Source: Pseudomonadota bacterium | Lineage (GTDB): Bacteria; Pseudomonadota; Gammaproteobacteria; Pseudomonadales; JAXHSS01 | NCBI GenBank assembly: GCA_034190675.1 | Contig: JAXHSS010000003.1 | Span: 1 to 45,701, forward strand | DNA length: 45,701 nucleotides | Direction: 5' to 3' | Shown here: positions 1 through 45,701 of the stretch, piece by piece | Layout of the letters: each line of letters begins with the position of its first letter | Position numbering within the stretch: position 1 is the stretch's first letter | The notes under the pieces: model-generated | Seen by the model: the letters and a program-made list of their open reading frames with translations, nothing else | Database searches by the model: none | What the model was told of the DNA's origin: nothing | Made by a program: the position numbers and the translations under genes

Positions 1-588
1 GAAACCAAAAACATGATGGGCGCCAAGCAGTTTGCTCAAATGAAAGACGGTTCTATTTTTATCAACGCGGCGCGTGGCACGGTAGTTGAAATCGATGCGA
101 TGGTTGAGGCGTTAGAATCTGGCAAATTGCTCGGCGGCGCTGTGGACGTTTTCCCTGTTGAGCCAAAAAATAATGACGATGAGTTTGTGTCTCCATTGCG
201 TCAATTTGACAACGTAATTTTGACCCCGCATATCGGTGGTAGCACGGTTGAAGCTCAGCAAAACATCGGTCTTGAAGTATCTGAAAAGATCATTCGATAC
301 AGCGACAATGGTTCGACCATTACCTCAGTCAACATGCCTGAAGTATCACTGCCTGCTCATAGCGGCAAACACCGTTTAATTCACATCCACCAAAACGTTC
401 CGGGCATTTTAGGCCAAATTAACTCTATTTTGTCTGAAAATAACACCAATATTGCAGCACAGTACTTGCGTACCAAAGGCGATATTGGCTATGTTGTTAT
501 TGATATCGACCAAGACAGCAACAGTGAGCAAACTTTGCGCATGTTGGCCGATATTGAAGGCACCATAAAAACTCGTGTGCTATTTTAG
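1..588 (+). CDS. serA: D-3-phosphoglycerate dehydrogenase, C-terminal part (5' end outside window)
   Basis: The frame is open from base 1. It has the 2-hydroxyacid dehydrogenase signature LTPHIGGST, followed by an ACT-like regulatory tail (HRLIHIHQNVPGILGQINSIL...GYVVIDID). Confidence 0.85.
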   Translation, partial: ETKNMMGAKQFAQMKDGSIFINAARGTVVEIDAMVEALESGKLLGGAVDVFPVEPKNNDDEFVSPLRQFDNVILTPHIGGSTVEAQQNIGLEVSEKIIRYSDNGSTITSVNMPEVSLPAHSGKHRLIHIHQNVPGILGQINSILSENNTNIAAQYLRTKGDIGYVVIDIDQDSNSEQTLRMLADIEGTIKTRVLF

Positions 589-617
589 CCACAACTACTA
601 ACTCTAAGGAACGTCGT

Positions 618-1307
618 ATGAAAGTAGCCTATTTAGAAGATGATTTGGATCAAGCACAACTCATTTCCGCTCAACTTGAAGAGCTAGGTCTTGAGTGCTC
701 ACATTTTGCCTCTTCTGAAGCACTACTCAACAACCTTTACTCAGGTGATTTTGACGGATTCATTCTTGATATCGTCCTGCCTGATATTCGCGGCACGGAT
801 GTACTAACAAGAATCCGCGATATGGAAAACACGGCTCCCGTTATCTTCGTAACGAATGAAGACAGCGAGACGCAAATCGTTACTGCATTAGAAGCCGGCG
901 CGGATGACTATATGGTTAAGCCCGTCAAAGCGCGTGAGCTCGCGGCACGCCTTAATGCTGTAGCACGCCGCTATCGCCGTGAAGAGACATCATCGATTAT
1001 TGATCTCCCGCCGTATCGCATTAACTCGACATACCGCAGTATTGAGATCAGCGGTGAACAGATCCCAATGACGCATAAAGAGTACGACTTGGCGCTATAC
1101 TTTTTCACCAATATTGGCCGCATTATTCCACGTGGAGAACTATTGGAAAAAGTTTGGGGAACAAGTCCTGATATTACGACGCGCCGCGTAGATACTCACA
1201 TTTCGCGTCTTCGCCAAAAGCTCAACATGGGCGATGAGGGCAGCGGTTGGAATCTTCACTCAATCTATCAGCATGGCTATCGTCTAGAAAAGCTAGCCGC
1301 TATTTAA
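618..1307 (+). CDS. OmpR/PhoB-family response regulator (receiver + winged helix); no cognate kinase nearby
   Basis: Receiver residues are present: EDD acidic pocket, phospho-Asp context FILDIVLPD, FVT, and VKP. The C-terminal wHTH contains RRVDTHISRLRQKL...GYRL. Confidence 0.9.
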   Translation: MKVAYLEDDLDQAQLISAQLEELGLECSHFASSEALLNNLYSGDFDGFILDIVLPDIRGTDVLTRIRDMENTAPVIFVTNEDSETQIVTALEAGADDYMVKPVKARELAARLNAVARRYRREETSSIIDLPPYRINSTYRSIEISGEQIPMTHKEYDLALYFFTNIGRIIPRGELLEKVWGTSPDITTRRVDTHISRLRQKLNMGDEGSGWNLHSIYQHGYRLEKLAAI

Positions 1308-1514
1308 TCATCATCAAACCGTTCAAGTGTTTCTGGATGCTTGAACGACTTTACTGAATAACCAAATAAACCTTATTCATCGTTTTGGGGTTTTCTAAGC
1401 CAATATCCTTATTGTCAGATAGCACTCAAAAAGCTAAAACCTTACTCTTCTTAATTTTTTAACCTGGTGATCCGCTGACTCACTCGACCCGTAAACCAAG
1501 TTTACCTTGGGATC

Positions 1515-2384
1515 TTAACTTTTTACTTCAGCGCCTTTATTGATTCCTTCAAAAGCCCGAACTCTAAACGTAGACTCTGGATAGTTCGCTTTACACTGCT
1601 TAGCAATATGCGCAGCAATATTTTCCACCGTGGTGTCTTGATCCATCAAATACGTGCAACGCGCAGGCAATGTTAGCTCAAACCGGCCTTGGGGCGCTTG
1701 ATAAGCCACGGTCCGAAGCTCAGCATCTTGCACAAGGTCTTCTTGGGTGATCAGATGGATATCACAAAAACGCTCAGCCCACAGAGACTCCAGCTGCGCA
1801 TCACGCCGTCCATCACGATAAATTTCAATCGTCGAGCGGTGGCCGTGAGCAATTCTCTGGCAATTGCCCTGATGCTTTTTCAAGCCATGAGAATAATGGT
1901 AATACGCACCATTTAATGGCTCGTTATAAAAAGATAAATCAATTGCCGTCACATTATCTGGCATTTCAGTCATCAAACGCGGAACCATTGCCTCAGCCAC
2001 TGCCTCAGGGGTAATTTCGCTTGTCGCAAGCTCAGTAAAAGCAGAAGCTGGTGCTTGAGTGGTTAGACGGTCAGCCTTGGCGAAAGCCCAGTCCACCTGC
2101 CAAAGCGCCGAGTCCTGAACTGGATCGCAGCAACCTATTGAGGCAGACTTATTGATCGATACATTTTCATGATGCATTGGCAGAAGCAGTTTATGATCCA
2201 CCCACTCATCTAAGCGCTGCTTAATGAGCTTTTTTGCTGGGCCAAAGTCAAAAATCATCCCTTGATCATCCAGCTCACCATAAAGCACAATGTCATACCA
2301 CCAGCTTTCTCCTAGTAATCCACGTTCAGGATCTAGGTAGCAAAAATCGACTTGGTTTAATTTAGCAACAAATAAGCCTGTCAT
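1515..2384 (-). CDS. 6-pyruvoyl-tetrahydropterin synthase / QueD-fold family protein (about 290 aa form)
   Basis: A single clean 289-aa ORF. The motif CQRIAHGHRSTIE resembles the Zn-binding HGH of PTPS/QueD enzymes. The assignment is from memory of the family and is not verified. Confidence 0.45.
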   Translation of the reverse strand: MTGLFVAKLNQVDFCYLDPERGLLGESWWYDIVLYGELDDQGMIFDFGPAKKLIKQRLDEWVDHKLLLPMHHENVSINKSASIGCCDPVQDSALWQVDWAFAKADRLTTQAPASAFTELATSEITPEAVAEAMVPRLMTEMPDNVTAIDLSFYNEPLNGAYYHYSHGLKKHQGNCQRIAHGHRSTIEIYRDGRRDAQLESLWAERFCDIHLITQEDLVQDAELRTVAYQAPQGRFELTLPARCTYLMDQDTTVENIAAHIAKQCKANYPESTFRVRAFEGINKGAEVKS

Positions 2385-2657
2385 TACTCATCAAATTACG
2401 ATCAACGGAACCGACAGTATACATTGAATTTAATCAGTAATCTGAACACAGATCGCTTTTCTTTGTGTAGGTTATCCGCCGCAACAAAAGCATTCAAACC
2501 TATTGTTGAGATGGCCAGCTTGCCAGCAACGCCTACTATGTTACGCAACATAACCATTTTAATTGCTTGTTTTGACATTCTCGTCAAGACTTTGTATCCT
2601 ATTTCAGGCATGAGTTACTCGATCTGTAACTTAGCAACTCACAACAAGGTGAATTAA

Positions 2658-4151
2658 ATGGCTTTAGATATTATTTTTCTTGATGGTTCAGGTGCTGGCG
2701 GCGGCGGCGGCGATGTCGAAACAGGCTTTTTTCGTGACGATACAGCCGATGGTGGTGACGGTGGTAATGGTGCAGGGCAATCTGAAACATTTACCATCAA
2801 CGACGATCGATCATCATCCATTATATTTGGTGATGGCGCAGGCGGCGGCGGTGGAGAATCAGCTGAGCCTGCAGGAGACTCAGGTACACCAGGAAACGGT
2901 GGACTTGCCGGTGGTGGTGATGACGTAATCACAGGCACCTCTGGCAACGATATTATTTTTGGTGACGCCTATAATGGCCAAGACGCCACAACTGCTGACG
3001 CTGGTCTTGCTGGGATCTTGGGCGGAGGCAATGGCGGAGATGGCGGTAATGACGGTGCAAGTGATGGCTCGGACGCTTACGGTGCAACAGACGCTAGAGC
3101 ACTGGGCGGCTCAGCTGGCGACCCAGCCGAAGACGGCCAAGACGGTACTAACGGTGCGTTCTTTCTAGACGGTAGTAATACAACCGTTACTGAACTTTAT
3201 GACGAATTGTCATCAAACCTTGAAGCCATTGTTAATATGACGTATTCAAGTACAACGCTTGGAACATCTCAAGAAGGTGAAGGCGCTGGTGCAGATACCC
3301 TCGATGGCGGAGCAGGTGATGATCAGTTGATCGGCAACGGTGGCGGTGATTCATTCATTACAGACATGAGAGATGATGACGGCACAACAGACACTATCTT
3401 GGACTATGATAGCTCAGAAGGTGACACGATCACCATTATTGATGAAAGCGGTGCGTCTATCGCCATCGATACGCTTTACACACCCGATGCAAATGCAGCA
3501 ACAACTGGTACTGAAAATGTTGGGGACGATGGTGTTGTTTATTTAGCAGACGGTTCACAATTGGTGATCAAGAACTTCCAGTTCCAGAATGAAGCGCCTT
3601 GCTTCGTGACTGGTACATTAATCAACACAGCTGAAGGCCAAAAAGCCATTGAGTCCCTAAGCATTGGCGACTCGGTTTGTACTACTGATGGTCAATTAGA
3701 AACCATTAAGTGGATTGGCAAACGTGCTGTTGCAGCTCGCTTTGCTGGTGCACATAACCAGCCTATCTGCATTCAAGCAGGAGCATTAGCTCAAGGCTCG
3801 CCAGCTCGTGACTTATACGTTTCACCGGATCATGCACTCTTTATTGACGGCGTATTGGTTCAAGCTCAGGCGCTTGTGAACGGCAGCACCATCACGCAAG
3901 TTGAGATGACGGCTGATTTCACTTATTACCATATTGAGCTGGATCGTCATGCGCTGATCTTTGCCGAAGGCGCTGAGACAGAAACCTTTGTTGATGCTCA
4001 GGCTCGCGGCAAGTTTGATAACGCGGCTGAGTTTGAAGCGCTATACCCTGCAGCAAAAGCTGTGGCGGCGATGCCTTATCCTCGTGTTAAAGCCAAACGT
4101 CAGCTACCCGCTGCGATTAAAGCGAAGCTGAAACAGATAAAAACCGCTTAA
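2658..4151 (+). CDS. Gly/Asp-rich RTX-like repeat protein with C-terminal Hint (bacterial intein-like, Hint_2-type) domain
   Basis: RBS aaggtg lies 8 nt upstream of the ATG and an in-frame TAA lies just upstream. The N-terminal half has repeated IIFGDG(A)GGGG and GGAGDDQLIGNGGGD (hemolysin-type Ca-binding-like) motifs. The C-terminal part starts at Cys in APCFVTGTLINTAEGQKAIESLSIGDSV...IKWIGKR and ends with YYHIELDRHALIFAEGAETETF, typical of Hint_2 domains. No Sec signal peptide is present. Confidence 0.8.
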   Translation: MALDIIFLDGSGAGGGGGDVETGFFRDDTADGGDGGNGAGQSETFTINDDRSSSIIFGDGAGGGGGESAEPAGDSGTPGNGGLAGGGDDVITGTSGNDIIFGDAYNGQDATTADAGLAGILGGGNGGDGGNDGASDGSDAYGATDARALGGSAGDPAEDGQDGTNGAFFLDGSNTTVTELYDELSSNLEAIVNMTYSSTTLGTSQEGEGAGADTLDGGAGDDQLIGNGGGDSFITDMRDDDGTTDTILDYDSSEGDTITIIDESGASIAIDTLYTPDANAATTGTENVGDDGVVYLADGSQLVIKNFQFQNEAPCFVTGTLINTAEGQKAIESLSIGDSVCTTDGQLETIKWIGKRAVAARFAGAHNQPICIQAGALAQGSPARDLYVSPDHALFIDGVLVQAQALVNGSTITQVEMTADFTYYHIELDRHALIFAEGAETETFVDAQARGKFDNAAEFEALYPAAKAVAAMPYPRVKAKRQLPAAIKAKLKQIKTA

Positions 4152-4172
4152 ATAATACGCGTTTTATCCCAT

Positions 4173-4203
4173 AAAAAAGCCCAGCTAACGCTGGGCTTTT
4201 TTT
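4173..4203. terminator. Bidirectional intrinsic terminator between convergent Hint-protein gene and erpA
   Basis: The hairpin is agcccagc-taac-gctgggct, flanked by an A-run on one side and a T-run on the other. Confidence 0.7.
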
Positions 4204-4227
4204 GTGCGCATGAATCTATATTTAAGG

Positions 4228-4563
4228 CTAAATCGAGAACGAAGAGCCGCAACCACAGGTTGTTGTTGCATTGGGGTTGTTAATAACGAAACGAGAACCC
4301 ATTAGGTTTTCTTGATAATCCAGCTCGGAGCCATCTAGGTATTGGATACTCAGGGAGTCTACAACGACCTTTACGTCACCATTTTCAACCACGGTATCCA
4401 TATCGTTGACTTGATCGTCAAACTTAAAACCATAAGAGAAGCCTGCACAGCCACCACCGGTGATATACACACGCAGATTTAGGCCCGTATTTTGCTCTTC
4501 TTTGCCGAGCTGTTGTAATTTATCAACAGCTGAACCTGTTACTTGAATTGCTGCATCACTCAT
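4228..4563 (-). CDS. erpA: Iron-sulfur cluster insertion protein ErpA (HesB/IscA family)
   Basis: 111 aa. It has the [11 protein letters not shown] motif and the C-terminal CGCGSSFSI motif. Confidence 0.9.
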
Positions 4564-4635
4564 ACTTTTCTTTCATTCTAACAATTTGTACTTATGCCTT
4601 AGATCTCAATATTGAGTCAGAGTTCGCTGGGTCAC

Positions 4636-5148
4636 TTAAACTTTCAAAGCCGCTGCTGCTATTGACGCTTCTGAAAGAGATTCCGACTTTTTTTCAGCTA
4701 CAGAACCTTTCGCTAAGGGCGCTTTGCCAGCTGAAGGCTCCTCACTTGCTGAAGACTCCTCACTTGCTGAAGGCTCTGCAATACCGTTGGGCTTAAACTC
4801 ATCAATATGAATCATTTGCCCACTCACTTTTGCACCCTGAGCCATTTCCAGTACATTATAATGGATATCACCCAAAATGAAGGCATTGGCAGCCAGCTCA
4901 ATTCGACCACCGCAAACATTACCGTTCACCGTGCCGTTGATAGAGATAACCGAAACATGCACATTGCCCTGCACTTCAGCCTGCTCTCTGAGCGCTAGCT
5001 CAGAATCTTCAGTTCCGCCTGAAACATTACCTACAATTTTACCATGTACGTCAAGCGCTTCAACAAATGCAATATCACCTCTGATTTCCATATCCTCTGA
5101 AATAGTAGAAAAATGCGCGGCCTTGCGTTTTCTATTTAACATACTCAT
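4636..5148 (-). CDS. Bactofilin-family polymer-forming protein with Ser/Glu-rich repetitive C-terminal tail
   Basis: Beta-helical repeat pattern (G.I.GNV, INGTVNGNV, ILGDIHY). The start overlaps the stop of the upstream gene (ATGA). Confidence 0.75.
   Translation of the reverse strand: MSMLNRKRKAAHFSTISEDMEIRGDIAFVEALDVHGKIVGNVSGGTEDSELALREQAEVQGNVHVSVISINGTVNGNVCGGRIELAANAFILGDIHYNVLEMAQGAKVSGQMIHIDEFKPNGIAEPSASEESSASEEPSAGKAPLAKGSVAEKKSESLSEASIAAAALKV
4731..4776. repeat. 18-bp tandem repeat, about 2.5 copies, inside bactofilin tail
   Basis: The sequence reads ctgaaggctcctcacttg / ctgaagactcctcacttg / ctgaaggctc. It encodes the EPSASEESSASEEPSAG segment. Confidence 0.9.
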
Positions 5149-5828
5149 GGGATAACCACCTCATCTTGCCAAGGATACGATTTGGTCACACTCATCCGAC
5201 TTGGTGTTTTTACATCAACCTGAACATTAATTTGCTCAGGAAGAAAGCCTGACGAAAGCGTGATCGTACCTTCCAGTTCTTCAAAATAACGAAACCCAAA
5301 CTTTCGGCTTTTCTTGCCTGATTCAACCAATTCAGCAAACTCAATCACAGATGGAATCGTATCGCCTGCTTCAAGGCGAGTGCCAACGATAGAAAATGCA
5401 AGTTCACCCGCTGTTTTCGGGTAGCCATCTATATTTTGAGTCAACGTAATGGAATAGACATACTGGCCAGCAACACTGCTCGGCTTAAGGCGAAGATCCT
5501 TAATAATCAAGCCATCATCGGCTTGTTGAGGCTCCAGAATGTTTTTATAAAAGCGTAAATTATTACGCAATTCCGTCAGCTCGGTTTCGTAACGTTTATT
5601 CTCGTCTTTGATCAGACCGACCGCCTCTTGGCTAATCGTCGCATCGTATTGCAGCTGTTTGACCTGCTGATTCAGTCCATCAATTCGTTCTTGATAGACG
5701 AGGCATTCAGCCTCAGGGTCAGTATCCGTTGCCAACCAGAAAATACTCAGCGCCCAAAAAGTGGCCGCACCAAAAACAAAACCAAAAAAAGCGATCAACG
5801 GCGCTTTTTTATCCGTGCTTCGTTTCAT
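5145..5828 (-). CDS. Membrane-anchored coiled-coil protein, conserved partner of bactofilin between argC and erpA
   Basis: One N-terminal TM helix (LIAFFGFVFGAATFWALSIFWL) followed by a coiled-coil segment. Its start overlaps the argC stop (TAATG). Function is unknown. Confidence 0.6.
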   Translation of the reverse strand: MKRSTDKKAPLIAFFGFVFGAATFWALSIFWLATDTDPEAECLVYQERIDGLNQQVKQLQYDATISQEAVGLIKDENKRYETELTELRNNLRFYKNILEPQQADDGLIIKDLRLKPSSVAGQYVYSITLTQNIDGYPKTAGELAFSIVGTRLEAGDTIPSVIEFAELVESGKKSRKFGFRYFEELEGTITLSSGFLPEQINVQVDVKTPSRMSVTKSYPWQDEVVIP

Positions 5829-6859
5829 TATGGCACCATTGCTATGCTATTGATACCCTCGTATTCATCAAATGAATAGCTCACGTTAAAACACTGAATT
5901 GCCTGACCTGCTGCACCTTTCACCAAATTATCTATCACCGAAAACACTACAAGTTGCTGTTTTTCAGGTTTAGGCATCACCGAAAGCTGGCAAAAATTAC
6001 TGCCACGAACATGGCGTGTCTCAGGCGCTTGCCCCTGAGCGAGCACCTTAACAAAGTGCTGATCACTGTAGGCTTGCTCATAGACAGCTTGCCAGTCGGT
6101 CTCGCCCGTCAACGTCAAATAGCAGGTTGCCTCAATACCGCGAATCATTGGGGCTAAATGCGGCATAAAAGTGACCGGTGTAGCCTGTTGGCCAAATAGC
6201 GCTGTACCTTGCTCAATTTCTGGCTCATGGCGATGCCCGGCCAGAGCATAGGGCTTCATGCTCTCGGATGCTTCGCATACATGAAAAGGTAGGCTGGCTT
6301 TTCGTCCCCCGCCACTAACACCCGTCTTGCAGTCGGCGATAATGCTTTGCTCTGCGACCAAACCCGTTTTTAACGCAGGAAGAATCGCTAATTGCACCGC
6401 CGTTGGATAACAGCCTGGCACAGCAATTAACTGCGCACCTTTTAATGCATCACGATTATGCTCGACCAAGCCATAAACGGCTTGCTCGATATATTCTGGC
6501 GCTCCATGAGGCTGGCCGTACCAACGCTCCCACAGCGTTTGATCTTTAATACGAAAATCGGCGGATAAATCAATTACCCGTAAACCCGCTTCCAAAAACT
6601 GGCTGGCATATTTATGCGCCGTTCCATGCGGTGTAGCAAAAAACACAACATCGCAGTCCAGAACACGTGAATCATCAGGATCAATAAAAACTAAATCATC
6701 ATAATGACCGAAAAACTGCGGAAATAAGTCCGTTAATGGCTTGCCCGCCTCACCACGAGACGTAACCGCTGTAACGGTCACCTTCGAGTGGTTGGCAAGA
6801 AGTCTTAGCAACTCTTGGCCAGTGTAGCCTGTTGCACCAATAATGACTGCTTTTAGCAC
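5828..6859 (-). CDS. argC: N-acetyl-gamma-glutamyl-phosphate reductase
   Basis: N-terminal IIGATGYTGQEL Rossmann motif and the active-site motif AVPGCYPTA. Length is 343 aa. Confidence 0.95.
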   Translation of the reverse strand: MLKAVIIGATGYTGQELLRLLANHSKVTVTAVTSRGEAGKPLTDLFPQFFGHYDDLVFIDPDDSRVLDCDVVFFATPHGTAHKYASQFLEAGLRVIDLSADFRIKDQTLWERWYGQPHGAPEYIEQAVYGLVEHNRDALKGAQLIAVPGCYPTAVQLAILPALKTGLVAEQSIIADCKTGVSGGGRKASLPFHVCEASESMKPYALAGHRHEPEIEQGTALFGQQATPVTFMPHLAPMIRGIEATCYLTLTGETDWQAVYEQAYSDQHFVKVLAQGQAPETRHVRGSNFCQLSVMPKPEKQQLVVFSVIDNLVKGAAGQAIQCFNVSYSFDEYEGINSIAMVP

Positions 6860-6934
6860 AGCGATCTCCGCAAAATCAATGGAACTTAGTATTCTAGCGG
6901 ATATAATAAAATTTTCATCGCAGAATTTACAATT

Positions 6935-7675
6935 ATGGCCGCCGTGCTATGCTTTTCAGGTGTGGATCCTTCAGGGGGTGCGGGATTAATCGCCGATATT
7001 GAAACGCTTCACCACTTGGGCGTCACCAATGTTGCGATTCCAACCGCAATGACCGCTCAAAACAGTCATCAAGCCCAAGGCTTTTGGCCAACAGAACCTG
7101 TCGTTATGCGCCAAATGATCGACACCCTGCTGGCAGACAAGCTACCGATTACTGTGATTAAAATTGGCATGATCGGCAATCTAAGTGTGCTCGAGCAAAT
7201 TCTTTATGCAATTGAACAGCTGCCAAACGCCAAGGTCATCTACGATCCTGTTTTGTTGGCCAGCGCGGGCAATGCATTAGTAGAACCCGAACTTCAGCAG
7301 CCCATTGGCGAGCGATTATTACCCCTCTGCGAGCTGATCACACCGAACCATTATGAGCAACAGGTTTTCGCCCCTTTTCTGATCGCAATTTGCCATCAAA
7401 ACCCACCAGCTCAGTTATTAACAGGCGGCCACGGTCAACATAACCAACAGATCATCAGCCAATTGAAAGCCGCAGGCTATCGTACAGCATTCATTCATCC
7501 ACGCTTAGCCGTAGATGTTCGTGGCACAGGCTGCATGCTGTCATCGGCGATCGCGGGTTATCTTTGTCTTGGTCAAGACCTAAGACAAGCGATTCAATCT
7601 GCGCATCAATTTGCTCATCATGCTATCCGTCAAAGCTATGATTTTGGCCAAGGAAGTCGCCGTGCCATGCGCTAG
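6935..7675 (+). CDS. thiD: Hydroxymethylpyrimidine/phosphomethylpyrimidine kinase
   Basis: Motifs GVDPSGGAGLIADI and GTGCMLSSAIA. It sits directly upstream of thiE. Confidence 0.85.
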   Translation: MAAVLCFSGVDPSGGAGLIADIETLHHLGVTNVAIPTAMTAQNSHQAQGFWPTEPVVMRQMIDTLLADKLPITVIKIGMIGNLSVLEQILYAIEQLPNAKVIYDPVLLASAGNALVEPELQQPIGERLLPLCELITPNHYEQQVFAPFLIAICHQNPPAQLLTGGHGQHNQQIISQLKAAGYRTAFIHPRLAVDVRGTGCMLSSAIAGYLCLGQDLRQAIQSAHQFAHHAIRQSYDFGQGSRRAMR

Positions 7676-7728
7676 CTCCCATTTAATCCTTTATGCCTGC
7701 CTTAAGCCGTGCACAGTGAGCGCCTCAC

Positions 7729-8367
7729 ATGAATAACCTCAAGCCGGCAGACCGTATCGCAGGAATCTATGCGATTACCACGCAATACCAAGCCTCCCCT
7801 AGCTGGTATCAGCGTATCGAGCTTGCCCTTCAGCTGGGCATCGACCTGCTTCAATTTCGCAGCAAACAACTGGAAAACGAGCACCGTTACCTGATTGCCA
7901 GCCAGCTAGCCGAGCTGTGCCAAAGCTATAATACGCCATTGATCATCAATGACGATATTGCTCTTGCTCGGGCTGTTCACGCCCAAGGTGTTCACTTAGG
8001 CCAAGGCGATGGCAGTATTGCCCATGCCAAAGTGCTGCTGGGCGAGCAGGCTATTATTGGACGCACATGTCATGCCGATCTAACCCTAGCGCTTGAAGCG
8101 CAAGACGAAGGCGCCAGCTATGTTGCTTTTGGGCAGGTATATCCTTCTCAGTCAAAAGTCTCGGCGCATCGCGCTAGCTTGGAATTTCTTGAACAGGCCA
8201 GACAAGAGATCACTATTCCAATTGTAGCCATTGGCGGCATCACCGCATTAAATGCCCGCGATGTTATCGACACTGGCGTGGATAGCTTGGCTTTGATTAA
8301 TGGTGTCTGGGCAGGTGATCTCACAAAAAATTTACAGGCCTTGAGAAAGGCTTGGTTAAGCGAATAG
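7729..8367 (+). CDS. thiE: Thiamine-phosphate synthase
   Basis: Motifs LQFRSK, INDDIALA, HLGQGD and IVAIGGI. Length is 212 aa. Confidence 0.9.
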   Translation: MNNLKPADRIAGIYAITTQYQASPSWYQRIELALQLGIDLLQFRSKQLENEHRYLIASQLAELCQSYNTPLIINDDIALARAVHAQGVHLGQGDGSIAHAKVLLGEQAIIGRTCHADLTLALEAQDEGASYVAFGQVYPSQSKVSAHRASLEFLEQARQEITIPIVAIGGITALNARDVIDTGVDSLALINGVWAGDLTKNLQALRKAWLSE

Positions 8368-8413
8368 CTTTCGCTAAACTTTTATCCATTACTAGTCAGT
8401 AGAACCTCTTCCT

Positions 8414-9736
8414 ATGACCGAACACATAAGCTCTAATTTAGCGTCTCGCGACCAATCAGCGAGCGCAATGAAAACCGCCTTTGAACTTGCGCAAAAGCAT
8501 ATTCCTGGCGGCGTAAACTCCCCTGTACGCGCATTTAAAAGTGTAGGCGGAACACCTACCTTTGTTTCGCGTGCCGACGGCGCCTATTTGTACGACATCA
8601 ATAACAACCCCTATATTGATTATGTTCTATCTTGGGGACCCATGATTTTAGGACATAACCACCCCGTCATTCGTGAAGCCGTTGAAAAAGCGGTTAAGGA
8701 TGGTCTGAGCTATGGCGCTCCAACACTACAAGAAACCGAGATGGCTGACCTAGTTTGTCAGCTTGTACCCTCGCTTGATCAAGTTCGAATGGTGAACTCA
8801 GGAACTGAAGCCACCATGAGCGCCCTGCGTCTGGCACGTGGCTATACGGGCCGAGATGCCTTGGTTAAGTTTAAAGGCTGTTATCATGGTCATGGCGACT
8901 CTTTTCTTGTCGAAGCAGGTTCTGGCGCATTAACACTGGGTGTGCCTAATTCACCCGGCGTGCCCAGCGCCTTAGCTGAGCTAACTTATACGCTGGATTA
9001 CAATAATAGCGAACAAGTCCGTGAGTTTTTTGCTCAAAAAGGCGATCAAATTGCCGCCGTTATTGTTGAGCCGATGGCAGGTAATATGAACTTTGTGCCC
9101 GCTAAGACTGAGTTCTTACAAACCCTGCGAGATGTATGTGACCAATCAGGTGCTGTCTTAATTTTTGACGAAGTCATGACGGGATTTCGCGTCGCCCTAG
9201 GTGGAGCGCAAGCTTACTATAAGATACTGCCCGACCTAACTACATTGGGCAAGGTGATCGGAGGCGGTATGCCCGTTGGCGCCTTTGGCGGAAAACGTGA
9301 CATCATGGCAAAACTCGCGCCAGAAGGCCCCGTTTATCAGGCGGGCACCTTATCCGGCAACCCTATTGCTATGGCAGCCGGTAAAGCGTGTTTGAATTAC
9401 CTGCAGTTCCATACCAGCCTATACGAACAACTTGAAGCACAGGCGCGCAAGCTCTTGAGCGGCATGAAAGCCATTGCCGATAGCAAAGGCATCGGTTTTG
9501 AATATAACTGCGCTGGTAGCATGTTCGGGTTTTATTTTACTGACTTAGCGGAAGTCAATAGCTTCGATGATGTACAAAAAGGCCATGCTGAGCGCTTTAA
9601 TCGCTTTTTCCACCACATGTTAAACCACGGCGTTTATCTAGCGCCGTCTTTATACGAAGCGGGCTTTATTTCAATCGCCCATACGGATGAGCTGATTGAA
9701 CAAACGCTAAGCGCGTTCAGAAGCTTTGAGGCATAA
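8414..9736 (+). CDS. hemL: Glutamate-1-semialdehyde 2,1-aminomutase
   Basis: Motifs [36 protein letters not shown] and GTLSGNP. The true start may be the internal ATG at 8468 ([15 protein letters not shown]). Confidence 0.95.
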
Positions 9737-9762
9737 ACCAAAAAACCTAAAACAAAGTTAAC

Positions 9763-9790
9763 AGCGCAGAAGCATTTGCTTCTGCGCTTT
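9763..9790. terminator. Hairpin terminator between convergent hemL and MAPEG gene
   Basis: The hairpin is agcgcagaagca-tt-tgcttctgcgct, followed by ttt. Confidence 0.55.
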
Positions 9791-9812
9791 ACGCTAGCCT
9801 TAAACTGGCCTT

Positions 9813-10232
9813 TTAACTGAAGAGCGCCATTGCCGTAATAACAATCACAGCAATCATTGCCAGCAGGCCTACCACATAAAAATAACTCCGTGGGCTGGGA
9901 TTCTTTTCTGTCGCAATCACATAATAAAGCACCATATGAATCAGGCGGGCAACGGCATAAGTCCAAACCGCATAGCAAAGCCAAGAGGCATTAACGCCAA
10001 CCATCATTGCCAAAAAGACCATGACAGCAAAGGGTAGCGTGTTTTCTAATGAGTTTAAAAACGTTCGTTCGCTTCTGAACACGAAAGACTCATGTCCCAA
10101 GCTAGGATCTGTGATACCCGGAATGTATTGTTTTTGGCTGCGGTGAGCAACCATAGCGATTAATGCCTGAACAAAAACGGTCGTTAGGATCAACCAAAGA
10201 CCCGTCAAACTCGACGCATAGATTTCAAACAT
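9813..10232 (-). CDS. MAPEG-family membrane protein (membrane-associated glutathione transferase-like)
   Basis: About 139 aa with 3-4 TM helices and MAPEG-like loop motifs (FRSERTFLNSLENTLPF). I chose the start at 10232 because GGAGGA lies just upstream. The track's longer start at 10304 would run into the divergent promoter region. Confidence 0.65.
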   Translation of the reverse strand: MFEIYASSLTGLWLILTTVFVQALIAMVAHRSQKQYIPGITDPSLGHESFVFRSERTFLNSLENTLPFAVMVFLAMMVGVNASWLCYAVWTYAVARLIHMVLYYVIATEKNPSPRSYFYVVGLLAMIAVIVITAMALFS

Positions 10233-10272
10233 GATGTCCTCCTCATCATTCGATGGATTGTGGGTTTCATTG

Positions 10273-10346
10273 TGCACCATTTGGTGCATAATTGAGTGAT
10301 TCACTATAGATTGATTTTAGGTTGCGCGCAAGTTAATTGCACGCAA
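10273..10346. promoter_or_regulatory. Palindromic operator candidates in MAPEG/ohrR divergent intergenic region
   Basis: There is a perfect 16-bp palindrome tgcaccatttggtgca (10273-10288). Two near-identical 10-bp palindromic boxes follow: ttgcgcgcaa (10322-10331) and ttgcacgcaa (10337-10346). Confidence 0.4.
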
Positions 10347-10352
10347 TATTTA

Positions 10353-10826
10353 ATGTCCGAAAAAACAACGCCTGCTCACTCCGATCAACACGACGATCCA
10401 ACGCTTTGGCTTGAGAACCAAATCTGCTTTCCTTTATACAGCGCACATAATGCGCTATTGCGAACTTATCGCCCGATTCTTGAGTTGTTGGATCTGACTT
10501 ATCCGCAGTACTTGGTCATGCTCGCCCTCTGGAAAGAGCAACCTGTCACGGTATCTGAGCTCGGCCGATGCCTGTTTCTCGACTCTGGCACACTCACACC
10601 CCTGCTCAAACGCATGGAAGCCAAGGGGCTCATCACCCGAAAGAAAAGCGCACAAGATGAGCGGGTAAAACAGATTGAACTTACAGCCAAAGGTCAAGAG
10701 CTCAAAAAGCAGGCCAAAGGCGTCCCCGAGCAATTAGCCCAAAAAAACACCGATATGACGATGGAAGAAATTTCCCAGCTCAAAGCCCTTTGCGAGAAGT
10801 TTTTTGATCAATTAAACGATCGTTGA
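10353..10826 (+). CDS. ohrR: MarR-family regulator of the OhrR (organic hydroperoxide sensing) type
   Basis: The N-terminal LENQICFPLYSA segment carries the conserved sensing Cys of OhrR proteins. The wHTH contains TVSELGRCLFLDSGTLTPLLKRMEAKGLITR. I prefer the start at ATG 10353 over the track's 10296. Confidence 0.75.
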   Translation: MSEKTTPAHSDQHDDPTLWLENQICFPLYSAHNALLRTYRPILELLDLTYPQYLVMLALWKEQPVTVSELGRCLFLDSGTLTPLLKRMEAKGLITRKKSAQDERVKQIELTAKGQELKKQAKGVPEQLAQKNTDMTMEEISQLKALCEKFFDQLNDR

Positions 10827-10857
10827 GCCATCAGTAAAGCAAAAAAGCCTGTAGATA

Positions 10858-10890
10858 CAAAAAAGCCGCTGACAGTGCAGCGGCTTTTTT
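10858..10890. terminator. Bidirectional intrinsic terminator between ohrR and pnp
   Basis: The hairpin is aaaagccgctg-acagtg-cagcggctttttt, with flanking A and T runs. Confidence 0.7.
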
Positions 10891-10913
10891 AGAAAGAAAA
10901 GTGTAGGCGTTAA

Positions 10914-13031
10914 TTACGCGTCAGCACTTTCTTCTTTTGCTGGCTTTTCGATCAATGCTTTCATTGAAAGCTTCATACGACCGCGGTTATCCACCTCAAG
11001 CAGCTTCACTTCTACGTCCTGACCTTCTTGTAGATAGTCAGTGACTTTTTCTACACGCTCGTGAGCAATTTCAGAAACATGCAGAAGACCGTCAACGCCC
11101 ATAGGAAGCGTAATAAACGCGCCATAAGCTTCGATGCGCGCTACTTTACCCGCATATACCTTGCCCGCCTCAGGCACTTCAGTCATTTTCTCGATACGTG
11201 CTAGCGCCTCTTCTGCGCCTTCACGTGTCTCACCGTAAATATTCACTGAACCGTCGTCTTCGATGTTAATCTCAGTGCCAGTTGCTTCAGTCAATGCTTT
11301 AATCGTTGCACCACCTTTACCGATGATGTCACGGATTTTGTCCGTAGGAACCTTAGTCTTAAGCAAGGTTGGCGCTGTTGAAGCAACCGCTTCACGCGAA
11401 CTCGAAAGCGACTTGCTCATTTCACCAAGAATATGAATACGGCCATCACGAGCTTGATTAAGCGCGATTTCCATAATCTTTTCATTGATACCTTCAATTT
11501 TGATATCCATCTGAAGCGCTGTTACGCCTTTTTCAGTTCCCGCAACTTTAAAGTCCATATCACCCAAGTGATCTTCATCACCCAAGATGTCAGACAATAC
11601 CGCGAACTTCTCATCTTCTTTAATCAAACCCATGGCGATACCAGCCACTGGCGCCTTCAATGGCACACCAGCGTCCATCAATGCCAATGAGCTACCGCAA
11701 ACAGAAGCCATTGAAGATGAACCGTTTGACTCAGTAATCTCAGAAACGACACGAATGGTATACGGGAACTCATCCGTCGTTGGTAGTACAGCTGCAATAC
11801 CGCGACGTGCCAAACGGCCATGACCGATTTCACGACGACCTGGTGAACCCATACGGCCTGCTTCACCAACACAGTATGGAGGGAAGTTATAATGCAACAT
11901 GAAGTTGTCGTAATGAAGACCATTGATGCCGTCAATCATCTGGGCATCTTTTAGAGCGCCCAGAGTTGAAACAACAATTGCCTGCGTTTCACCACGAGTA
12001 AACAAGGCTGAGCCATGTGTCTGTGGCAATAAGCTTACTTTGGTATCGATAGGACGAACGGTTTTCACGTCACGGCCATCGATACGGCTTTCGCCAGCAA
12101 GAATACTATCGCGAACAATACGCTTCTCAAGCTTAGACACCATGCCTTCAACTTCTTTTGCGCTATAAGCCGCGTTTTCTTCAGCCGCCAGCTTTTCAAC
12201 AGCTTGCGCTTTCAACTCGCCCACTTTGGCATAACGTTCCATTTTTTCACGGATCTGATAAGCCGCTTTCAGGCCTTCTCCCACTTGCGCTTTAACCGCT
12301 TCTTTAAGCTCAACGTTTTCCGCTGGAGCTTGCCATTCCCATTTTGGCGTGTTCACCTCAGCCGCGAACTCGTTGACCGCTTCGATCACTTTTTGCATTT
12401 CCATGTGACCAAACAAAACCGCGCCTAGCATTTGATCTTCTGAAAGCTCTTTAGCTTCAGATTCAACCATCAATACAGCACGCTCAGTACCCGCAACAAC
12501 CAAATCAAGCAATGAAGCTTCGGTGTCTTCAATCGATGGGTTCAAAATATACAAACCATCTTTAAAACCAACACGCGCAGCGCCGATAGGACCATTAAAA
12601 GGAACACCTGAAATCGCCAAAGCTGCTGAAGTACCAATCATCGCAACGATATCTGGATCAACGCTCTTCTCAGCTGACATTACCGTACAAACGACTTGCA
12701 CTTCGTTTTTAAAACCATCAGCAAACAAAGGACGAATCGGGCGGTCAATCAAACGCGCCGTTAGTGTTTCTTTCTCTGTTGGACGACCTTCACGCTTCAA
12801 GAAACCGCCAGGAATGCGGCCTGTTGAATAATATTTTTCTGTGTAGTTTACCGTGAGAGGGAAAAAGTCTTGATCTGGGTTAGCATCTTTTTTTGCTACA
12901 ACCGTAACCAAAACACTGGTCTTACCCATGGTTACCATCACAGCACCTGTCGCTTGACGAGCAATGCGGCCAGTCTCTAGAACAACCGTATCATCGCCAT
13001 AAGCAAATTCTTTTCTTACTACATTAAACAT
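10914..13031 (-). CDS. pnp: Polyribonucleotide nucleotidyltransferase (PNPase)
   Basis: 705 aa with two RNase PH-like halves. The KH domain contains [13 protein letters not shown] and a C-terminal S1 domain contains [13 protein letters not shown]. Confidence 0.97.
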
Positions 13032-13099
13032 CTTATTTCCTACAAATTTGACAGCCCATGCTGTCGGGTTTTCTTACAAGTTTTCTTTCGTTCAATAGC

Positions 13100-13130
13100 A
13101 AAAAAGGGCAACCCTGTGGCTGCCCTTTTA
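13100..13130 (-). terminator. rpsO terminator / pnp leader hairpin
   Basis: On the minus strand the hairpin is aagggcagcc-acag-ggttgccctt followed by TTTTT. It lies between rpsO and pnp. Confidence 0.7.
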
Positions 13131-13139
13131 AGCGATTGC

Positions 13140-13409
13140 TTATCGACGTAGACCGAGACGCTTAATCAAATCTTGATAACGCGAAAGGTCTTTTTTCTTC
13201 AAGTAATCAAGCAATTTACGACGCGCATTAACCATACGGATCAAACCACGACGTGAGTGGTGATCTTTCTTATGGTCTTTAAAGTGCGACTGAAGGTCGT
13301 TAATACGGTGAGTCAAAAGTGCTACCTGCACCTCTGGTGAACCTGTGTCACCTTCACCACGTGCGTATTCAGCAACGATTTTTGCTTTTTCTTCGATAGA
13401 AATTGTCAT
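13140..13409 (-). CDS. rpsO: 30S ribosomal protein S15
   Basis: 89 aa starting from ATG 13409, with GGAGAA upstream. The C-terminus is [24 protein letters not shown]. The track's TTG start at 13421 is rejected. Confidence 0.95.
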
Positions 13410-13481
13410 ATGTTTCTCCAATGAATATGCTTAAAAACACACCGCAACCACGCATATTAGTAGTAACGGCGAACCTGAGCG

Positions 13482-14396
13482 CTATTGCGACTCAGGCGAA
13501 CGTATCAAACGCTTCGGATAAACCTTAGCGTCTGATTTTACTTCCCCAACACCCAAGAAACGCTCACTGCCTTGCTCAAACAGAGCAACCGGCGAAGCCT
13601 CTTCTTGCTCAACAAATACAGCATGACCATGCATCAGTCGCTGAGTTTGCTCTTTGTCTAGGTGGCATTGCACCCAGTCTTGAACCGCGGTATGGATCGG
13701 CAAAAAAGTTTGAAGCGCTGCCCCAAGGCTCAATGCCTCCACAGCTTCTAGGGCCTGACAGTCATCTAACTGAAACGGACCTGCCTTCAAGCGGCGCAAT
13801 TTTACCACATGCGCCCCGCAATTAAAAACGTTTCCAATATCATCCACCAAGGTGCGTACATAGGTACCCTTACTGCAATCGATTCGAAGAGTTAGCATCG
13901 GCGGTTGCCAATCAATAAGCTCAAGTTGATAGATGGTAATGGTGCGCGCCTTACGCTCAATCTCAATGCCTTCGCGAGCCAGCTCATATAAGGGTTTGCC
14001 CTGGTGCTTTAACGCAGAATACATGGGCGGAATTTGCCCAATTTCCCCAGTAAAATCAGCCAAAACGGCTTGAATATCGGATTCGCTAAGATCAGGCACT
14101 GGCGTGGTTTTTAGTACCTCGCCTTCACTATCCAATGTGTCGGTCACTTCACCTAATTTAGCGGTTACTTGGTAGGACTTATCGGCATCTAGCCAATACT
14201 GTGACAACTTAGTCGCCTCACCCAGACAGATCGGTAAAACACCTGTTGCTATTGGATCTAGCGCACCGGTATGGCCTGCTTTTTGCGCATTAAGCAAGCG
14301 CTTAGCACGCTGCAACACTTGGTTTGAGCTCATTCCCTGAGGTTTGTCGATCAGCAAAATGCCATCGATCGGATTGCCTCGACGCTTTCTAGCCAT
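13482..14396 (-). CDS. truB: tRNA pseudouridine(55) synthase
   Basis: Motif GHTGALDPIATGVLPI containing the catalytic Asp. It occupies the conserved position after rbfA. Confidence 0.95.
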   Translation of the reverse strand: MARKRRGNPIDGILLIDKPQGMSSNQVLQRAKRLLNAQKAGHTGALDPIATGVLPICLGEATKLSQYWLDADKSYQVTAKLGEVTDTLDSEGEVLKTTPVPDLSESDIQAVLADFTGEIGQIPPMYSALKHQGKPLYELAREGIEIERKARTITIYQLELIDWQPPMLTLRIDCSKGTYVRTLVDDIGNVFNCGAHVVKLRRLKAGPFQLDDCQALEAVEALSLGAALQTFLPIHTAVQDWVQCHLDKEQTQRLMHGHAVFVEQEEASPVALFEQGSERFLGVGEVKSDAKVYPKRLIRSPESQ

Positions 14397-14863
14397 TAGG
14401 ACTCAGTCGAAGAATGATCTTGTGACTCTTCTGGTGAAGGCGCTGCACCTTCATCTGTAGCATCTTTTGCTTTGGCCTTACTCAGTGCCGCTTTGATTTT
14501 TTCCGCCTCACGAGGCAAGTCATCATAGTGATAACGAAGCTCGGGCGTGACACGAAGCTTCACTCGTTTCGCGATTTCACGACGAATAAAGGGGTTAGCA
14601 TGGCTCAATGCCTTTTCTATTTCACGCTGTTTATCAGAGAGCTCCTGCTCAGATAAAACCGACTCTTTGGTCATCAGCATCAGATCAGAAAAGTACACAT
14701 CAGCGACAGAAAGATCATTCGTCACGCGTACATCGGTAACCGTCAACATGCCAACGCGAGGATCTTTCAGCTCAAACTGAAAGATCTGCGCTAGCTCTTT
14801 TTTGATCTGATCTGCCACCTTAAATGGCCGAGAGCTAGGATTTCTGTTTAAGAAATCGTTCAT
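14396..14863 (-). CDS. rbfA: Ribosome-binding factor A
   Basis: Conserved RVADQIKKELAQI-like N-terminus. The start overlaps the infB stop. It has an acidic C-terminal extension. Confidence 0.9.
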   Translation of the reverse strand: MNDFLNRNPSSRPFKVADQIKKELAQIFQFELKDPRVGMLTVTDVRVTNDLSVADVYFSDLMLMTKESVLSEQELSDKQREIEKALSHANPFIRREIAKRVKLRVTPELRYHYDDLPREAEKIKAALSKAKAKDATDEGAAPSPEESQDHSSTES

Positions 14864-17592
14864 TAAATCTCTCGTTTAACTTCAGTGACTTTGAAGACTT
14901 CGATCTGATCGCCTGGCTGAACATCGTTATACCCTTTAACGGCTATACCACATTCCGTACCACTTTTCACTTCGGCGACATCGTCTTTAAAGCGTCGTAA
15001 TGACTCAAGCTCGCCTTCATAGACAACAACGTTATCACGAAGAACACGGATAGGCTCATTCTTGTAAACCACACCTTCTGTTACGATTGAGCCGGCAACT
15101 GCGCCAAACTTCGACGAACGGAAGACATCTTTCACCTGAGCAATGCCCACGATCTCTTCACGACGCTCTGGAGCCAACAAGCCCGACATTGCCGCTTTCA
15201 CGTCATCAATAAGCTCATAGATCACGCTGTAATAGCGCATATCAATACCTTCAGCTTCCGCTAACTTCTTCGAAGCATTATCAGCACGCACATTAAAGCC
15301 CAGAATAAAAGCATCCGAGGTAATCGCCAAGTGAACGTCAGATTCGCTGATACCACCAACACCGCCAGTCACAATCGCGACCTTCACTTCATCGGTACTC
15401 AAATCATTCAATGCTGCGCTGATCGCTTCTAATGAACCGCGCACATCGGCTTTAAGAATAATATTGACCACTTGTGCTTGATCTTTACCCATGTTGGCAA
15501 ACATGTTTTCAAGCTTCGATGCCTGCTGACGCGACAAACGCTCCTCACGCTCATTCGCCTCGCGGAAAGACGCCACTTCTTTTGCCTTGCGGTCATTCTC
15601 GACCACCATGAACTTATCACCCGCGTTAGGTACATCGTTCAGACCCAAGATTTCAACAGGAATCGAAGGGCCCGCTTTCTTCACTTGGCGACCTTGGTCA
15701 TCAATCATTGCGCGAACACGGCCATATGTCGTACCTGCTAAAACGGTATCACCTACTTTTAGCGCACCTTCTTGTACTAGTAGCGTAGTCACTGAACCGC
15801 GGCCTTTTTCAAGCTTCGATTCAATCACAACACCTTCAGCAACACCTTCTTCATGCGCGGCAAGTTCAAGTAGCTCAGCCTGTAATGAGATATTTTCCAA
15901 GAGGTCATCAATGCCCTGACCTGTATGCGCAGACACTGGAATAAATGGATAATCACCACCCCAGTCTTCTGGAACCACCTCTTTGGCGGCCATGTCTGAC
16001 TTAATACGCTCAAGATCAGCGCCTTCTTTGTCAATCTTGTTAACCGCAATGATAATTGGCAAATTCGCCGCCTTCGCGTGCTGGATCGCCTCTTCTGTCT
16101 GTGGCATAACACCATCATCTGCTGCAACAACAATAATAACGATATCCGTTGCTTTTGCACCACGGGCACGCATCGCTGTAAAGGCCGCGTGACCAGGCGT
16201 ATCTAGGAATGTGATATTACCTGCCTTTGAATCCACATTATAAGCACCAATATGCTGCGTAATACCGCCAGCCTCGCCATCAGCAACATGCGCCTTACGG
16301 ATATAATCCAGCAACGACGTTTTACCGTGGTCAACGTGACCCATAATCGTGACAACAGGCGCTCGAGCCTTCAAACCATCATCTTTACGTTGAATATCAT
16401 CCGCCAACGCATCCTCAATAGCTGTTTCACTCAAATGTTTAGGCTCATGACCAAACTCTTCAACCACCAAGGCCGCCGTATCATAGTCAATGCTCTGATT
16501 CGCCGTCACCATTTCGCCCATCTTGAACATCTCTTTAACCAGTTGATTAACCTTAATGCTCATTTTTTGCGCTAAGTCAGTCACTGAAATCATGCTACCA
16601 ATTTCAATGATTTTGATTTGCTTCTCTGTCGGGGCTTGGAAGCCGTGGTTACCCAAAATACTGCTTTTATTCAGTGGGCGCTTCGGATCGCGCTCAGCCT
16701 GTTCGTTACGACGGCCACCAGCACGCTTCTTCGCATCTTTTCTACGGCGAATTTCCCGAGCCTCTTTTTCTAAGCTCGACTCAAACGCCTGTTCAACCAG
16801 TTTACTGCCATGCTCAATCTTAGTTTCCACCGGCTTGTTTTGATCCGCCTTTTCAGCTTCATCTTTGTACTTTTCAACCAACTTAGCCGTTTGCTTAGCG
16901 GCTTTAGCCTCCAAGTCTTTCTGGCCCTTACGCTCAGCATCATGGCGTTCTTTTTCAGCCTGTACTTTTTTACGCTCTTCTTCAGCTAACCTAGCCGCTT
17001 TTTCATCAATAGCTGACGTATCGACTAGCTTGCGCTTGCTAGATTCTTTGGCCGTCTGCTTCTCTTTTTCTGTCTGCTCAGCTTTTGGCTGCTGCTTTTT
17101 GGCTTTTTTCTCTGCGATTTCCTTTTCTTTAGCCACCGCTGCTGCTTCTTTCTTACGCTCTTCTTCCTCAGCTGCTTGCTTTCGCTCCTCTTCTGCAGCC
17201 TTGCGAGCTGCCTCTTCCGCCTCAAGCTTTGCGCGCTCTTCCGCTTCTTTTTGCAGGCGCTCTTCTTCTACTTTTTTATTCTGGTTTTCAATCACACTAC
17301 GCTTAATGTACGTGCGCTTTTTGCGCACCTCAACATTAACCGTCTTGCTCTTACCCGAAGCACCAGCTGTTTTGATCGTCGAAGTCGATTTACGACTAAG
17401 CGTAATTTTCTTCGGCGCCTCATCTTGACCATGAGATTGGCGCAAGAACGCCAATAGTTTTTGCTTTTCTTCATCACTCACCACATCTTCAGCGGCGCCT
17501 TTTTCGACACCCGCATCTTTGAGTTGCGCGAGTAAACGCTCCACATCAATTTTCAATATGGTTGCGAGTTTTTCTACGGTTACATCTGCCAT
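14863..17592 (-). CDS. infB: Translation initiation factor IF-2
   Basis: 909 aa with a K/E/A-rich N-terminal region. G-domain motifs are [17 protein letters not shown] and NKID. Confidence 0.97.
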
Positions 17593-17641
17593 GATTTTAG
17601 CTTTAACCTCTATATTCGTTTATCTGTATCGTTCGTATCAA

Positions 17642-19114
17642 TTACTCAAACCAGGGCGCTCGAGCGGTCATAATCAAAGCACCGGCCTGCTCATCCGTCA
17701 TGCCTTCGATATCCATCAAATCATCAATGGATTGCTCTGCCAACTCTTCCATCGTCTTAATGCCTTTATTCGCAAGAACATGAGCTAGCTCATCATTCAT
17801 GCCTTCCATGTTCAACAGGTCATCGGCTGGCTCTTCTTGCTCTTCTGTCATGAGTGCTTTGGTCAGAATTACATCTTTAGCCCGACCCCGCAGGGCATTA
17901 ACGACATCTTCATCAAACACTTCAATTTCAAGCATCTCATTGATCGGCACGTAAGCCACTTCTTCAAGCGTAGTGAAACCTTCCTCGTAAAGAATCTCAG
18001 CAATATCCTGATCAACATCCAGATCCTGCATCAAATCGGTGATCACTTTCTCACCTTCAGACTGCTGCTTCGCCTCAGCATCAGCAAGCGTCATGATGTT
18101 AAGCTCCCAACCCGTTAACTCGCTGGCCATGCGCACGTTTTGACCATTTCGGCCAATCGCTTGCGCTAAGAACTCTTCTTCAACGGCGATATCCATTGAA
18201 TGGCGCTCTTCATCAACCACAATGCTAGACACCTCAACCGGTGATAATGCATTGATCACAAACTGCGCTGGATTGCCATCCCATAAAATAATATCAACAC
18301 GCTCACCACCTAACTCATTCGAGATAGCCTGAACGCGCTGACCACGCATACCGACACAAGCACCTACTGGGTCAATACGCTTATCGCCCGTGCGAACCGC
18401 TACTTTAGCGCGCACACCCGGCTCACGAACCGCACCTTCGATCTGGATAATGTCATCCGCAATTTCTGGCACTTCCATGCGGAACAGTTCGACCAACATA
18501 TCTGGATGCGTACGGCTAAGGATCAACTGAGGACCTCGACCAGAATCATTAATCTCAGCGATAACGGCACGAACACGCTCATTCATACGGAACGCTTCAC
18601 GCGGCAATGCATCTGTTCGGTTGAGCAAGCCTTCGGCATTGCCACCGAAATCAATAATAATGCTCTCACGTGTTACACGCTTAACCGCACCCATAATGAC
18701 TTCGCCTTCACGGCCACGGTACTGATCAACAATGAGGTTGCGCTCAGCTTCACGCACCTTCTGATAAATCACTTGCTTTGCTGTTTGCGCCGCGATACGA
18801 CCAAATGCAATCGACTCAATTTCTTCTTCGATAATGCTACCGATCTCGGCCTCAGGATCTTCCTCAACGGCGTCTTTCATCAGCAACTGGTTGTCTGGCT
18901 CTTCAAACTCGTCCATCTCAACCACTTCCCATTGGCGATAGGTTTTGTAGTCGCCCGTGATCGGATCAATCTCAACGCGAACACGCACCGCATCAGCATG
19001 CTTTTTGCGCGTAGCTGCCTCAATGGCCGCCTCAATCGCTTTTAAGATCACCGTTTGATCAACACCCTTTTCGTTCGAAACGGTTTCTGCAACTAATAAA
19101 AGTTCTTTACTCAT
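17642..19114 (-). CDS. nusA: Transcription termination/antitermination factor NusA
   Basis: 490 aa with S1 and tandem KH regions ([34 protein letters not shown]) and C-terminal acidic repeats. Confidence 0.97.
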
Positions 19115-19133
19115 TGTTATTTCCTATCCACCA

Positions 19134-19595
19134 CTATTTAGAAAAATCAGGAATGACATTTGCCTTTTCAACATTCTTAAAGGCAATCTCAACAGGCGCA
19201 GCGCCATTGGGCTCAAACTCAAAGCTTGTCTCACCAACGCTCAGCAATCGACCTGAAAACTTACGTGCTTTATTGACGGGCAAACGCAGGCGAAGCTTCA
19301 ATGTTTCACCCACAAACGCAGCATACTGCTCGGCGCTAAAGAGCATACGATCCATACCCGGTGAAGACACCTCCAAGGTATAGGCCGACTGAATGGGATC
19401 CTCAACATCCATCAAACCACTAACATGGTGACTGACCTCAGCGCAATCATCGACACTGATTCCCTGCTCATGGTCAATATAGATCCGCAACACCGCAAAT
19501 TTACCATTCGGCAAATACTCCACACCCCACAGTTCAAAGCCCAAGGCCTCAACCGTTGGGCGAATCATTTGCGCGACTTGATCTGCACGTTTCAA
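19134..19595 (-). CDS. rimP: Ribosome maturation factor RimP
   Basis: Motif MIRPTVEALGFELWGVEY and a conserved position upstream of nusA. The start is uncertain. TTG at 19595 has GAGGG 8 nt upstream; the track's TTG at 19610 and ATG at 19568 are alternatives. Confidence 0.88.
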   Translation of the reverse strand: MKRADQVAQMIRPTVEALGFELWGVEYLPNGKFAVLRIYIDHEQGISVDDCAEVSHHVSGLMDVEDPIQSAYTLEVSSPGMDRMLFSAEQYAAFVGETLKLRLRLPVNKARKFSGRLLSVGETSFEFEPNGAAPVEIAFKNVEKANVIPDFSK

Positions 19596-19608
19596 ATTCC
19601 AAACCCTC

Positions 19609-19640
19609 AAAAAACAAAAAAGCCCCTAAAAAAGGAGCCA
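19609..19640 (-). terminator. Terminator/attenuator-like hairpin immediately upstream of rimP
   Basis: On the minus strand the sequence is GGCUCCU-UUUUU-AGGGGCU followed by UUUUUGUUUUUUG. The stem has two G-U pairs. Its position matches the leader terminators known upstream of rimP-nusA in E. coli. Confidence 0.45.
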
Positions 19641-19683
19641 TCCGACAGTTTCAAAGCAAGCGAAAAACCGATGCTTAAAACCA

Positions 19684-19907
19684 CAACATTGCCGACCAAA
19701 ACACAAGTCAGCGCTGAATTTGATGCGAAGAGTACAAGAAAAACCGTTGATAATCAAGAAGTTTTGCTGATCAGCACCTGCCTGCAACAAGTGCTTTTCA
19801 GCACAATCAACACAGACTTGGAGACAAAACTTTTATTGAGATTTTAAGCAAGCAACACTTTTAAGTGCTCGCCTACTTTTGAAGGCCTTTGATGTTGGTA
19901 GCGGGGG
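19684..19907. repeat. Left 224-bp direct repeat (tRNA-rimP spacer plus last 12 nt of tRNA-fMet at 19896-19907)
   Basis: It aligns base-for-base with 34901-35124. I count 5 substitutions (19730, 19757, 19772, 19828, 19880) and no indels. It ends in tggtagcggggg, which is the complement of CCCCCGCUACCA. Confidence 0.92.
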
Positions 19908-20790
19908 AGGAAAGCCCCGCCATGGCCAGGCTCACGTCCCAGAGCCGCCCAGCGGTTGCTTTGTCTTTGGCCTTTTTTGCCATACGGGCTGGTTTGCTGT
20001 TGGAGAAATAGCCTCTAGTTACTGATGCAATATCAGGTGAGCTTGCTAAGTAGACGCTGGTCTCTGCCCCTTTTCTGGCGTAATTAACAAGGGCCTGACC
20101 CATTGAATGATTTGTTGCCGATCCCTGACTCATTGTTCTGTCCAAATCCACTGCGCACGGCCCCTGGGTGCAAGGCGTTCGCGGTGACTGCGGTTCCCTC
20201 AAACCGTCGTGCCAGCTCCTGAGTGAATAAAACGTTGGCTAATTTCGCGTGATTGTAGGCGTGTATTCGGTGAAGCGAACTTCGCACTTGAGGTCATTGA
20301 AATCAATTTTACCTACCCAGTGGACTATAGACGATACTGTAATAATTCGAGCAGGCGCCGATGCCTTAAGCAGGTCCAACAGTAAATGGGTTAGTAAGTA
20401 ATGGGCCAGATGGTTGGTGCCAAAGGTCATTTCGAAACCGTCTTTGGTGAGCAGTCTGTCCTTGTTCATGCCTCCAGCATTGTTCACCAGTACGTCTAAG
20501 CTGTTGGTCTTAGCCCTCACCTGTTCCGCCATATCGCGCACAGAGTCAAGATCACTGAAATTACTTTCAACAAACTCAACCTAGTGGTTGCCGGTGCTCT
20601 CTTTGATAGCTGTCACTGTGTGGGCTCCCTTTTCATGGTTACGCACATGGACAAAGACCCGTGCCCCCCATAGACGCCAGCGCATCCGCTGTTTTCTCAC
20701 CCACGCCATTGGTGGCCACGGTCACCAATACGGCTTTACCTGTCATGGAGATACTGGAGGAGTTGTTAACTGCTGTTGTCATGGAAAGAA
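19908..20790 (-). pseudogene. Short-chain dehydrogenase/reductase (retinol-dehydrogenase-like SDR), disrupted
   Basis: The SDR sequence is spread over at least 4 frames. MTGKAVLVTVATNGVGEKTA (cofactor-binding motif) is followed by a frameshift in a G/C run near 20671-20678. An in-frame TAG lies at about 20581-20583. Later pieces are LVNNAGG, IITVSSIVH and [18 protein letters not shown] (YxxxK). The last frame reads through the island junction into the tRNA fragment. Confidence 0.75.
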
Positions 20791-20913
20791 ACCCTAAATT
20801 AATTTTATTGTTTTCACATTTCGTTCACGACGGCTTCACCATCCATTGACGAAGAGGGTTTTAAAGTCTTCGAAGAATCAATAGAGGCAGAAGCCTCACC
20901 AACCAAATGGAGA

Positions 20914-22350
20914 ATGAAAATGAAGCCATCAAAACTGACTAAAATAGCGGTTGCAGTAAGCAGCTGTCTAGCCCTAATCGCCTGTGACGACGACGACTCT
21001 ACAAATGAAGAGTCATTTTCCGCAGGGGAGCTGCGAGTGATCCATGCCTCTCCCGATGCACCACCAGTTAACGTTCTGCTGAATGGAGATGAAGCCATCG
21101 CTGACCTAGATTACGCACAAAGCACAGGCTTTACACAGCTTAACCCAGGCAGTTATGACATTCAAGTGGAAGGTATTATCCCTGGAGGCAATGCAACTGT
21201 TATCGACGTGCCTGGGTTTGAAATCACCGAAGAGTCCAGCCCCACGGTCTTAGCCGTAAATACGGTATCCAGCATTGAGCCCATTGTGGTGGAAGAGTCC
21301 GCAAGTACCCCCGAAGACAACCAGGTGGCTATTGTTGTGGCTCACGCAGCGCCAGTGGCAGGTGCTGTTGACGTTTACCTGACTGCTCCAGGAGACGATA
21401 TCAGTAGATATTCTCCTGCGTTAAGTTTTGACTTCAAAGGCAGCGTGGACGCTGGAGCACTTGATGCGGGTGAGGTGGAGATCCAGGTGGCCATTGGCGG
21501 CGCGGTGGTCTACAACTCTGGTGCTGTTGACCTCACTGCTTTTGCTGGTCAATCCATCATGATTGTTGCACTTAACAGTGAAAATGAAACCGAGAACAGC
21601 GCGTCTCCCATTAAATTGTTGGTGGCCACAGATGAAATGAGCTTAGAGCTGACGGACGTCGACACAACTGCGGCAGCGCGGGTGGTACATGCGTCACCAG
21701 ATGCGGCGGCGGCCGCGGGCGGTGCGGTGGAAGTGTTTGCCACCAGTGCTGCGTTGGGCACGGATCCAGTGGAATTGATTGATGGTTTCAATTATACCGA
21801 TGTGGTGCCTGCCACCGACAGCTACGTCCCAGTCCCACAGGGCGCCTATACTTTTGACGTGGCCCCCGATACGGACATGATTGGCGATAGCGTATTTACA
21901 TCTGATGACCTGGAGCTCATGGCTGGTGATGAGTACACGGTTATAGCCCTTGGCAGGGTATTGGGCACCCCAGAATTCAGCTTACTGCCTGCGGAAGATG
22001 ACAACCGCGCTATCGCCACCCAGGGTAGTGTGAAGCTGACCCACGCGGCCCCTGCAGCGGGTGATGTGGATGTCTACGTCACCGCTGGAGGTGAATACAC
22101 CACGGCAGATATTGAAGCGGGTATAGTGTCTGAACCCTTGATTGCCGGTTTTGCTTTTGGTGATGCCACCGATTACGTAGCCATTGCCCCTGGGAGTTAT
22201 GACATCCGAGTGGTGGCCGGTGGTAGTGTAGCCATAAATGTGGAAGGGCTAGATGTGATGGGCGGCGATGTGCTGCATGCTATTGCTCGAGGGCCAAGTG
22301 AGCCTTCTGGTTCCATTGCTGACTTCGGTGTGATTCTGTTGAGCAATTAG
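20914..22350 (+). CDS. Lipoprotein with four DUF4397-like repeats
   Basis: The signal peptide has the lipobox LALIAC. Four repeats share the pattern (V/L)(I/V)HA(S/A)PDAP/AAG.VDV...G.YD(I/F).V. GGAG lies upstream of the ATG. Confidence 0.8.
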   Translation: MKMKPSKLTKIAVAVSSCLALIACDDDDSTNEESFSAGELRVIHASPDAPPVNVLLNGDEAIADLDYAQSTGFTQLNPGSYDIQVEGIIPGGNATVIDVPGFEITEESSPTVLAVNTVSSIEPIVVEESASTPEDNQVAIVVAHAAPVAGAVDVYLTAPGDDISRYSPALSFDFKGSVDAGALDAGEVEIQVAIGGAVVYNSGAVDLTAFAGQSIMIVALNSENETENSASPIKLLVATDEMSLELTDVDTTAAARVVHASPDAAAAAGGAVEVFATSAALGTDPVELIDGFNYTDVVPATDSYVPVPQGAYTFDVAPDTDMIGDSVFTSDDLELMAGDEYTVIALGRVLGTPEFSLLPAEDDNRAIATQGSVKLTHAAPAAGDVDVYVTAGGEYTTADIEAGIVSEPLIAGFAFGDATDYVAIAPGSYDIRVVAGGSVAINVEGLDVMGGDVLHAIARGPSEPSGSIADFGVILLSN

Positions 22351-22599
22351 AGTCTAACAGCGTACGTGACGGAGCCTCCCTCCTGGTTGATTGGGGAGGT
22401 TCCCGCGATGGCTGTTTTCAAGCTTAGTGAGAAAAATTCGAAGCGTAGCGCGATCAATAAAAAAACTGCTTAAAAATCTTTTTGGTGCAACTACTGCTTG
22501 TGAGCAGTATGGCCATGAATGGTGTATTGGCAGCCCCTCTTATTCCTGAGGAGGTTCTTGTCAATCAGACGTTGCAGAGGTAATCGAAATTCTTTTGGC

Positions 22600-23175
22600 A
22601 ACGTTACAGCGAGGACCCCAACGCACCGCTCCCCAACTCCCTCATTCTTCTTGTCTACCTCGTTCGCGACGATGATATGCAATCCATTCCTCAGTGGTTG
22701 CATGATAAACCCATGTGAAAGAGCCGAGCCAGACATTATGGCTCCAACCCCATTGTTCATTTGTCCCAAAACGACAACGACACTTTGTTTTTGGTGTTTA
22801 ACGAGCAGCAGGTGACCCGTTTGTCTTTTTTCTTTGGCATTTTGTCTCTAACCCTAGTGCTGCTAGTGATGCATGGAGCGGCGTACGGGATTTACTGGTT
22901 CAGAAACTTGCTGGGGAAATGCGCAATTGCGACGTGAACGGGGCTGCTCCCACGTTGGATTTCAACGATCCCGTGTGGAATGCAGATGAAGAAACCTATT
23001 GGTGGATGCCATTAATGGCTTGATCCAGCGCGTGCAACAACTGGTAGACCGATAGCGAAATTTTACTCGCTACGCCAGCCATGAGCTGCGTACCCCTTTA
23101 ACTGCTGTAAAAGGTTCGGCGGCGAATTTAGAGCGACAAAATCTTGACGTTTTCATAGAAAATCTCCTAGATTAA
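22600..23175 (+). pseudogene. Sensor histidine kinase remnant (TM2, linker and H-box only)
   Basis: A TM segment LSFFFGILSLTLVLLVMHGAAYGIYWF is followed by frameshifts near 22915 and 22990. An in-frame TAG at 23053-23055 sits where Q is expected (LVDR*RNF). The H-box is FTRYASHELRTPLTAVKG (His codon 23080-23082). The frame stops at 23175, about 30 aa later, so there is no ATPase domain. The left boundary is approximate. Confidence 0.65.
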
Positions 23176-23210
23176 ATCATAGTAAATCTTCTACTTAAAA
23201 CTCCTGTTAT

Positions 23211-23411
23211 TTATTGGGGGGGGGGGTACACAAGAATCAAAGCAACTCCTAAAATAACCACAATCGCCACAACCAGATAAAAAACGTTCTGGCTTCCAAA
23301 GTAAGCTATGACCTTATCTTCAAATACATTTTGGATAACTAACGAAAAAAGATAGTCAACTATTCCTACGCTACCTGTGACGCCAATAGCTTTCAACCAA
23401 AAATTTTCCAT
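23211..23411 (-). CDS. Small hydrophobic protein (2 predicted TM helices), function unknown
   Basis: A 66-aa ORF beginning 3 nt after the hsdR stop. It has two hydrophobic stretches. The C-terminal YPPPQ is encoded by the homopolymer tract. Coding status is unproven. Confidence 0.4.
   Translation of the reverse strand: MENFWLKAIGVTGSVGIVDYLFSLVIQNVFEDKVIAYFGSQNVFYLVVAIVVILGVALILVYPPPQ
23216..23226. repeat. Homopolymeric G11 (C11 on coding strand) tract
   Basis: Read directly from the sequence as ttattGGGGGGGGGGGtaca. Confidence 0.95.
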
Positions 23412-23413
23412 AC

Positions 23414-26400
23414 TTACTCCCTACCCAAAACAGAATAGTCTGAGTTTTTTGTTGCAATAAGCAAATGCCTAAAAACAGCATCTGTTTTTTCTTCCACCTC
23501 GTCCGGTGCGAAACTTTCCGGCAAGCCAGTTTTCTCATCCCACAGGAAGTCCTTTATCTTGACTTTAATTTCATCACGAGTGCTCTGCTTGGCAGTAAAA
23601 TTCTGAATCCGGCCTAGCTCTTCCTTTATCGTCCTGTAAAGACCTTCGGCCACTTTTTTAATACGATCAATTTCTTTTTTGGAAAGGTCAGGCTTTAACA
23701 GCAAGTCAAACAGGGCTAAAGACTCTTCGCTTAGACCTTCTTTAACTGCTCGCTGCTCTTCTTCGCTCAGATCATCCACCAGTTTGAGCAAAGCTTCAAA
23801 CGTAGCCTCAATGGTTACGCGGTCTTTTTCGTTGTTATAGTCATTAACGATCTCTTCGTAGTGTCTTTGAAAATCCGTTCGTGTTGGGTTTTTCATGAGC
23901 ATTTTGAGAAGCTTTTTCTCGATGATATCTTTCAAAGATTGAACAGTGGTGTTCTTGGCAGGTGAACGTTCAAATTCTTTTCTTAGTCGCTCAAAATCGA
24001 TCTTGCTGATATCGTAAAGTTTGCTGGGCTCACGAACACCCGTATCAGGCTCAATGCTTCCCTCAATAACAGCGTGAAGTTCGCGCATGATGTCAGAGAT
24101 ATCCGCCTTCTCAACATCCTCTTGCAGGCTCTTGTAGATAATATTGATTGCGTCGTAGGCTGATCGGTAGTTATTTATGGCTTTGATGGTTAAACAAGCC
24201 TTGAACTTTTTGAAAACCTCGCGGCAGATAATTTCAAAGCGCTTGCGGGTTTCATCATTCTGGTTAACGACTTCTTTTGCATCAATAATGGCTTTGTTGC
24301 GCTCAAAGCCTTTTTTCTCCAGTACATCTTCCAATCTGAATTCTTTTGCTGCCAAAAACGCTCTTACTGCTTCAATCGTCTCTTCAAGGTCTGCCAGCAA
24401 TTCTTCTTCCGGTCTTACTGGATCAAGTTCTGGTGGTGGCTGTCCATTTCCACCTTCAACGCCCGTATGACCAGCAAAGGTCGCAAGGGCTTTGCGCAAG
24501 TTTTTCAAGATGCCGCAGTAATCAACGATAAGCCCGTTATTCTTGCCCTCGGCCACGCGGTTTGCGCGGGCGATGGCCTGCATCAAGGTGTGCGCCTTGA
24601 GCGGTTTATCGAGGTAAAGGGTAGACATGGTTGGTACATCAAAGCCAGTGAGCCACATGGCGCATACGATGGCGACACGGAACGGATGCTCTTCCTCCTT
24701 AAAAGCGCTCTCCATATCAATGCGCTTGCCGTCGGGTGTTTCAAAGCCTTCTTTAATCAGCTTACGGTGGGGGGTAATATCAAGTTCCCATTTGCGGAAC
24801 TTATCGACCTCGCCTTGCTCCTCACTAACCACCACGGCCATGATGGTCTCTCGCATCCAGACAAGCTTGCGCTCCATGTCCGCTCTTTTTTCATGAGCAG
24901 GGGCTTGCTCATCAGCCAGCTTGGGCAGCTCCTTTTCAAGCTCAGCAATTTTAGCCTGCCACTTCTCAAGAATAATCTCCTGCATCCGCACACAGGTGAT
25001 CTTATCGATGCAGACCATCATCGCCTTGCCATTCAAGCCACCCACGCTGTAGTGCTCGACAAAATCTTCAGCGATTTGCTCCAGGCGGCTTTGCGCAGTA
25101 ATCAGGTGGTAATCACGCTTTAGCTCACGCTCCAGGCGCTCTGCCACATCCCGATCTTCAATTTCAACTTTTTCCAGCTTGGCTGCGATCTTCTCGTTGA
25201 GATCATTGGTTGCAATGCCAAGCTTTTCACCGCGAGCATCGTAGTAAAGGGGCACAGTGGCTTTATCTTCCACAGCACGTTGAAAGTCATAGGTGGAGAT
25301 ATAATCCCCGAATACGCGGCGGGTGATTTCATAATCCTTGAAGAGCGGCGTTCCGGTAAAACCGATATAGCTGGCATTAGGAAGCGCATTGCGAAAGTTC
25401 AGTGACAAGCGGCCATATTGGGTGCGGTGCGCCTCGTCGGTAATAACGATAATGTCATTCCGATCTGAATAAGGATCGTCGGGATCAACATCTTTATTGA
25501 ATTTCTGCACCAGCGTAAAAACATAAGCCTTATGCTGATTTAACAGCTTTTGTAAATGATCGCCCGACCCAGCACGGCATGGGTCTTGGTCATTATCAAC
25601 AAGGCCGCACCCTGCGAAGGTGTTATAGATTTGTCCATCCAAATCTTCACGGTCAGTACAAATGAGGAAAGTAAAGTTGCCGCCTAATTTACGATGAATC
25701 TTGCGAGCGAAGAAAACAATCGAATAGGACTTACCCGAGCCCTGGGTATGCCAGAAAACACCGAGCTTGCCTTTGCGCTCTTCACGGTTCTTTACCGCTT
25801 CAATAGCGCGGTTGACGCCCAAAAACTGGTGATTACGGGCAATGATTTTGACCAGCTTGCCCTTGCTCTCATCAAACAACGTGTAGTTTTCAAAGAGATC
25901 AAGAAAATCCCGCTTGTTACAGATGCCTTTAAGCAAGGTTTCCATATCCACCACGCCTGGATCGTCTTCGGCTAAACGCTTCCAGTCATTAAAGTGTTCG
26001 AACTTACTGGAGATCGAGCCGATTTTTGCGTCCACGCCATTACCTAAAATCACAAAGGCGTTGTGATGGAAGAGATGCGGAATAGTGTCTTTATAATCGG
26101 AAAGGTTTTGCTCGTAAGCATGACGGATGTCTTTGTGAATGGTCTTGCACTCGATAAACATCAAGGGAAGGCCATTGACAAAACCAACGATGTCGGCACG
26201 GCGGCGGTAGATATCCCCGCGCACCCACAGCTCACGCACGCAAAGAAAGTGGTTGTTTTCGGGATTATCAAAATCAAAGACTCTCAGGCGCTTAAGCTCA
26301 AGCTCACCGTCTTTGTTGCGAAAATGCACCTTTACACCGTTTTTGATTAGCTCATATTGCTCAAAATTGATTTGCAATGTGTTTTCAGTCACAGGCGCTT

Positions 26401-26638
26401 CGGTGATCTGGCGCAAAGCATCCTGATAGGCGGCATCGGGCAGGCCAGGATTAAGCTTGACTAGCGCTTCGCCCAAATAGCGGGTGAGCACAACCTCTTT
26501 ATCAGAGGCCCGGCCAAGCGTGCCTTCCTTGCCAAAGGTCTCGTTGTTATAGGCGTAGATACTTTCCCAGCCAAGCTGCGCTTCCAGATAATCAGCCGTG
26601 GTTTGCTGAACCAATGTATCTTCGTTCAGGGGCGACAT
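23414..26638 (-). CDS. hsdR: Type I restriction endonuclease, R subunit (long, about 1074 aa form)
   Basis: Helicase motif I is WHTQGSGKS and motif II is VITDEAHRTQYG. The N-terminal region is nuclease-like and there is a long helical C-terminal domain. The gene is in an operon with hsdM and hsdS. Confidence 0.95.
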   Translation of the reverse strand: MSPLNEDTLVQQTTADYLEAQLGWESIYAYNNETFGKEGTLGRASDKEVVLTRYLGEALVKLNPGLPDAAYQDALRQITEAPVTENTLQINFEQYELIKNGVKVHFRNKDGELELKRLRVFDFDNPENNHFLCVRELWVRGDIYRRRADIVGFVNGLPLMFIECKTIHKDIRHAYEQNLSDYKDTIPHLFHHNAFVILGNGVDAKIGSISSKFEHFNDWKRLAEDDPGVVDMETLLKGICNKRDFLDLFENYTLFDESKGKLVKIIARNHQFLGVNRAIEAVKNREERKGKLGVFWHTQGSGKSYSIVFFARKIHRKLGGNFTFLICTDREDLDGQIYNTFAGCGLVDNDQDPCRAGSGDHLQKLLNQHKAYVFTLVQKFNKDVDPDDPYSDRNDIIVITDEAHRTQYGRLSLNFRNALPNASYIGFTGTPLFKDYEITRRVFGDYISTYDFQRAVEDKATVPLYYDARGEKLGIATNDLNEKIAAKLEKVEIEDRDVAERLERELKRDYHLITAQSRLEQIAEDFVEHYSVGGLNGKAMMVCIDKITCVRMQEIILEKWQAKIAELEKELPKLADEQAPAHEKRADMERKLVWMRETIMAVVVSEEQGEVDKFRKWELDITPHRKLIKEGFETPDGKRIDMESAFKEEEHPFRVAIVCAMWLTGFDVPTMSTLYLDKPLKAHTLMQAIARANRVAEGKNNGLIVDYCGILKNLRKALATFAGHTGVEGGNGQPPPELDPVRPEEELLADLEETIEAVRAFLAAKEFRLEDVLEKKGFERNKAIIDAKEVVNQNDETRKRFEIICREVFKKFKACLTIKAINNYRSAYDAINIIYKSLQEDVEKADISDIMRELHAVIEGSIEPDTGVREPSKLYDISKIDFERLRKEFERSPAKNTTVQSLKDIIEKKLLKMLMKNPTRTDFQRHYEEIVNDYNNEKDRVTIEATFEALLKLVDDLSEEEQRAVKEGLSEESLALFDLLLKPDLSKKEIDRIKKVAEGLYRTIKEELGRIQNFTAKQSTRDEIKVKIKDFLWDEKTGLPESFAPDEVEEKTDAVFRHLLIATKNSDYSVLGRE

Positions 26639-27636
26639 TAGCCTGCATCCTTTAGCAAAATAAAATGTTCAACCAAGCGGATCATCAGTTCTTTTTGATC
26701 GGGTTTACTCTCGGCCACTAATAAGGCCAAAGCCACCAGGGTATTGTCGTTTATGAGTTGCTCAACGGGCTTAGACAGCATGTGTTGGTGCAGCCGCAAA
26801 TACCACAAAAACAAAAACGAGCCGGTGCGTTTATTGCCATCTGCCAGGGGATGGTTCTTAATAACGAGATACAACAAATTGGCCGCACGACTGGCCACAT
26901 TGGGGTAAAACAGTTCGTCACCAAAACCCTGCTCGATGGTCGCAATGGCCGAGGCCAGGCCATCGCCACGCAGTTGGCCGAACAGTTCGGTGGCTTCGCC
27001 TTTGGCGATCAATTCTTTTTTAAGTTCGGCAACGGCCTTGAGTACATCACCCAATACCAGCGGCTGCATGGCGGCTTGTTTATGCTCGGTCTCGACCAAC
27101 GACTGCTCATCGTAGGCTTGCAGCAGGCTCCAACTGCGGGCGTAATCGCTGATCACCGCCAAGACCGCCGTGCCTTCGTTATTGACCAGCGCCTGATTGC
27201 TGAGTGTTTGGGATAATAGATCCACCGCTTGCTGGAACTCCACACCGCGCTGTTGCAGGCGCTGCTGGTTGAGGGTGTAGCCTTCCAACAAGTGTTGTTT
27301 CAGAGTTTGCGTCGCCCAGATACGAAACTGGGTCGCACGGGAAGAGTTCACCCGATACCCCACGGAAATCACGGCATCCAGATTGTAGTGTTTGCGCTGT
27401 CGCTCCACCTGTCGCTTGCCTTCGGTTTGAACTTGTAAGAAATCCTTACAGGTTGCAGGCTCATCAAGCTCCTGTTCTGAATAGATATTTTTTAAGTGCT
27501 GGGTGATATTTTGCGGTTTGACTGCAAACAGCTCTGCCATCTGGGCTTGAGTCAGCCAAACAGTCTCTTCAGATAGTCGCACGTGTACCTGCGCCTGCCC
27601 ATCTTCCAACTGGTAAATTTCAATTTGTTTATTCAT
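26638..27636 (-). CDS. RhuM-family N-terminal domain fused to Fic/Doc-type domain
   Basis: The N-terminus (WLTQAQMAELF...NITQHLKNIY...AVISVGYRVNSSRATQFRIWATQTLK) is typical of RhuM. The C-terminus carries the Fic/Doc active-site-like motif HPLADGNKRTGSF. Its stop overlaps the hsdR start (TAATG). Confidence 0.8.
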   Translation of the reverse strand: MNKQIEIYQLEDGQAQVHVRLSEETVWLTQAQMAELFAVKPQNITQHLKNIYSEQELDEPATCKDFLQVQTEGKRQVERQRKHYNLDAVISVGYRVNSSRATQFRIWATQTLKQHLLEGYTLNQQRLQQRGVEFQQAVDLLSQTLSNQALVNNEGTAVLAVISDYARSWSLLQAYDEQSLVETEHKQAAMQPLVLGDVLKAVAELKKELIAKGEATELFGQLRGDGLASAIATIEQGFGDELFYPNVASRAANLLYLVIKNHPLADGNKRTGSFLFLWYLRLHQHMLSKPVEQLINDNTLVALALLVAESKPDQKELMIRLVEHFILLKDAG

Positions 27637-27679
27637 GCTTAATCAGCCTGAACCCGCGTATCTTCATTGAGCGGTGCCA

Positions 27680-28918
27680 TCATACTGCAATCTCCCCGTT
27701 CATGAGTTTAGGAAGAAGGAGATCACGGGCTTGTGTAAGCCTGAAGATTTGATCAACTAAATTGAGACGTAATGTAAACAGGTTTTCCGTTTCATCCAGG
27801 AATGTGTTTAGTAATGTCTCTGGGGGAATAGGAAGTTCAATAGATTCAATCTGTTTGGCACTGATGTTTGGCTGCGCAGCTCCACCAGCCAAATTTAAAA
27901 TTGAAGACTGAGCCTTTTCTGAATTGAAAAAAGACAATAGTAGTGGCGTTACATCTCTGCCGATTTTTGTCTCAAACTTCCCAACCCGTTGATTTAGATA
28001 AAATGACCGCTCACTTGTAGGCATCAAGCCAACTTTACCAACTGTAGCTCCGGTCATAGCTATCAGCATATCTCCGGCAGACAATTTGAACTTGGCCGCT
28101 TTCTCTGCAACATTATCGTCAACGCACTGACAACCCGAAACATCAACAGTATTAGTACTTGTTATATTTTTAATTTTGATTACTGGGTTTCCTTCTTCGA
28201 GCCAATCCTTACTTTTAAAGGCATAGCCTGAAAACACTTTAGCAGTGTCTCCGACGCACCCAGCCGTCCACCCCTCCGGCACGCCATCAATAATTTTAAC
28301 ATGCTCATGGCCGGGGAAGCGGAAACGTACAAACCATTCTTTGTAAAGCTGCCGCGCTGATTCCTCCAGCAACTCAATCCGCCGCTTGTTGTTTTCGATA
28401 AGGTCGTCATAAGCTCCAATTACACCAACGATACGATTTTGGCTTTCTAAGTCAGGCACGTTGACTTTGAATCCTTTCAGCATCGTTAAGTTTATGTTCG
28501 GTTGTGCCGCCTGTCCTCCGCCAATGCCTTGGCACATTGCAAAGGTGCTGGGATTCTTGAAATGGTAGTAAATATAACGAGGATTAGCTTCTTCCTTTTT
28601 AACCCTAGCAATGCCAACTGCTTGGTTGGTGTTTGCAGGAACATCCGAAGGTCTAACATATCCACATTTACCAACGTTAGCCCCTGCAATAGTTACGAGC
28701 ACATCATGTTGCTGAAGCTTTGAACGCTTTAATTTTTCGTGGGTTTCGTCATCGATAAACGTAAAACCACTTCGATCAAGAGTGACATCCCCGTTGAGAG
28801 CCTCAGCTTTAACAAAGTTTATACCTTCGTCAGTGAATGGCATTCCATAAGTAGATGGCGTAGTCCCTTTTGTAACCACTTCGGTTATGTCATCAATACT
28901 TTTGACGCACCAACTCAT
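27680..28918 (-). CDS. hsdS: Type I R-M specificity subunit (two target recognition domains)
   Basis: The central conserved helix is NNKRRIELLEESARQLYKEWFVRFRFPGHE and the C-terminal conserved helix is RLTQARDLLLPKLMNGEI. The start overlaps the hsdM stop by 4 nt. Confidence 0.9.
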   Translation of the reverse strand: MSWCVKSIDDITEVVTKGTTPSTYGMPFTDEGINFVKAEALNGDVTLDRSGFTFIDDETHEKLKRSKLQQHDVLVTIAGANVGKCGYVRPSDVPANTNQAVGIARVKKEEANPRYIYYHFKNPSTFAMCQGIGGGQAAQPNINLTMLKGFKVNVPDLESQNRIVGVIGAYDDLIENNKRRIELLEESARQLYKEWFVRFRFPGHEHVKIIDGVPEGWTAGCVGDTAKVFSGYAFKSKDWLEEGNPVIKIKNITSTNTVDVSGCQCVDDNVAEKAAKFKLSAGDMLIAMTGATVGKVGLMPTSERSFYLNQRVGKFETKIGRDVTPLLLSFFNSEKAQSSILNLAGGAAQPNISAKQIESIELPIPPETLLNTFLDETENLFTLRLNLVDQIFRLTQARDLLLPKLMNGEIAV

Positions 28919-30945
28919 ATCCCCAACTCCTCAAAAATCTTCTGAATTTGAGCGGCAAGAGTAGCGGCTTCTTCGTTCAACCCTTTCAGCTCAATATGAA
29001 TATCACGTAGGGTTTCTTCAAAGTCGAAATCTTCGTCCTCGACCTCTGGTGCCACACCAACATAGCGCCCCGGGGTCAGGCTCCAGTCATTGGCTTTGAT
29101 CTCTTCGGTATCCACCAGCTTGACCAGGCCTTCCACATCAGCAAGCTGCGCATCAGGGAAGCGTTCTTGCAGCCAGTGGGCTTGTTTGAAGAAATAACGG
29201 ATCAGTTTTAACTGCTCGACGGCTTCTTTGCGCTGTTCATCAAGTGCTTTGATGGGTTTATTTAACCCCTTTTCACCGGCTTTTTTCAGGCGCTCTTGGC
29301 TGTCTTTGGCCTGCTTTTCAACAAACTTGTAGAGCTGGTCAATCTGCTTGATCAGGTCTCGGCTGGTTTCGGCTAAAGGTTCCAGTTTTTCAGCGGAGGC
29401 CTTCAGCCCCGCATTATCCTTCGCCGATTTCTTCCAAGCTTTGCTCTCGGCATCAATGCTGGCTTCAAATACGTTGATATCCTTAGCCAACACGTCAAAG
29501 GCGCTTTTCGTTTCATCATCGACTTCAGGGAGCTTGGCGATCAATTCATCCAGCCCGGCAATAAAGCCATCCATCTGCTCTTTGCTGGCCTTTGCCTCTG
29601 CAAGTGTGCGATCAAGGTAGCTTTCAACCAACTCCAAAAAACGTTCGTTCTGCCCACGATAAAGCCAGATGATAGAAGTCAGATTGGCCAGTTGCTCGGG
29701 CGAGAAGTCGTAAATTTTGCGCGTGACCTTGCGGTAGACATTGCGCGCATCGAGCATCAGCACCTTGTCTTTCATGGCTTCCGCTTTGTTCTTGTTAAAG
29801 AACCAAAGCTCACAGGGCACTGAGCGGGTATAGAAGAAGTTGGAACGGATGGCGACCATCGCTCCAACATGACCACTCTCAACCAGCTTGCGGCGTACCT
29901 CGGCCTCTTGCCCTCCGGCGCTTGATGCCTGTGAAGACATAACAAAACCTGCGCGGCCTTCGTCATTCAAATAACTGTAAAAGTAGGAAATCCAGAGATA
30001 GTTACCGTTGGAAACGGCGCCTTTCTTATTGACCCCCGGCAGCCCAAACGGCAAACGCGGATCGTTTTTAATTTTCTCCGCGTCCACGTCATCGACGTTG
30101 AATGGCGGATTGGCCATCACGAAGTTGGCTTTGCCGAGAAAATCATGTGGGTCTTCGTAATAGGAAATCGCCTTTTGTATTTTGCCTTCCAGCCCATGTA
30201 CCGCCAGGTTCATTTTGGCCAAGCGGATGGTGGTGGGGTTTTTCTCTGCACCGTAGAAGGTCGCTACATCTTGCGGATTCTTGTGCATCTTTTCGATGAA
30301 GTGTGCGCTTTGCACAAACATCCCGCCTGAACCACAAGCAGGGTCGATGACCGAGCCATGATCGGGTTCGATAAAGTTCACGATCATCTGCACCAAGGAA
30401 ACAGGCGTGAAGAATTCACCTCCGTCATGAGCGCTTTCGTTGGCAAACTGAGTTAGGAAGTATTCGTAGATGCGGCCAAAGATGTCGCCAGTCGCCTTTT
30501 TCAGAGCTGGATCGTTGAAAGTGCGCAGCAAATTACCAAGCACGTCATTGTCCAGCTCTTGATATTCGCTCTTGGGCAATACGCCTTTGAGAGTTTCGTA
30601 GTCTTCTTCAATGGCCTCCATCGCGTCGATGATAGCCTGGGCGCGGTCATCGCCCTCAGTCAGATTGATCAGATAATCGAATTGGGCTTTTTCCTGAAGG
30701 AAGATAGCGCCTTTACTGGAGAAGTCTTCCTTGGTGAGCGGCCTGGTCACGCCGCCTCGGGATGGCAAAGATGCTTCGATTTCTGGCTTCACCGCGAGAT
30801 AACGGCTATAGGCATGACGAAGGAAGATAAGCCCCATCACGGGCATAAAGTATTCATTGCTGGCGTAATTGCTGTTGGCGCGAAGGTTGTCGGCGCTGCC
30901 CCACAGTCGTTTCTCTATTGCTTCTATATTATCTAGCTGAGCCAT
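28915..30945 (-). CDS. hsdM: Type I R-M N6-adenine DNA methyltransferase subunit with about 200-aa coiled-coil insertion/extension
   Basis: The SAM-binding motif is VIDPACGSGGMF and the catalytic motif is VMANPPFN. I chose the start at ATG 30945, which has GGAG 7-10 nt upstream. The track's start at 30996 would overlap the upstream HTH gene. Confidence 0.93.
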   Translation of the reverse strand: MAQLDNIEAIEKRLWGSADNLRANSNYASNEYFMPVMGLIFLRHAYSRYLAVKPEIEASLPSRGGVTRPLTKEDFSSKGAIFLQEKAQFDYLINLTEGDDRAQAIIDAMEAIEEDYETLKGVLPKSEYQELDNDVLGNLLRTFNDPALKKATGDIFGRIYEYFLTQFANESAHDGGEFFTPVSLVQMIVNFIEPDHGSVIDPACGSGGMFVQSAHFIEKMHKNPQDVATFYGAEKNPTTIRLAKMNLAVHGLEGKIQKAISYYEDPHDFLGKANFVMANPPFNVDDVDAEKIKNDPRLPFGLPGVNKKGAVSNGNYLWISYFYSYLNDEGRAGFVMSSQASSAGGQEAEVRRKLVESGHVGAMVAIRSNFFYTRSVPCELWFFNKNKAEAMKDKVLMLDARNVYRKVTRKIYDFSPEQLANLTSIIWLYRGQNERFLELVESYLDRTLAEAKASKEQMDGFIAGLDELIAKLPEVDDETKSAFDVLAKDINVFEASIDAESKAWKKSAKDNAGLKASAEKLEPLAETSRDLIKQIDQLYKFVEKQAKDSQERLKKAGEKGLNKPIKALDEQRKEAVEQLKLIRYFFKQAHWLQERFPDAQLADVEGLVKLVDTEEIKANDWSLTPGRYVGVAPEVEDEDFDFEETLRDIHIELKGLNEEAATLAAQIQKIFEELGI

Positions 30946-30952
30946 TCGGCTG

Positions 30953-31135
30953 TTACTCCGTTTCTTTCTTCTTCTTTTCTTCAATCCAGCGTTCAATATC
31001 TTCGGTTTTAAAACGCCAGCTTCCTCCTACCTTAAAACCAGGTAATTTGCCTTCAGCGGCTAGCTTGTAAGCCGTTTTTTCAGCGAGCTTTAGGTAAGCC
31101 GCCACCTCTTTTAAAGTTAATATTTGATCAGTCAT
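30953..31135 (-). CDS. Small excisionase/AlpA-type helix-turn-helix DNA-binding protein
   Basis: 60 aa: MTDQILTLKEVAAYLKLAEKTAYKLAAEGKLPGFKVGGSWRFKTEDIERWI. It ends 7 nt before the hsdM start. The longer track ORF (to 31261) adds an implausible N-terminus. Confidence 0.75.
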   Translation of the reverse strand: MTDQILTLKEVAAYLKLAEKTAYKLAAEGKLPGFKVGGSWRFKTEDIERWIEEKKKKETE

Positions 31136-31551
31136 AGCATTTTCTGCCCTCATAACTATAGGGGAGAATATGGGAAAATAGATGAATTCACAACCAAAGA
31201 GATTTACGCTGGTGCAGTTATATACACTCGCATCCAAGATCGCGCCTTGGTCGTCCTCCACTGGCGAAACAGTGGTCGAGGTTAAGCGTCGAAATGCTTA
31301 CAGCATCCAATCCGCGCAGGGTTGGTCGAGGGAGTTCATGAGGGGCTATGGCTATGACATGCCCCTTTGATTGATGGGAAGTCCATGAAGGGAGAGCTAA
31401 CTTCTCCTTTCTGGTTGATGGGGTTGCAAGGGGAGAGCAAAATCTCAGCCTTGCCCATGGGGTTCTTAGGGCTTTGAGATTTGGCTCGCCCGCTGTTTCC
31501 TCAAAAAAAGCACAATAAGCGAACAACAGCACATAGAAGCACCTCGAAAAA

Positions 31552-31676
31552 AGCAACATATATGCTTCTTTTTGCCACTGAAAGACTTCAATTCTTCAAA
31601 AGCAACTTATATGTTGCTGAAGCTAAAAAAAGAAACTAATATGTTTCTTAATGGTAAATAGCAACATATACGCTTC
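31552..31676. promoter_or_regulatory. Four operator-like 17-18-bp dyad repeats upstream of the hipB-like gene
   Basis: The four copies are agcaacatatatgcttc (31552-31568), agcaacttatatgttgct (31601-31618), agaaactaatatgtttct (31631-31648) and agcaacatatacgcttc (31660-31676). The shared pattern is AGmAAC-N6-GyTTCT/GCT with dyad symmetry. Confidence 0.6.
31614..31642 (+). promoter_or_regulatory. Candidate sigma70 promoter of hipBA-like operon
   Basis: The -35 is TTGCTG (31614-31619), the spacer is 17 bp, and the -10 is TAATAT (31637-31642). The hexamers lie inside operator copies 2 and 3, and copy 4 lies in the leader. Confidence 0.5.
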
Positions 31677-31679
31677 ATT

Positions 31680-32018
31680 ATGAATTCACTACTCGAACAA
31701 ATCAAAAAACGCCGTATCGCATTGAAGCTTAAGCAGCACGATATGATGCTGCGCGTTGGTATATCGCGCCAGCAATATCAGCGCTTGGAATCCAAAGGCA
31801 ATCCGCGCCTCGATACTCTTGAGCTTGTCGCTAAGGGGCTTAAAAGTGAGTTGCTGCTGATACCACAAGAAAAATTGAATGCTGTGCTGGCGGTACTGGC
31901 CGACGATACTCTTTCACCCACTGGGCCATCAAATGGCACACCAAGCAAGACAGAAAAAGAACAAAGTAACCCACTGGCTGATGATCCATGGCAGGGTTTG
32001 CTGGGAGAGAATGAATGA
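31680..32018 (+). CDS. XRE-family HTH protein, HipB-like antitoxin
   Basis: HTH motif LKLKQHDMMLRVGISRQQYQRLESKGNPRLDTLELVAKGL. There is a 4-nt ATGA overlap with the downstream kinase gene. Confidence 0.8.
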   Translation: MNSLLEQIKKRRIALKLKQHDMMLRVGISRQQYQRLESKGNPRLDTLELVAKGLKSELLLIPQEKLNAVLAVLADDTLSPTGPSNGTPSKTEKEQSNPLADDPWQGLLGENE

Positions 32019-33319
32019 GCACAGATAGCAATGATGAAGTCAATGTTCTACAGCTCTCAATTCATGGCGTGCTGATCGGCTATCTCGCAGGGTTTAAGAA
32101 TGGCCGCAATGTTTTGAGCATTGCAGACTCATTTAAAAACGATCCTGAACGTCCGACATTCAGCCTGATTACTCATCCCGCGTTTCCGAATGCGGCCAAG
32201 CTCATGGCTGCGCCATGGGCGCGGAATCAACGGCTGCATCCTGTACTTTCAAACTTGTTACCAGAGGGATCATTACGTGAGCTGATCTCACAAGGCCTGA
32301 AAGTGCATATAGATAATGAATTTCACATTTTCTCGTATCTTGGCGAAGATTTGCCGGGAGCTATCGAAGCCACGCCCATGGAGCCTGAAGATGTTCCCGT
32401 CCTTTTATTAGAGAGTGTCCTGAGCACGCACGGAAAGGCTAAGGCAGTTAAGTTCGATAAAGATGCCATCTACAAAAAAGGAAGAGAAAACAAGTTTTCC
32501 TTGGCTGGCGTACAAATGAAGTTTTCCATGAAGGAGAAGGATGGGCGCTATAACTTATCCAAGGGTGACGTGCTGGGTGATTGGATCATCAAAACGCCCT
32601 CAACCAAGCACAAGTTTGTGCCATTGAACGAATATACCGCCATGTCGCTGGCGGGGCTCGTTGGCGTTGATATTCCTGAGATCAAATTGGTTGAGCTGAA
32701 TCAGCTCGACAATCTGCCACAAATTAACTTACCCGATGAAAAGCAGGCCTTTGCCATTAAGCGATTTGATCGTGACGACGACATGCGCATTCACATGGAA
32801 GACTTCGCGCAAATTCTGGTGAAGTATCCGCACGAAAAATACACTTCGGCCAATTATGAGAATATCGGTAAAGTCATTTATGACTTTTCTGGCGACGGCC
32901 TTGCCGACGCTCAACAGTTCGCAAGGCGATTACTGGTGAATATTCTCTTGGCCAATGGCGATGCACATCTCAAGAACTGGAGCTTCTTGTATCCTGATAA
33001 GATCACGCCACGGCTGTCTCCTGCCTACGATATCGTTACAACCAATGTCTTTATCGAGAATGAAACCCAGTACGCGCTCAACCTCGGTAAAACCAAAGAA
33101 TGGTATAGCGTTACTATGGCGCACTTTCAGTCATGGGCAGATAAGTCGGGTATTCCGTGGCGAGCGATCAAACCTCATTTGGATGACACAATGACAAAAG
33201 CGAGAGAGTTATGGCCTGAGGCTCTGAAAGCGTTACCGATGGACGAAGCGCACAAAGATACGCTCAGAGAACATTGGGTAAAACTTCATGATGAATTCAA
33301 AATTAATGCCGTAAAGTAA
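32015..33319 (+). CDS. HipA-family serine/threonine kinase toxin
   Basis: The N-terminal region is a coupling domain (LSIHGVLIGYL). Other motifs are FSLAGVQMKFS and the catalytic loop LLANGDAHLKNWSFLY, followed by LSPAYDIV. Length is 434 aa. Confidence 0.88.
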   Translation: MSTDSNDEVNVLQLSIHGVLIGYLAGFKNGRNVLSIADSFKNDPERPTFSLITHPAFPNAAKLMAAPWARNQRLHPVLSNLLPEGSLRELISQGLKVHIDNEFHIFSYLGEDLPGAIEATPMEPEDVPVLLLESVLSTHGKAKAVKFDKDAIYKKGRENKFSLAGVQMKFSMKEKDGRYNLSKGDVLGDWIIKTPSTKHKFVPLNEYTAMSLAGLVGVDIPEIKLVELNQLDNLPQINLPDEKQAFAIKRFDRDDDMRIHMEDFAQILVKYPHEKYTSANYENIGKVIYDFSGDGLADAQQFARRLLVNILLANGDAHLKNWSFLYPDKITPRLSPAYDIVTTNVFIENETQYALNLGKTKEWYSVTMAHFQSWADKSGIPWRAIKPHLDDTMTKARELWPEALKALPMDEAHKDTLREHWVKLHDEFKINAVK

Positions 33320-33553
33320 GCCTGTTTTAAGAGTAAGCAGTGTATCAAACGCCGGAAAATTCAGAAGGAACAAAATCTGGTGTTTCTTCGGAGAAGAATT
33401 TTTTTGAACTAACAGAACCATTAAAAAGGGCCGAACAATGAATATGAATCAGGTGATGCTACCCGTTTCAAACATGGATGAAGCAACAGTTTTTACAGGC
33501 GAATGGGATTACACTTTATTACTGAGCTTTCGATAGTAAATTAAGTTTAAACT

Positions 33554-34450
33554 TTATTTAAAGCACTCTTTAAAAAAATTAACCAAAGGCCGTGTAATCG
33601 TTGTTTCCTTGGGCTCACCAATTGCTTTGGCAATTCCAATATGACTGTATTCACTGCCATCAACTATAGTGACGTTTACTTTGGCGGCTTTTAGCACATT
33701 GGCGAATTCCATGATTCTATTTTTTCTACGCTCTTGACCTCTTAAAGTTAAAAAGAAATGAGGGTAGCTTAACCCCTTTTTGACATGGTAATAAGGTGAA
33801 GCGTCTCGGTTTGCTTTTGGGTCAGAGCCGAAAGCATTAACAATCATTGGGATGCCTTGAGCAACATATTCATCGACCTTATAAACATCAATATCAATGG
33901 AAGCCACGCCTTTTATAATTGAAAAGGGTATATTTCTATCTTCTAAAAATTCGCGCTTGGTTCCTGCTAAAGATACTAAATGTGCGCCCGCACTATGACC
34001 AATTAAAGCAATTTTATTAGGGTTGCCACCGTATTTTGAAATGTTTTTGTACACCCAAGCCATAGCATCCGCTATATCATTATTATGATCAGGGTATTTA
34101 ATGCGATTATCGTCCATGCGAATTTTGAGAAGTTTCGGTCTTGGGCTGAGGCGGTAATTGACACCTACCAAGATCCAACCATTCTCAAGTGCTAAATTTC
34201 TTAGGTTTTCAACGCCTTCTGCCTTGTCACCAAGGTGCCAGCCGCCGCCATGAACCCATATAATGACTGGTTTTTGAGAGAAATTGTCAACGGTGGAATA
34301 GATGTCAAGGCTGACCCTTTCTGAGTCAACACCGGTTAAACTTTTATATTGAATGGTTTTAAAAGTAGTATTGTCAGGGGCAGGGGTTTTTGATGCCGAG
34401 CAGCTTGAAGTAAAAATCCCAATAATGAAAAGCACAATAATTTTGTACAT
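33554..34450 (-). CDS. Alpha/beta-hydrolase esterase/lipase, lipoprotein
   Basis: The signal peptide has the lipobox FTSSC. The oxyanion motif is VHGGGW and the nucleophile elbow is GHSAGAH. The gene is visibly AT-rich compared with its neighbours. Confidence 0.85.
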   Translation of the reverse strand: MYKIIVLFIIGIFTSSCSASKTPAPDNTTFKTIQYKSLTGVDSERVSLDIYSTVDNFSQKPVIIWVHGGGWHLGDKAEGVENLRNLALENGWILVGVNYRLSPRPKLLKIRMDDNRIKYPDHNNDIADAMAWVYKNISKYGGNPNKIALIGHSAGAHLVSLAGTKREFLEDRNIPFSIIKGVASIDIDVYKVDEYVAQGIPMIVNAFGSDPKANRDASPYYHVKKGLSYPHFFLTLRGQERRKNRIMEFANVLKAAKVNVTIVDGSEYSHIGIAKAIGEPKETTITRPLVNFFKECFK

Positions 34451-34547
34451 AGGATCCTTCTATATCAATAATAAATGTGATTAGTATATCAAAATTTAAT
34501 CATTGAGATAAAATATCAATTTTTGTTCACTGCTGTCCCGTTGACTT

Positions 34548-34900
34548 TCATATGAGTTTCATTTGATTAACATCGTGCAGCTTGCCATCAGGCGGGTCGC
34601 CTCTTAATAGCGCCATCCAGTCACGTTTATCAAACAAATTAAGCTGCAATAGCCGTAATAACTGCTGCATACTTTTTGTGAGTCCTGACTGAAATTTCAG
34701 AAATGAAATGAGTAGGTATACGCACATCGCTATCCATATTTTTGTCACCACCGCATTCTTACGGGTGCCAACAAATGATTTTATTTTCAGGTTCTGTTTT
34801 ACCCATTTAAAAAATAATTCCACTTGCCATCTGGCTTTGTAAATATCCATATTTGTCAGTTGCTTATACCAATCGTAATCATTGTACGCCTTATCAATCG
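34548..34900 (-). mobile_element. IS4-family DDE transposase, C-terminal fragment only (pseudogene)
   Basis: The fragment contains DKAYNDYDWY (second-Asp region) and YKARWQVELFFKWVKQNLKIK (Y-x2-R-x3-E motif). The N-terminal two-thirds are missing. The homology stops exactly where the right direct repeat begins. Confidence 0.8.
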
Positions 34901-35112
34901 CAACATTGCCGACCAAAACACAAGTCAGCGCTGAATTTGATGCGAAAAGTACAAGAAAAACCGTTGATAATCAGGAAGTTTTGCTGATTAGCACCTGCCT
35001 GCAACAAGTGCTTTTCAGCACAATCAACACAGACTTGGAGACAATACTTTTATTGAGATTTTAAGCAAGCAACACTTTTAAGTGCTCGCCTACTTTGGAA
35101 GGCCTTTGATGT

Positions 35113-35124
<12 letters not shown>
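34901..35124. repeat. Right 224-bp direct repeat (overlaps 3' 12 nt of intact tRNA-fMet)
   Basis: Partner of 19684-19907, with 219 of 224 positions identical by my manual alignment. Confidence 0.92.
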
Positions 35125-35189
<65 letters not shown>

Positions 35190-35204
35190 ACATCAAGGCC
35201 GTGC

Positions 35205-35233
35205 ATATTATCAACGAGGCATAGGCTTGTCAA
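35205..35233 (-). promoter_or_regulatory. Near-consensus sigma70 promoter for tRNA-fMet
   Basis: On the minus strand the -35 is TTGACA (35233-35228), the spacer is 17 bp, and the -10 is TAATAT (35210-35205). A GC-rich discriminator gcacggc follows. The tRNA 5' end lies 15 nt after the -10. Confidence 0.65.
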
Positions 35234-35245
35234 GCCAAAAGCGAA

Positions 35246-35545
35246 TTATTCGTGCAAATCTCTGATTTTTCTTAGCTCAGCATCAATTTGATCACGCAAG
35301 ACCACCACCGTGTCAGGTGCGAAATCAAGCGACATCTGGCTGCGCTCTGCTTGCAGCAATTCGTAAGATAAGTTCAGCGCTGTGATGATAGCAATGCGCT
35401 CCAGGCCCACAACATGCCCTTTATACTTCATCTCGCGCATGCGTTTGTCTAGGTCGCGCCCCGCTTCGAGCAACAGCGGTTCGTGCTCTTTTGGGCAGTT
35501 AATTTGATAGGGTTTGCCTAGAATATCCACCGTTACCGTAATCAT
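35246..35545 (-). CDS. zapA: Cell division protein ZapA
   Basis: 99 aa: VTVDILGKPYQINCP...ERIAIITALNLSYEL. It has the conserved neighbourhood opposite ygfB-pepP. Confidence 0.85.
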   Translation of the reverse strand: MITVTVDILGKPYQINCPKEHEPLLLEAGRDLDKRMREMKYKGHVVGLERIAIITALNLSYELLQAERSQMSLDFAPDTVVVLRDQIDAELRKIRDLHE

Positions 35546-35751
35546 TAGATCAACTCAGCATCTTTTAAACGGTGAATGATGGCATCTATTTTTTGCTTTG
35601 CCAGCTCGTTTTTTTTCTTTAAATCGCTGCATTCCTCTCGCAAACGCTCCTCCTTTTCTTTGACATCCTCATACATTTTACGAAGGTTTTCACTCGCCAC
35701 TAGTAAACGTTGGACGTCTGCCTGCAATTGTTCTAAATCACTCATAGCCAT
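35545..35751 (-). CDS. Small coiled-coil protein co-transcribed with zapA
   Basis: 68 aa with heptad-rich sequence (LEQLQADVQRLL...KKKNELAKQKIDAIIHRLK). Its stop overlaps the zapA start. Confidence 0.6.
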   Translation of the reverse strand: MAMSDLEQLQADVQRLLVASENLRKMYEDVKEKEERLREECSDLKKKNELAKQKIDAIIHRLKDAELI

Positions 35752-35820
35752 ATTATTTTTTGCGCAATTTGGATAATATAGGTTTGATACGAATATTGGT
35801 CAAATATCTTAAGAAAAATT

Positions 35821-36426
35821 GTGGAAAACCTCGGATTTAATGAAATTTTAAAAGGCTTGCAATCAGCTAATAGTCAACTGCACCCTTCCGTGCTTCACGG
35901 CTTGGTGAGCGGCCTATGCTGTGCAAAATTCAGCGCCAAGGACCAGTGGCAGCAACTGTTGCTGGGTGATAGCCAAGAAGATCAAGAGCTCATGGCCGCC
36001 CTGATTGCTAAAGTATTCAGCGAAACAGAGCAGGCATTGAGTGATATTGATTTCACCTTTGAGCCATTATTGCCCGAAGAAACCAGCTCGCTGAATAACC
36101 GTGTTAAAGCAATGGTCGGGTGGTGTCAGTCATTTATCCATGCCTTTGACTGGGCAAGCAAACAGCGCGATAAGCAGACAGATATCGATACCGAAAGCTA
36201 TTTGAGCGAGATTACAACGATCTCTGAGCTCGACACTGGGCACATCGAGCAAGAAGATGAAGTCGATTTTATGGACATCATCGGCTTTTTGAAAATCTGC
36301 GTACTGAACATTTACGCAGAACATGCCATACAACGTGAGCCTGTGCGCTCATCACCCAATAAGGACTTTCTCGCCGAGCTCGACTTCGACGATGATCCAT
36401 ACACCGACGGAACGACGATTCACTAA
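35821..36426 (+). CDS. UPF0149 (YgfB-like) family protein
   Basis: It lies directly upstream of pepP as in E. coli ygfB. Motifs include HPSVLHGLVSGLCC and GWCQSF. The start codon is GTG. Confidence 0.7.
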   Translation: MENLGFNEILKGLQSANSQLHPSVLHGLVSGLCCAKFSAKDQWQQLLLGDSQEDQELMAALIAKVFSETEQALSDIDFTFEPLLPEETSSLNNRVKAMVGWCQSFIHAFDWASKQRDKQTDIDTESYLSEITTISELDTGHIEQEDEVDFMDIIGFLKICVLNIYAEHAIQREPVRSSPNKDFLAELDFDDDPYTDGTTIH

Positions 36427-36427
36427 C

Positions 36428-37744
36428 ATGACGAACACGAACGAATTTTCAAAACGCCGCGAGGAGTTATTGCGATCACTGGGCAAAAACAGCATCGCTG
36501 TTATTCCCTCTGCGCAAATGACATTGCGTAACCGCGACGTAGAGCACGAATTTCGCCAAGACAGCGACTTTTTCTATTTAACTGGCTTTGAAGAGCCCAA
36601 TGCCATGTTGGTGCTTGCGCCCAATCGCAAACATGGTGAAACCATCATGTTCTGCCAGGAGCGCAACCCTGAGATCGAGCTATGGACGGGCAAGCGCATG
36701 GGCCCTGAAAACGCGACTGCTCAACTCGGTGTTGATGATGCCTTTCCGATCGACGATGTCGATGACATTTTGCCCGGACTGATCGAAAACAAGAAAAAGC
36801 TGTTTTTCACCTTGGGGCAAAACGAGCAACAAGATAAGCGCCTAATCACCTATTTAAACAAGGCGAAAGAGCAAGCTCGCAGTGAAACAGGCGCACCACA
36901 GAAACTGATCAACCTCAGCACCTTATTGCATGAAATGCGCCTGCATAAAAGCGCCAATGAAATCGCCAAAATGCGCAAGGCAGCTAAGATCACTGCCTTG
37001 GCTCATGCCCATGCCATGAAAAACTGCCACCGTGTTAAATACGAATACCAGCTTGAGGCAATGATCAATTATTCCTTCGCGATGAACGGCGCTAAGCGCA
37101 GCGCCTATCCTGCGATTGTTGGCTCGGGTGAAAATGGCTGTATTTTGCATTATACCGAAAACCGAGCGCCGCTAACCTCAGGTGATCTTGTATTAATCGA
37201 TGCGGGCTGCGAGTTTGACTATTATGCCGCCGACATCACTCGAACGTTTCCTGTGAGCGGAAAATTTAGCCCAGAGCAGCAAGCGCTTTATGAGCTAACA
37301 CTTGAGGCTCAAAAAGCCGCTATAGCCGCAATTAAGCCTGGCGCCAGCTGGCATGGCTTCCATGAGGTCGCCACTGAAACGATCACCCAAGGGCTTATTG
37401 ACCTTGGCTTATTGTCCGGCAGCCTTTCTGAAAACCTTGAAAGCGAGCGCTACAAAGCGTTTTTCATGCATAAAACAGGCCACTGGCTGGGTATGGATGT
37501 ACATGATGTGGGCGACTATAAGATTGACCAAGAGTGGCGTGTCCTTGAAAAAGGCATGGCCATGACGGTAGAGCCTGGCATTTATGTTGCGCCAAACAAC
37601 CTAGCTGTTGACGAAAAATGGCGCGGCATTGGCATCCGCATTGAAGACGATGTTGTTGTTAATAAATCTAGCTGTGAAGTCCTAACCGCTGATGCCCCCA
37701 AAGAAGTGGCTGAAATCGAAGCCTTAATGCAAAGCCTACGCTGA
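36428..37744 (+). CDS. pepP: Xaa-Pro aminopeptidase
   Basis: Metal-ligand motifs are LIDAGCEFDYYAADITRT, HWLGMDVHD, EPGIY and IRIEDD. I chose the start at ATG 36428; the track's 36323 would overlap ygfB. Confidence 0.93.
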   Translation: MTNTNEFSKRREELLRSLGKNSIAVIPSAQMTLRNRDVEHEFRQDSDFFYLTGFEEPNAMLVLAPNRKHGETIMFCQERNPEIELWTGKRMGPENATAQLGVDDAFPIDDVDDILPGLIENKKKLFFTLGQNEQQDKRLITYLNKAKEQARSETGAPQKLINLSTLLHEMRLHKSANEIAKMRKAAKITALAHAHAMKNCHRVKYEYQLEAMINYSFAMNGAKRSAYPAIVGSGENGCILHYTENRAPLTSGDLVLIDAGCEFDYYAADITRTFPVSGKFSPEQQALYELTLEAQKAAIAAIKPGASWHGFHEVATETITQGLIDLGLLSGSLSENLESERYKAFFMHKTGHWLGMDVHDVGDYKIDQEWRVLEKGMAMTVEPGIYVAPNNLAVDEKWRGIGIRIEDDVVVNKSSCEVLTADAPKEVAEIEALMQSLR

Positions 37745-37751
37745 GACATTT

Positions 37752-38981
37752 ATGACCTCTACTGCAGACACCAAAGACCAGCAAACCAGCTCATTAGAGA
37801 CCGATATTGTCATTATCGGCTCAGGTTTGGCGGGTTTGTGTTTTGCAGCTACGTTAGCCGAGCATAGCGAGAAGCGTGTCACCTTGATCGAGCGAAGGGC
37901 GCTTAGCCAACTTCCTGAGTCAGACATTGATTCGCGCACTGTTGCTTTATCTTCCACCACCGTTAGCCTTTTTAAAGAGATCAGGATCTGGCCTTTGTTG
38001 GCTGAAAAAACAAACCCAGTTTGGACCATTCATGTCAGTAGCGAAGGGCGTTTTGGTTCGTCCATTATGGAGCCGCCGGCGCAGAATCAGCAACAACCTC
38101 TGGGCTATGTCACCACCTACGCTGCACTAAGCAATGCATTGTTAGCTAAGCTTAGCGAGTCTCAGCATTGCCAATTGCTGGATAGCGCCATCGTTGGCTC
38201 TGCAAACTCTATCACACAAACCACCTCAGGGTGGCAGCTTCAAGTAACAACAGAGCAAGGTGATTGCACCATTGATACTCGCTTGTTGATCGGCTCTGAC
38301 GGTGCTCAATCGGCCTTACGTGATTTTTGGCGCTTTTCAGTGGATGAACACGATTACCAACTCGATGGTCTTGTCTGCTCGCTGCACTGCGAAGCAGACA
38401 ACCAAAACACGGCTTATGAGCGCTTTATGGACCAAGGCTTGGCCGCTTTATTACCACAAAATGATCACCACTTTGGCCTTGCCTGGGCTTTGCCGCGTGA
38501 CTCAGAGCTGTTTCATGCCAGCCCCGAACAGCTTGCCAAAGAAGTGCAGCGCCACGTAGGCTGGCGAGCAGGTCGTCTTAGTGTGGTAAGCTCGGTTGCT
38601 CGCTTTCCGCTAAAGCGCACTTTGGCGAATGACTGGCATTTGCGCAATGGCTTCTTGCTGGGCAATAGTCAGCACTCACTTCATCCCGTTGCTGGTCAGG
38701 GCTTTAATCTAAGCGCTCGCGATGCACACAGCCTGGCTAAATTATGCATTGAGCATGATCTCGACTATCAGCATATTTTGCCTGCCTACCAAAAAGTCCG
38801 AGAACAGGACCACCAGCGGACGGTGACACTGTCTCACCAATTACCCAAATTATTTAATTATCGAAACCCATTGGTCGGTCTGTCGCGTCAATTAGGCTTA
38901 TTGGCCTTTGACAGCATGCCCGCAATTGCGAAATCATGGTTTGTTCAACAAGCCATGGGGCAACACGCAAAACGCTTATGA
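37752..38981 (+). CDS. ubiH: FAD-dependent ubiquinone biosynthesis hydroxylase (2-octaprenyl-6-methoxyphenol hydroxylase)
   Basis: FAD motif IVIIGSGLAGL and the motifs GSDGAQS and HPVAGQGFNL. Its position after pepP matches the E. coli order. Confidence 0.82.
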   Translation: MTSTADTKDQQTSSLETDIVIIGSGLAGLCFAATLAEHSEKRVTLIERRALSQLPESDIDSRTVALSSTTVSLFKEIRIWPLLAEKTNPVWTIHVSSEGRFGSSIMEPPAQNQQQPLGYVTTYAALSNALLAKLSESQHCQLLDSAIVGSANSITQTTSGWQLQVTTEQGDCTIDTRLLIGSDGAQSALRDFWRFSVDEHDYQLDGLVCSLHCEADNQNTAYERFMDQGLAALLPQNDHHFGLAWALPRDSELFHASPEQLAKEVQRHVGWRAGRLSVVSSVARFPLKRTLANDWHLRNGFLLGNSQHSLHPVAGQGFNLSARDAHSLAKLCIEHDLDYQHILPAYQKVREQDHQRTVTLSHQLPKLFNYRNPLVGLSRQLGLLAFDSMPAIAKSWFVQQAMGQHAKRL

Positions 38982-40219
38982 TTAAGACATACGATATCGC
39001 CATTGTCGGCGCAGGCATGGTTGGTCAAACACTGGCACTTCTGCTTGCAGAGCACGGTTTTTCGATCGCGCTCATTGAAAAAAACAGTAAACCCAACGCG
39101 GCGAAAGCAGCGACAGACATTAACGATTTTGCAAATCGAGTGAGCGCCATCACCCCTTATTCCGAGTTTTTACTCAACAAGGTTAATGCTTGGGCCACCA
39201 TTGAGCGCCAGCGCCTTTGTCGTTATGAGCGCATGACCGTTTGGGAAGAAAATGGCACCGCAACACTCGACTTTCAGGCTCATGATATTGCTAGTGACCA
39301 CTTGGGCACCATCATTGAAAATCCGATTATCGTGTATGCCTTATTTGAGCAATGCGAAGCCAACCGTCAGATTGACCTCTACTTAGATGCCCAAATTGAG
39401 AAGATTCACAATACAGAAACAGGCTGTAGTGTTCAGCTTCAAAACCAGCCCATTGTTCACGCTGATCTTCTTGTCGGCTCAGACGGCGCGCTTTCTTGGG
39501 TTCGTAAGCACTTACATATCCCGACAACAGAAAACCATTTAGGTCAAATGGCCATCGTAGCGACCATTAAAACGGAGCAGCCACATCAAGCGGTTGCTTT
39601 GCAGCGCTTTACGAATCAAGGGGCGCTTGCGTTTTTGCCGTTAAGAGACGAACAAACACAGCAATATGCTCATTCTATTGTTTGGTCATGCCCTTTGAAT
39701 ACGGCCAATGAATGGTTAGCCGCAGGTGAGTCGGCTTTTGTGCACCAGCTACAGAAACACTGCCCGCCAGAGCTTGGCAACATCACTGAATGCTCATCAC
39801 TACAGGCCTTTCCGCTCATTGCGCGTCACGCAGAACATTACGTACAACAGCGTGCTGTGCTGATTGGCGATGCTGCACACACGGTACACCCGTTAGCAGG
39901 TCAGGGCGTCAACCTAGGCTTTCTCGATGCGGCCGCTTTGGCAGAAGAGCTTATTAAAAGCAAAACCAAGGGCATCGAATGGCAGCAGCCGCTCGTGCTC
40001 GCACGCTTTGAACGACGCCGCCGCTGGCATAATCAGCTCATGCAAAAAAGTTTTAACGGGCTCAATCAGCTCTATTTAGTGCAAAACCCCGTGCTAACCC
40101 TACTGCGTAATCAAGGCGTTAGCCTCGTGAATCGTTTTGAGCCAATAAAACGCATTTTGTCGCTGACCGCAATTGGCAAAACCGGTGACTTGCCTTTTGA
40201 ACAAGAGTGGCAGCAATAA
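38978..40219 (+). CDS. ubiI: FAD-dependent ubiquinone biosynthesis hydroxylase (UbiI/VisC-like)
   Basis: Motifs IAIVGAGMVG, GSDGALS and HPLAGQGVNLG. The ATG at 38978 overlaps the ubiH stop (ATGA). The UbiI versus UbiF/UbiH-paralogue assignment rests on gene order only. Confidence 0.75.
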   Translation: MIKTYDIAIVGAGMVGQTLALLLAEHGFSIALIEKNSKPNAAKAATDINDFANRVSAITPYSEFLLNKVNAWATIERQRLCRYERMTVWEENGTATLDFQAHDIASDHLGTIIENPIIVYALFEQCEANRQIDLYLDAQIEKIHNTETGCSVQLQNQPIVHADLLVGSDGALSWVRKHLHIPTTENHLGQMAIVATIKTEQPHQAVALQRFTNQGALAFLPLRDEQTQQYAHSIVWSCPLNTANEWLAAGESAFVHQLQKHCPPELGNITECSSLQAFPLIARHAEHYVQQRAVLIGDAAHTVHPLAGQGVNLGFLDAAALAEELIKSKTKGIEWQQPLVLARFERRRRWHNQLMQKSFNGLNQLYLVQNPVLTLLRNQGVSLVNRFEPIKRILSLTAIGKTGDLPFEQEWQQ

Positions 40220-40231
40220 TTTTTAAAAGCC

Positions 40232-40268
40232 AAAAAAAAGCCCGCTGGATCATCCATGCGGGCTTCTT
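40232..40268. terminator. Bidirectional terminator between ubiI and FadL gene
   Basis: The hairpin is aaaaaaaagcccgc-tggatcatccat-gcgggcttctt. Confidence 0.65.
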
Positions 40269-40296
40269 CACGAAATTTTGCACTATTTCAGCAAGA

Positions 40297-41646
40297 CTAA
40301 AAGCGCCAGTTAAGCTGCGCGCCCAGCAAATGAGCTGAACTATCAAACTTACCGATTAGCACCTCTTGTGTCGGAGATACATTTTCTGTTTTCGCAGATG
40401 CTGACTGGATATAAGTATAACCAAAATCTAAGTCAACGTTTTCAAAAGCTAAATAATTCATACCAAAAGACAGCCAGGTTCGGTCTGAATCAGGCACGCG
40501 TGGTGAACGATATTGATCTTCTGTGATAGGGCTTTCATCAAAAGCCATACCAAATCGGAATCGTGCTTTAGGGGTCACTTGATATTCCAAACCAGCCGCT
40601 ATTCGATAAGTATCCTTCCAGTTCTGCGGCAGCACAGTATCTCTTTGATTCGAGTCATACTGAATAACAAAGCGCTCAATCGAAGACCAGCCCATCCATG
40701 AGTAATCAACCATAAGATCAACAGACTGGCTTAAACTCAACATTAATGCGATTGAGAAAGACTCGGGCAGATCCAAATCCAATTGGGCTGGAGCATTAAT
40801 AAAAGCGCCTGTTGCTACTAATGGATTATCACCACTGGTATCACTAAATTCGACCTTTCCTTCCAAATCATGGAATACTGCAGATCGATAGTCAACCGCC
40901 AATCGAAGACTTTGTAGAGGCTGGAATGTAGCTCCTATGTTCCAGCCAGCCGACCATGAATCTCCCGTTAACTTTTGCTCACCCTCTTCACCAGCAACAG
41001 GCGCGCAAGCAGCAACTGCGTCGGAATAGGCACTACCCAAATCAACTAATGTGCTTATACAAGCCAAATAGCTATTAAATGCAGAAGTTAAACTAGCGTC
41101 CGCGTATTGCAAGCTAAAGCCAAAGCCAAGATTTAATGAATCAAGCACTTTCACAGCCAGCGCTGGATTAATATTATAAGCTGTAATTTTTGAATCCGTT
41201 GAATGAAATCGACCAACCCATGAATTGTCGTAACTCGTTCTCGAAGCAAAGGGCGTATTAAATGAAATACCATAAGCCAGAGACTCACTGATCGGAGTCG
41301 CCATATACAAACTTGGCACTAAATAAAGGCTTGATAAATCAGCGCCACCCTCTCCCTCAATCGGCTGACCTGTGGCATATTGACTACCATCATTAGTGAA
41401 CTCTATATCTGGCATGATAACCTGCCCGCCAAAGGTAATCGTCGCCTTTTTTATATCCGCTAATGTTGCTGGGTTTGCAAACTGATTACTTGCGTCATAG
41501 CCAAAAACAGAAGCGCTTGCGTTTGCAGTACCTAGTCCCGAAGTCGACAACGATTGTGACTCAAAACCCGCCGCATAAACTGGGTTCGACAGTACAAAAA
41601 AGAAAAGACCATTGGCCAATAAAGCCCAAAAACTTTGTCGCTTCAT
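40297..41646 (-). CDS. FadL/OMPP1/TodX-family outer-membrane hydrophobic-compound transporter (copy 1)
   Basis: The signal peptide ends VYA|AGFE. The N-terminal hatch is AGFESQSLSTSGLGTANA and the C-terminus is GAQLNWRF. ATG 41646 has GGAGG 6 nt upstream. Confidence 0.85.
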   Translation of the reverse strand: MKRQSFWALLANGLFFFVLSNPVYAAGFESQSLSTSGLGTANASASVFGYDASNQFANPATLADIKKATITFGGQVIMPDIEFTNDGSQYATGQPIEGEGGADLSSLYLVPSLYMATPISESLAYGISFNTPFASRTSYDNSWVGRFHSTDSKITAYNINPALAVKVLDSLNLGFGFSLQYADASLTSAFNSYLACISTLVDLGSAYSDAVAACAPVAGEEGEQKLTGDSWSAGWNIGATFQPLQSLRLAVDYRSAVFHDLEGKVEFSDTSGDNPLVATGAFINAPAQLDLDLPESFSIALMLSLSQSVDLMVDYSWMGWSSIERFVIQYDSNQRDTVLPQNWKDTYRIAAGLEYQVTPKARFRFGMAFDESPITEDQYRSPRVPDSDRTWLSFGMNYLAFENVDLDFGYTYIQSASAKTENVSPTQEVLIGKFDSSAHLLGAQLNWRF

Positions 41647-41715
41647 CAAAAACCTCCAAAAACATCATAACTATTCTAATTGCAGCACCTACAAAATTAT
41701 AGCTCTTTATCACGC

Positions 41716-41741
41716 ACAAAAAAGCCCGCCGAAGCGGGCTG
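41716..41741 (-). terminator. Intrinsic terminator after FadL copy 2
   Basis: On the minus strand the hairpin is agcccgc-ttcg-gcgggct followed by TTTTTTG. Confidence 0.7.
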
Positions 41742-41758
41742 GATTCAAGGACCTCAGC

Positions 41759-43123
41759 TTAAAAGCGCCAGTTGAGTTGAGCCCCTAGAATATCGGCAGA
41801 GTTATTATAATTACCCTGCAACACGTCATTCGTTGGGCTTACATTTGCTGTCTGTGTGCCATTGATAAAGACGTGGGTATAACCCAAATCTAGATCCATT
41901 GACTCTGAAAGCTGGCTAGACCAACCCACGGACAACCAAACACGATCCGAATCAGGAATTCGCGGCGAGCGATACTCTGAGTTCGGCACAGGTGTTTCAT
42001 CAAATGCGATACCCATTTTCCACGCCGATGCGCTCGAATAACGGTGCTCAAAACCTGCCGCAAAGCGGAACGCATCTTCCCAGTTTTGTGGAAGTGCAGT
42101 GTCATCCTGCTCTGAGTCATAGTCCACGACTAACTCATCAAAGCTAGACCAACCCATCCACGATACATCCAACATCAAGTCCGTGTTCGGGCCTACCGCC
42201 GTCATCATCGCGACAGATAGCGACTGAGGCAGGTCAACGCCTAAACTGGCCGATGTTGTTACTAACTGAGTTCCATTTGCAGTTAGGTTTGGTGCAATCC
42301 CCGTAAATGATGCCGTACCATCAAGGTCATGCTTCACCTCCGAGCGATAATCAAATGCTAAGCGTGTGCTCGGCGCCACCTGAAAAATCGCGCCAACATT
42401 CCAGCCATAGGCCCAAGAATCACCCGTTAGCTTCTGCTGACCATCAACACCGACAAGTGGTGCACAGTTTGTAGCAGCAGCTTCAACAACAGCAGGAGTT
42501 ACGGGATCAGACTGCGCTAGGGCTCCATTAAAACAAACCGAATATTGGTTTACCGCTGATTCAAGCGTTGCATCAATCATTTGAGCACTAACACCAAAAC
42601 CTAATGACACTGAATCACTGACCTTGAAGCTAAGCGCTGGGTTAATGTTATAGGTGACAATTTCCGAGTTCGTTGTATGATAACGACCAACCCAGTCATC
42701 ATCATATTCAGTTTTTGAAGCAAACGGCGTATTAACAGACAAGCCAATAGCGACGCTATCACTCATCGGCAAAGCCAAATACAGGCTGGGTACAAAGCTG
42801 ATTAAGAAATCATCAACGTTACCTTCACCAGGAATAGGGGCGCCGAATGCATTTTCTGTACCTTGGTCACTAAAATCGAGTTGCGCAACGATTAACTGAC
42901 CGCCTAACGAGAGCGTGGGCTGTTTAATATCACTCAATGTCGCTGGGTTCGCAAACTGATTAGTCGCATCGCTCCCATAGACCGAAATGCCCGCATTGGC
43001 CGTGCCCATCGCAGACGTCGACAATGACTGAGATTCAAAACCTGCCGCATGAGCAGGCGCATGAATCGAAAGCGCAACGGCTGCCGCCATGCTAGTCGCC
43101 ACAAAAAATTTAATTGTTTTCAT
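41759..43123 (-). CDS. FadL/OMPP1/TodX-family outer-membrane transporter (copy 2)
   Basis: It shares the hatch motif (AAGFESQSLSTSAMGTANA) and the end motif (GAQLNWRF) with copy 1. ATG 43123 has GGAG 7 nt upstream. Confidence 0.85.
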   Translation of the reverse strand: MKTIKFFVATSMAAAVALSIHAPAHAAGFESQSLSTSAMGTANAGISVYGSDATNQFANPATLSDIKQPTLSLGGQLIVAQLDFSDQGTENAFGAPIPGEGNVDDFLISFVPSLYLALPMSDSVAIGLSVNTPFASKTEYDDDWVGRYHTTNSEIVTYNINPALSFKVSDSVSLGFGVSAQMIDATLESAVNQYSVCFNGALAQSDPVTPAVVEAAATNCAPLVGVDGQQKLTGDSWAYGWNVGAIFQVAPSTRLAFDYRSEVKHDLDGTASFTGIAPNLTANGTQLVTTSASLGVDLPQSLSVAMMTAVGPNTDLMLDVSWMGWSSFDELVVDYDSEQDDTALPQNWEDAFRFAAGFEHRYSSASAWKMGIAFDETPVPNSEYRSPRIPDSDRVWLSVGWSSQLSESMDLDLGYTHVFINGTQTANVSPTNDVLQGNYNNSADILGAQLNWRF

Positions 43124-43266
43124 CGTGAGTCTCCTCGACATAAGACAAGTTACATTGTAAGTCTAAGTTTGTAGCAGCGACACCACAAAGCGAGCGTGAA
43201 AACCAAAGCCATACAAACAATAAAGAATCCGCTAAACTAGCGCACATAAAAAAACAGGACAAATCC

Positions 43267-44133
43267 ATGCAAAGCATGACCGCCTTCGCCCGCGAACAAC
43301 AACAAAACGACCAGATTCAACTCAACTGGGAAATAAAAAGCGTTAATAGCCGCTATTTAGAACTCAACTTTCGACTTCCTGACGGCTTTCGAGAGCTAGA
43401 GCCTTGGCTTCGCAGCCAACTGCAAACCCAACTCAGTCGTGGCAAAGTCGATATTTCGCTGCGTTACCAACTGTTCGACAGCCAAAAAAGCGATATGCTC
43501 AGCATCAACCGCGGGCTGATCGAGCGCTACCTAGCAGAAATGCAAAGCCTTGGGCTCGATAGCAAAAACATCGATGCCACCGCACTGCTGAAGCTTCCCG
43601 AAGTCCTTAGCTTTGAAGCCAGCGACCTTAGCGAACACCACACACTCGCGAAAAACAGCTTTAACGCCGCAATTGAACAGCTCAAAGCCATGCGCGGCAA
43701 CGAAGGAAACCGTTTAGCAGAAATGATCCGCACTCGGCTTACCGATGTCGAAGACGTGCTCAGCCATGTCGCTTCGGCCCTGCCTGACATCAAAAACAAC
43801 CTAAAAACCAAACTTGAAAACAAGCTAGCCGAGCTGAGCGAAAGTACTCAAAGCGTCAGCCCAGAACGACTCGAACAAGAGCTTATTATGTATGCTCAAC
43901 GCATGGATATTGACGAAGAGCTCGACCGACTGCACTCGCATATCGCTGAAGTTCGTCAACTGCTTGACTCAGGCAAACCCATTGGCCGCCGCCTCGATTT
44001 TCTAATGCAAGAATTTAATCGCGAAGCAAATACCCTAGGCTCAAAAGCCGCTGGCATCTCAATGACGCGTGGCGCTGTTGACCTCAAAGTGTTGATCGAA
44101 CAAATGCGTGAGCAAGTACAAAATATTGAGTAG
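43267..44133 (+). CDS. YicC-family stress-induced protein
   Basis: It starts MQSMTAFAR and has the C-terminal motif GRRLDFLMQEFNREANTLGSKA. Length is 288 aa. Confidence 0.85.
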   Translation: MQSMTAFAREQQQNDQIQLNWEIKSVNSRYLELNFRLPDGFRELEPWLRSQLQTQLSRGKVDISLRYQLFDSQKSDMLSINRGLIERYLAEMQSLGLDSKNIDATALLKLPEVLSFEASDLSEHHTLAKNSFNAAIEQLKAMRGNEGNRLAEMIRTRLTDVEDVLSHVASALPDIKNNLKTKLENKLAELSESTQSVSPERLEQELIMYAQRMDIDEELDRLHSHIAEVRQLLDSGKPIGRRLDFLMQEFNREANTLGSKAAGISMTRGAVDLKVLIEQMREQVQNIE

Positions 44134-44221
44134 CCATTGTCCAGCATGGCGCCTTAAGCAATCAGTATATTCACTGCAGTTGGCGGCCAATTCAAGCCGG
44201 CGCTATGATCGATTTAGGCGA

Positions 44222-44848
44222 TTACGGCTGAGCCAAAATGGAATTTACATCAAACTTGATAGGCGCATCTAACAATGCGGCATCTCTTTGCTGTTCATCT
44301 TCAACGCTCAGAAAAGATGACATCGGCGTGCGCAAATGTGGCAGCAATGCAAAATATGTCGTGTTAGCGACGATAGAGCCAAGATAATACGACTGACCAC
44401 CTTCTACCGTAAACGACAGATTAAGCGGCTCTTCATTAACGTAGCGGCGCTCTTCTGCGCGGTTTACTGAGCTAGGATTGCCCGCACGCGTGAAGGTGAA
44501 GCCTGAGACTTCATATTCACCAGGGGCGAGCTCTAATAGGTACACCTCGCCTTGGCGAGTATCGTTATTGATGAGCGGCTCATTGAATACGCTTTTTCTT
44601 GATGCCTGTAGCGTGATGGTTTCACCTGTTGCCAATTGCGTGATCGCCAGTGAATGCTGGTCATAAAAGCTTTCGTTTTCTGCTTGTTTTTCGGCATTTA
44701 ATACAAAGCTGATAAGCACGGTGGCCGGGTTGCTTACGCCTTGTGAGGCACTCAGTTTCGTGACGCCATCGCTGCTGGGTTGCAAGCTTTGGCAGCCAGT
44801 GAGCACCAGCGCAAAAATGAATGAGGTAAAAGTTAAGAGCAGACGCAT
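44222..44848 (-). CDS. Lipoprotein of unknown function
   Basis: The signal peptide has the lipobox LTGC. I recognise no family motif. Confidence 0.55.
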   Translation of the reverse strand: MRLLLTFTSFIFALVLTGCQSLQPSSDGVTKLSASQGVSNPATVLISFVLNAEKQAENESFYDQHSLAITQLATGETITLQASRKSVFNEPLINNDTRQGEVYLLELAPGEYEVSGFTFTRAGNPSSVNRAEERRYVNEEPLNLSFTVEGGQSYYLGSIVANTTYFALLPHLRTPMSSFLSVEDEQQRDAALLDAPIKFDVNSILAQP

Positions 44849-44893
44849 GGCAAGTCCTAGATTATTGTCGATAATAAAGACCCCATGCTAGAA

Positions 44894-44929
44894 AGAAAAA
44901 GCCCCGAAAACAAGCGTTTTCAGGGCTTC
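44894..44929 (-). terminator. Intrinsic terminator after tRNA-Leu
   Basis: On the minus strand the hairpin is gaagccctgaaaac-gctt-gttttcggggctt followed by TTTTC. Confidence 0.6.
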
Positions 44930-44960
44930 GTCAGTTTTGGAACGATTAAAGTCCCGTACT

Positions 44961-45046
44961 TGGTGCAGTCGGAGGGACTTGAACCCTCACGAGCGTTGCT
45001 CACTACCCCCTCAAGATAGCGTGTCTACCAATTCCACCACGACTGC
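44961..45046 (-). tRNA. tRNA-Leu (anticodon GAG), long variable arm
   Basis: The minus strand reads GCAGTCGTGGTGGAATTGGTAGACACGCTATCTTGAGGGGGTAGTGAGCAACGCTCGTGAGGGTTCAAGTCCCTCCGACTGCACCA. It lies downstream of secG, as with E. coli leuU. Confidence 0.93.
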
Positions 45047-45064
45047 GTTTTTGGCTGTTTGGAT

Positions 45065-45463
45065 CTAGTCTGGAAGATCCGAGCTGTTATCTGCTGGCAG
45101 ATCAGCTTCTGTGTCTAGGCCTTCAAACTCGAAGCTTGGGACATCTGACGGCTGCGCTTCTTGAGGAAGCTCGTCAATTGTTTCGGCCTGCGGGACAAGC
45201 AAATCATTATTGCTGCCGTCGCCGTAATTATTGTTTGCAAGGTAGGTATATACCAGCATCACCAGGAAAAAGGCGGCGGCTAACCACCAGGTAACACGAG
45301 TAAAAAAGCTGCCAGAGCCTGCGCTACCAAAAAGGCTGCCAGAGCCACCGCCGCCCATATTAAAGCCAGCTTCTGCACCTTTGCCTTGTTGTACTAAGAT
45401 CACAACCACCATCACCACGGCGATGACAACGCTGCTCATGAGTAATATCGATAAAATGTTCAT
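45065..45463 (-). CDS. secG: Preprotein translocase subunit SecG
   Basis: Two TM helices flank the Gly-rich loop QQGKGAEAGFNMGGGGSGSLFG. It has an acidic C-terminal extension. Confidence 0.9.
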   Translation of the reverse strand: MNILSILLMSSVVIAVVMVVVILVQQGKGAEAGFNMGGGGSGSLFGSAGSGSFFTRVTWWLAAAFFLVMLVYTYLANNNYGDGSNNDLLVPQAETIDELPQEAQPSDVPSFEFEGLDTEADLPADNSSDLPD

Positions 45464-45470
45464 CTTGTTC

Positions 45471-45701
45471 TCAGTTAGTCGTTTCTGCGTGCTCTAAGAT
45501 GGCGTTGAAACTTGCGCTGTCTAGCGAAGCACCACCAACAAGGGCACCGTCAATATCTTTCATGCTGAATATCTCAGCTGCATTGTCAGGCTTTACACTG
45601 CCGCCATAAACAATACGGGTTTTTTGAGCAAAAGCTTCACTGCATTCGGCAAGCTTTGCTCGGATAAAGGCATGTGTTTGCTGCGCCATTTCTGGTGTAG
45701 C
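45471..45701 (-). CDS. tpiA: Triosephosphate isomerase, C-terminal part (5' end outside window)
   Basis: Motifs [12 protein letters not shown] and [10 protein letters not shown]. The frame is open to the window edge. Confidence 0.9.

Follow-up and report, generated by a model that had tools for sequence, protein, structure and literature searches.

A 15-kb insert between direct repeats in the tRNA-fMet/rimP spacer of an uncultured gammaproteobacterium, and its possible origin by duplication-insertion

Background

In the window (the whole stretch of DNA analyzed, 45,701 nucleotides), an initiator tRNA gene is separated from rimP by 15 kb of accessory genes, and both ends of this segment carry the same 224-bp sequence. 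How did the segment come to lie there, and is it mobile? The first-pass annotation had proposed site-specific integration at the tRNA gene. We prefer a different reading, to which we assign a probability of roughly 0.55: the 15 kb are an old, vertically inherited and now immobile mosaic insertion in the ancestral tRNA-fMet/rimP spacer, produced by an illegitimate, microhomology-joined duplication-insertion and since decayed. The insert is not an active tRNA-targeting or integrase-driven island.

Results and discussion

The repeats and the tRNA gene

The elements around the two repeat copies are as follows.

35205..35233, minus strand: strong sigma-70-like promoter of the tRNA, TTGACA-17-TAATAT (consensus scan, 10/12 matches with TG)
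35113..35189, minus strand: intact initiator-type tRNA-Met(CAT) (ARAGORN; Rfam tRNA, 62.9 bits)
34901..35124, minus strand: right copy of the repeat (S'), on the tRNA side, made up of the terminal 12 nt of the tRNA and 212 nt of tRNA trailer/rimP leader (alignment, repeat search)
19684..19907, minus strand: left, rimP-proximal repeat copy (S), with a 12-nt tRNA stub at 19896-19907 (alignment)
19596..19683, minus strand: unique, unduplicated rimP-proximal leader with a terminator- or attenuator-like hairpin at 19621-19639 (terminator scan)
19134..19595, minus strand: rimP, first gene of rimP-nusA-infB-rbfA-truB-(rpsO leader)-pnp (Pfam; gene calls on Logan contigs; S15 leader in Rfam)

The pairwise alignment that the first-pass annotation had suggested as a check pairs 19684-19907 with 34901-35124 over 224 nt, without gaps and with five mismatches. 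These lie at columns 47, 74, 89, 145 and 197, which are exactly the sites it had listed (19730, 19757, 19772, 19828 and 19880), and the longest perfectly matching run is 55 nt. A repeat search (229 nt, spacing 15217 nt) identified this pair as the sole long repeat in the window; all other families are imperfect and at most 41 nt long. The copies enclose 14,993 bp (19908-34900).

The final 12 nt of tRNA-fMet (35113-35124) open the right copy, and the 3' end of the gene, CCCCCGCTACCA, is identical in the window and in two relatives (L084 and L086). In the left copy, searches with ARAGORN and Rfam found no tRNA gene, so that only the 12-nt stub is present there, as had been described. The tRNA promoter begins 13 nt past the zapA stop codon, and the same two relatives have a TTGACA...TATAGT promoter at an equal distance from tRNA-fMet. 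A scan from the tRNA to the IS and esterase genes found no terminator-like site, and no consensus promoter was detectable in the rimP-side copy. The whole 300-nt rimP leader has a folding z of -4.0.

Ancestral gene order

In the nearest relatives (L084-L086), whose NusA proteins are 63-65% identical to that of the window, tRNA-Leu is followed by 78-133 nt, tRNA-fMet, about 155-180 nt and rimP, all within about 400 nt. The ancestral order was tRNA-Leu, tRNA-fMet, about 160 nt, rimP. Because the nearest relatives have this tight unit, the 15 kb were truly inserted here, and the earlier statement that the tRNA-fMet/rimP unit is split stands. The search for an empty site found these compact loci but no recent empty site, as the searched collections contain no genome of intermediate relatedness (no NusA match falls between 98.8% and 65% identity). 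The source locus was likewise not seen there.

The link between tRNA-Leu and tRNA-fMet is also split in the window, by 9.7 kb of housekeeping-type genes (35246-44848). In E. coli and many other gammaproteobacteria, the 6S RNA gene follows zapA; in the window, Rfam gave no match to a 6S RNA gene after zapA. Both features favor an internal rearrangement, with no horizontal acquisition at the event itself. Under this unlikely alternative, resident segments were shuffled around tRNA-fMet with a small breakpoint duplication: inversions or translocations moved a TBDR-SDR-DUF4397-HK region and the zapA-ubiH block, and the restriction-modification genes, hipBA and the IS came later. The window is a single 45.7-kb contig, and the reciprocal breakpoint products that this alternative calls for would lie outside it.

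A close relative and the reality of the assembly

The only close relative found is L003 (MAG04, about 96% identical), which has both repeats and both junctions of the insert. The structure is therefore older than the divergence of these two lineages. Divergence between the window and L003 is 1.5-6%, in both flanks and the insert alike. L003 lacks 11,023 bp, corresponding to window 23222-34244, as observed in blastn blocks, in the junction alignment and in independent Logan contigs of the MAG04 lineage. The deletion joins esterase codon ~68 to a run of C residues that follows a small ORF located downstream of hsdR, and so cuts the esterase gene short after its HGG motif. This absence is a secondary deletion, in which the restriction-modification genes, hipBA and most of the esterase were lost. 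The first-pass annotation had stated that its island reading would be refuted if close relatives without the R-M/hipBA cargo kept both repeats. L003 is literally such a relative, with identical boundaries, but the cause is this deletion. Because the deletion truncates the esterase gene, it shows the structure to be old and fixed, and does not disconnect the repeats from the insertion.

In a four-way comparison of the repeats, two sites are position-specific, and all remaining differences are private to one copy. The two L003 copies are 11% diverged from each other and differ by a 16-nt indel. On this comparison, the copies differed at only two or three sites when the lineages split. The earlier suggestion that a 2% divergence marks one copy as incoming is thus not needed.

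Could the arrangement be an artefact, in which assembly wrongly joined a chromosomal tRNA-S-rimP site and a separate SDR-S-IS replicon or circle across the repeat? The window comes from a MAG, and short-k assemblies do break within the repeat: for the window strain, Logan contigs built at k=31 from three sequencing runs end exactly 30 nt into it, at 19713 from the rimP side and at 34930 from the IS/esterase side. Against this, the five mismatches leave at most 55 identical bases, short enough for a standard large-k assembly to phase. Moreover, the independent L003 MAG, with its strongly diverged copies, and a Logan contig of the MAG04 lineage that runs from S'-IS through SDR-stub-S give one and the same order. 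We therefore rejected an assembly artefact, which we regard as highly improbable.

Contents and junctions of the insert

The insert contains the following features.

34548..34900, minus strand: C-terminal third of an IS4-family DDE transposase, from ...IDKAY and including Y-2-R-3-E-6-K (Pfam DDE_Tnp_1, tblastn, sequence reading)
33554..34450, minus strand: alpha/beta-hydrolase esterase (BD-FAE or hormone-sensitive-lipase-like), GC 39%, intact in the window
31680..33319, plus strand: hipB (31680-32018) and hipA (32015-33319), toxin-antitoxin pair (Pfam HTH_3, Couple_hipA, HipA_C)
30953..31559, minus strand: orf113 (31218-31559), for which no family match was found, and an HTH_17 excisionase/AlpA-like DNA-binding protein (30953-31261; Pfam HTH_17, PHROG excisionase/regulator families, PADLOC mad1), both upstream of hsdM
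23414..30996, minus strand: type I restriction-modification system, hsdM (28915-30996), hsdS (27680-28918) and hsdR (23414-26638) (Pfam; PADLOC REase_I, MTase_I, Specificity_I, PDC-S23)
26638..27636, minus strand: RhuM/Fic-DOC gene embedded in the type I system, PADLOC candidate PDC-S23
22430..23200 (start approximate), plus strand: decayed sensor histidine-kinase gene (translation; blastn)
20914..22350, plus strand: intact DUF4397 protein (Pfam)
19908..20824, minus strand: short-chain dehydrogenase (SDR) pseudogene in at least three reading frames (Pfam adh_short on fragments; six-frame segments; L089 orthologue)

The cargo types (defence, toxin and decayed genes) are as first described (Pfam, PADLOC), and what is predicted to work today is the cargo, through restriction/defence, the toxin HipA and the esterase. 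Operator-like repeats (D7 and I13 in the repeat search) lie upstream of hipB at 31548-31682. The kinase gene retains its H-box (SHELRTPL), has in-frame stops and frameshifts, and has lost its 3' part; by blastn it matches the kinase genes downstream of DUF4397 in three genomes (L087, L088 and L097). No integrase, resolvase, other recombinase or complete transposase was found in any ORF with Pfam, NCBIfam, PADLOC or PHROG, and the leftover stop-to-stop segments of at least 45 aa also contain no integrase or recombinase domain or remnant.

At the right junction, S' is fused straight onto the transposase at codon ~IDKAY, so that the repeat meets the inside of an IS rather than its terminus or an att arm. 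The remnant covers DDE_Tnp_1 profile positions 146-200 of 200, and its tblastn matches are IS4-family transposases. Fused to S' in this way, it is a dead IS piece. A search for a full-length copy of this element found none, and for this reason microhomology was examined at one of the two joints. That joint, between SDR and stub, sits in a CCCCC run common to the SDR gene and the tRNA. A metagenomic scaffold, L089, is 90% identical to window 19906-22864, and its homology ends at 19906, at the stub. There, the SDR is intact (295 aa) and ends GGGCTTTCCCCCTCAACCTGA, and the window counterpart reads GGGCTTTCCTCCCCCGCTACCA. The joint thus falls within the shared C5 run of a real gene and costs the window SDR its last three codons and stop codon. 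The lack of a recombinase, the distal boundary inside a transposase and the cut of the SDR at C5 all speak against the site-specific origin first proposed.

Elsewhere, the SDR-DUF4397-HK cluster lies beside a TonB-dependent receptor gene (L089 and L099) or beside panBC (Ketobacter-like genomes, in which DUF4397-HK-RR is a conserved chromosomal cluster). This segment is thus ordinary chromosomal DNA in other genomes. An internal rearrangement gains some credit from the mean GC of the insert, which equals that of the flanks (0.47), and from L089, whose GC is similar and which may represent a sister species. However, DUF4397 homologues form a graded identity series (96, 92, 83, 73 and 70%), and this contrast with the gap in NusA identities suggests that the segment is common to lineages whose core genes differ greatly. 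Composition and phylogeny also mark the esterase/IS part as foreign: the best esterase homologues are 70% identical and the next about 50%, and the few with an organism name are mostly Bacteroidota. Together with a GC content that ranges from 38% to 54% across the insert, these homologues support a mosaic make-up.

Origin of the insertion

The data show the anatomy of the locus, the lack of any recombinase, an age greater than that of the lineage split and microhomology at one of the joints; the illegitimate or template-switch mechanism and the following order of events we infer. DNA with one end inside an IS4-family element and the other at the 3' terminus of an SDR gene would have been set down once 212 nt of the tRNA trailer had passed. 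It could have been joined at short microhomologies, for example by a replication template switch, or captured by recombination as a linear or circular fragment. Copying or joining would then have restarted 224 nt back, in the tRNA CCCCC run at the T-stem/acceptor-stem border, giving tRNA - S' - [IS remnant ... SDR] - 12-nt stub - S - rimP. On this account, the 224-bp repeats would be a passive target duplication, in which the tRNA retains its native 3' trailer and rimP its native structured leader. The insert itself is a composite of a chromosomal SDR-DUF4397-histidine-kinase cluster fragment, the type I system with its embedded RhuM/Fic gene and the HTH_17 gene, hipBA, and the low-GC esterase together with the IS remnant. 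Since then, the SDR and kinase genes have decayed and the MAG04 lineage has lost 11 kb. At most, the repeats could permit a rare RecA-dependent loss of the whole block.

This duplication-insertion is supported by the lack of a recombinase in any scan, the fusion of S' to an IS interior, the SDR/stub joint in a shared C5 run, the chromosomal setting of the SDR-DUF4397-HK segment elsewhere and the tight ancestral tRNA/rimP unit. The two junctions and the esterase-truncating deletion in L003 support an old, immobile insertion. Other observations count against duplication-insertion. The stub starts exactly at the T-stem/acceptor-stem border, which is one of three crossover sublocations of tyrosine integrases (PMC4383910); the tDNA and 3' fragment are arranged and oriented as in a classical island; integrase att sites with identity blocks of up to about 250 bp are on record (PMC10111431); and the HTH_17 gene is excisionase-like.

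These points favor the main rival, a degenerate classical tRNA island, which we consider possible and distinctly less probable than duplication-insertion. Here, a tyrosine-integrase element would have entered tRNA-fMet at its 3' end and left the stub as attR, on the correct side as well as in the correct orientation. Imprecise, lambda-dgal-like excision, with illegitimate breaks inside the IS and 212 nt into the host flank, would then have produced a circle minus the integrase end and plus S, and homologous recombination in S would have returned this circle to the chromosome. An equivalent route is a tandem duplication from which int later excised one copy. A single scheme would thus cover the loss of the integrase end, the joint inside the IS and the length of the repeat, and islands usually target the 3' ends of tRNA genes (PMC4383910). 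Yet it requires at least three separate events, and an integrase remnant is nowhere in the scanned ORFs and segments. Also, the proposed attR removes the last three codons of a gene that is intact in L089, in a different, non-tRNA context, and other genomes carry the SDR-DUF4397-HK end as a conserved chromosomal cluster.

Comparison with known systems

Aberrant excision of the lambda dgal/bio type yields an element that has dropped its integrase-proximal end and gained host flank, and homologous reinsertion then leaves a flank duplication around the element. Such reintegrated products have a topology identical to that of the window structure. However, the window has no phage genes or sign of a past integrase element, and the proposed attR is intragenic.

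Tyrosine-integrase islands in tDNAs (Islander/TIGER) share with the window an intact tRNA and a displaced, directly oriented 3' fragment around accessory DNA, here R-M, a toxin-antitoxin pair and an IS remnant. The fragment also starts at a recognized crossover sublocation, the T-stem/acceptor-stem junction (PMC4383910). Unlike these islands, the insert has no integrase, and its repeat extends 212 bp beyond the tRNA gene instead of merely restoring it. The repeat ends on one side at a breakpoint within an IS, and on the other it cuts a cargo gene at a 5-nt microhomology.

Microhomology-mediated duplication-insertions resemble the window in their target duplication, a CCCCC junction, insert DNA found elsewhere in another context and no recombinase. 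In comparison, the DNA inserted here is large, at least 4 kb and today 15 kb, with one junction examined and a source locus unseen in this genome. Finally, in the E. coli metY-rimP-nusA-infB operon, as in the nearest relatives, the initiator tRNA is directly upstream of rimP, with a structured spacer containing terminator-like elements. In the window, by contrast, 15 kb separate rimP from the tRNA and its strong promoter, and the promoter faces an IS remnant and an esterase gene.

Organization of the tRNA-fMet/rimP locus

A block of about 15 kb lies between tRNA-fMet and rimP-nusA-infB. It is an old, decayed structure without an integrase, and its flanking repeats are best taken for a target duplication rather than att sites. 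The first-pass annotation had described a 15-kb tRNA-fMet island bounded by 224-bp direct repeats that splits this unit, and its description of the repeats and of the tRNA stub was borne out in all details by alignment, repeat search, ARAGORN and Rfam. The left, rimP-side copy (S, 19684-19907) and the right, tRNA-side copy (S', 34901-35124) align without gaps and differ, as annotated, at five sites (columns 47, 74, 89, 145 and 197; window 19730, 19757, 19772, 19828 and 19880). They form the only long repeat of the 45.7-kb window. ARAGORN and Rfam identify an initiator-type tRNA-Met(CAT) on the minus strand (35113-35189), whose final 12 nt, CCCCCGCTACCA, start S'; the left copy has those 12 nt alone (19896-19907), in the same orientation as the full tRNA and 15.2 kb downstream. 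This stub starts at the T-stem/acceptor junction, where the only C5 run is found as well; a C5 run at the 3' end of a short-chain dehydrogenase (SDR) gene matches it. No further tRNA-fMet stubs were found near rimP among 86 loci.

Features of the locus in minus-strand order, from the tRNA to rimP
35246-35545: zapA, upstream of the tRNA promoter
between zapA and tRNA-fMet: strong promoter, TTGACA-17-TAATAT
35113-35189, minus strand: tRNA-fMet
S': 212 nt of tRNA trailer
34548-34900: C-terminal third of an IS4-family transposase gene, joined directly to the end of S'
33554-34450: esterase gene
31680-33319, opposite strand: hipBA
between hipBA and hsdM: orf113 and HTH_17 gene
23414-30996: hsdM, hsdS, RhuM/Fic gene and hsdR, followed by a small ORF
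opposite strand: histidine kinase (HK) pseudogene, SHELRTPL box kept, in-frame stop
20914-22350, opposite strand: DUF4397 gene
about 19908-20824: SDR pseudogene, frameshifted
before the unique leader: 12-nt stub, then S
upstream of rimP: unique leader of 88 nt with a terminator-like hairpin
end of the series: rimP-nusA-infB-rbfA-truB-(S15 leader)-pnp

Neither the called ORFs nor the scanned leftover stop-to-stop segments contain an integrase (Phage_integrase), resolvase, other recombinase or complete transposase domain, and the only transposase trace in the insert is the last third of the IS4-family gene. Within the operon, the 5' part of infB (16500-17500) shows a very strong AT skew, reaching -0.39, and short imperfect repeats; it encodes the repetitive N-terminal part of IF2 and seems ordinary.

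Reality of the assembly

The annotation had named an assembly artefact among the findings that would undo its reading, and we consider such an artefact highly improbable. The window is one complete MAG contig, and the five substitutions limit the longest identical stretch between S and S' to 55 nt. The same order occurs in an independent MAG contig from a close relative (L003, JBPEWS010000197.1, "Pseudomonadales bacterium MAG04"), where the two copies differ by 25 substitutions, one 16-nt indel and one 1-nt indel. A Logan contig of another run spans the L003 sequence from S' to S at 99.98% identity. Contigs of the window strain assembled with k=31 (SRR24907498-500) reach into the repeat from its rimP flank and from its IS/esterase flank, and all end exactly 30 nt (k-1) in, as expected when one sequence has two continuations.

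Ancestral arrangement

The host belongs to an isolated lineage: apart from L003, no sequence in the collections searched exceeds 55% identity to its RimP or 65% to its NusA. A scan of GTDB representatives with RimP gave L003 at 99% and all others at 55% or less, and the NusA search returned nothing between 98.8% and 65% identity. In the nearest other relatives (L084-L086, NusA 63-65% identical), the order is tpiA, secG, tRNA-Leu(GAG), 78-133 nt with a promoter, tRNA-fMet, about 155-180 nt, and rimP, and the 3' end of tRNA-fMet is the same as in the window. The short spacing in these relatives indicates that DNA was inserted between tRNA-fMet and rimP in the present lineage. As to the empty site that the annotation proposed to seek, tRNA-fMet stands directly before rimP only in these distant relatives; the one close relative is occupied, and the RimP and NusA searches returned none of intermediate relatedness. 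A 22-mer of the conserved S core had no exact matches in JGI metagenome contigs. The sole match in viral contigs of a 20-mer across the tRNA-end/S junction was attributed to chance, as it falls inside a coding region with no more similarity and no tRNA.

The link between tRNA-Leu and tRNA-fMet, which are 78-133 nt apart in the nearest relatives, is broken too. A 9.7-kb housekeeping-type block (35246-44848, within the interval 35246-44960) containing orf208, yicC, two fadL genes, ubiI, ubiH, pepP, ygfB and zapA lies between them. The tRNA-fMet promoter begins 13 nt past the zapA stop codon, and Rfam detected no 6S RNA gene after zapA. tRNA-fMet is therefore flanked by two separate, independent disruptions of one conserved locus. 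This shows that a single lineage can interrupt the highly conserved secG / tRNA-Leu / tRNA-fMet / rimP-nusA-infB order at two places.

In the Marinobacter-type loci scanned with ARAGORN (L005-L082), tRNA-Leu(GAG) directly precedes rimP, with no tRNA-fMet between, so the tRNA-fMet/rimP link is not universal in this part of the Gammaproteobacteria.

Junctions of the block

At the tRNA side of the block, the IS4-family transposase gene begins mid-sequence at an ...IDKAY motif, with about two-thirds of the element gone. This boundary coincides with neither an IS end nor an att arm, and because the end of S' falls inside the transposase gene, the 224-nt length of the repeat was set merely by the position of the break. 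A search for a full-length copy of the IS with a 23-mer gave no matches in metagenome and viral contigs, and tblastn against plasmids returned only IS4-family relatives of at most 74% identity. A composite transposon or other IS-mediated insertion is not supported, since neither IS termini at the boundaries nor a short target-site duplication was found: the block holds just one IS remnant, with the boundary inside its transposase gene, no inverted repeats flank the block, and the duplication is 224 bp.

At the rimP side, the comparison is with a metagenomic scaffold (L089) that is 90% identical to window 19906-22864 and contains, besides DUF4397 and the first part of the kinase gene, an SDR gene that is intact (295 aa). 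The homology ends at the stub, and L089 goes on into unrelated sequence and a TonB-dependent receptor (TBDR) gene. The SDR gene ends ...GGG CTT TCC CCC TCA ACC TGA in L089, versus ...GGG CTT TCC TCC CCC GCT ACC AAC... in the window. The joint falls in a CCCCC run that the tRNA has in common with the end of the SDR gene; of the 12 positions in the stub, 9 are identical. It costs the SDR gene its last 3 codons and stop codon. The SDR-DUF4397-HK cluster also lies beside a TBDR gene in L099 as in L089, and DUF4397-HK-RR lies beside panBC in Ketobacter-like genomes. Given these other chromosomal contexts, what stands at the SDR end of the "island" is a severed part of an ordinary chromosomal cluster, not the end of a mobile element. 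Contiguity elsewhere was shown for SDR-DUF4397-HK.

Content of the block

The type I R-M genes hsdR, hsdM and hsdS are all full length, with full Pfam and PADLOC profiles covered. Between hsdR and hsdS, a RhuM-N/Fic-DOC fusion gene (26638-27636) matches the PADLOC candidate defence family PDC-S23 over its full length (E = 3e-168). An HTH_3 gene (31680-32018) overlaps by 4 nt a HipA gene with Couple_hipA and HipA_C domains (32015-33319), and this gene order and domain content predict a HipBA toxin-antitoxin pair. Upstream of hipB, between it and orf113 (31548-31682), a motif of about 21-27 nt (AGCAACATATATGCTTC...) occurs in three direct copies plus an inverted pair; these are probably HipB operator sites.

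The annotation noted locally different base composition. Sub-segments do deviate, but insert and flanks have the same mean GC, and we rejected base composition as an island marker. The esterase gene and IS4-family remnant (33554-34900) have a GC content of 38-39%, versus 47% for the contig and flanks. One esterase homologue is 70% identical and the next closest about 50%, and the few from named organisms are mostly from Bacteroidota. The low GC and these homologues suggest that the esterase/IS part was acquired from another phylum. DUF4397 homologues occur at 96, 92, 83, 73 and 70% identity, versus the NusA gap between 98.8% and 65%, which suggests that the SDR-DUF4397-HK segment was shared horizontally, with sparse sampling as a possible alternative. 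Alongside these signs of transfer, we judge it quite unlikely that the structure arose by internal rearrangement without horizontal transfer. The insert is a mosaic assembled in several steps.

Age of the structure

L003 aligns with window 37439-34245 at 95.1% identity and with 23221-17219 at 96.9%. It has both repeat copies with the same boundaries: S' continues into the IS remnant known from the window, and the SDR end likewise leads into the stub. Divergence is 1.5-6% per 200 nt and is similar in flanks and insert. The shared boundaries and similar divergence place the origin of the whole structure before the split of the two lineages.

Window 23222-34244 (11,023 bp), with hsdRMS, the RhuM/Fic gene, the HTH_17 gene, hipBA and most of the esterase gene, is missing from L003, as independent Logan contigs confirmed. 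The L003 joint (3196-3203) connects the esterase gene, just past its HGG motif, to a C-run after the small ORF downstream of hsdR. Because the esterase gene is full length in the window, L003 must have lost the segment; the window has not gained it. The deletion ends in a homopolymer (23215-23235; ...GTGTACCCCCCCCCCCAATAAA on the minus strand) that counts 11 C in the window and 6 C in L003 and sits where the small membrane-like ORF ends; the tract may be prone to slippage.

When the four repeat copies are compared, two sites are position-specific and all others are private to one copy, mostly an L003 copy. At the split, the copies therefore differed at no more than 2-3 sites (about 1%). Gene conversion as the cause of the likeness of the window copies was rejected: sites private to one or the other L003 copy alternate closely, and no site sets the window pair of copies apart from the L003 pair. 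Changes within the repeat are 2 window-derived and 22 L003-derived. With L089 as outgroup, the 2952 nt compared in window 19906-22864 contain 60 L003-derived and 15 window-derived changes (p = 1.6e-7). This same bias outside the repeat led us to reject a repeat-specific rate anomaly in favor of a lineage-wide effect, and the MAG04 lineage seems to change about 4 times faster at these sites, most of which are non-coding or decaying. Amino-acid changes in NusA, tiny in number, show no window/L003 bias.

Origin of the structure

We assign a probability of about 0.55 to an illegitimate, microhomology-joined duplication-insertion. In one example, a replication template switch would leave the tRNA trailer after 212 nt, copy a segment from inside the IS to the end of the SDR gene, and resume 224 nt further back, in the tRNA's C5 run. 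Illegitimate capture of a fragment at its two ends would be an equivalent route. This explanation is favored because it covers the two joints and the target duplication as well as the lack of a recombinase and the near-identity of the copies when they arose.

As the main alternative, the block could be a true integrase island that lost its integrase end by lambda-dgal-like aberrant excision and then re-entered by homologous recombination. In its favor, integrases cross over in tRNA genes at the anticodon loop, the T loop or the T/acceptor junction, the last being where the stub starts (PMC4383910), and their identity blocks can reach about 250 bp (PMC10111431). However, the SDR gene is cut at the joint, and the scanned ORFs and segments hold no integrase trace whatever; we therefore regard this origin as unlikely. 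Of the annotation's island reading, the insertion of accessory DNA into a conserved unit stands, but att-type repeats fit poorly with the lack of an integrase and the joints in the IS and SDR genes.

Transcription and leader RNA

No terminator was predicted between the tRNA promoter and S', the IS remnant or the esterase gene, all of which this promoter presumably now faces. The rimP-side copy contains no consensus promoter, so rimP-nusA-infB probably needs a weak or upstream promoter. How this essential operon is transcribed once parted from the tRNA promoter is a testable question.

The 300-nt rimP leader (19596-19895) has a folding z of -4.0 versus shuffled controls, and S' alone (34901-35112) has a z of -3.5. 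The tRNA-trailer/rimP-leader RNA matches no Rfam family; it may represent an uncharacterised structured leader of rimP-nusA-infB in this lineage. The E. coli metY-rimP spacer is a regulatory leader, and the rimP leader is consistent with a similar role by analogy. Through the duplication, rimP would retain this leader and the tRNA its native trailer, and the repeats could support RecA-dependent loss of the block.

More speculatively, the 224-bp duplication may be more than a scar and may be what let the insertion survive before an essential operon, as the 212-nt segment lies within a strongly structured RNA (z about -4) of which tRNA and rimP would each need one copy; the event would be a large replicative template switch that rewired transcription. 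We consider this combined proposal improbable. If true, the insertion was viable only with one copy on the tRNA and another on rimP, at least 4 kb (now 15 kb) was inserted by replicative template switching, the strong initiator-tRNA promoter feeds the esterase gene, and rimP-nusA-infB is driven from within or upstream of the dead SDR gene. To our knowledge, such large template-switch insertions are rarely documented in bacteria.

Comparison with known systems

Beyond these points, this is an ordinary decayed accessory region of an uncultured gammaproteobacterium. It adds one more case to the known kind of degenerate accessory regions next to tRNA genes, and its anatomy is instructive. For island calling, it cautions that a tRNA, a displaced fragment and defence/toxin cargo can arise or persist together without a site-specific recombinase, and that long flanking repeats can be target duplications of illegitimate events and not att sites.

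As in tDNA islands of the Islander type, a full tDNA is accompanied by a cognate 3' fragment downstream in the same orientation. Unlike them, the window has no integrase gene inside or overlapping the block, and its terminus is a truncated gene and not an attP arm, the same DNA being present with an intact SDR gene in L089. With microhomology-joined duplication-insertions the locus shares an inserted segment (SDR-DUF4397-HK) that exists contiguously elsewhere in another context; a short run common to both partners, which such events would leave at each joint, is seen as CCCCC at the SDR/stub joint.

Follow-up and report, generated by a model that had tools for sequence, protein, structure and literature searches.

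The locus described here raises the question of what a gene for a RhuM/Doc fusion protein contributes to the Type I restriction-modification (R-M) operon in which it resides, and whether the R-M complex is needed to keep its product in check. PrrC is encoded specifically between hsdS and hsdR, and a sequence-only reading of the window (the whole stretch of 45,701 nucleotides that was analysed) had noted that the fusion gene occupies this very slot and had envisioned its product as a second-line effector held latent by the R-M complex. The position is as claimed: in this Type I operon the gene is indeed flanked by hsdS and hsdR. The proposed mode of control, on the other hand, fares less well, as set out below.

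Five genes are read from the minus strand in the order HTH_17, hsdM, hsdS, fusion gene and hsdR (Table 1), an arrangement that had been proposed from the sequence and that is borne out by the open reading frames and by their matches to Pfam and PADLOC profiles. The operon is carried on a 15.2-kb island beside hipBA, and an HTH_17 gene is likewise present 5' of hsdM in two related loci (L001 and L071). The match of the hsdM reading frame to PADLOC MTase_I begins at residue 19, and the true start of this gene is probably the ATG near position 30945; hsdM and hsdS overlap by 4 nucleotides. The stop codon of the fusion gene (TAA, 26640-26638) and the start codon of hsdR (ATG, 26638-26636) have one base in common (26638), which yields the TAATG overlap that the earlier reading had reported. 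The fusion reading frame is of full length when compared with thousands of homologues, and its profile matches are far above chance. There is no antitoxin gene at this locus; a Phd-type gene directly upstream of the fusion gene is absent, and the 43-nucleotide spacer 5' of it holds just a putative hsdR remnant. COG3943-Doc fusions that lack an antitoxin, as in the window, were described by Fico & Mahillon in 2006.

Table 1. Features of the operon and of the RhuM/Doc fusion protein, with positions counted from the first nucleotide of the window
Feature	Position	Strand	Basis or remark
HTH_17 small protein, operon head	30953..31261	-	Pfam HTH_17, E 8e-18; putative start codon
hsdM, methyltransferase	28915..30996	-	Pfam N6_Mtase and HsdM_N; PADLOC MTase_I, E 1.7e-269
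hsdS, specificity subunit	27680..28918	-	Pfam Methylase_S; PADLOC Specificity_I
13-codon mini-ORF (MAPLNEDTRVQAD, then stop)	27639..27680	-	fills the spacer between hsdS and the fusion gene; putative hsdR 5' remnant
RhuM-N/Doc fusion gene	26638..27636	-	332-amino-acid ORF; Pfam RhuM and Fic
RhuM N-terminal module, residues 1-130	27247..27636	-	RhuM similarity; predicted Bro-N/KilA-N-like fold
Helical linker, residues 131-195	27052..27246	-	helices 134-147 and 153-176 in the AF2 model
Doc (Fic-fold) domain, complete, residues 196-332	26641..27051	-	PHROG, Foldseek; pLDDT about 90
Catalytic motif HPLADGNKRTGSF, H262-F274	26815..26853	-	read from sequence; Doc type HxFxDGNKR
TAATG junction	26636..26640	-	one-base overlap of fusion stop and hsdR start
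hsdR, restriction/translocase subunit	23414..26638	-	TIGR00348 hsdR, E 4e-150; Pfam HSDR_N, SWI2_SNF2, T1RH-like_C

The fusion as such, its position between hsdS and hsdR, and the idea of a second line of defence are already published and catalogued. Anantharaman et al. reported RhuM-Doc fusions in R-M operons in 2013 and proposed them to be toxins of a multilevel defence (PMC3710099). Residues 1-329 of the fusion protein match positions 1-330 of the 331-position PADLOC profile PDLC04964 (PDC-S23) with an E value of 3.2e-168, and by this profile comparison the protein is a full-length member of the PADLOC candidate family PDC-S23. The PDC candidates are defined by their embedding in BREX, DISARM or Type I R-M systems; they are predictions, and the set was derived by guilt-by-embedding (Payne 2024). 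The window gene, flanked by hsdS and hsdR, displays exactly this type of embedding. It should be noted that we connect PDC-S23 with Payne 2024 through the name of the PADLOC model and the description of the PDC set in that paper; its main text mentions neither RhuM nor Fic, and a literature search with the name PDC-S23 returned no match. Close relatives are named 'virulence protein RhuM/Fic/DOC family protein' at NCBI. The sequence-only reading had considered the role of RhuM-Doc proteins to be experimentally uncharacterised, and we came to the same view, as the literature search yielded no report in which this family had been assayed for toxicity, for kinase activity or for an effect on phages.

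Several lines of evidence support the assignment of the C-terminal part of the protein as a Doc domain. Pfam Fic/DOC (PF02661) recognizes residues 201-280 (E 1.2e-10; 42.5 bits at a curated cut-off of 24), and the PHROG profile 'Doc-like toxin' aligns with residues 200-323 over positions 8-122 of 128. A usable AlphaFold model (pLDDT 78.5) was obtained from an alignment of 129 sequences with 42-80% identity, in contrast to the unusable model (pLDDT 45) derived from a shallow alignment of 20 sequences that were 74-80% identical. With a structure prediction at hand, as the earlier reading had recommended, Foldseek matched the Doc region to P1 Doc (3dd7) with a probability of 1.00, a TM-score of 0.65 per target and an rmsd of 3.1 Å, and the Doc domain model was matched to FICD as well. 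The interdomain arrangement is uncertain in this model (pTM 0.55). When the family profile was compared with PDB sequences, nothing significant emerged, and hhalign aligned P1 Doc over the motif region only and with low probability; the match at the level of the fold comes from Foldseek.

Doc kinases are distinguished by the motif HxFx(D/N)(A/G)NKR, in which a lysine replaces the glycine of the Fic AMPylases. The presence of a Fic/Doc-type active-site motif in the C-terminal half, as claimed earlier, is confirmed by the segment HPLADGNKRTGSF at residues 262-274, whose first part (HPLADGNKR, residues 262-270) aligns with HIFNDANKR of P1 Doc. His262, Asp266, Asn268, Lys269 and Arg270 are found in all 129 relatives (42-80% identity), and Gly267 in 128 of them. 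As judged from its amino acid sequence, the motif of the fusion protein is intact and of the Doc type, with a lysine and not a glycine at the decisive position. Doc phosphorylates residue T382 of EF-Tu and thereby stops translation (PMC5851678). The match of the fusion protein to the NCBIfam model of P1 Doc (TIGR01550, DOC_P1) is partial (residues 248-296) and remains below the curated cut-off (27.7 versus 38.65 bits); hence, its target could differ from EF-Tu.

The claim that the N-terminal half is RhuM-like applies to the first approximately 130 residues, while the remainder of the polypeptide is made up of linker and Doc domain. Residues 4-129 are 48% identical to canonical RhuM. Pfam Virulence_RhuM (PF13310) matches residues 61-133 with an E value of 7.6e-27 and a score of 94.6 bits (cut-off 33.7), yet only over model positions 1-73 of 252; canonical RhuM members match positions 1-249, and their C-terminal part is replaced in the fusion protein by the helical linker and the Doc domain. 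The idea that the C-terminal region of canonical RhuM is itself Doc-like was considered and rejected, as the profile comparison aligns residues 4-129 only. A β-β-α-α-β-β fold resembling Bro-N/KilA-N is predicted for the N-terminal module in the AF2 model, with pLDDT values of 72-91 over most of residues 21-110 and a drop to 64 at residues 71-80; the Foldseek matches to viral models named 'Bro-N', 'KilA-N', 'antirepressor' and 'virulence protein' have modest E values (3e-4 to 1e-2). The same module also occurs as a standalone protein of about 130 amino acids in phages and satellites. Profile searches detected RhuM-N and Fic/Doc in the fusion protein, and neither ABC-ATPase nor HEPN anticodon-nuclease domains. 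Within the linker, Tyr165 and Asp176 are invariant in the 129 sequences. A conserved copy of the Fic inhibitory motif [ST]xxxE[GN] was found in neither the linker nor the Doc region of these sequences, and a Fic-style α-inh mechanism is therefore unsupported. With a mean pairwise identity of 60% versus 85% in the Doc half, the N-terminal half is the variable and the Doc half the conserved part of the protein.

Traces of the events that brought the fusion gene to its present place can be discerned at the locus. The mini-ORF in the spacer starts with an ATG that overlaps the hsdS stop codon (TGATG) and ends 2 nucleotides before the ATG of the fusion gene; it encodes MAPLNEDTRVQAD, to be compared with MSPLNEDTLVQQTTAD at the N-terminus of the actual HsdR protein. 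Its DNA aligns with hsdR with a score of 29, and shuffled nulls from other loci have means of 13-18 and maxima of 18-28. A longer hsdR 5' remnant (score 55) is present in locus L024, and an independent one, derived from a different and unrelated HsdR family, in L043. As these two are the only ones that clearly exceed the shuffled controls among the 33 loci with an adjacent hsdR that were searched, the scar is not universal. When the window is compared with L024, the hsdM and hsdR DNA is 82-91% identical, but identity falls to 30-65% in the target-recognition regions of hsdS and over the 5'-proximal two-thirds of the fusion gene, a pattern that places a recombination breakpoint inside the fusion gene. 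Across five HsdR clusters, no co-divergence of the fusion protein with HsdR was found (Mantel r 0.16, p about 0.09): the identity of the fusion protein is 0.69 within as well as between clusters, although HsdR proteins of different clusters are only about 27% identical. The hsdR 5' remnant, the intragenic breakpoint, and the combination of a conserved Doc half with a variable N-terminal half are new, if minor, details of this family.

The family is abundant. More than 8000 homologues of the fusion protein were found by sequence search, 1274 representatives from a library of 50%-identity clusters matched at E <= 1e-30, and the nearest relatives among the matches listed are 80-82% identical. Members of the family abound in Gamma- and Betaproteobacteria that live freely in marine and fresh waters, and in other phyla; on a Methylophaga plasmid, the annotation around a close relative reads hsdM-hsdS-RhuM/Fic/DOC-hsdR. 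The earlier reading had suggested a survey of how often such genes are placed between hsdS and hsdR, and the association with Type I R-M systems proved to be real and strong: among 80 related loci, 69 of which are informative for Type I genes within 5 kb or more, the fusion gene lies immediately 5' of hsdR in 34, and in seven further loci hsdR follows two to three genes downstream. About ten of the 34 junctions show overlaps of 1 or 4 bases, and most others have gaps of roughly 1-25 nucleotides. The marked preference for the position 5' of and adjacent to hsdR, with overlapping start and stop codons, would also be expected if the fusion protein were functionally linked to HsdR. Other embedded genes are usually located upstream of the fusion gene and not in the interval that separates it from hsdR; the slot is also occupied by genes for Mrr, DUF4268/PD-(D/E)XK, AbiEii-like AAA_21, Schlafen and DUF1016 proteins and by AAA_13 genes, which we take to be PrrC/RloC-like. 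In 19 of the 69 informative loci, no Type I genes were detected within 5 kb or more; 18 of these retain an intact gene and motif, and their neighbours are mostly housekeeping genes. Distant relatives are found beside an integrase, in a Tn3-family transposon on a Legionella plasmid, next to RmuC/Cas3, or alone, and only one (L089) of six sampled adjoins Type I-like genes.

These data bear directly on the proposal that the R-M complex binds the fusion protein and keeps it latent in the manner of PrrC until phage anti-restriction frees a Doc-mediated arrest of translation. The occupation of the PrrC slot, the TAATG coupling to hsdR and the frequent location directly upstream of hsdR, with other embedded genes usually further away, are all in keeping with such a guard, as is the finding of RhuM-like and DOC genes alongside PrrC-like genes in R-M loci (Anantharaman et al. 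2013; PMC3710099). However, PrrC is found almost solely within Type I R-M loci (Payne 2024), and the RhuM-Doc family is not: about 28% of the informative close relatives are intact without a detectable Type I gene nearby, and the distant relatives sampled are, with one exception, likewise found away from such genes. Moreover, a specific masking interface is difficult to reconcile with the fact that the fusion protein and HsdR do not co-diverge. Taken together, the intact standalone copies and the lack of co-divergence disfavour latency of the PrrC type, which we regard as unlikely, and favour a self-contained Doc-kinase cassette.

The same standalone copies, which have no R-M system to regulate, speak against an accessory or regulatory function within the R-M system or the island, be it through modification of HsdR or a host factor by the Doc enzyme with its DNA-binding-like N-terminal domain, so that restriction is tuned (alleviated, for instance, when a new host is entered), or as an addiction module that keeps the operon or island stable. 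The tight translational coupling specifically to hsdR, the predicted similarity of the N-terminal fold to phage antirepressor/Bro-N regulators, the hipBA genes adjoining the island, and the source name of one close relative ('Putative DNA-binding protein in cluster with Type I restriction-modification system') would fit such a function. Yet the same protein accompanies unrelated HsdR families, and a conserved effector joined to a variable N-terminus, together with the swapping of alleles, is more reminiscent of an arms race than of housekeeping regulation; we consider this explanation improbable. A role in virulence or host interaction, as the RhuM name implies, or in a stress-responsive regulation of translation unrelated to phages, appears very improbable to us. 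The name goes back to invasion phenotypes connected with Salmonella SPI-3, and RhuM is still counted among the toxins aimed at eukaryotic cells in some recent surveys; however, the abundance of the family in free-living aquatic bacteria and in other phyla, and the surveyed neighbourhoods, in which genes for Type I R-M, for defence and for mobile elements prevail and nothing points to delivery to a host, are at odds with it.

We therefore favour, with roughly even confidence, a self-regulated single-polypeptide RhuM-N/Doc effector that travels as a mobile cassette and provides a second layer of defence without restraint by the R-M system. In this self-regulated effector, the conserved Doc domain would most likely be a protein kinase that halts translation, by analogy with the action of P1 Doc on T382 of EF-Tu. 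The variable Bro-N/KilA-N-like RhuM module and the linker most likely hold the Doc domain inactive, and the RhuM module would free it in response to a cue from phage DNA or a phage protein. In diverse Type I R-M operons, the cassette would preferentially land, and be exchanged, at the hsdS/hsdR junction, where it would be co-translated with hsdR and act as a second defence layer, and the R-M complex would not be needed to restrain it. What endures of the second-line effector envisioned by the sequence-only reading is thus its domain composition, the missing antitoxin gene and the association with Type I systems, but not the guarding by the R-M complex, and the idea itself had been put forward by Anantharaman et al. 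in 2013 (PMC3710099). A more daring variant, to which we assign only a slim chance, is that the variable N-terminal module serves as a decoy sensor for anti-restriction proteins of phages (Ocr/ArdA-like DNA mimics) or for unmodified DNA that invades the cell, and that binding releases the Doc kinase and shuts translation down. Such a decoy would account for the homing of the cassette to unrelated Type I R-M families as well as for its ability to work alone. If true, it would represent PrrC-like backup logic in which the R-M complex is not contacted, and a RhuM module would for the first time have a defined trigger and function.

The locus in the window does not reveal a new principle, but with its five translationally coupled genes on a bounded island of 15 kb it is a clean and compact example that lends itself to cloning and testing. 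RhuM/Doc fusions are highly abundant and belong to the genes that are found time and again within Type I R-M operons. Were a phenotype to be defined, a family that still bears the misleading label 'virulence protein' would gain a function, and bacterial immunity a kinase-type effector of translation arrest.

When viewed against known systems, the fusion protein corresponds most closely to PDC-S23 and to the RhuM-DOC fusions reported by Anantharaman et al. in 2013: the two domains are the same, the match is of full length, and the genes likewise reside within Type I R-M operons; nothing essential sets the window protein apart from this family, which has candidate status. With P1 Doc it has in common, as far as can be predicted, a Fic fold of Doc size and the HxFxDGNKR-type motif. 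P1 Doc, however, is accompanied by a Phd antitoxin gene, while the window protein has no such partner and carries an N-terminal extension of about 195 residues; it also scores below the DOC_P1 cut-off, and its target and chemistry are predicted ones. PrrC of the EcoprrI Type Ic locus is, like the product of the window gene, embedded in a Type I R-M system, and both are candidates for a second line that targets translation; the two proteins are unrelated, and the window family is neither limited to R-M loci nor co-divergent with HsdR. SoFic, which AMPylates EF-Tu and is reported to be a Fic-domain system validated against coliphage T5, resembles the window protein as a single protein of the Fic superfamily proposed or validated for phage defence. 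SoFic belongs to the class II Fic AMPylases and has a GNGR motif and an inhibitory helix, in contrast to the GNKR motif and the RhuM module of the window protein. Canonical RhuM (PF13310; PADLOC PDC-S05), finally, is homologous to the first approximately 130 residues of the window protein, and its genes are found in Type I R-M operons as well, sometimes directly beside a fusion gene (L063 and L068).

ORF and profile searches resolved a closely packed, five-gene operon on the minus strand of the window, with a 4-nt overlap between hsdM and hsdS and a single base common to the TAA stop of the fusion gene and the hsdR ATG. The gene order, this TAATG overlap, the Fic/Doc motif and the RhuM-like N-terminus were found just as the sequence-only reading had described them. 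A hydrophobic, membrane-like 66-aa ORF starts 2 nt past the hsdR stop; it gave no Pfam match and was not detected among the 80 related loci surveyed.

Features in the window and in related loci from other genomes (L handles)
Feature	Sequence	Position	Strand	Remark
Small HTH_17 gene	window	30953-31261	-	operon member
hsdM	window	28915-30996	-	operon member
hsdS	window	27680-28918	-	operon member
Mini-ORF	window	27639-27680	-	13 codons
Fusion gene	window	26638-27636	-	operon member; 332-aa ORF
Recombination breakpoint	window	about 27070-27220	-	inside fusion gene
TAATG	window	26640-26636
hsdR	window	23414-26638	-	operon member
66-aa ORF	window	23211-23411	-
Direct repeat	window	19679-19907		229 nt
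Direct repeat	window	34896-35124		229 nt
tRNA-Met	window	35113-35189	-
hipB-hipA	window	31680-33319	+
AGCAACATATATGCTTCT-like boxes	window	31548-31682		putative operators
Probable pseudogene	window	19873-20541	-	left island edge
hsdR remnant	L024	about 9895-9990
hsdR remnant	L043	about 7225-7275
Distant relative	L090	4493-7020
RhuM gene or N-terminal fragment	L068	10997-12031
RhuM gene or N-terminal fragment	L063	2474-3520
RhuM gene or N-terminal fragment	L001	10001-10372

The N-terminal part of the protein matches Virulence_RhuM (Pfam; E 7.6e-27, residues 61-133) over only positions 1-73 of the 252 in that model. Over residues 4-129 the fusion protein shares 48% identity with the N-terminal end of canonical, full-length RhuM, and the two proteins are unrelated beyond residue 129. 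This module of about 130 residues also exists on its own in phages and Streptococcus satellites, and its modelled fold is similar to models of phage Bro-N, KilA-N, antirepressor and 'virulence protein'. The C-terminal part matches Fic/DOC (Pfam; E 1.2e-10, residues 201-280) and nearly the whole of a phage 'Doc-like toxin' profile (residues 200-323). The AlphaFold model, built from a deep alignment, reaches a pLDDT of about 90 in the Doc half and of 72-91 over most of residues 21-110, with a pTM of 0.55 and uncertain packing between the domains; P1 Doc (3dd7) superposes with its C-terminal half (probability 1.00, TM 0.65 per target, rmsd 3.1 Å). The catalytic motif HPLADGNKRTGSF (residues 262-274) aligns with HIFNDANKR of P1 Doc and is of the Doc type, in which Lys stands at the position of Gly in Fic AMPylases. 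All 129 relatives compared (42-80% identity) have H262, D266, N268, K269 and R270, Y165 and D176 in the linker are likewise invariant in the alignment of relatives, and the Fic-type inhibitory [ST]xxxE[GN] motif is not conserved across them.

The 43-nt spacer between hsdS and the fusion gene contains no antitoxin gene; it consists of a mini-ORF, MAPLNEDTRVQAD followed by a stop codon, which starts within the hsdS stop (TGATG) and whose own stop lies 2 nt ahead of the fusion gene ATG. The mini-ORF reproduces the 5' end of hsdR in decayed form; HsdR itself begins with MSPLNEDTLVQQTTAD. L024, a locus with the same R-M family as the window, retains a longer form of this remnant upstream of the gene (score 55 versus a shuffled mean of 17), and L043, with another HsdR family, carries an independent one (MALLSKAQLETALLN versus MAFLSEAQLETALLE). 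These remnants record an insertion of the fusion gene into the start of hsdR, at a junction where hsdS and hsdR once overlapped; translational coupling from hsdS may now pass through the remnant.

The survey took in the best 80 loci found in species-representative genomes, whose proteins are 67-81% identical to that of the window. The gene lies immediately upstream of hsdR in 34 of the 80, typically with overlaps or gaps of less than about 25 nt, and hsdR follows two to three genes downstream in another seven. Nine loci have Type I-like genes elsewhere (matches often weak), 11 were too short to judge, and in 19 the flanks, 5 kb or more on each side, showed no Type I gene. Since we estimate the chance that a random gene sits just upstream of hsdR at roughly 1 in several thousand, the association, a survey of which the sequence-only reading had called for, is real; it is not obligatory. 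The standalone copies, 18 of 19 of which are intact with the motif, have mostly housekeeping neighbours. A Methylophaga plasmid carries hsdM-hsdS-gene-hsdR, and on a Legionella plasmid the gene is a passenger of a Tn3-family element. Among six distant relatives (42-56% identity), one lies beside an integrase, one in a hipBA/Type I-like locus and three in none of the contexts named here, one of these adjoining other Fic-domain genes. In the sixth (L090), the gene has a 4-nt overlap with RmuC, which lies upstream of it, and a RES-Xre toxin-antitoxin pair, a WYL regulator and a Cas3 CRISPR locus are close by. The setting is that of a defence island lacking Type I R-M.

The slot of the fusion gene is shared in surveyed loci by genes for Mrr, DUF4268/PD-(D/E)XK, AbiEii-like AAA_21, Schlafen, FRG, DUF1016, canonical RhuM and AAA_13 proteins, the last of which we take to be PrrC/RloC-like. 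In some Type I operons a full-length RhuM gene or N-terminal RhuM fragment accompanies the fusion gene; the two are paralogues with a common N-terminal module and different C-terminal domains.

In the window, the operon belongs to a 15.2-kb island between tRNA-Met and the rimP-nusA operon, flanked by direct repeats (97% identical). Besides the operon, the island contains hipBA, DUF4397, an esterase and a DDE transposase fragment, and none of the ORFs scanned is an integrase. At its left edge lie three ORF fragments that overlap one another in different frames and resemble parts of one short-chain dehydrogenase, probably a frameshifted pseudogene. The hipB-hipA pair (HTH_3 and HipA kinase toxin) is divergent from the adjoining R-M operon, and immediately upstream of hipB a AGCAACATATATGCTTCT-like box is present in three direct copies and also in inverted arms, which look like operator sites. 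The loci L019, L020, L024, L070, L071 and L089 also have HipA-like genes or fragments close to the fusion gene.

The DNA of the window and of L024 is 82-91% identical in hsdM and hsdR, falls to 30-65% over the target-recognition regions of hsdS and over the RhuM-N/linker part of the fusion gene (its 5' two-thirds), and returns to 75-85% within the Doc-coding third, a course that places a recombination breakpoint inside the gene. Averaged across loci, identity is 85% in the Doc half and 60% in the N-terminal module; the protein appears to join a conserved effector to a diversifying, exchangeable module.

We see about an even chance that the fusion protein works autonomously, as a Doc-type kinase effector that regulates itself; what we infer comprises its kinase activity, its target, its trigger and its phenotype. 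By analogy with P1 Doc, which phosphorylates EF-Tu at T382 (PMC5851678), the Doc half would act as a kinase under the RhuM module as regulator or sensor, and the gene would be carried as a cassette homing to the hsdS/hsdR junction, where co-translation with hsdR would add a second layer of defence. The sequence-only reading had envisioned a second-line effector held latent by the R-M complex in the manner of PrrC. Its defence component agrees with an earlier proposal of such a toxin (Anantharaman et al. 2013). Two findings weaken the guarding by R-M, namely the standalone copies and the missing co-divergence with HsdR: the partner HsdR proteins form five clusters only about 27% identical to each other, and the fusion proteins are 69% identical both within and between these clusters (Mantel r 0.16, p about 0.09). 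We regard such guarding as unlikely. A regulatory or addiction role also seems improbable to us, and a virulence role very improbable. In NCBI, close relatives bear the name 'virulence protein RhuM/Fic/DOC family protein'; another source names a relative 'putative DNA-binding protein in cluster with Type I restriction-modification system'.

Our literature search found no experimental test of the RhuM-N/Doc family, in keeping with the sequence-only reading, which had called its role uncharacterised. The modest novelties of the present analysis are the hsdR-remnant scar, the breakpoint within the gene, the pattern of a conserved Doc half with a variable N-terminus, and a standalone fraction put in numbers, which speaks against R-M-dependent latency. 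The idea of a second-line defence is itself already present in the literature and databases. Fico & Mahillon (2006) described homologues of Doc in proteobacteria that have a COG3943 (RhuM) domain at the N-terminus and lack an antitoxin; Anantharaman et al. (2013; PMC3710099) found RhuM-like genes taking the DOC position in R-M/PrrC-like neighbourhoods and RhuM often fused to DOC, and suggested that it acts as a toxin in a multilevel defence programme. A 'virulence RhuM family protein' is enriched next to inverting hsdS genes (Milman et al. 2023), and SoFic, a Fic-domain system with reported defence, modifies EF-Tu. Payne et al. (2024) took genes that lie inside BREX, DISARM and Type I R-M systems as the PDC candidates and added them to PADLOC; the whole of the window protein matches one of these, PDC-S23, and the locus is an ordinary added member of this known, uncharacterised candidate family.
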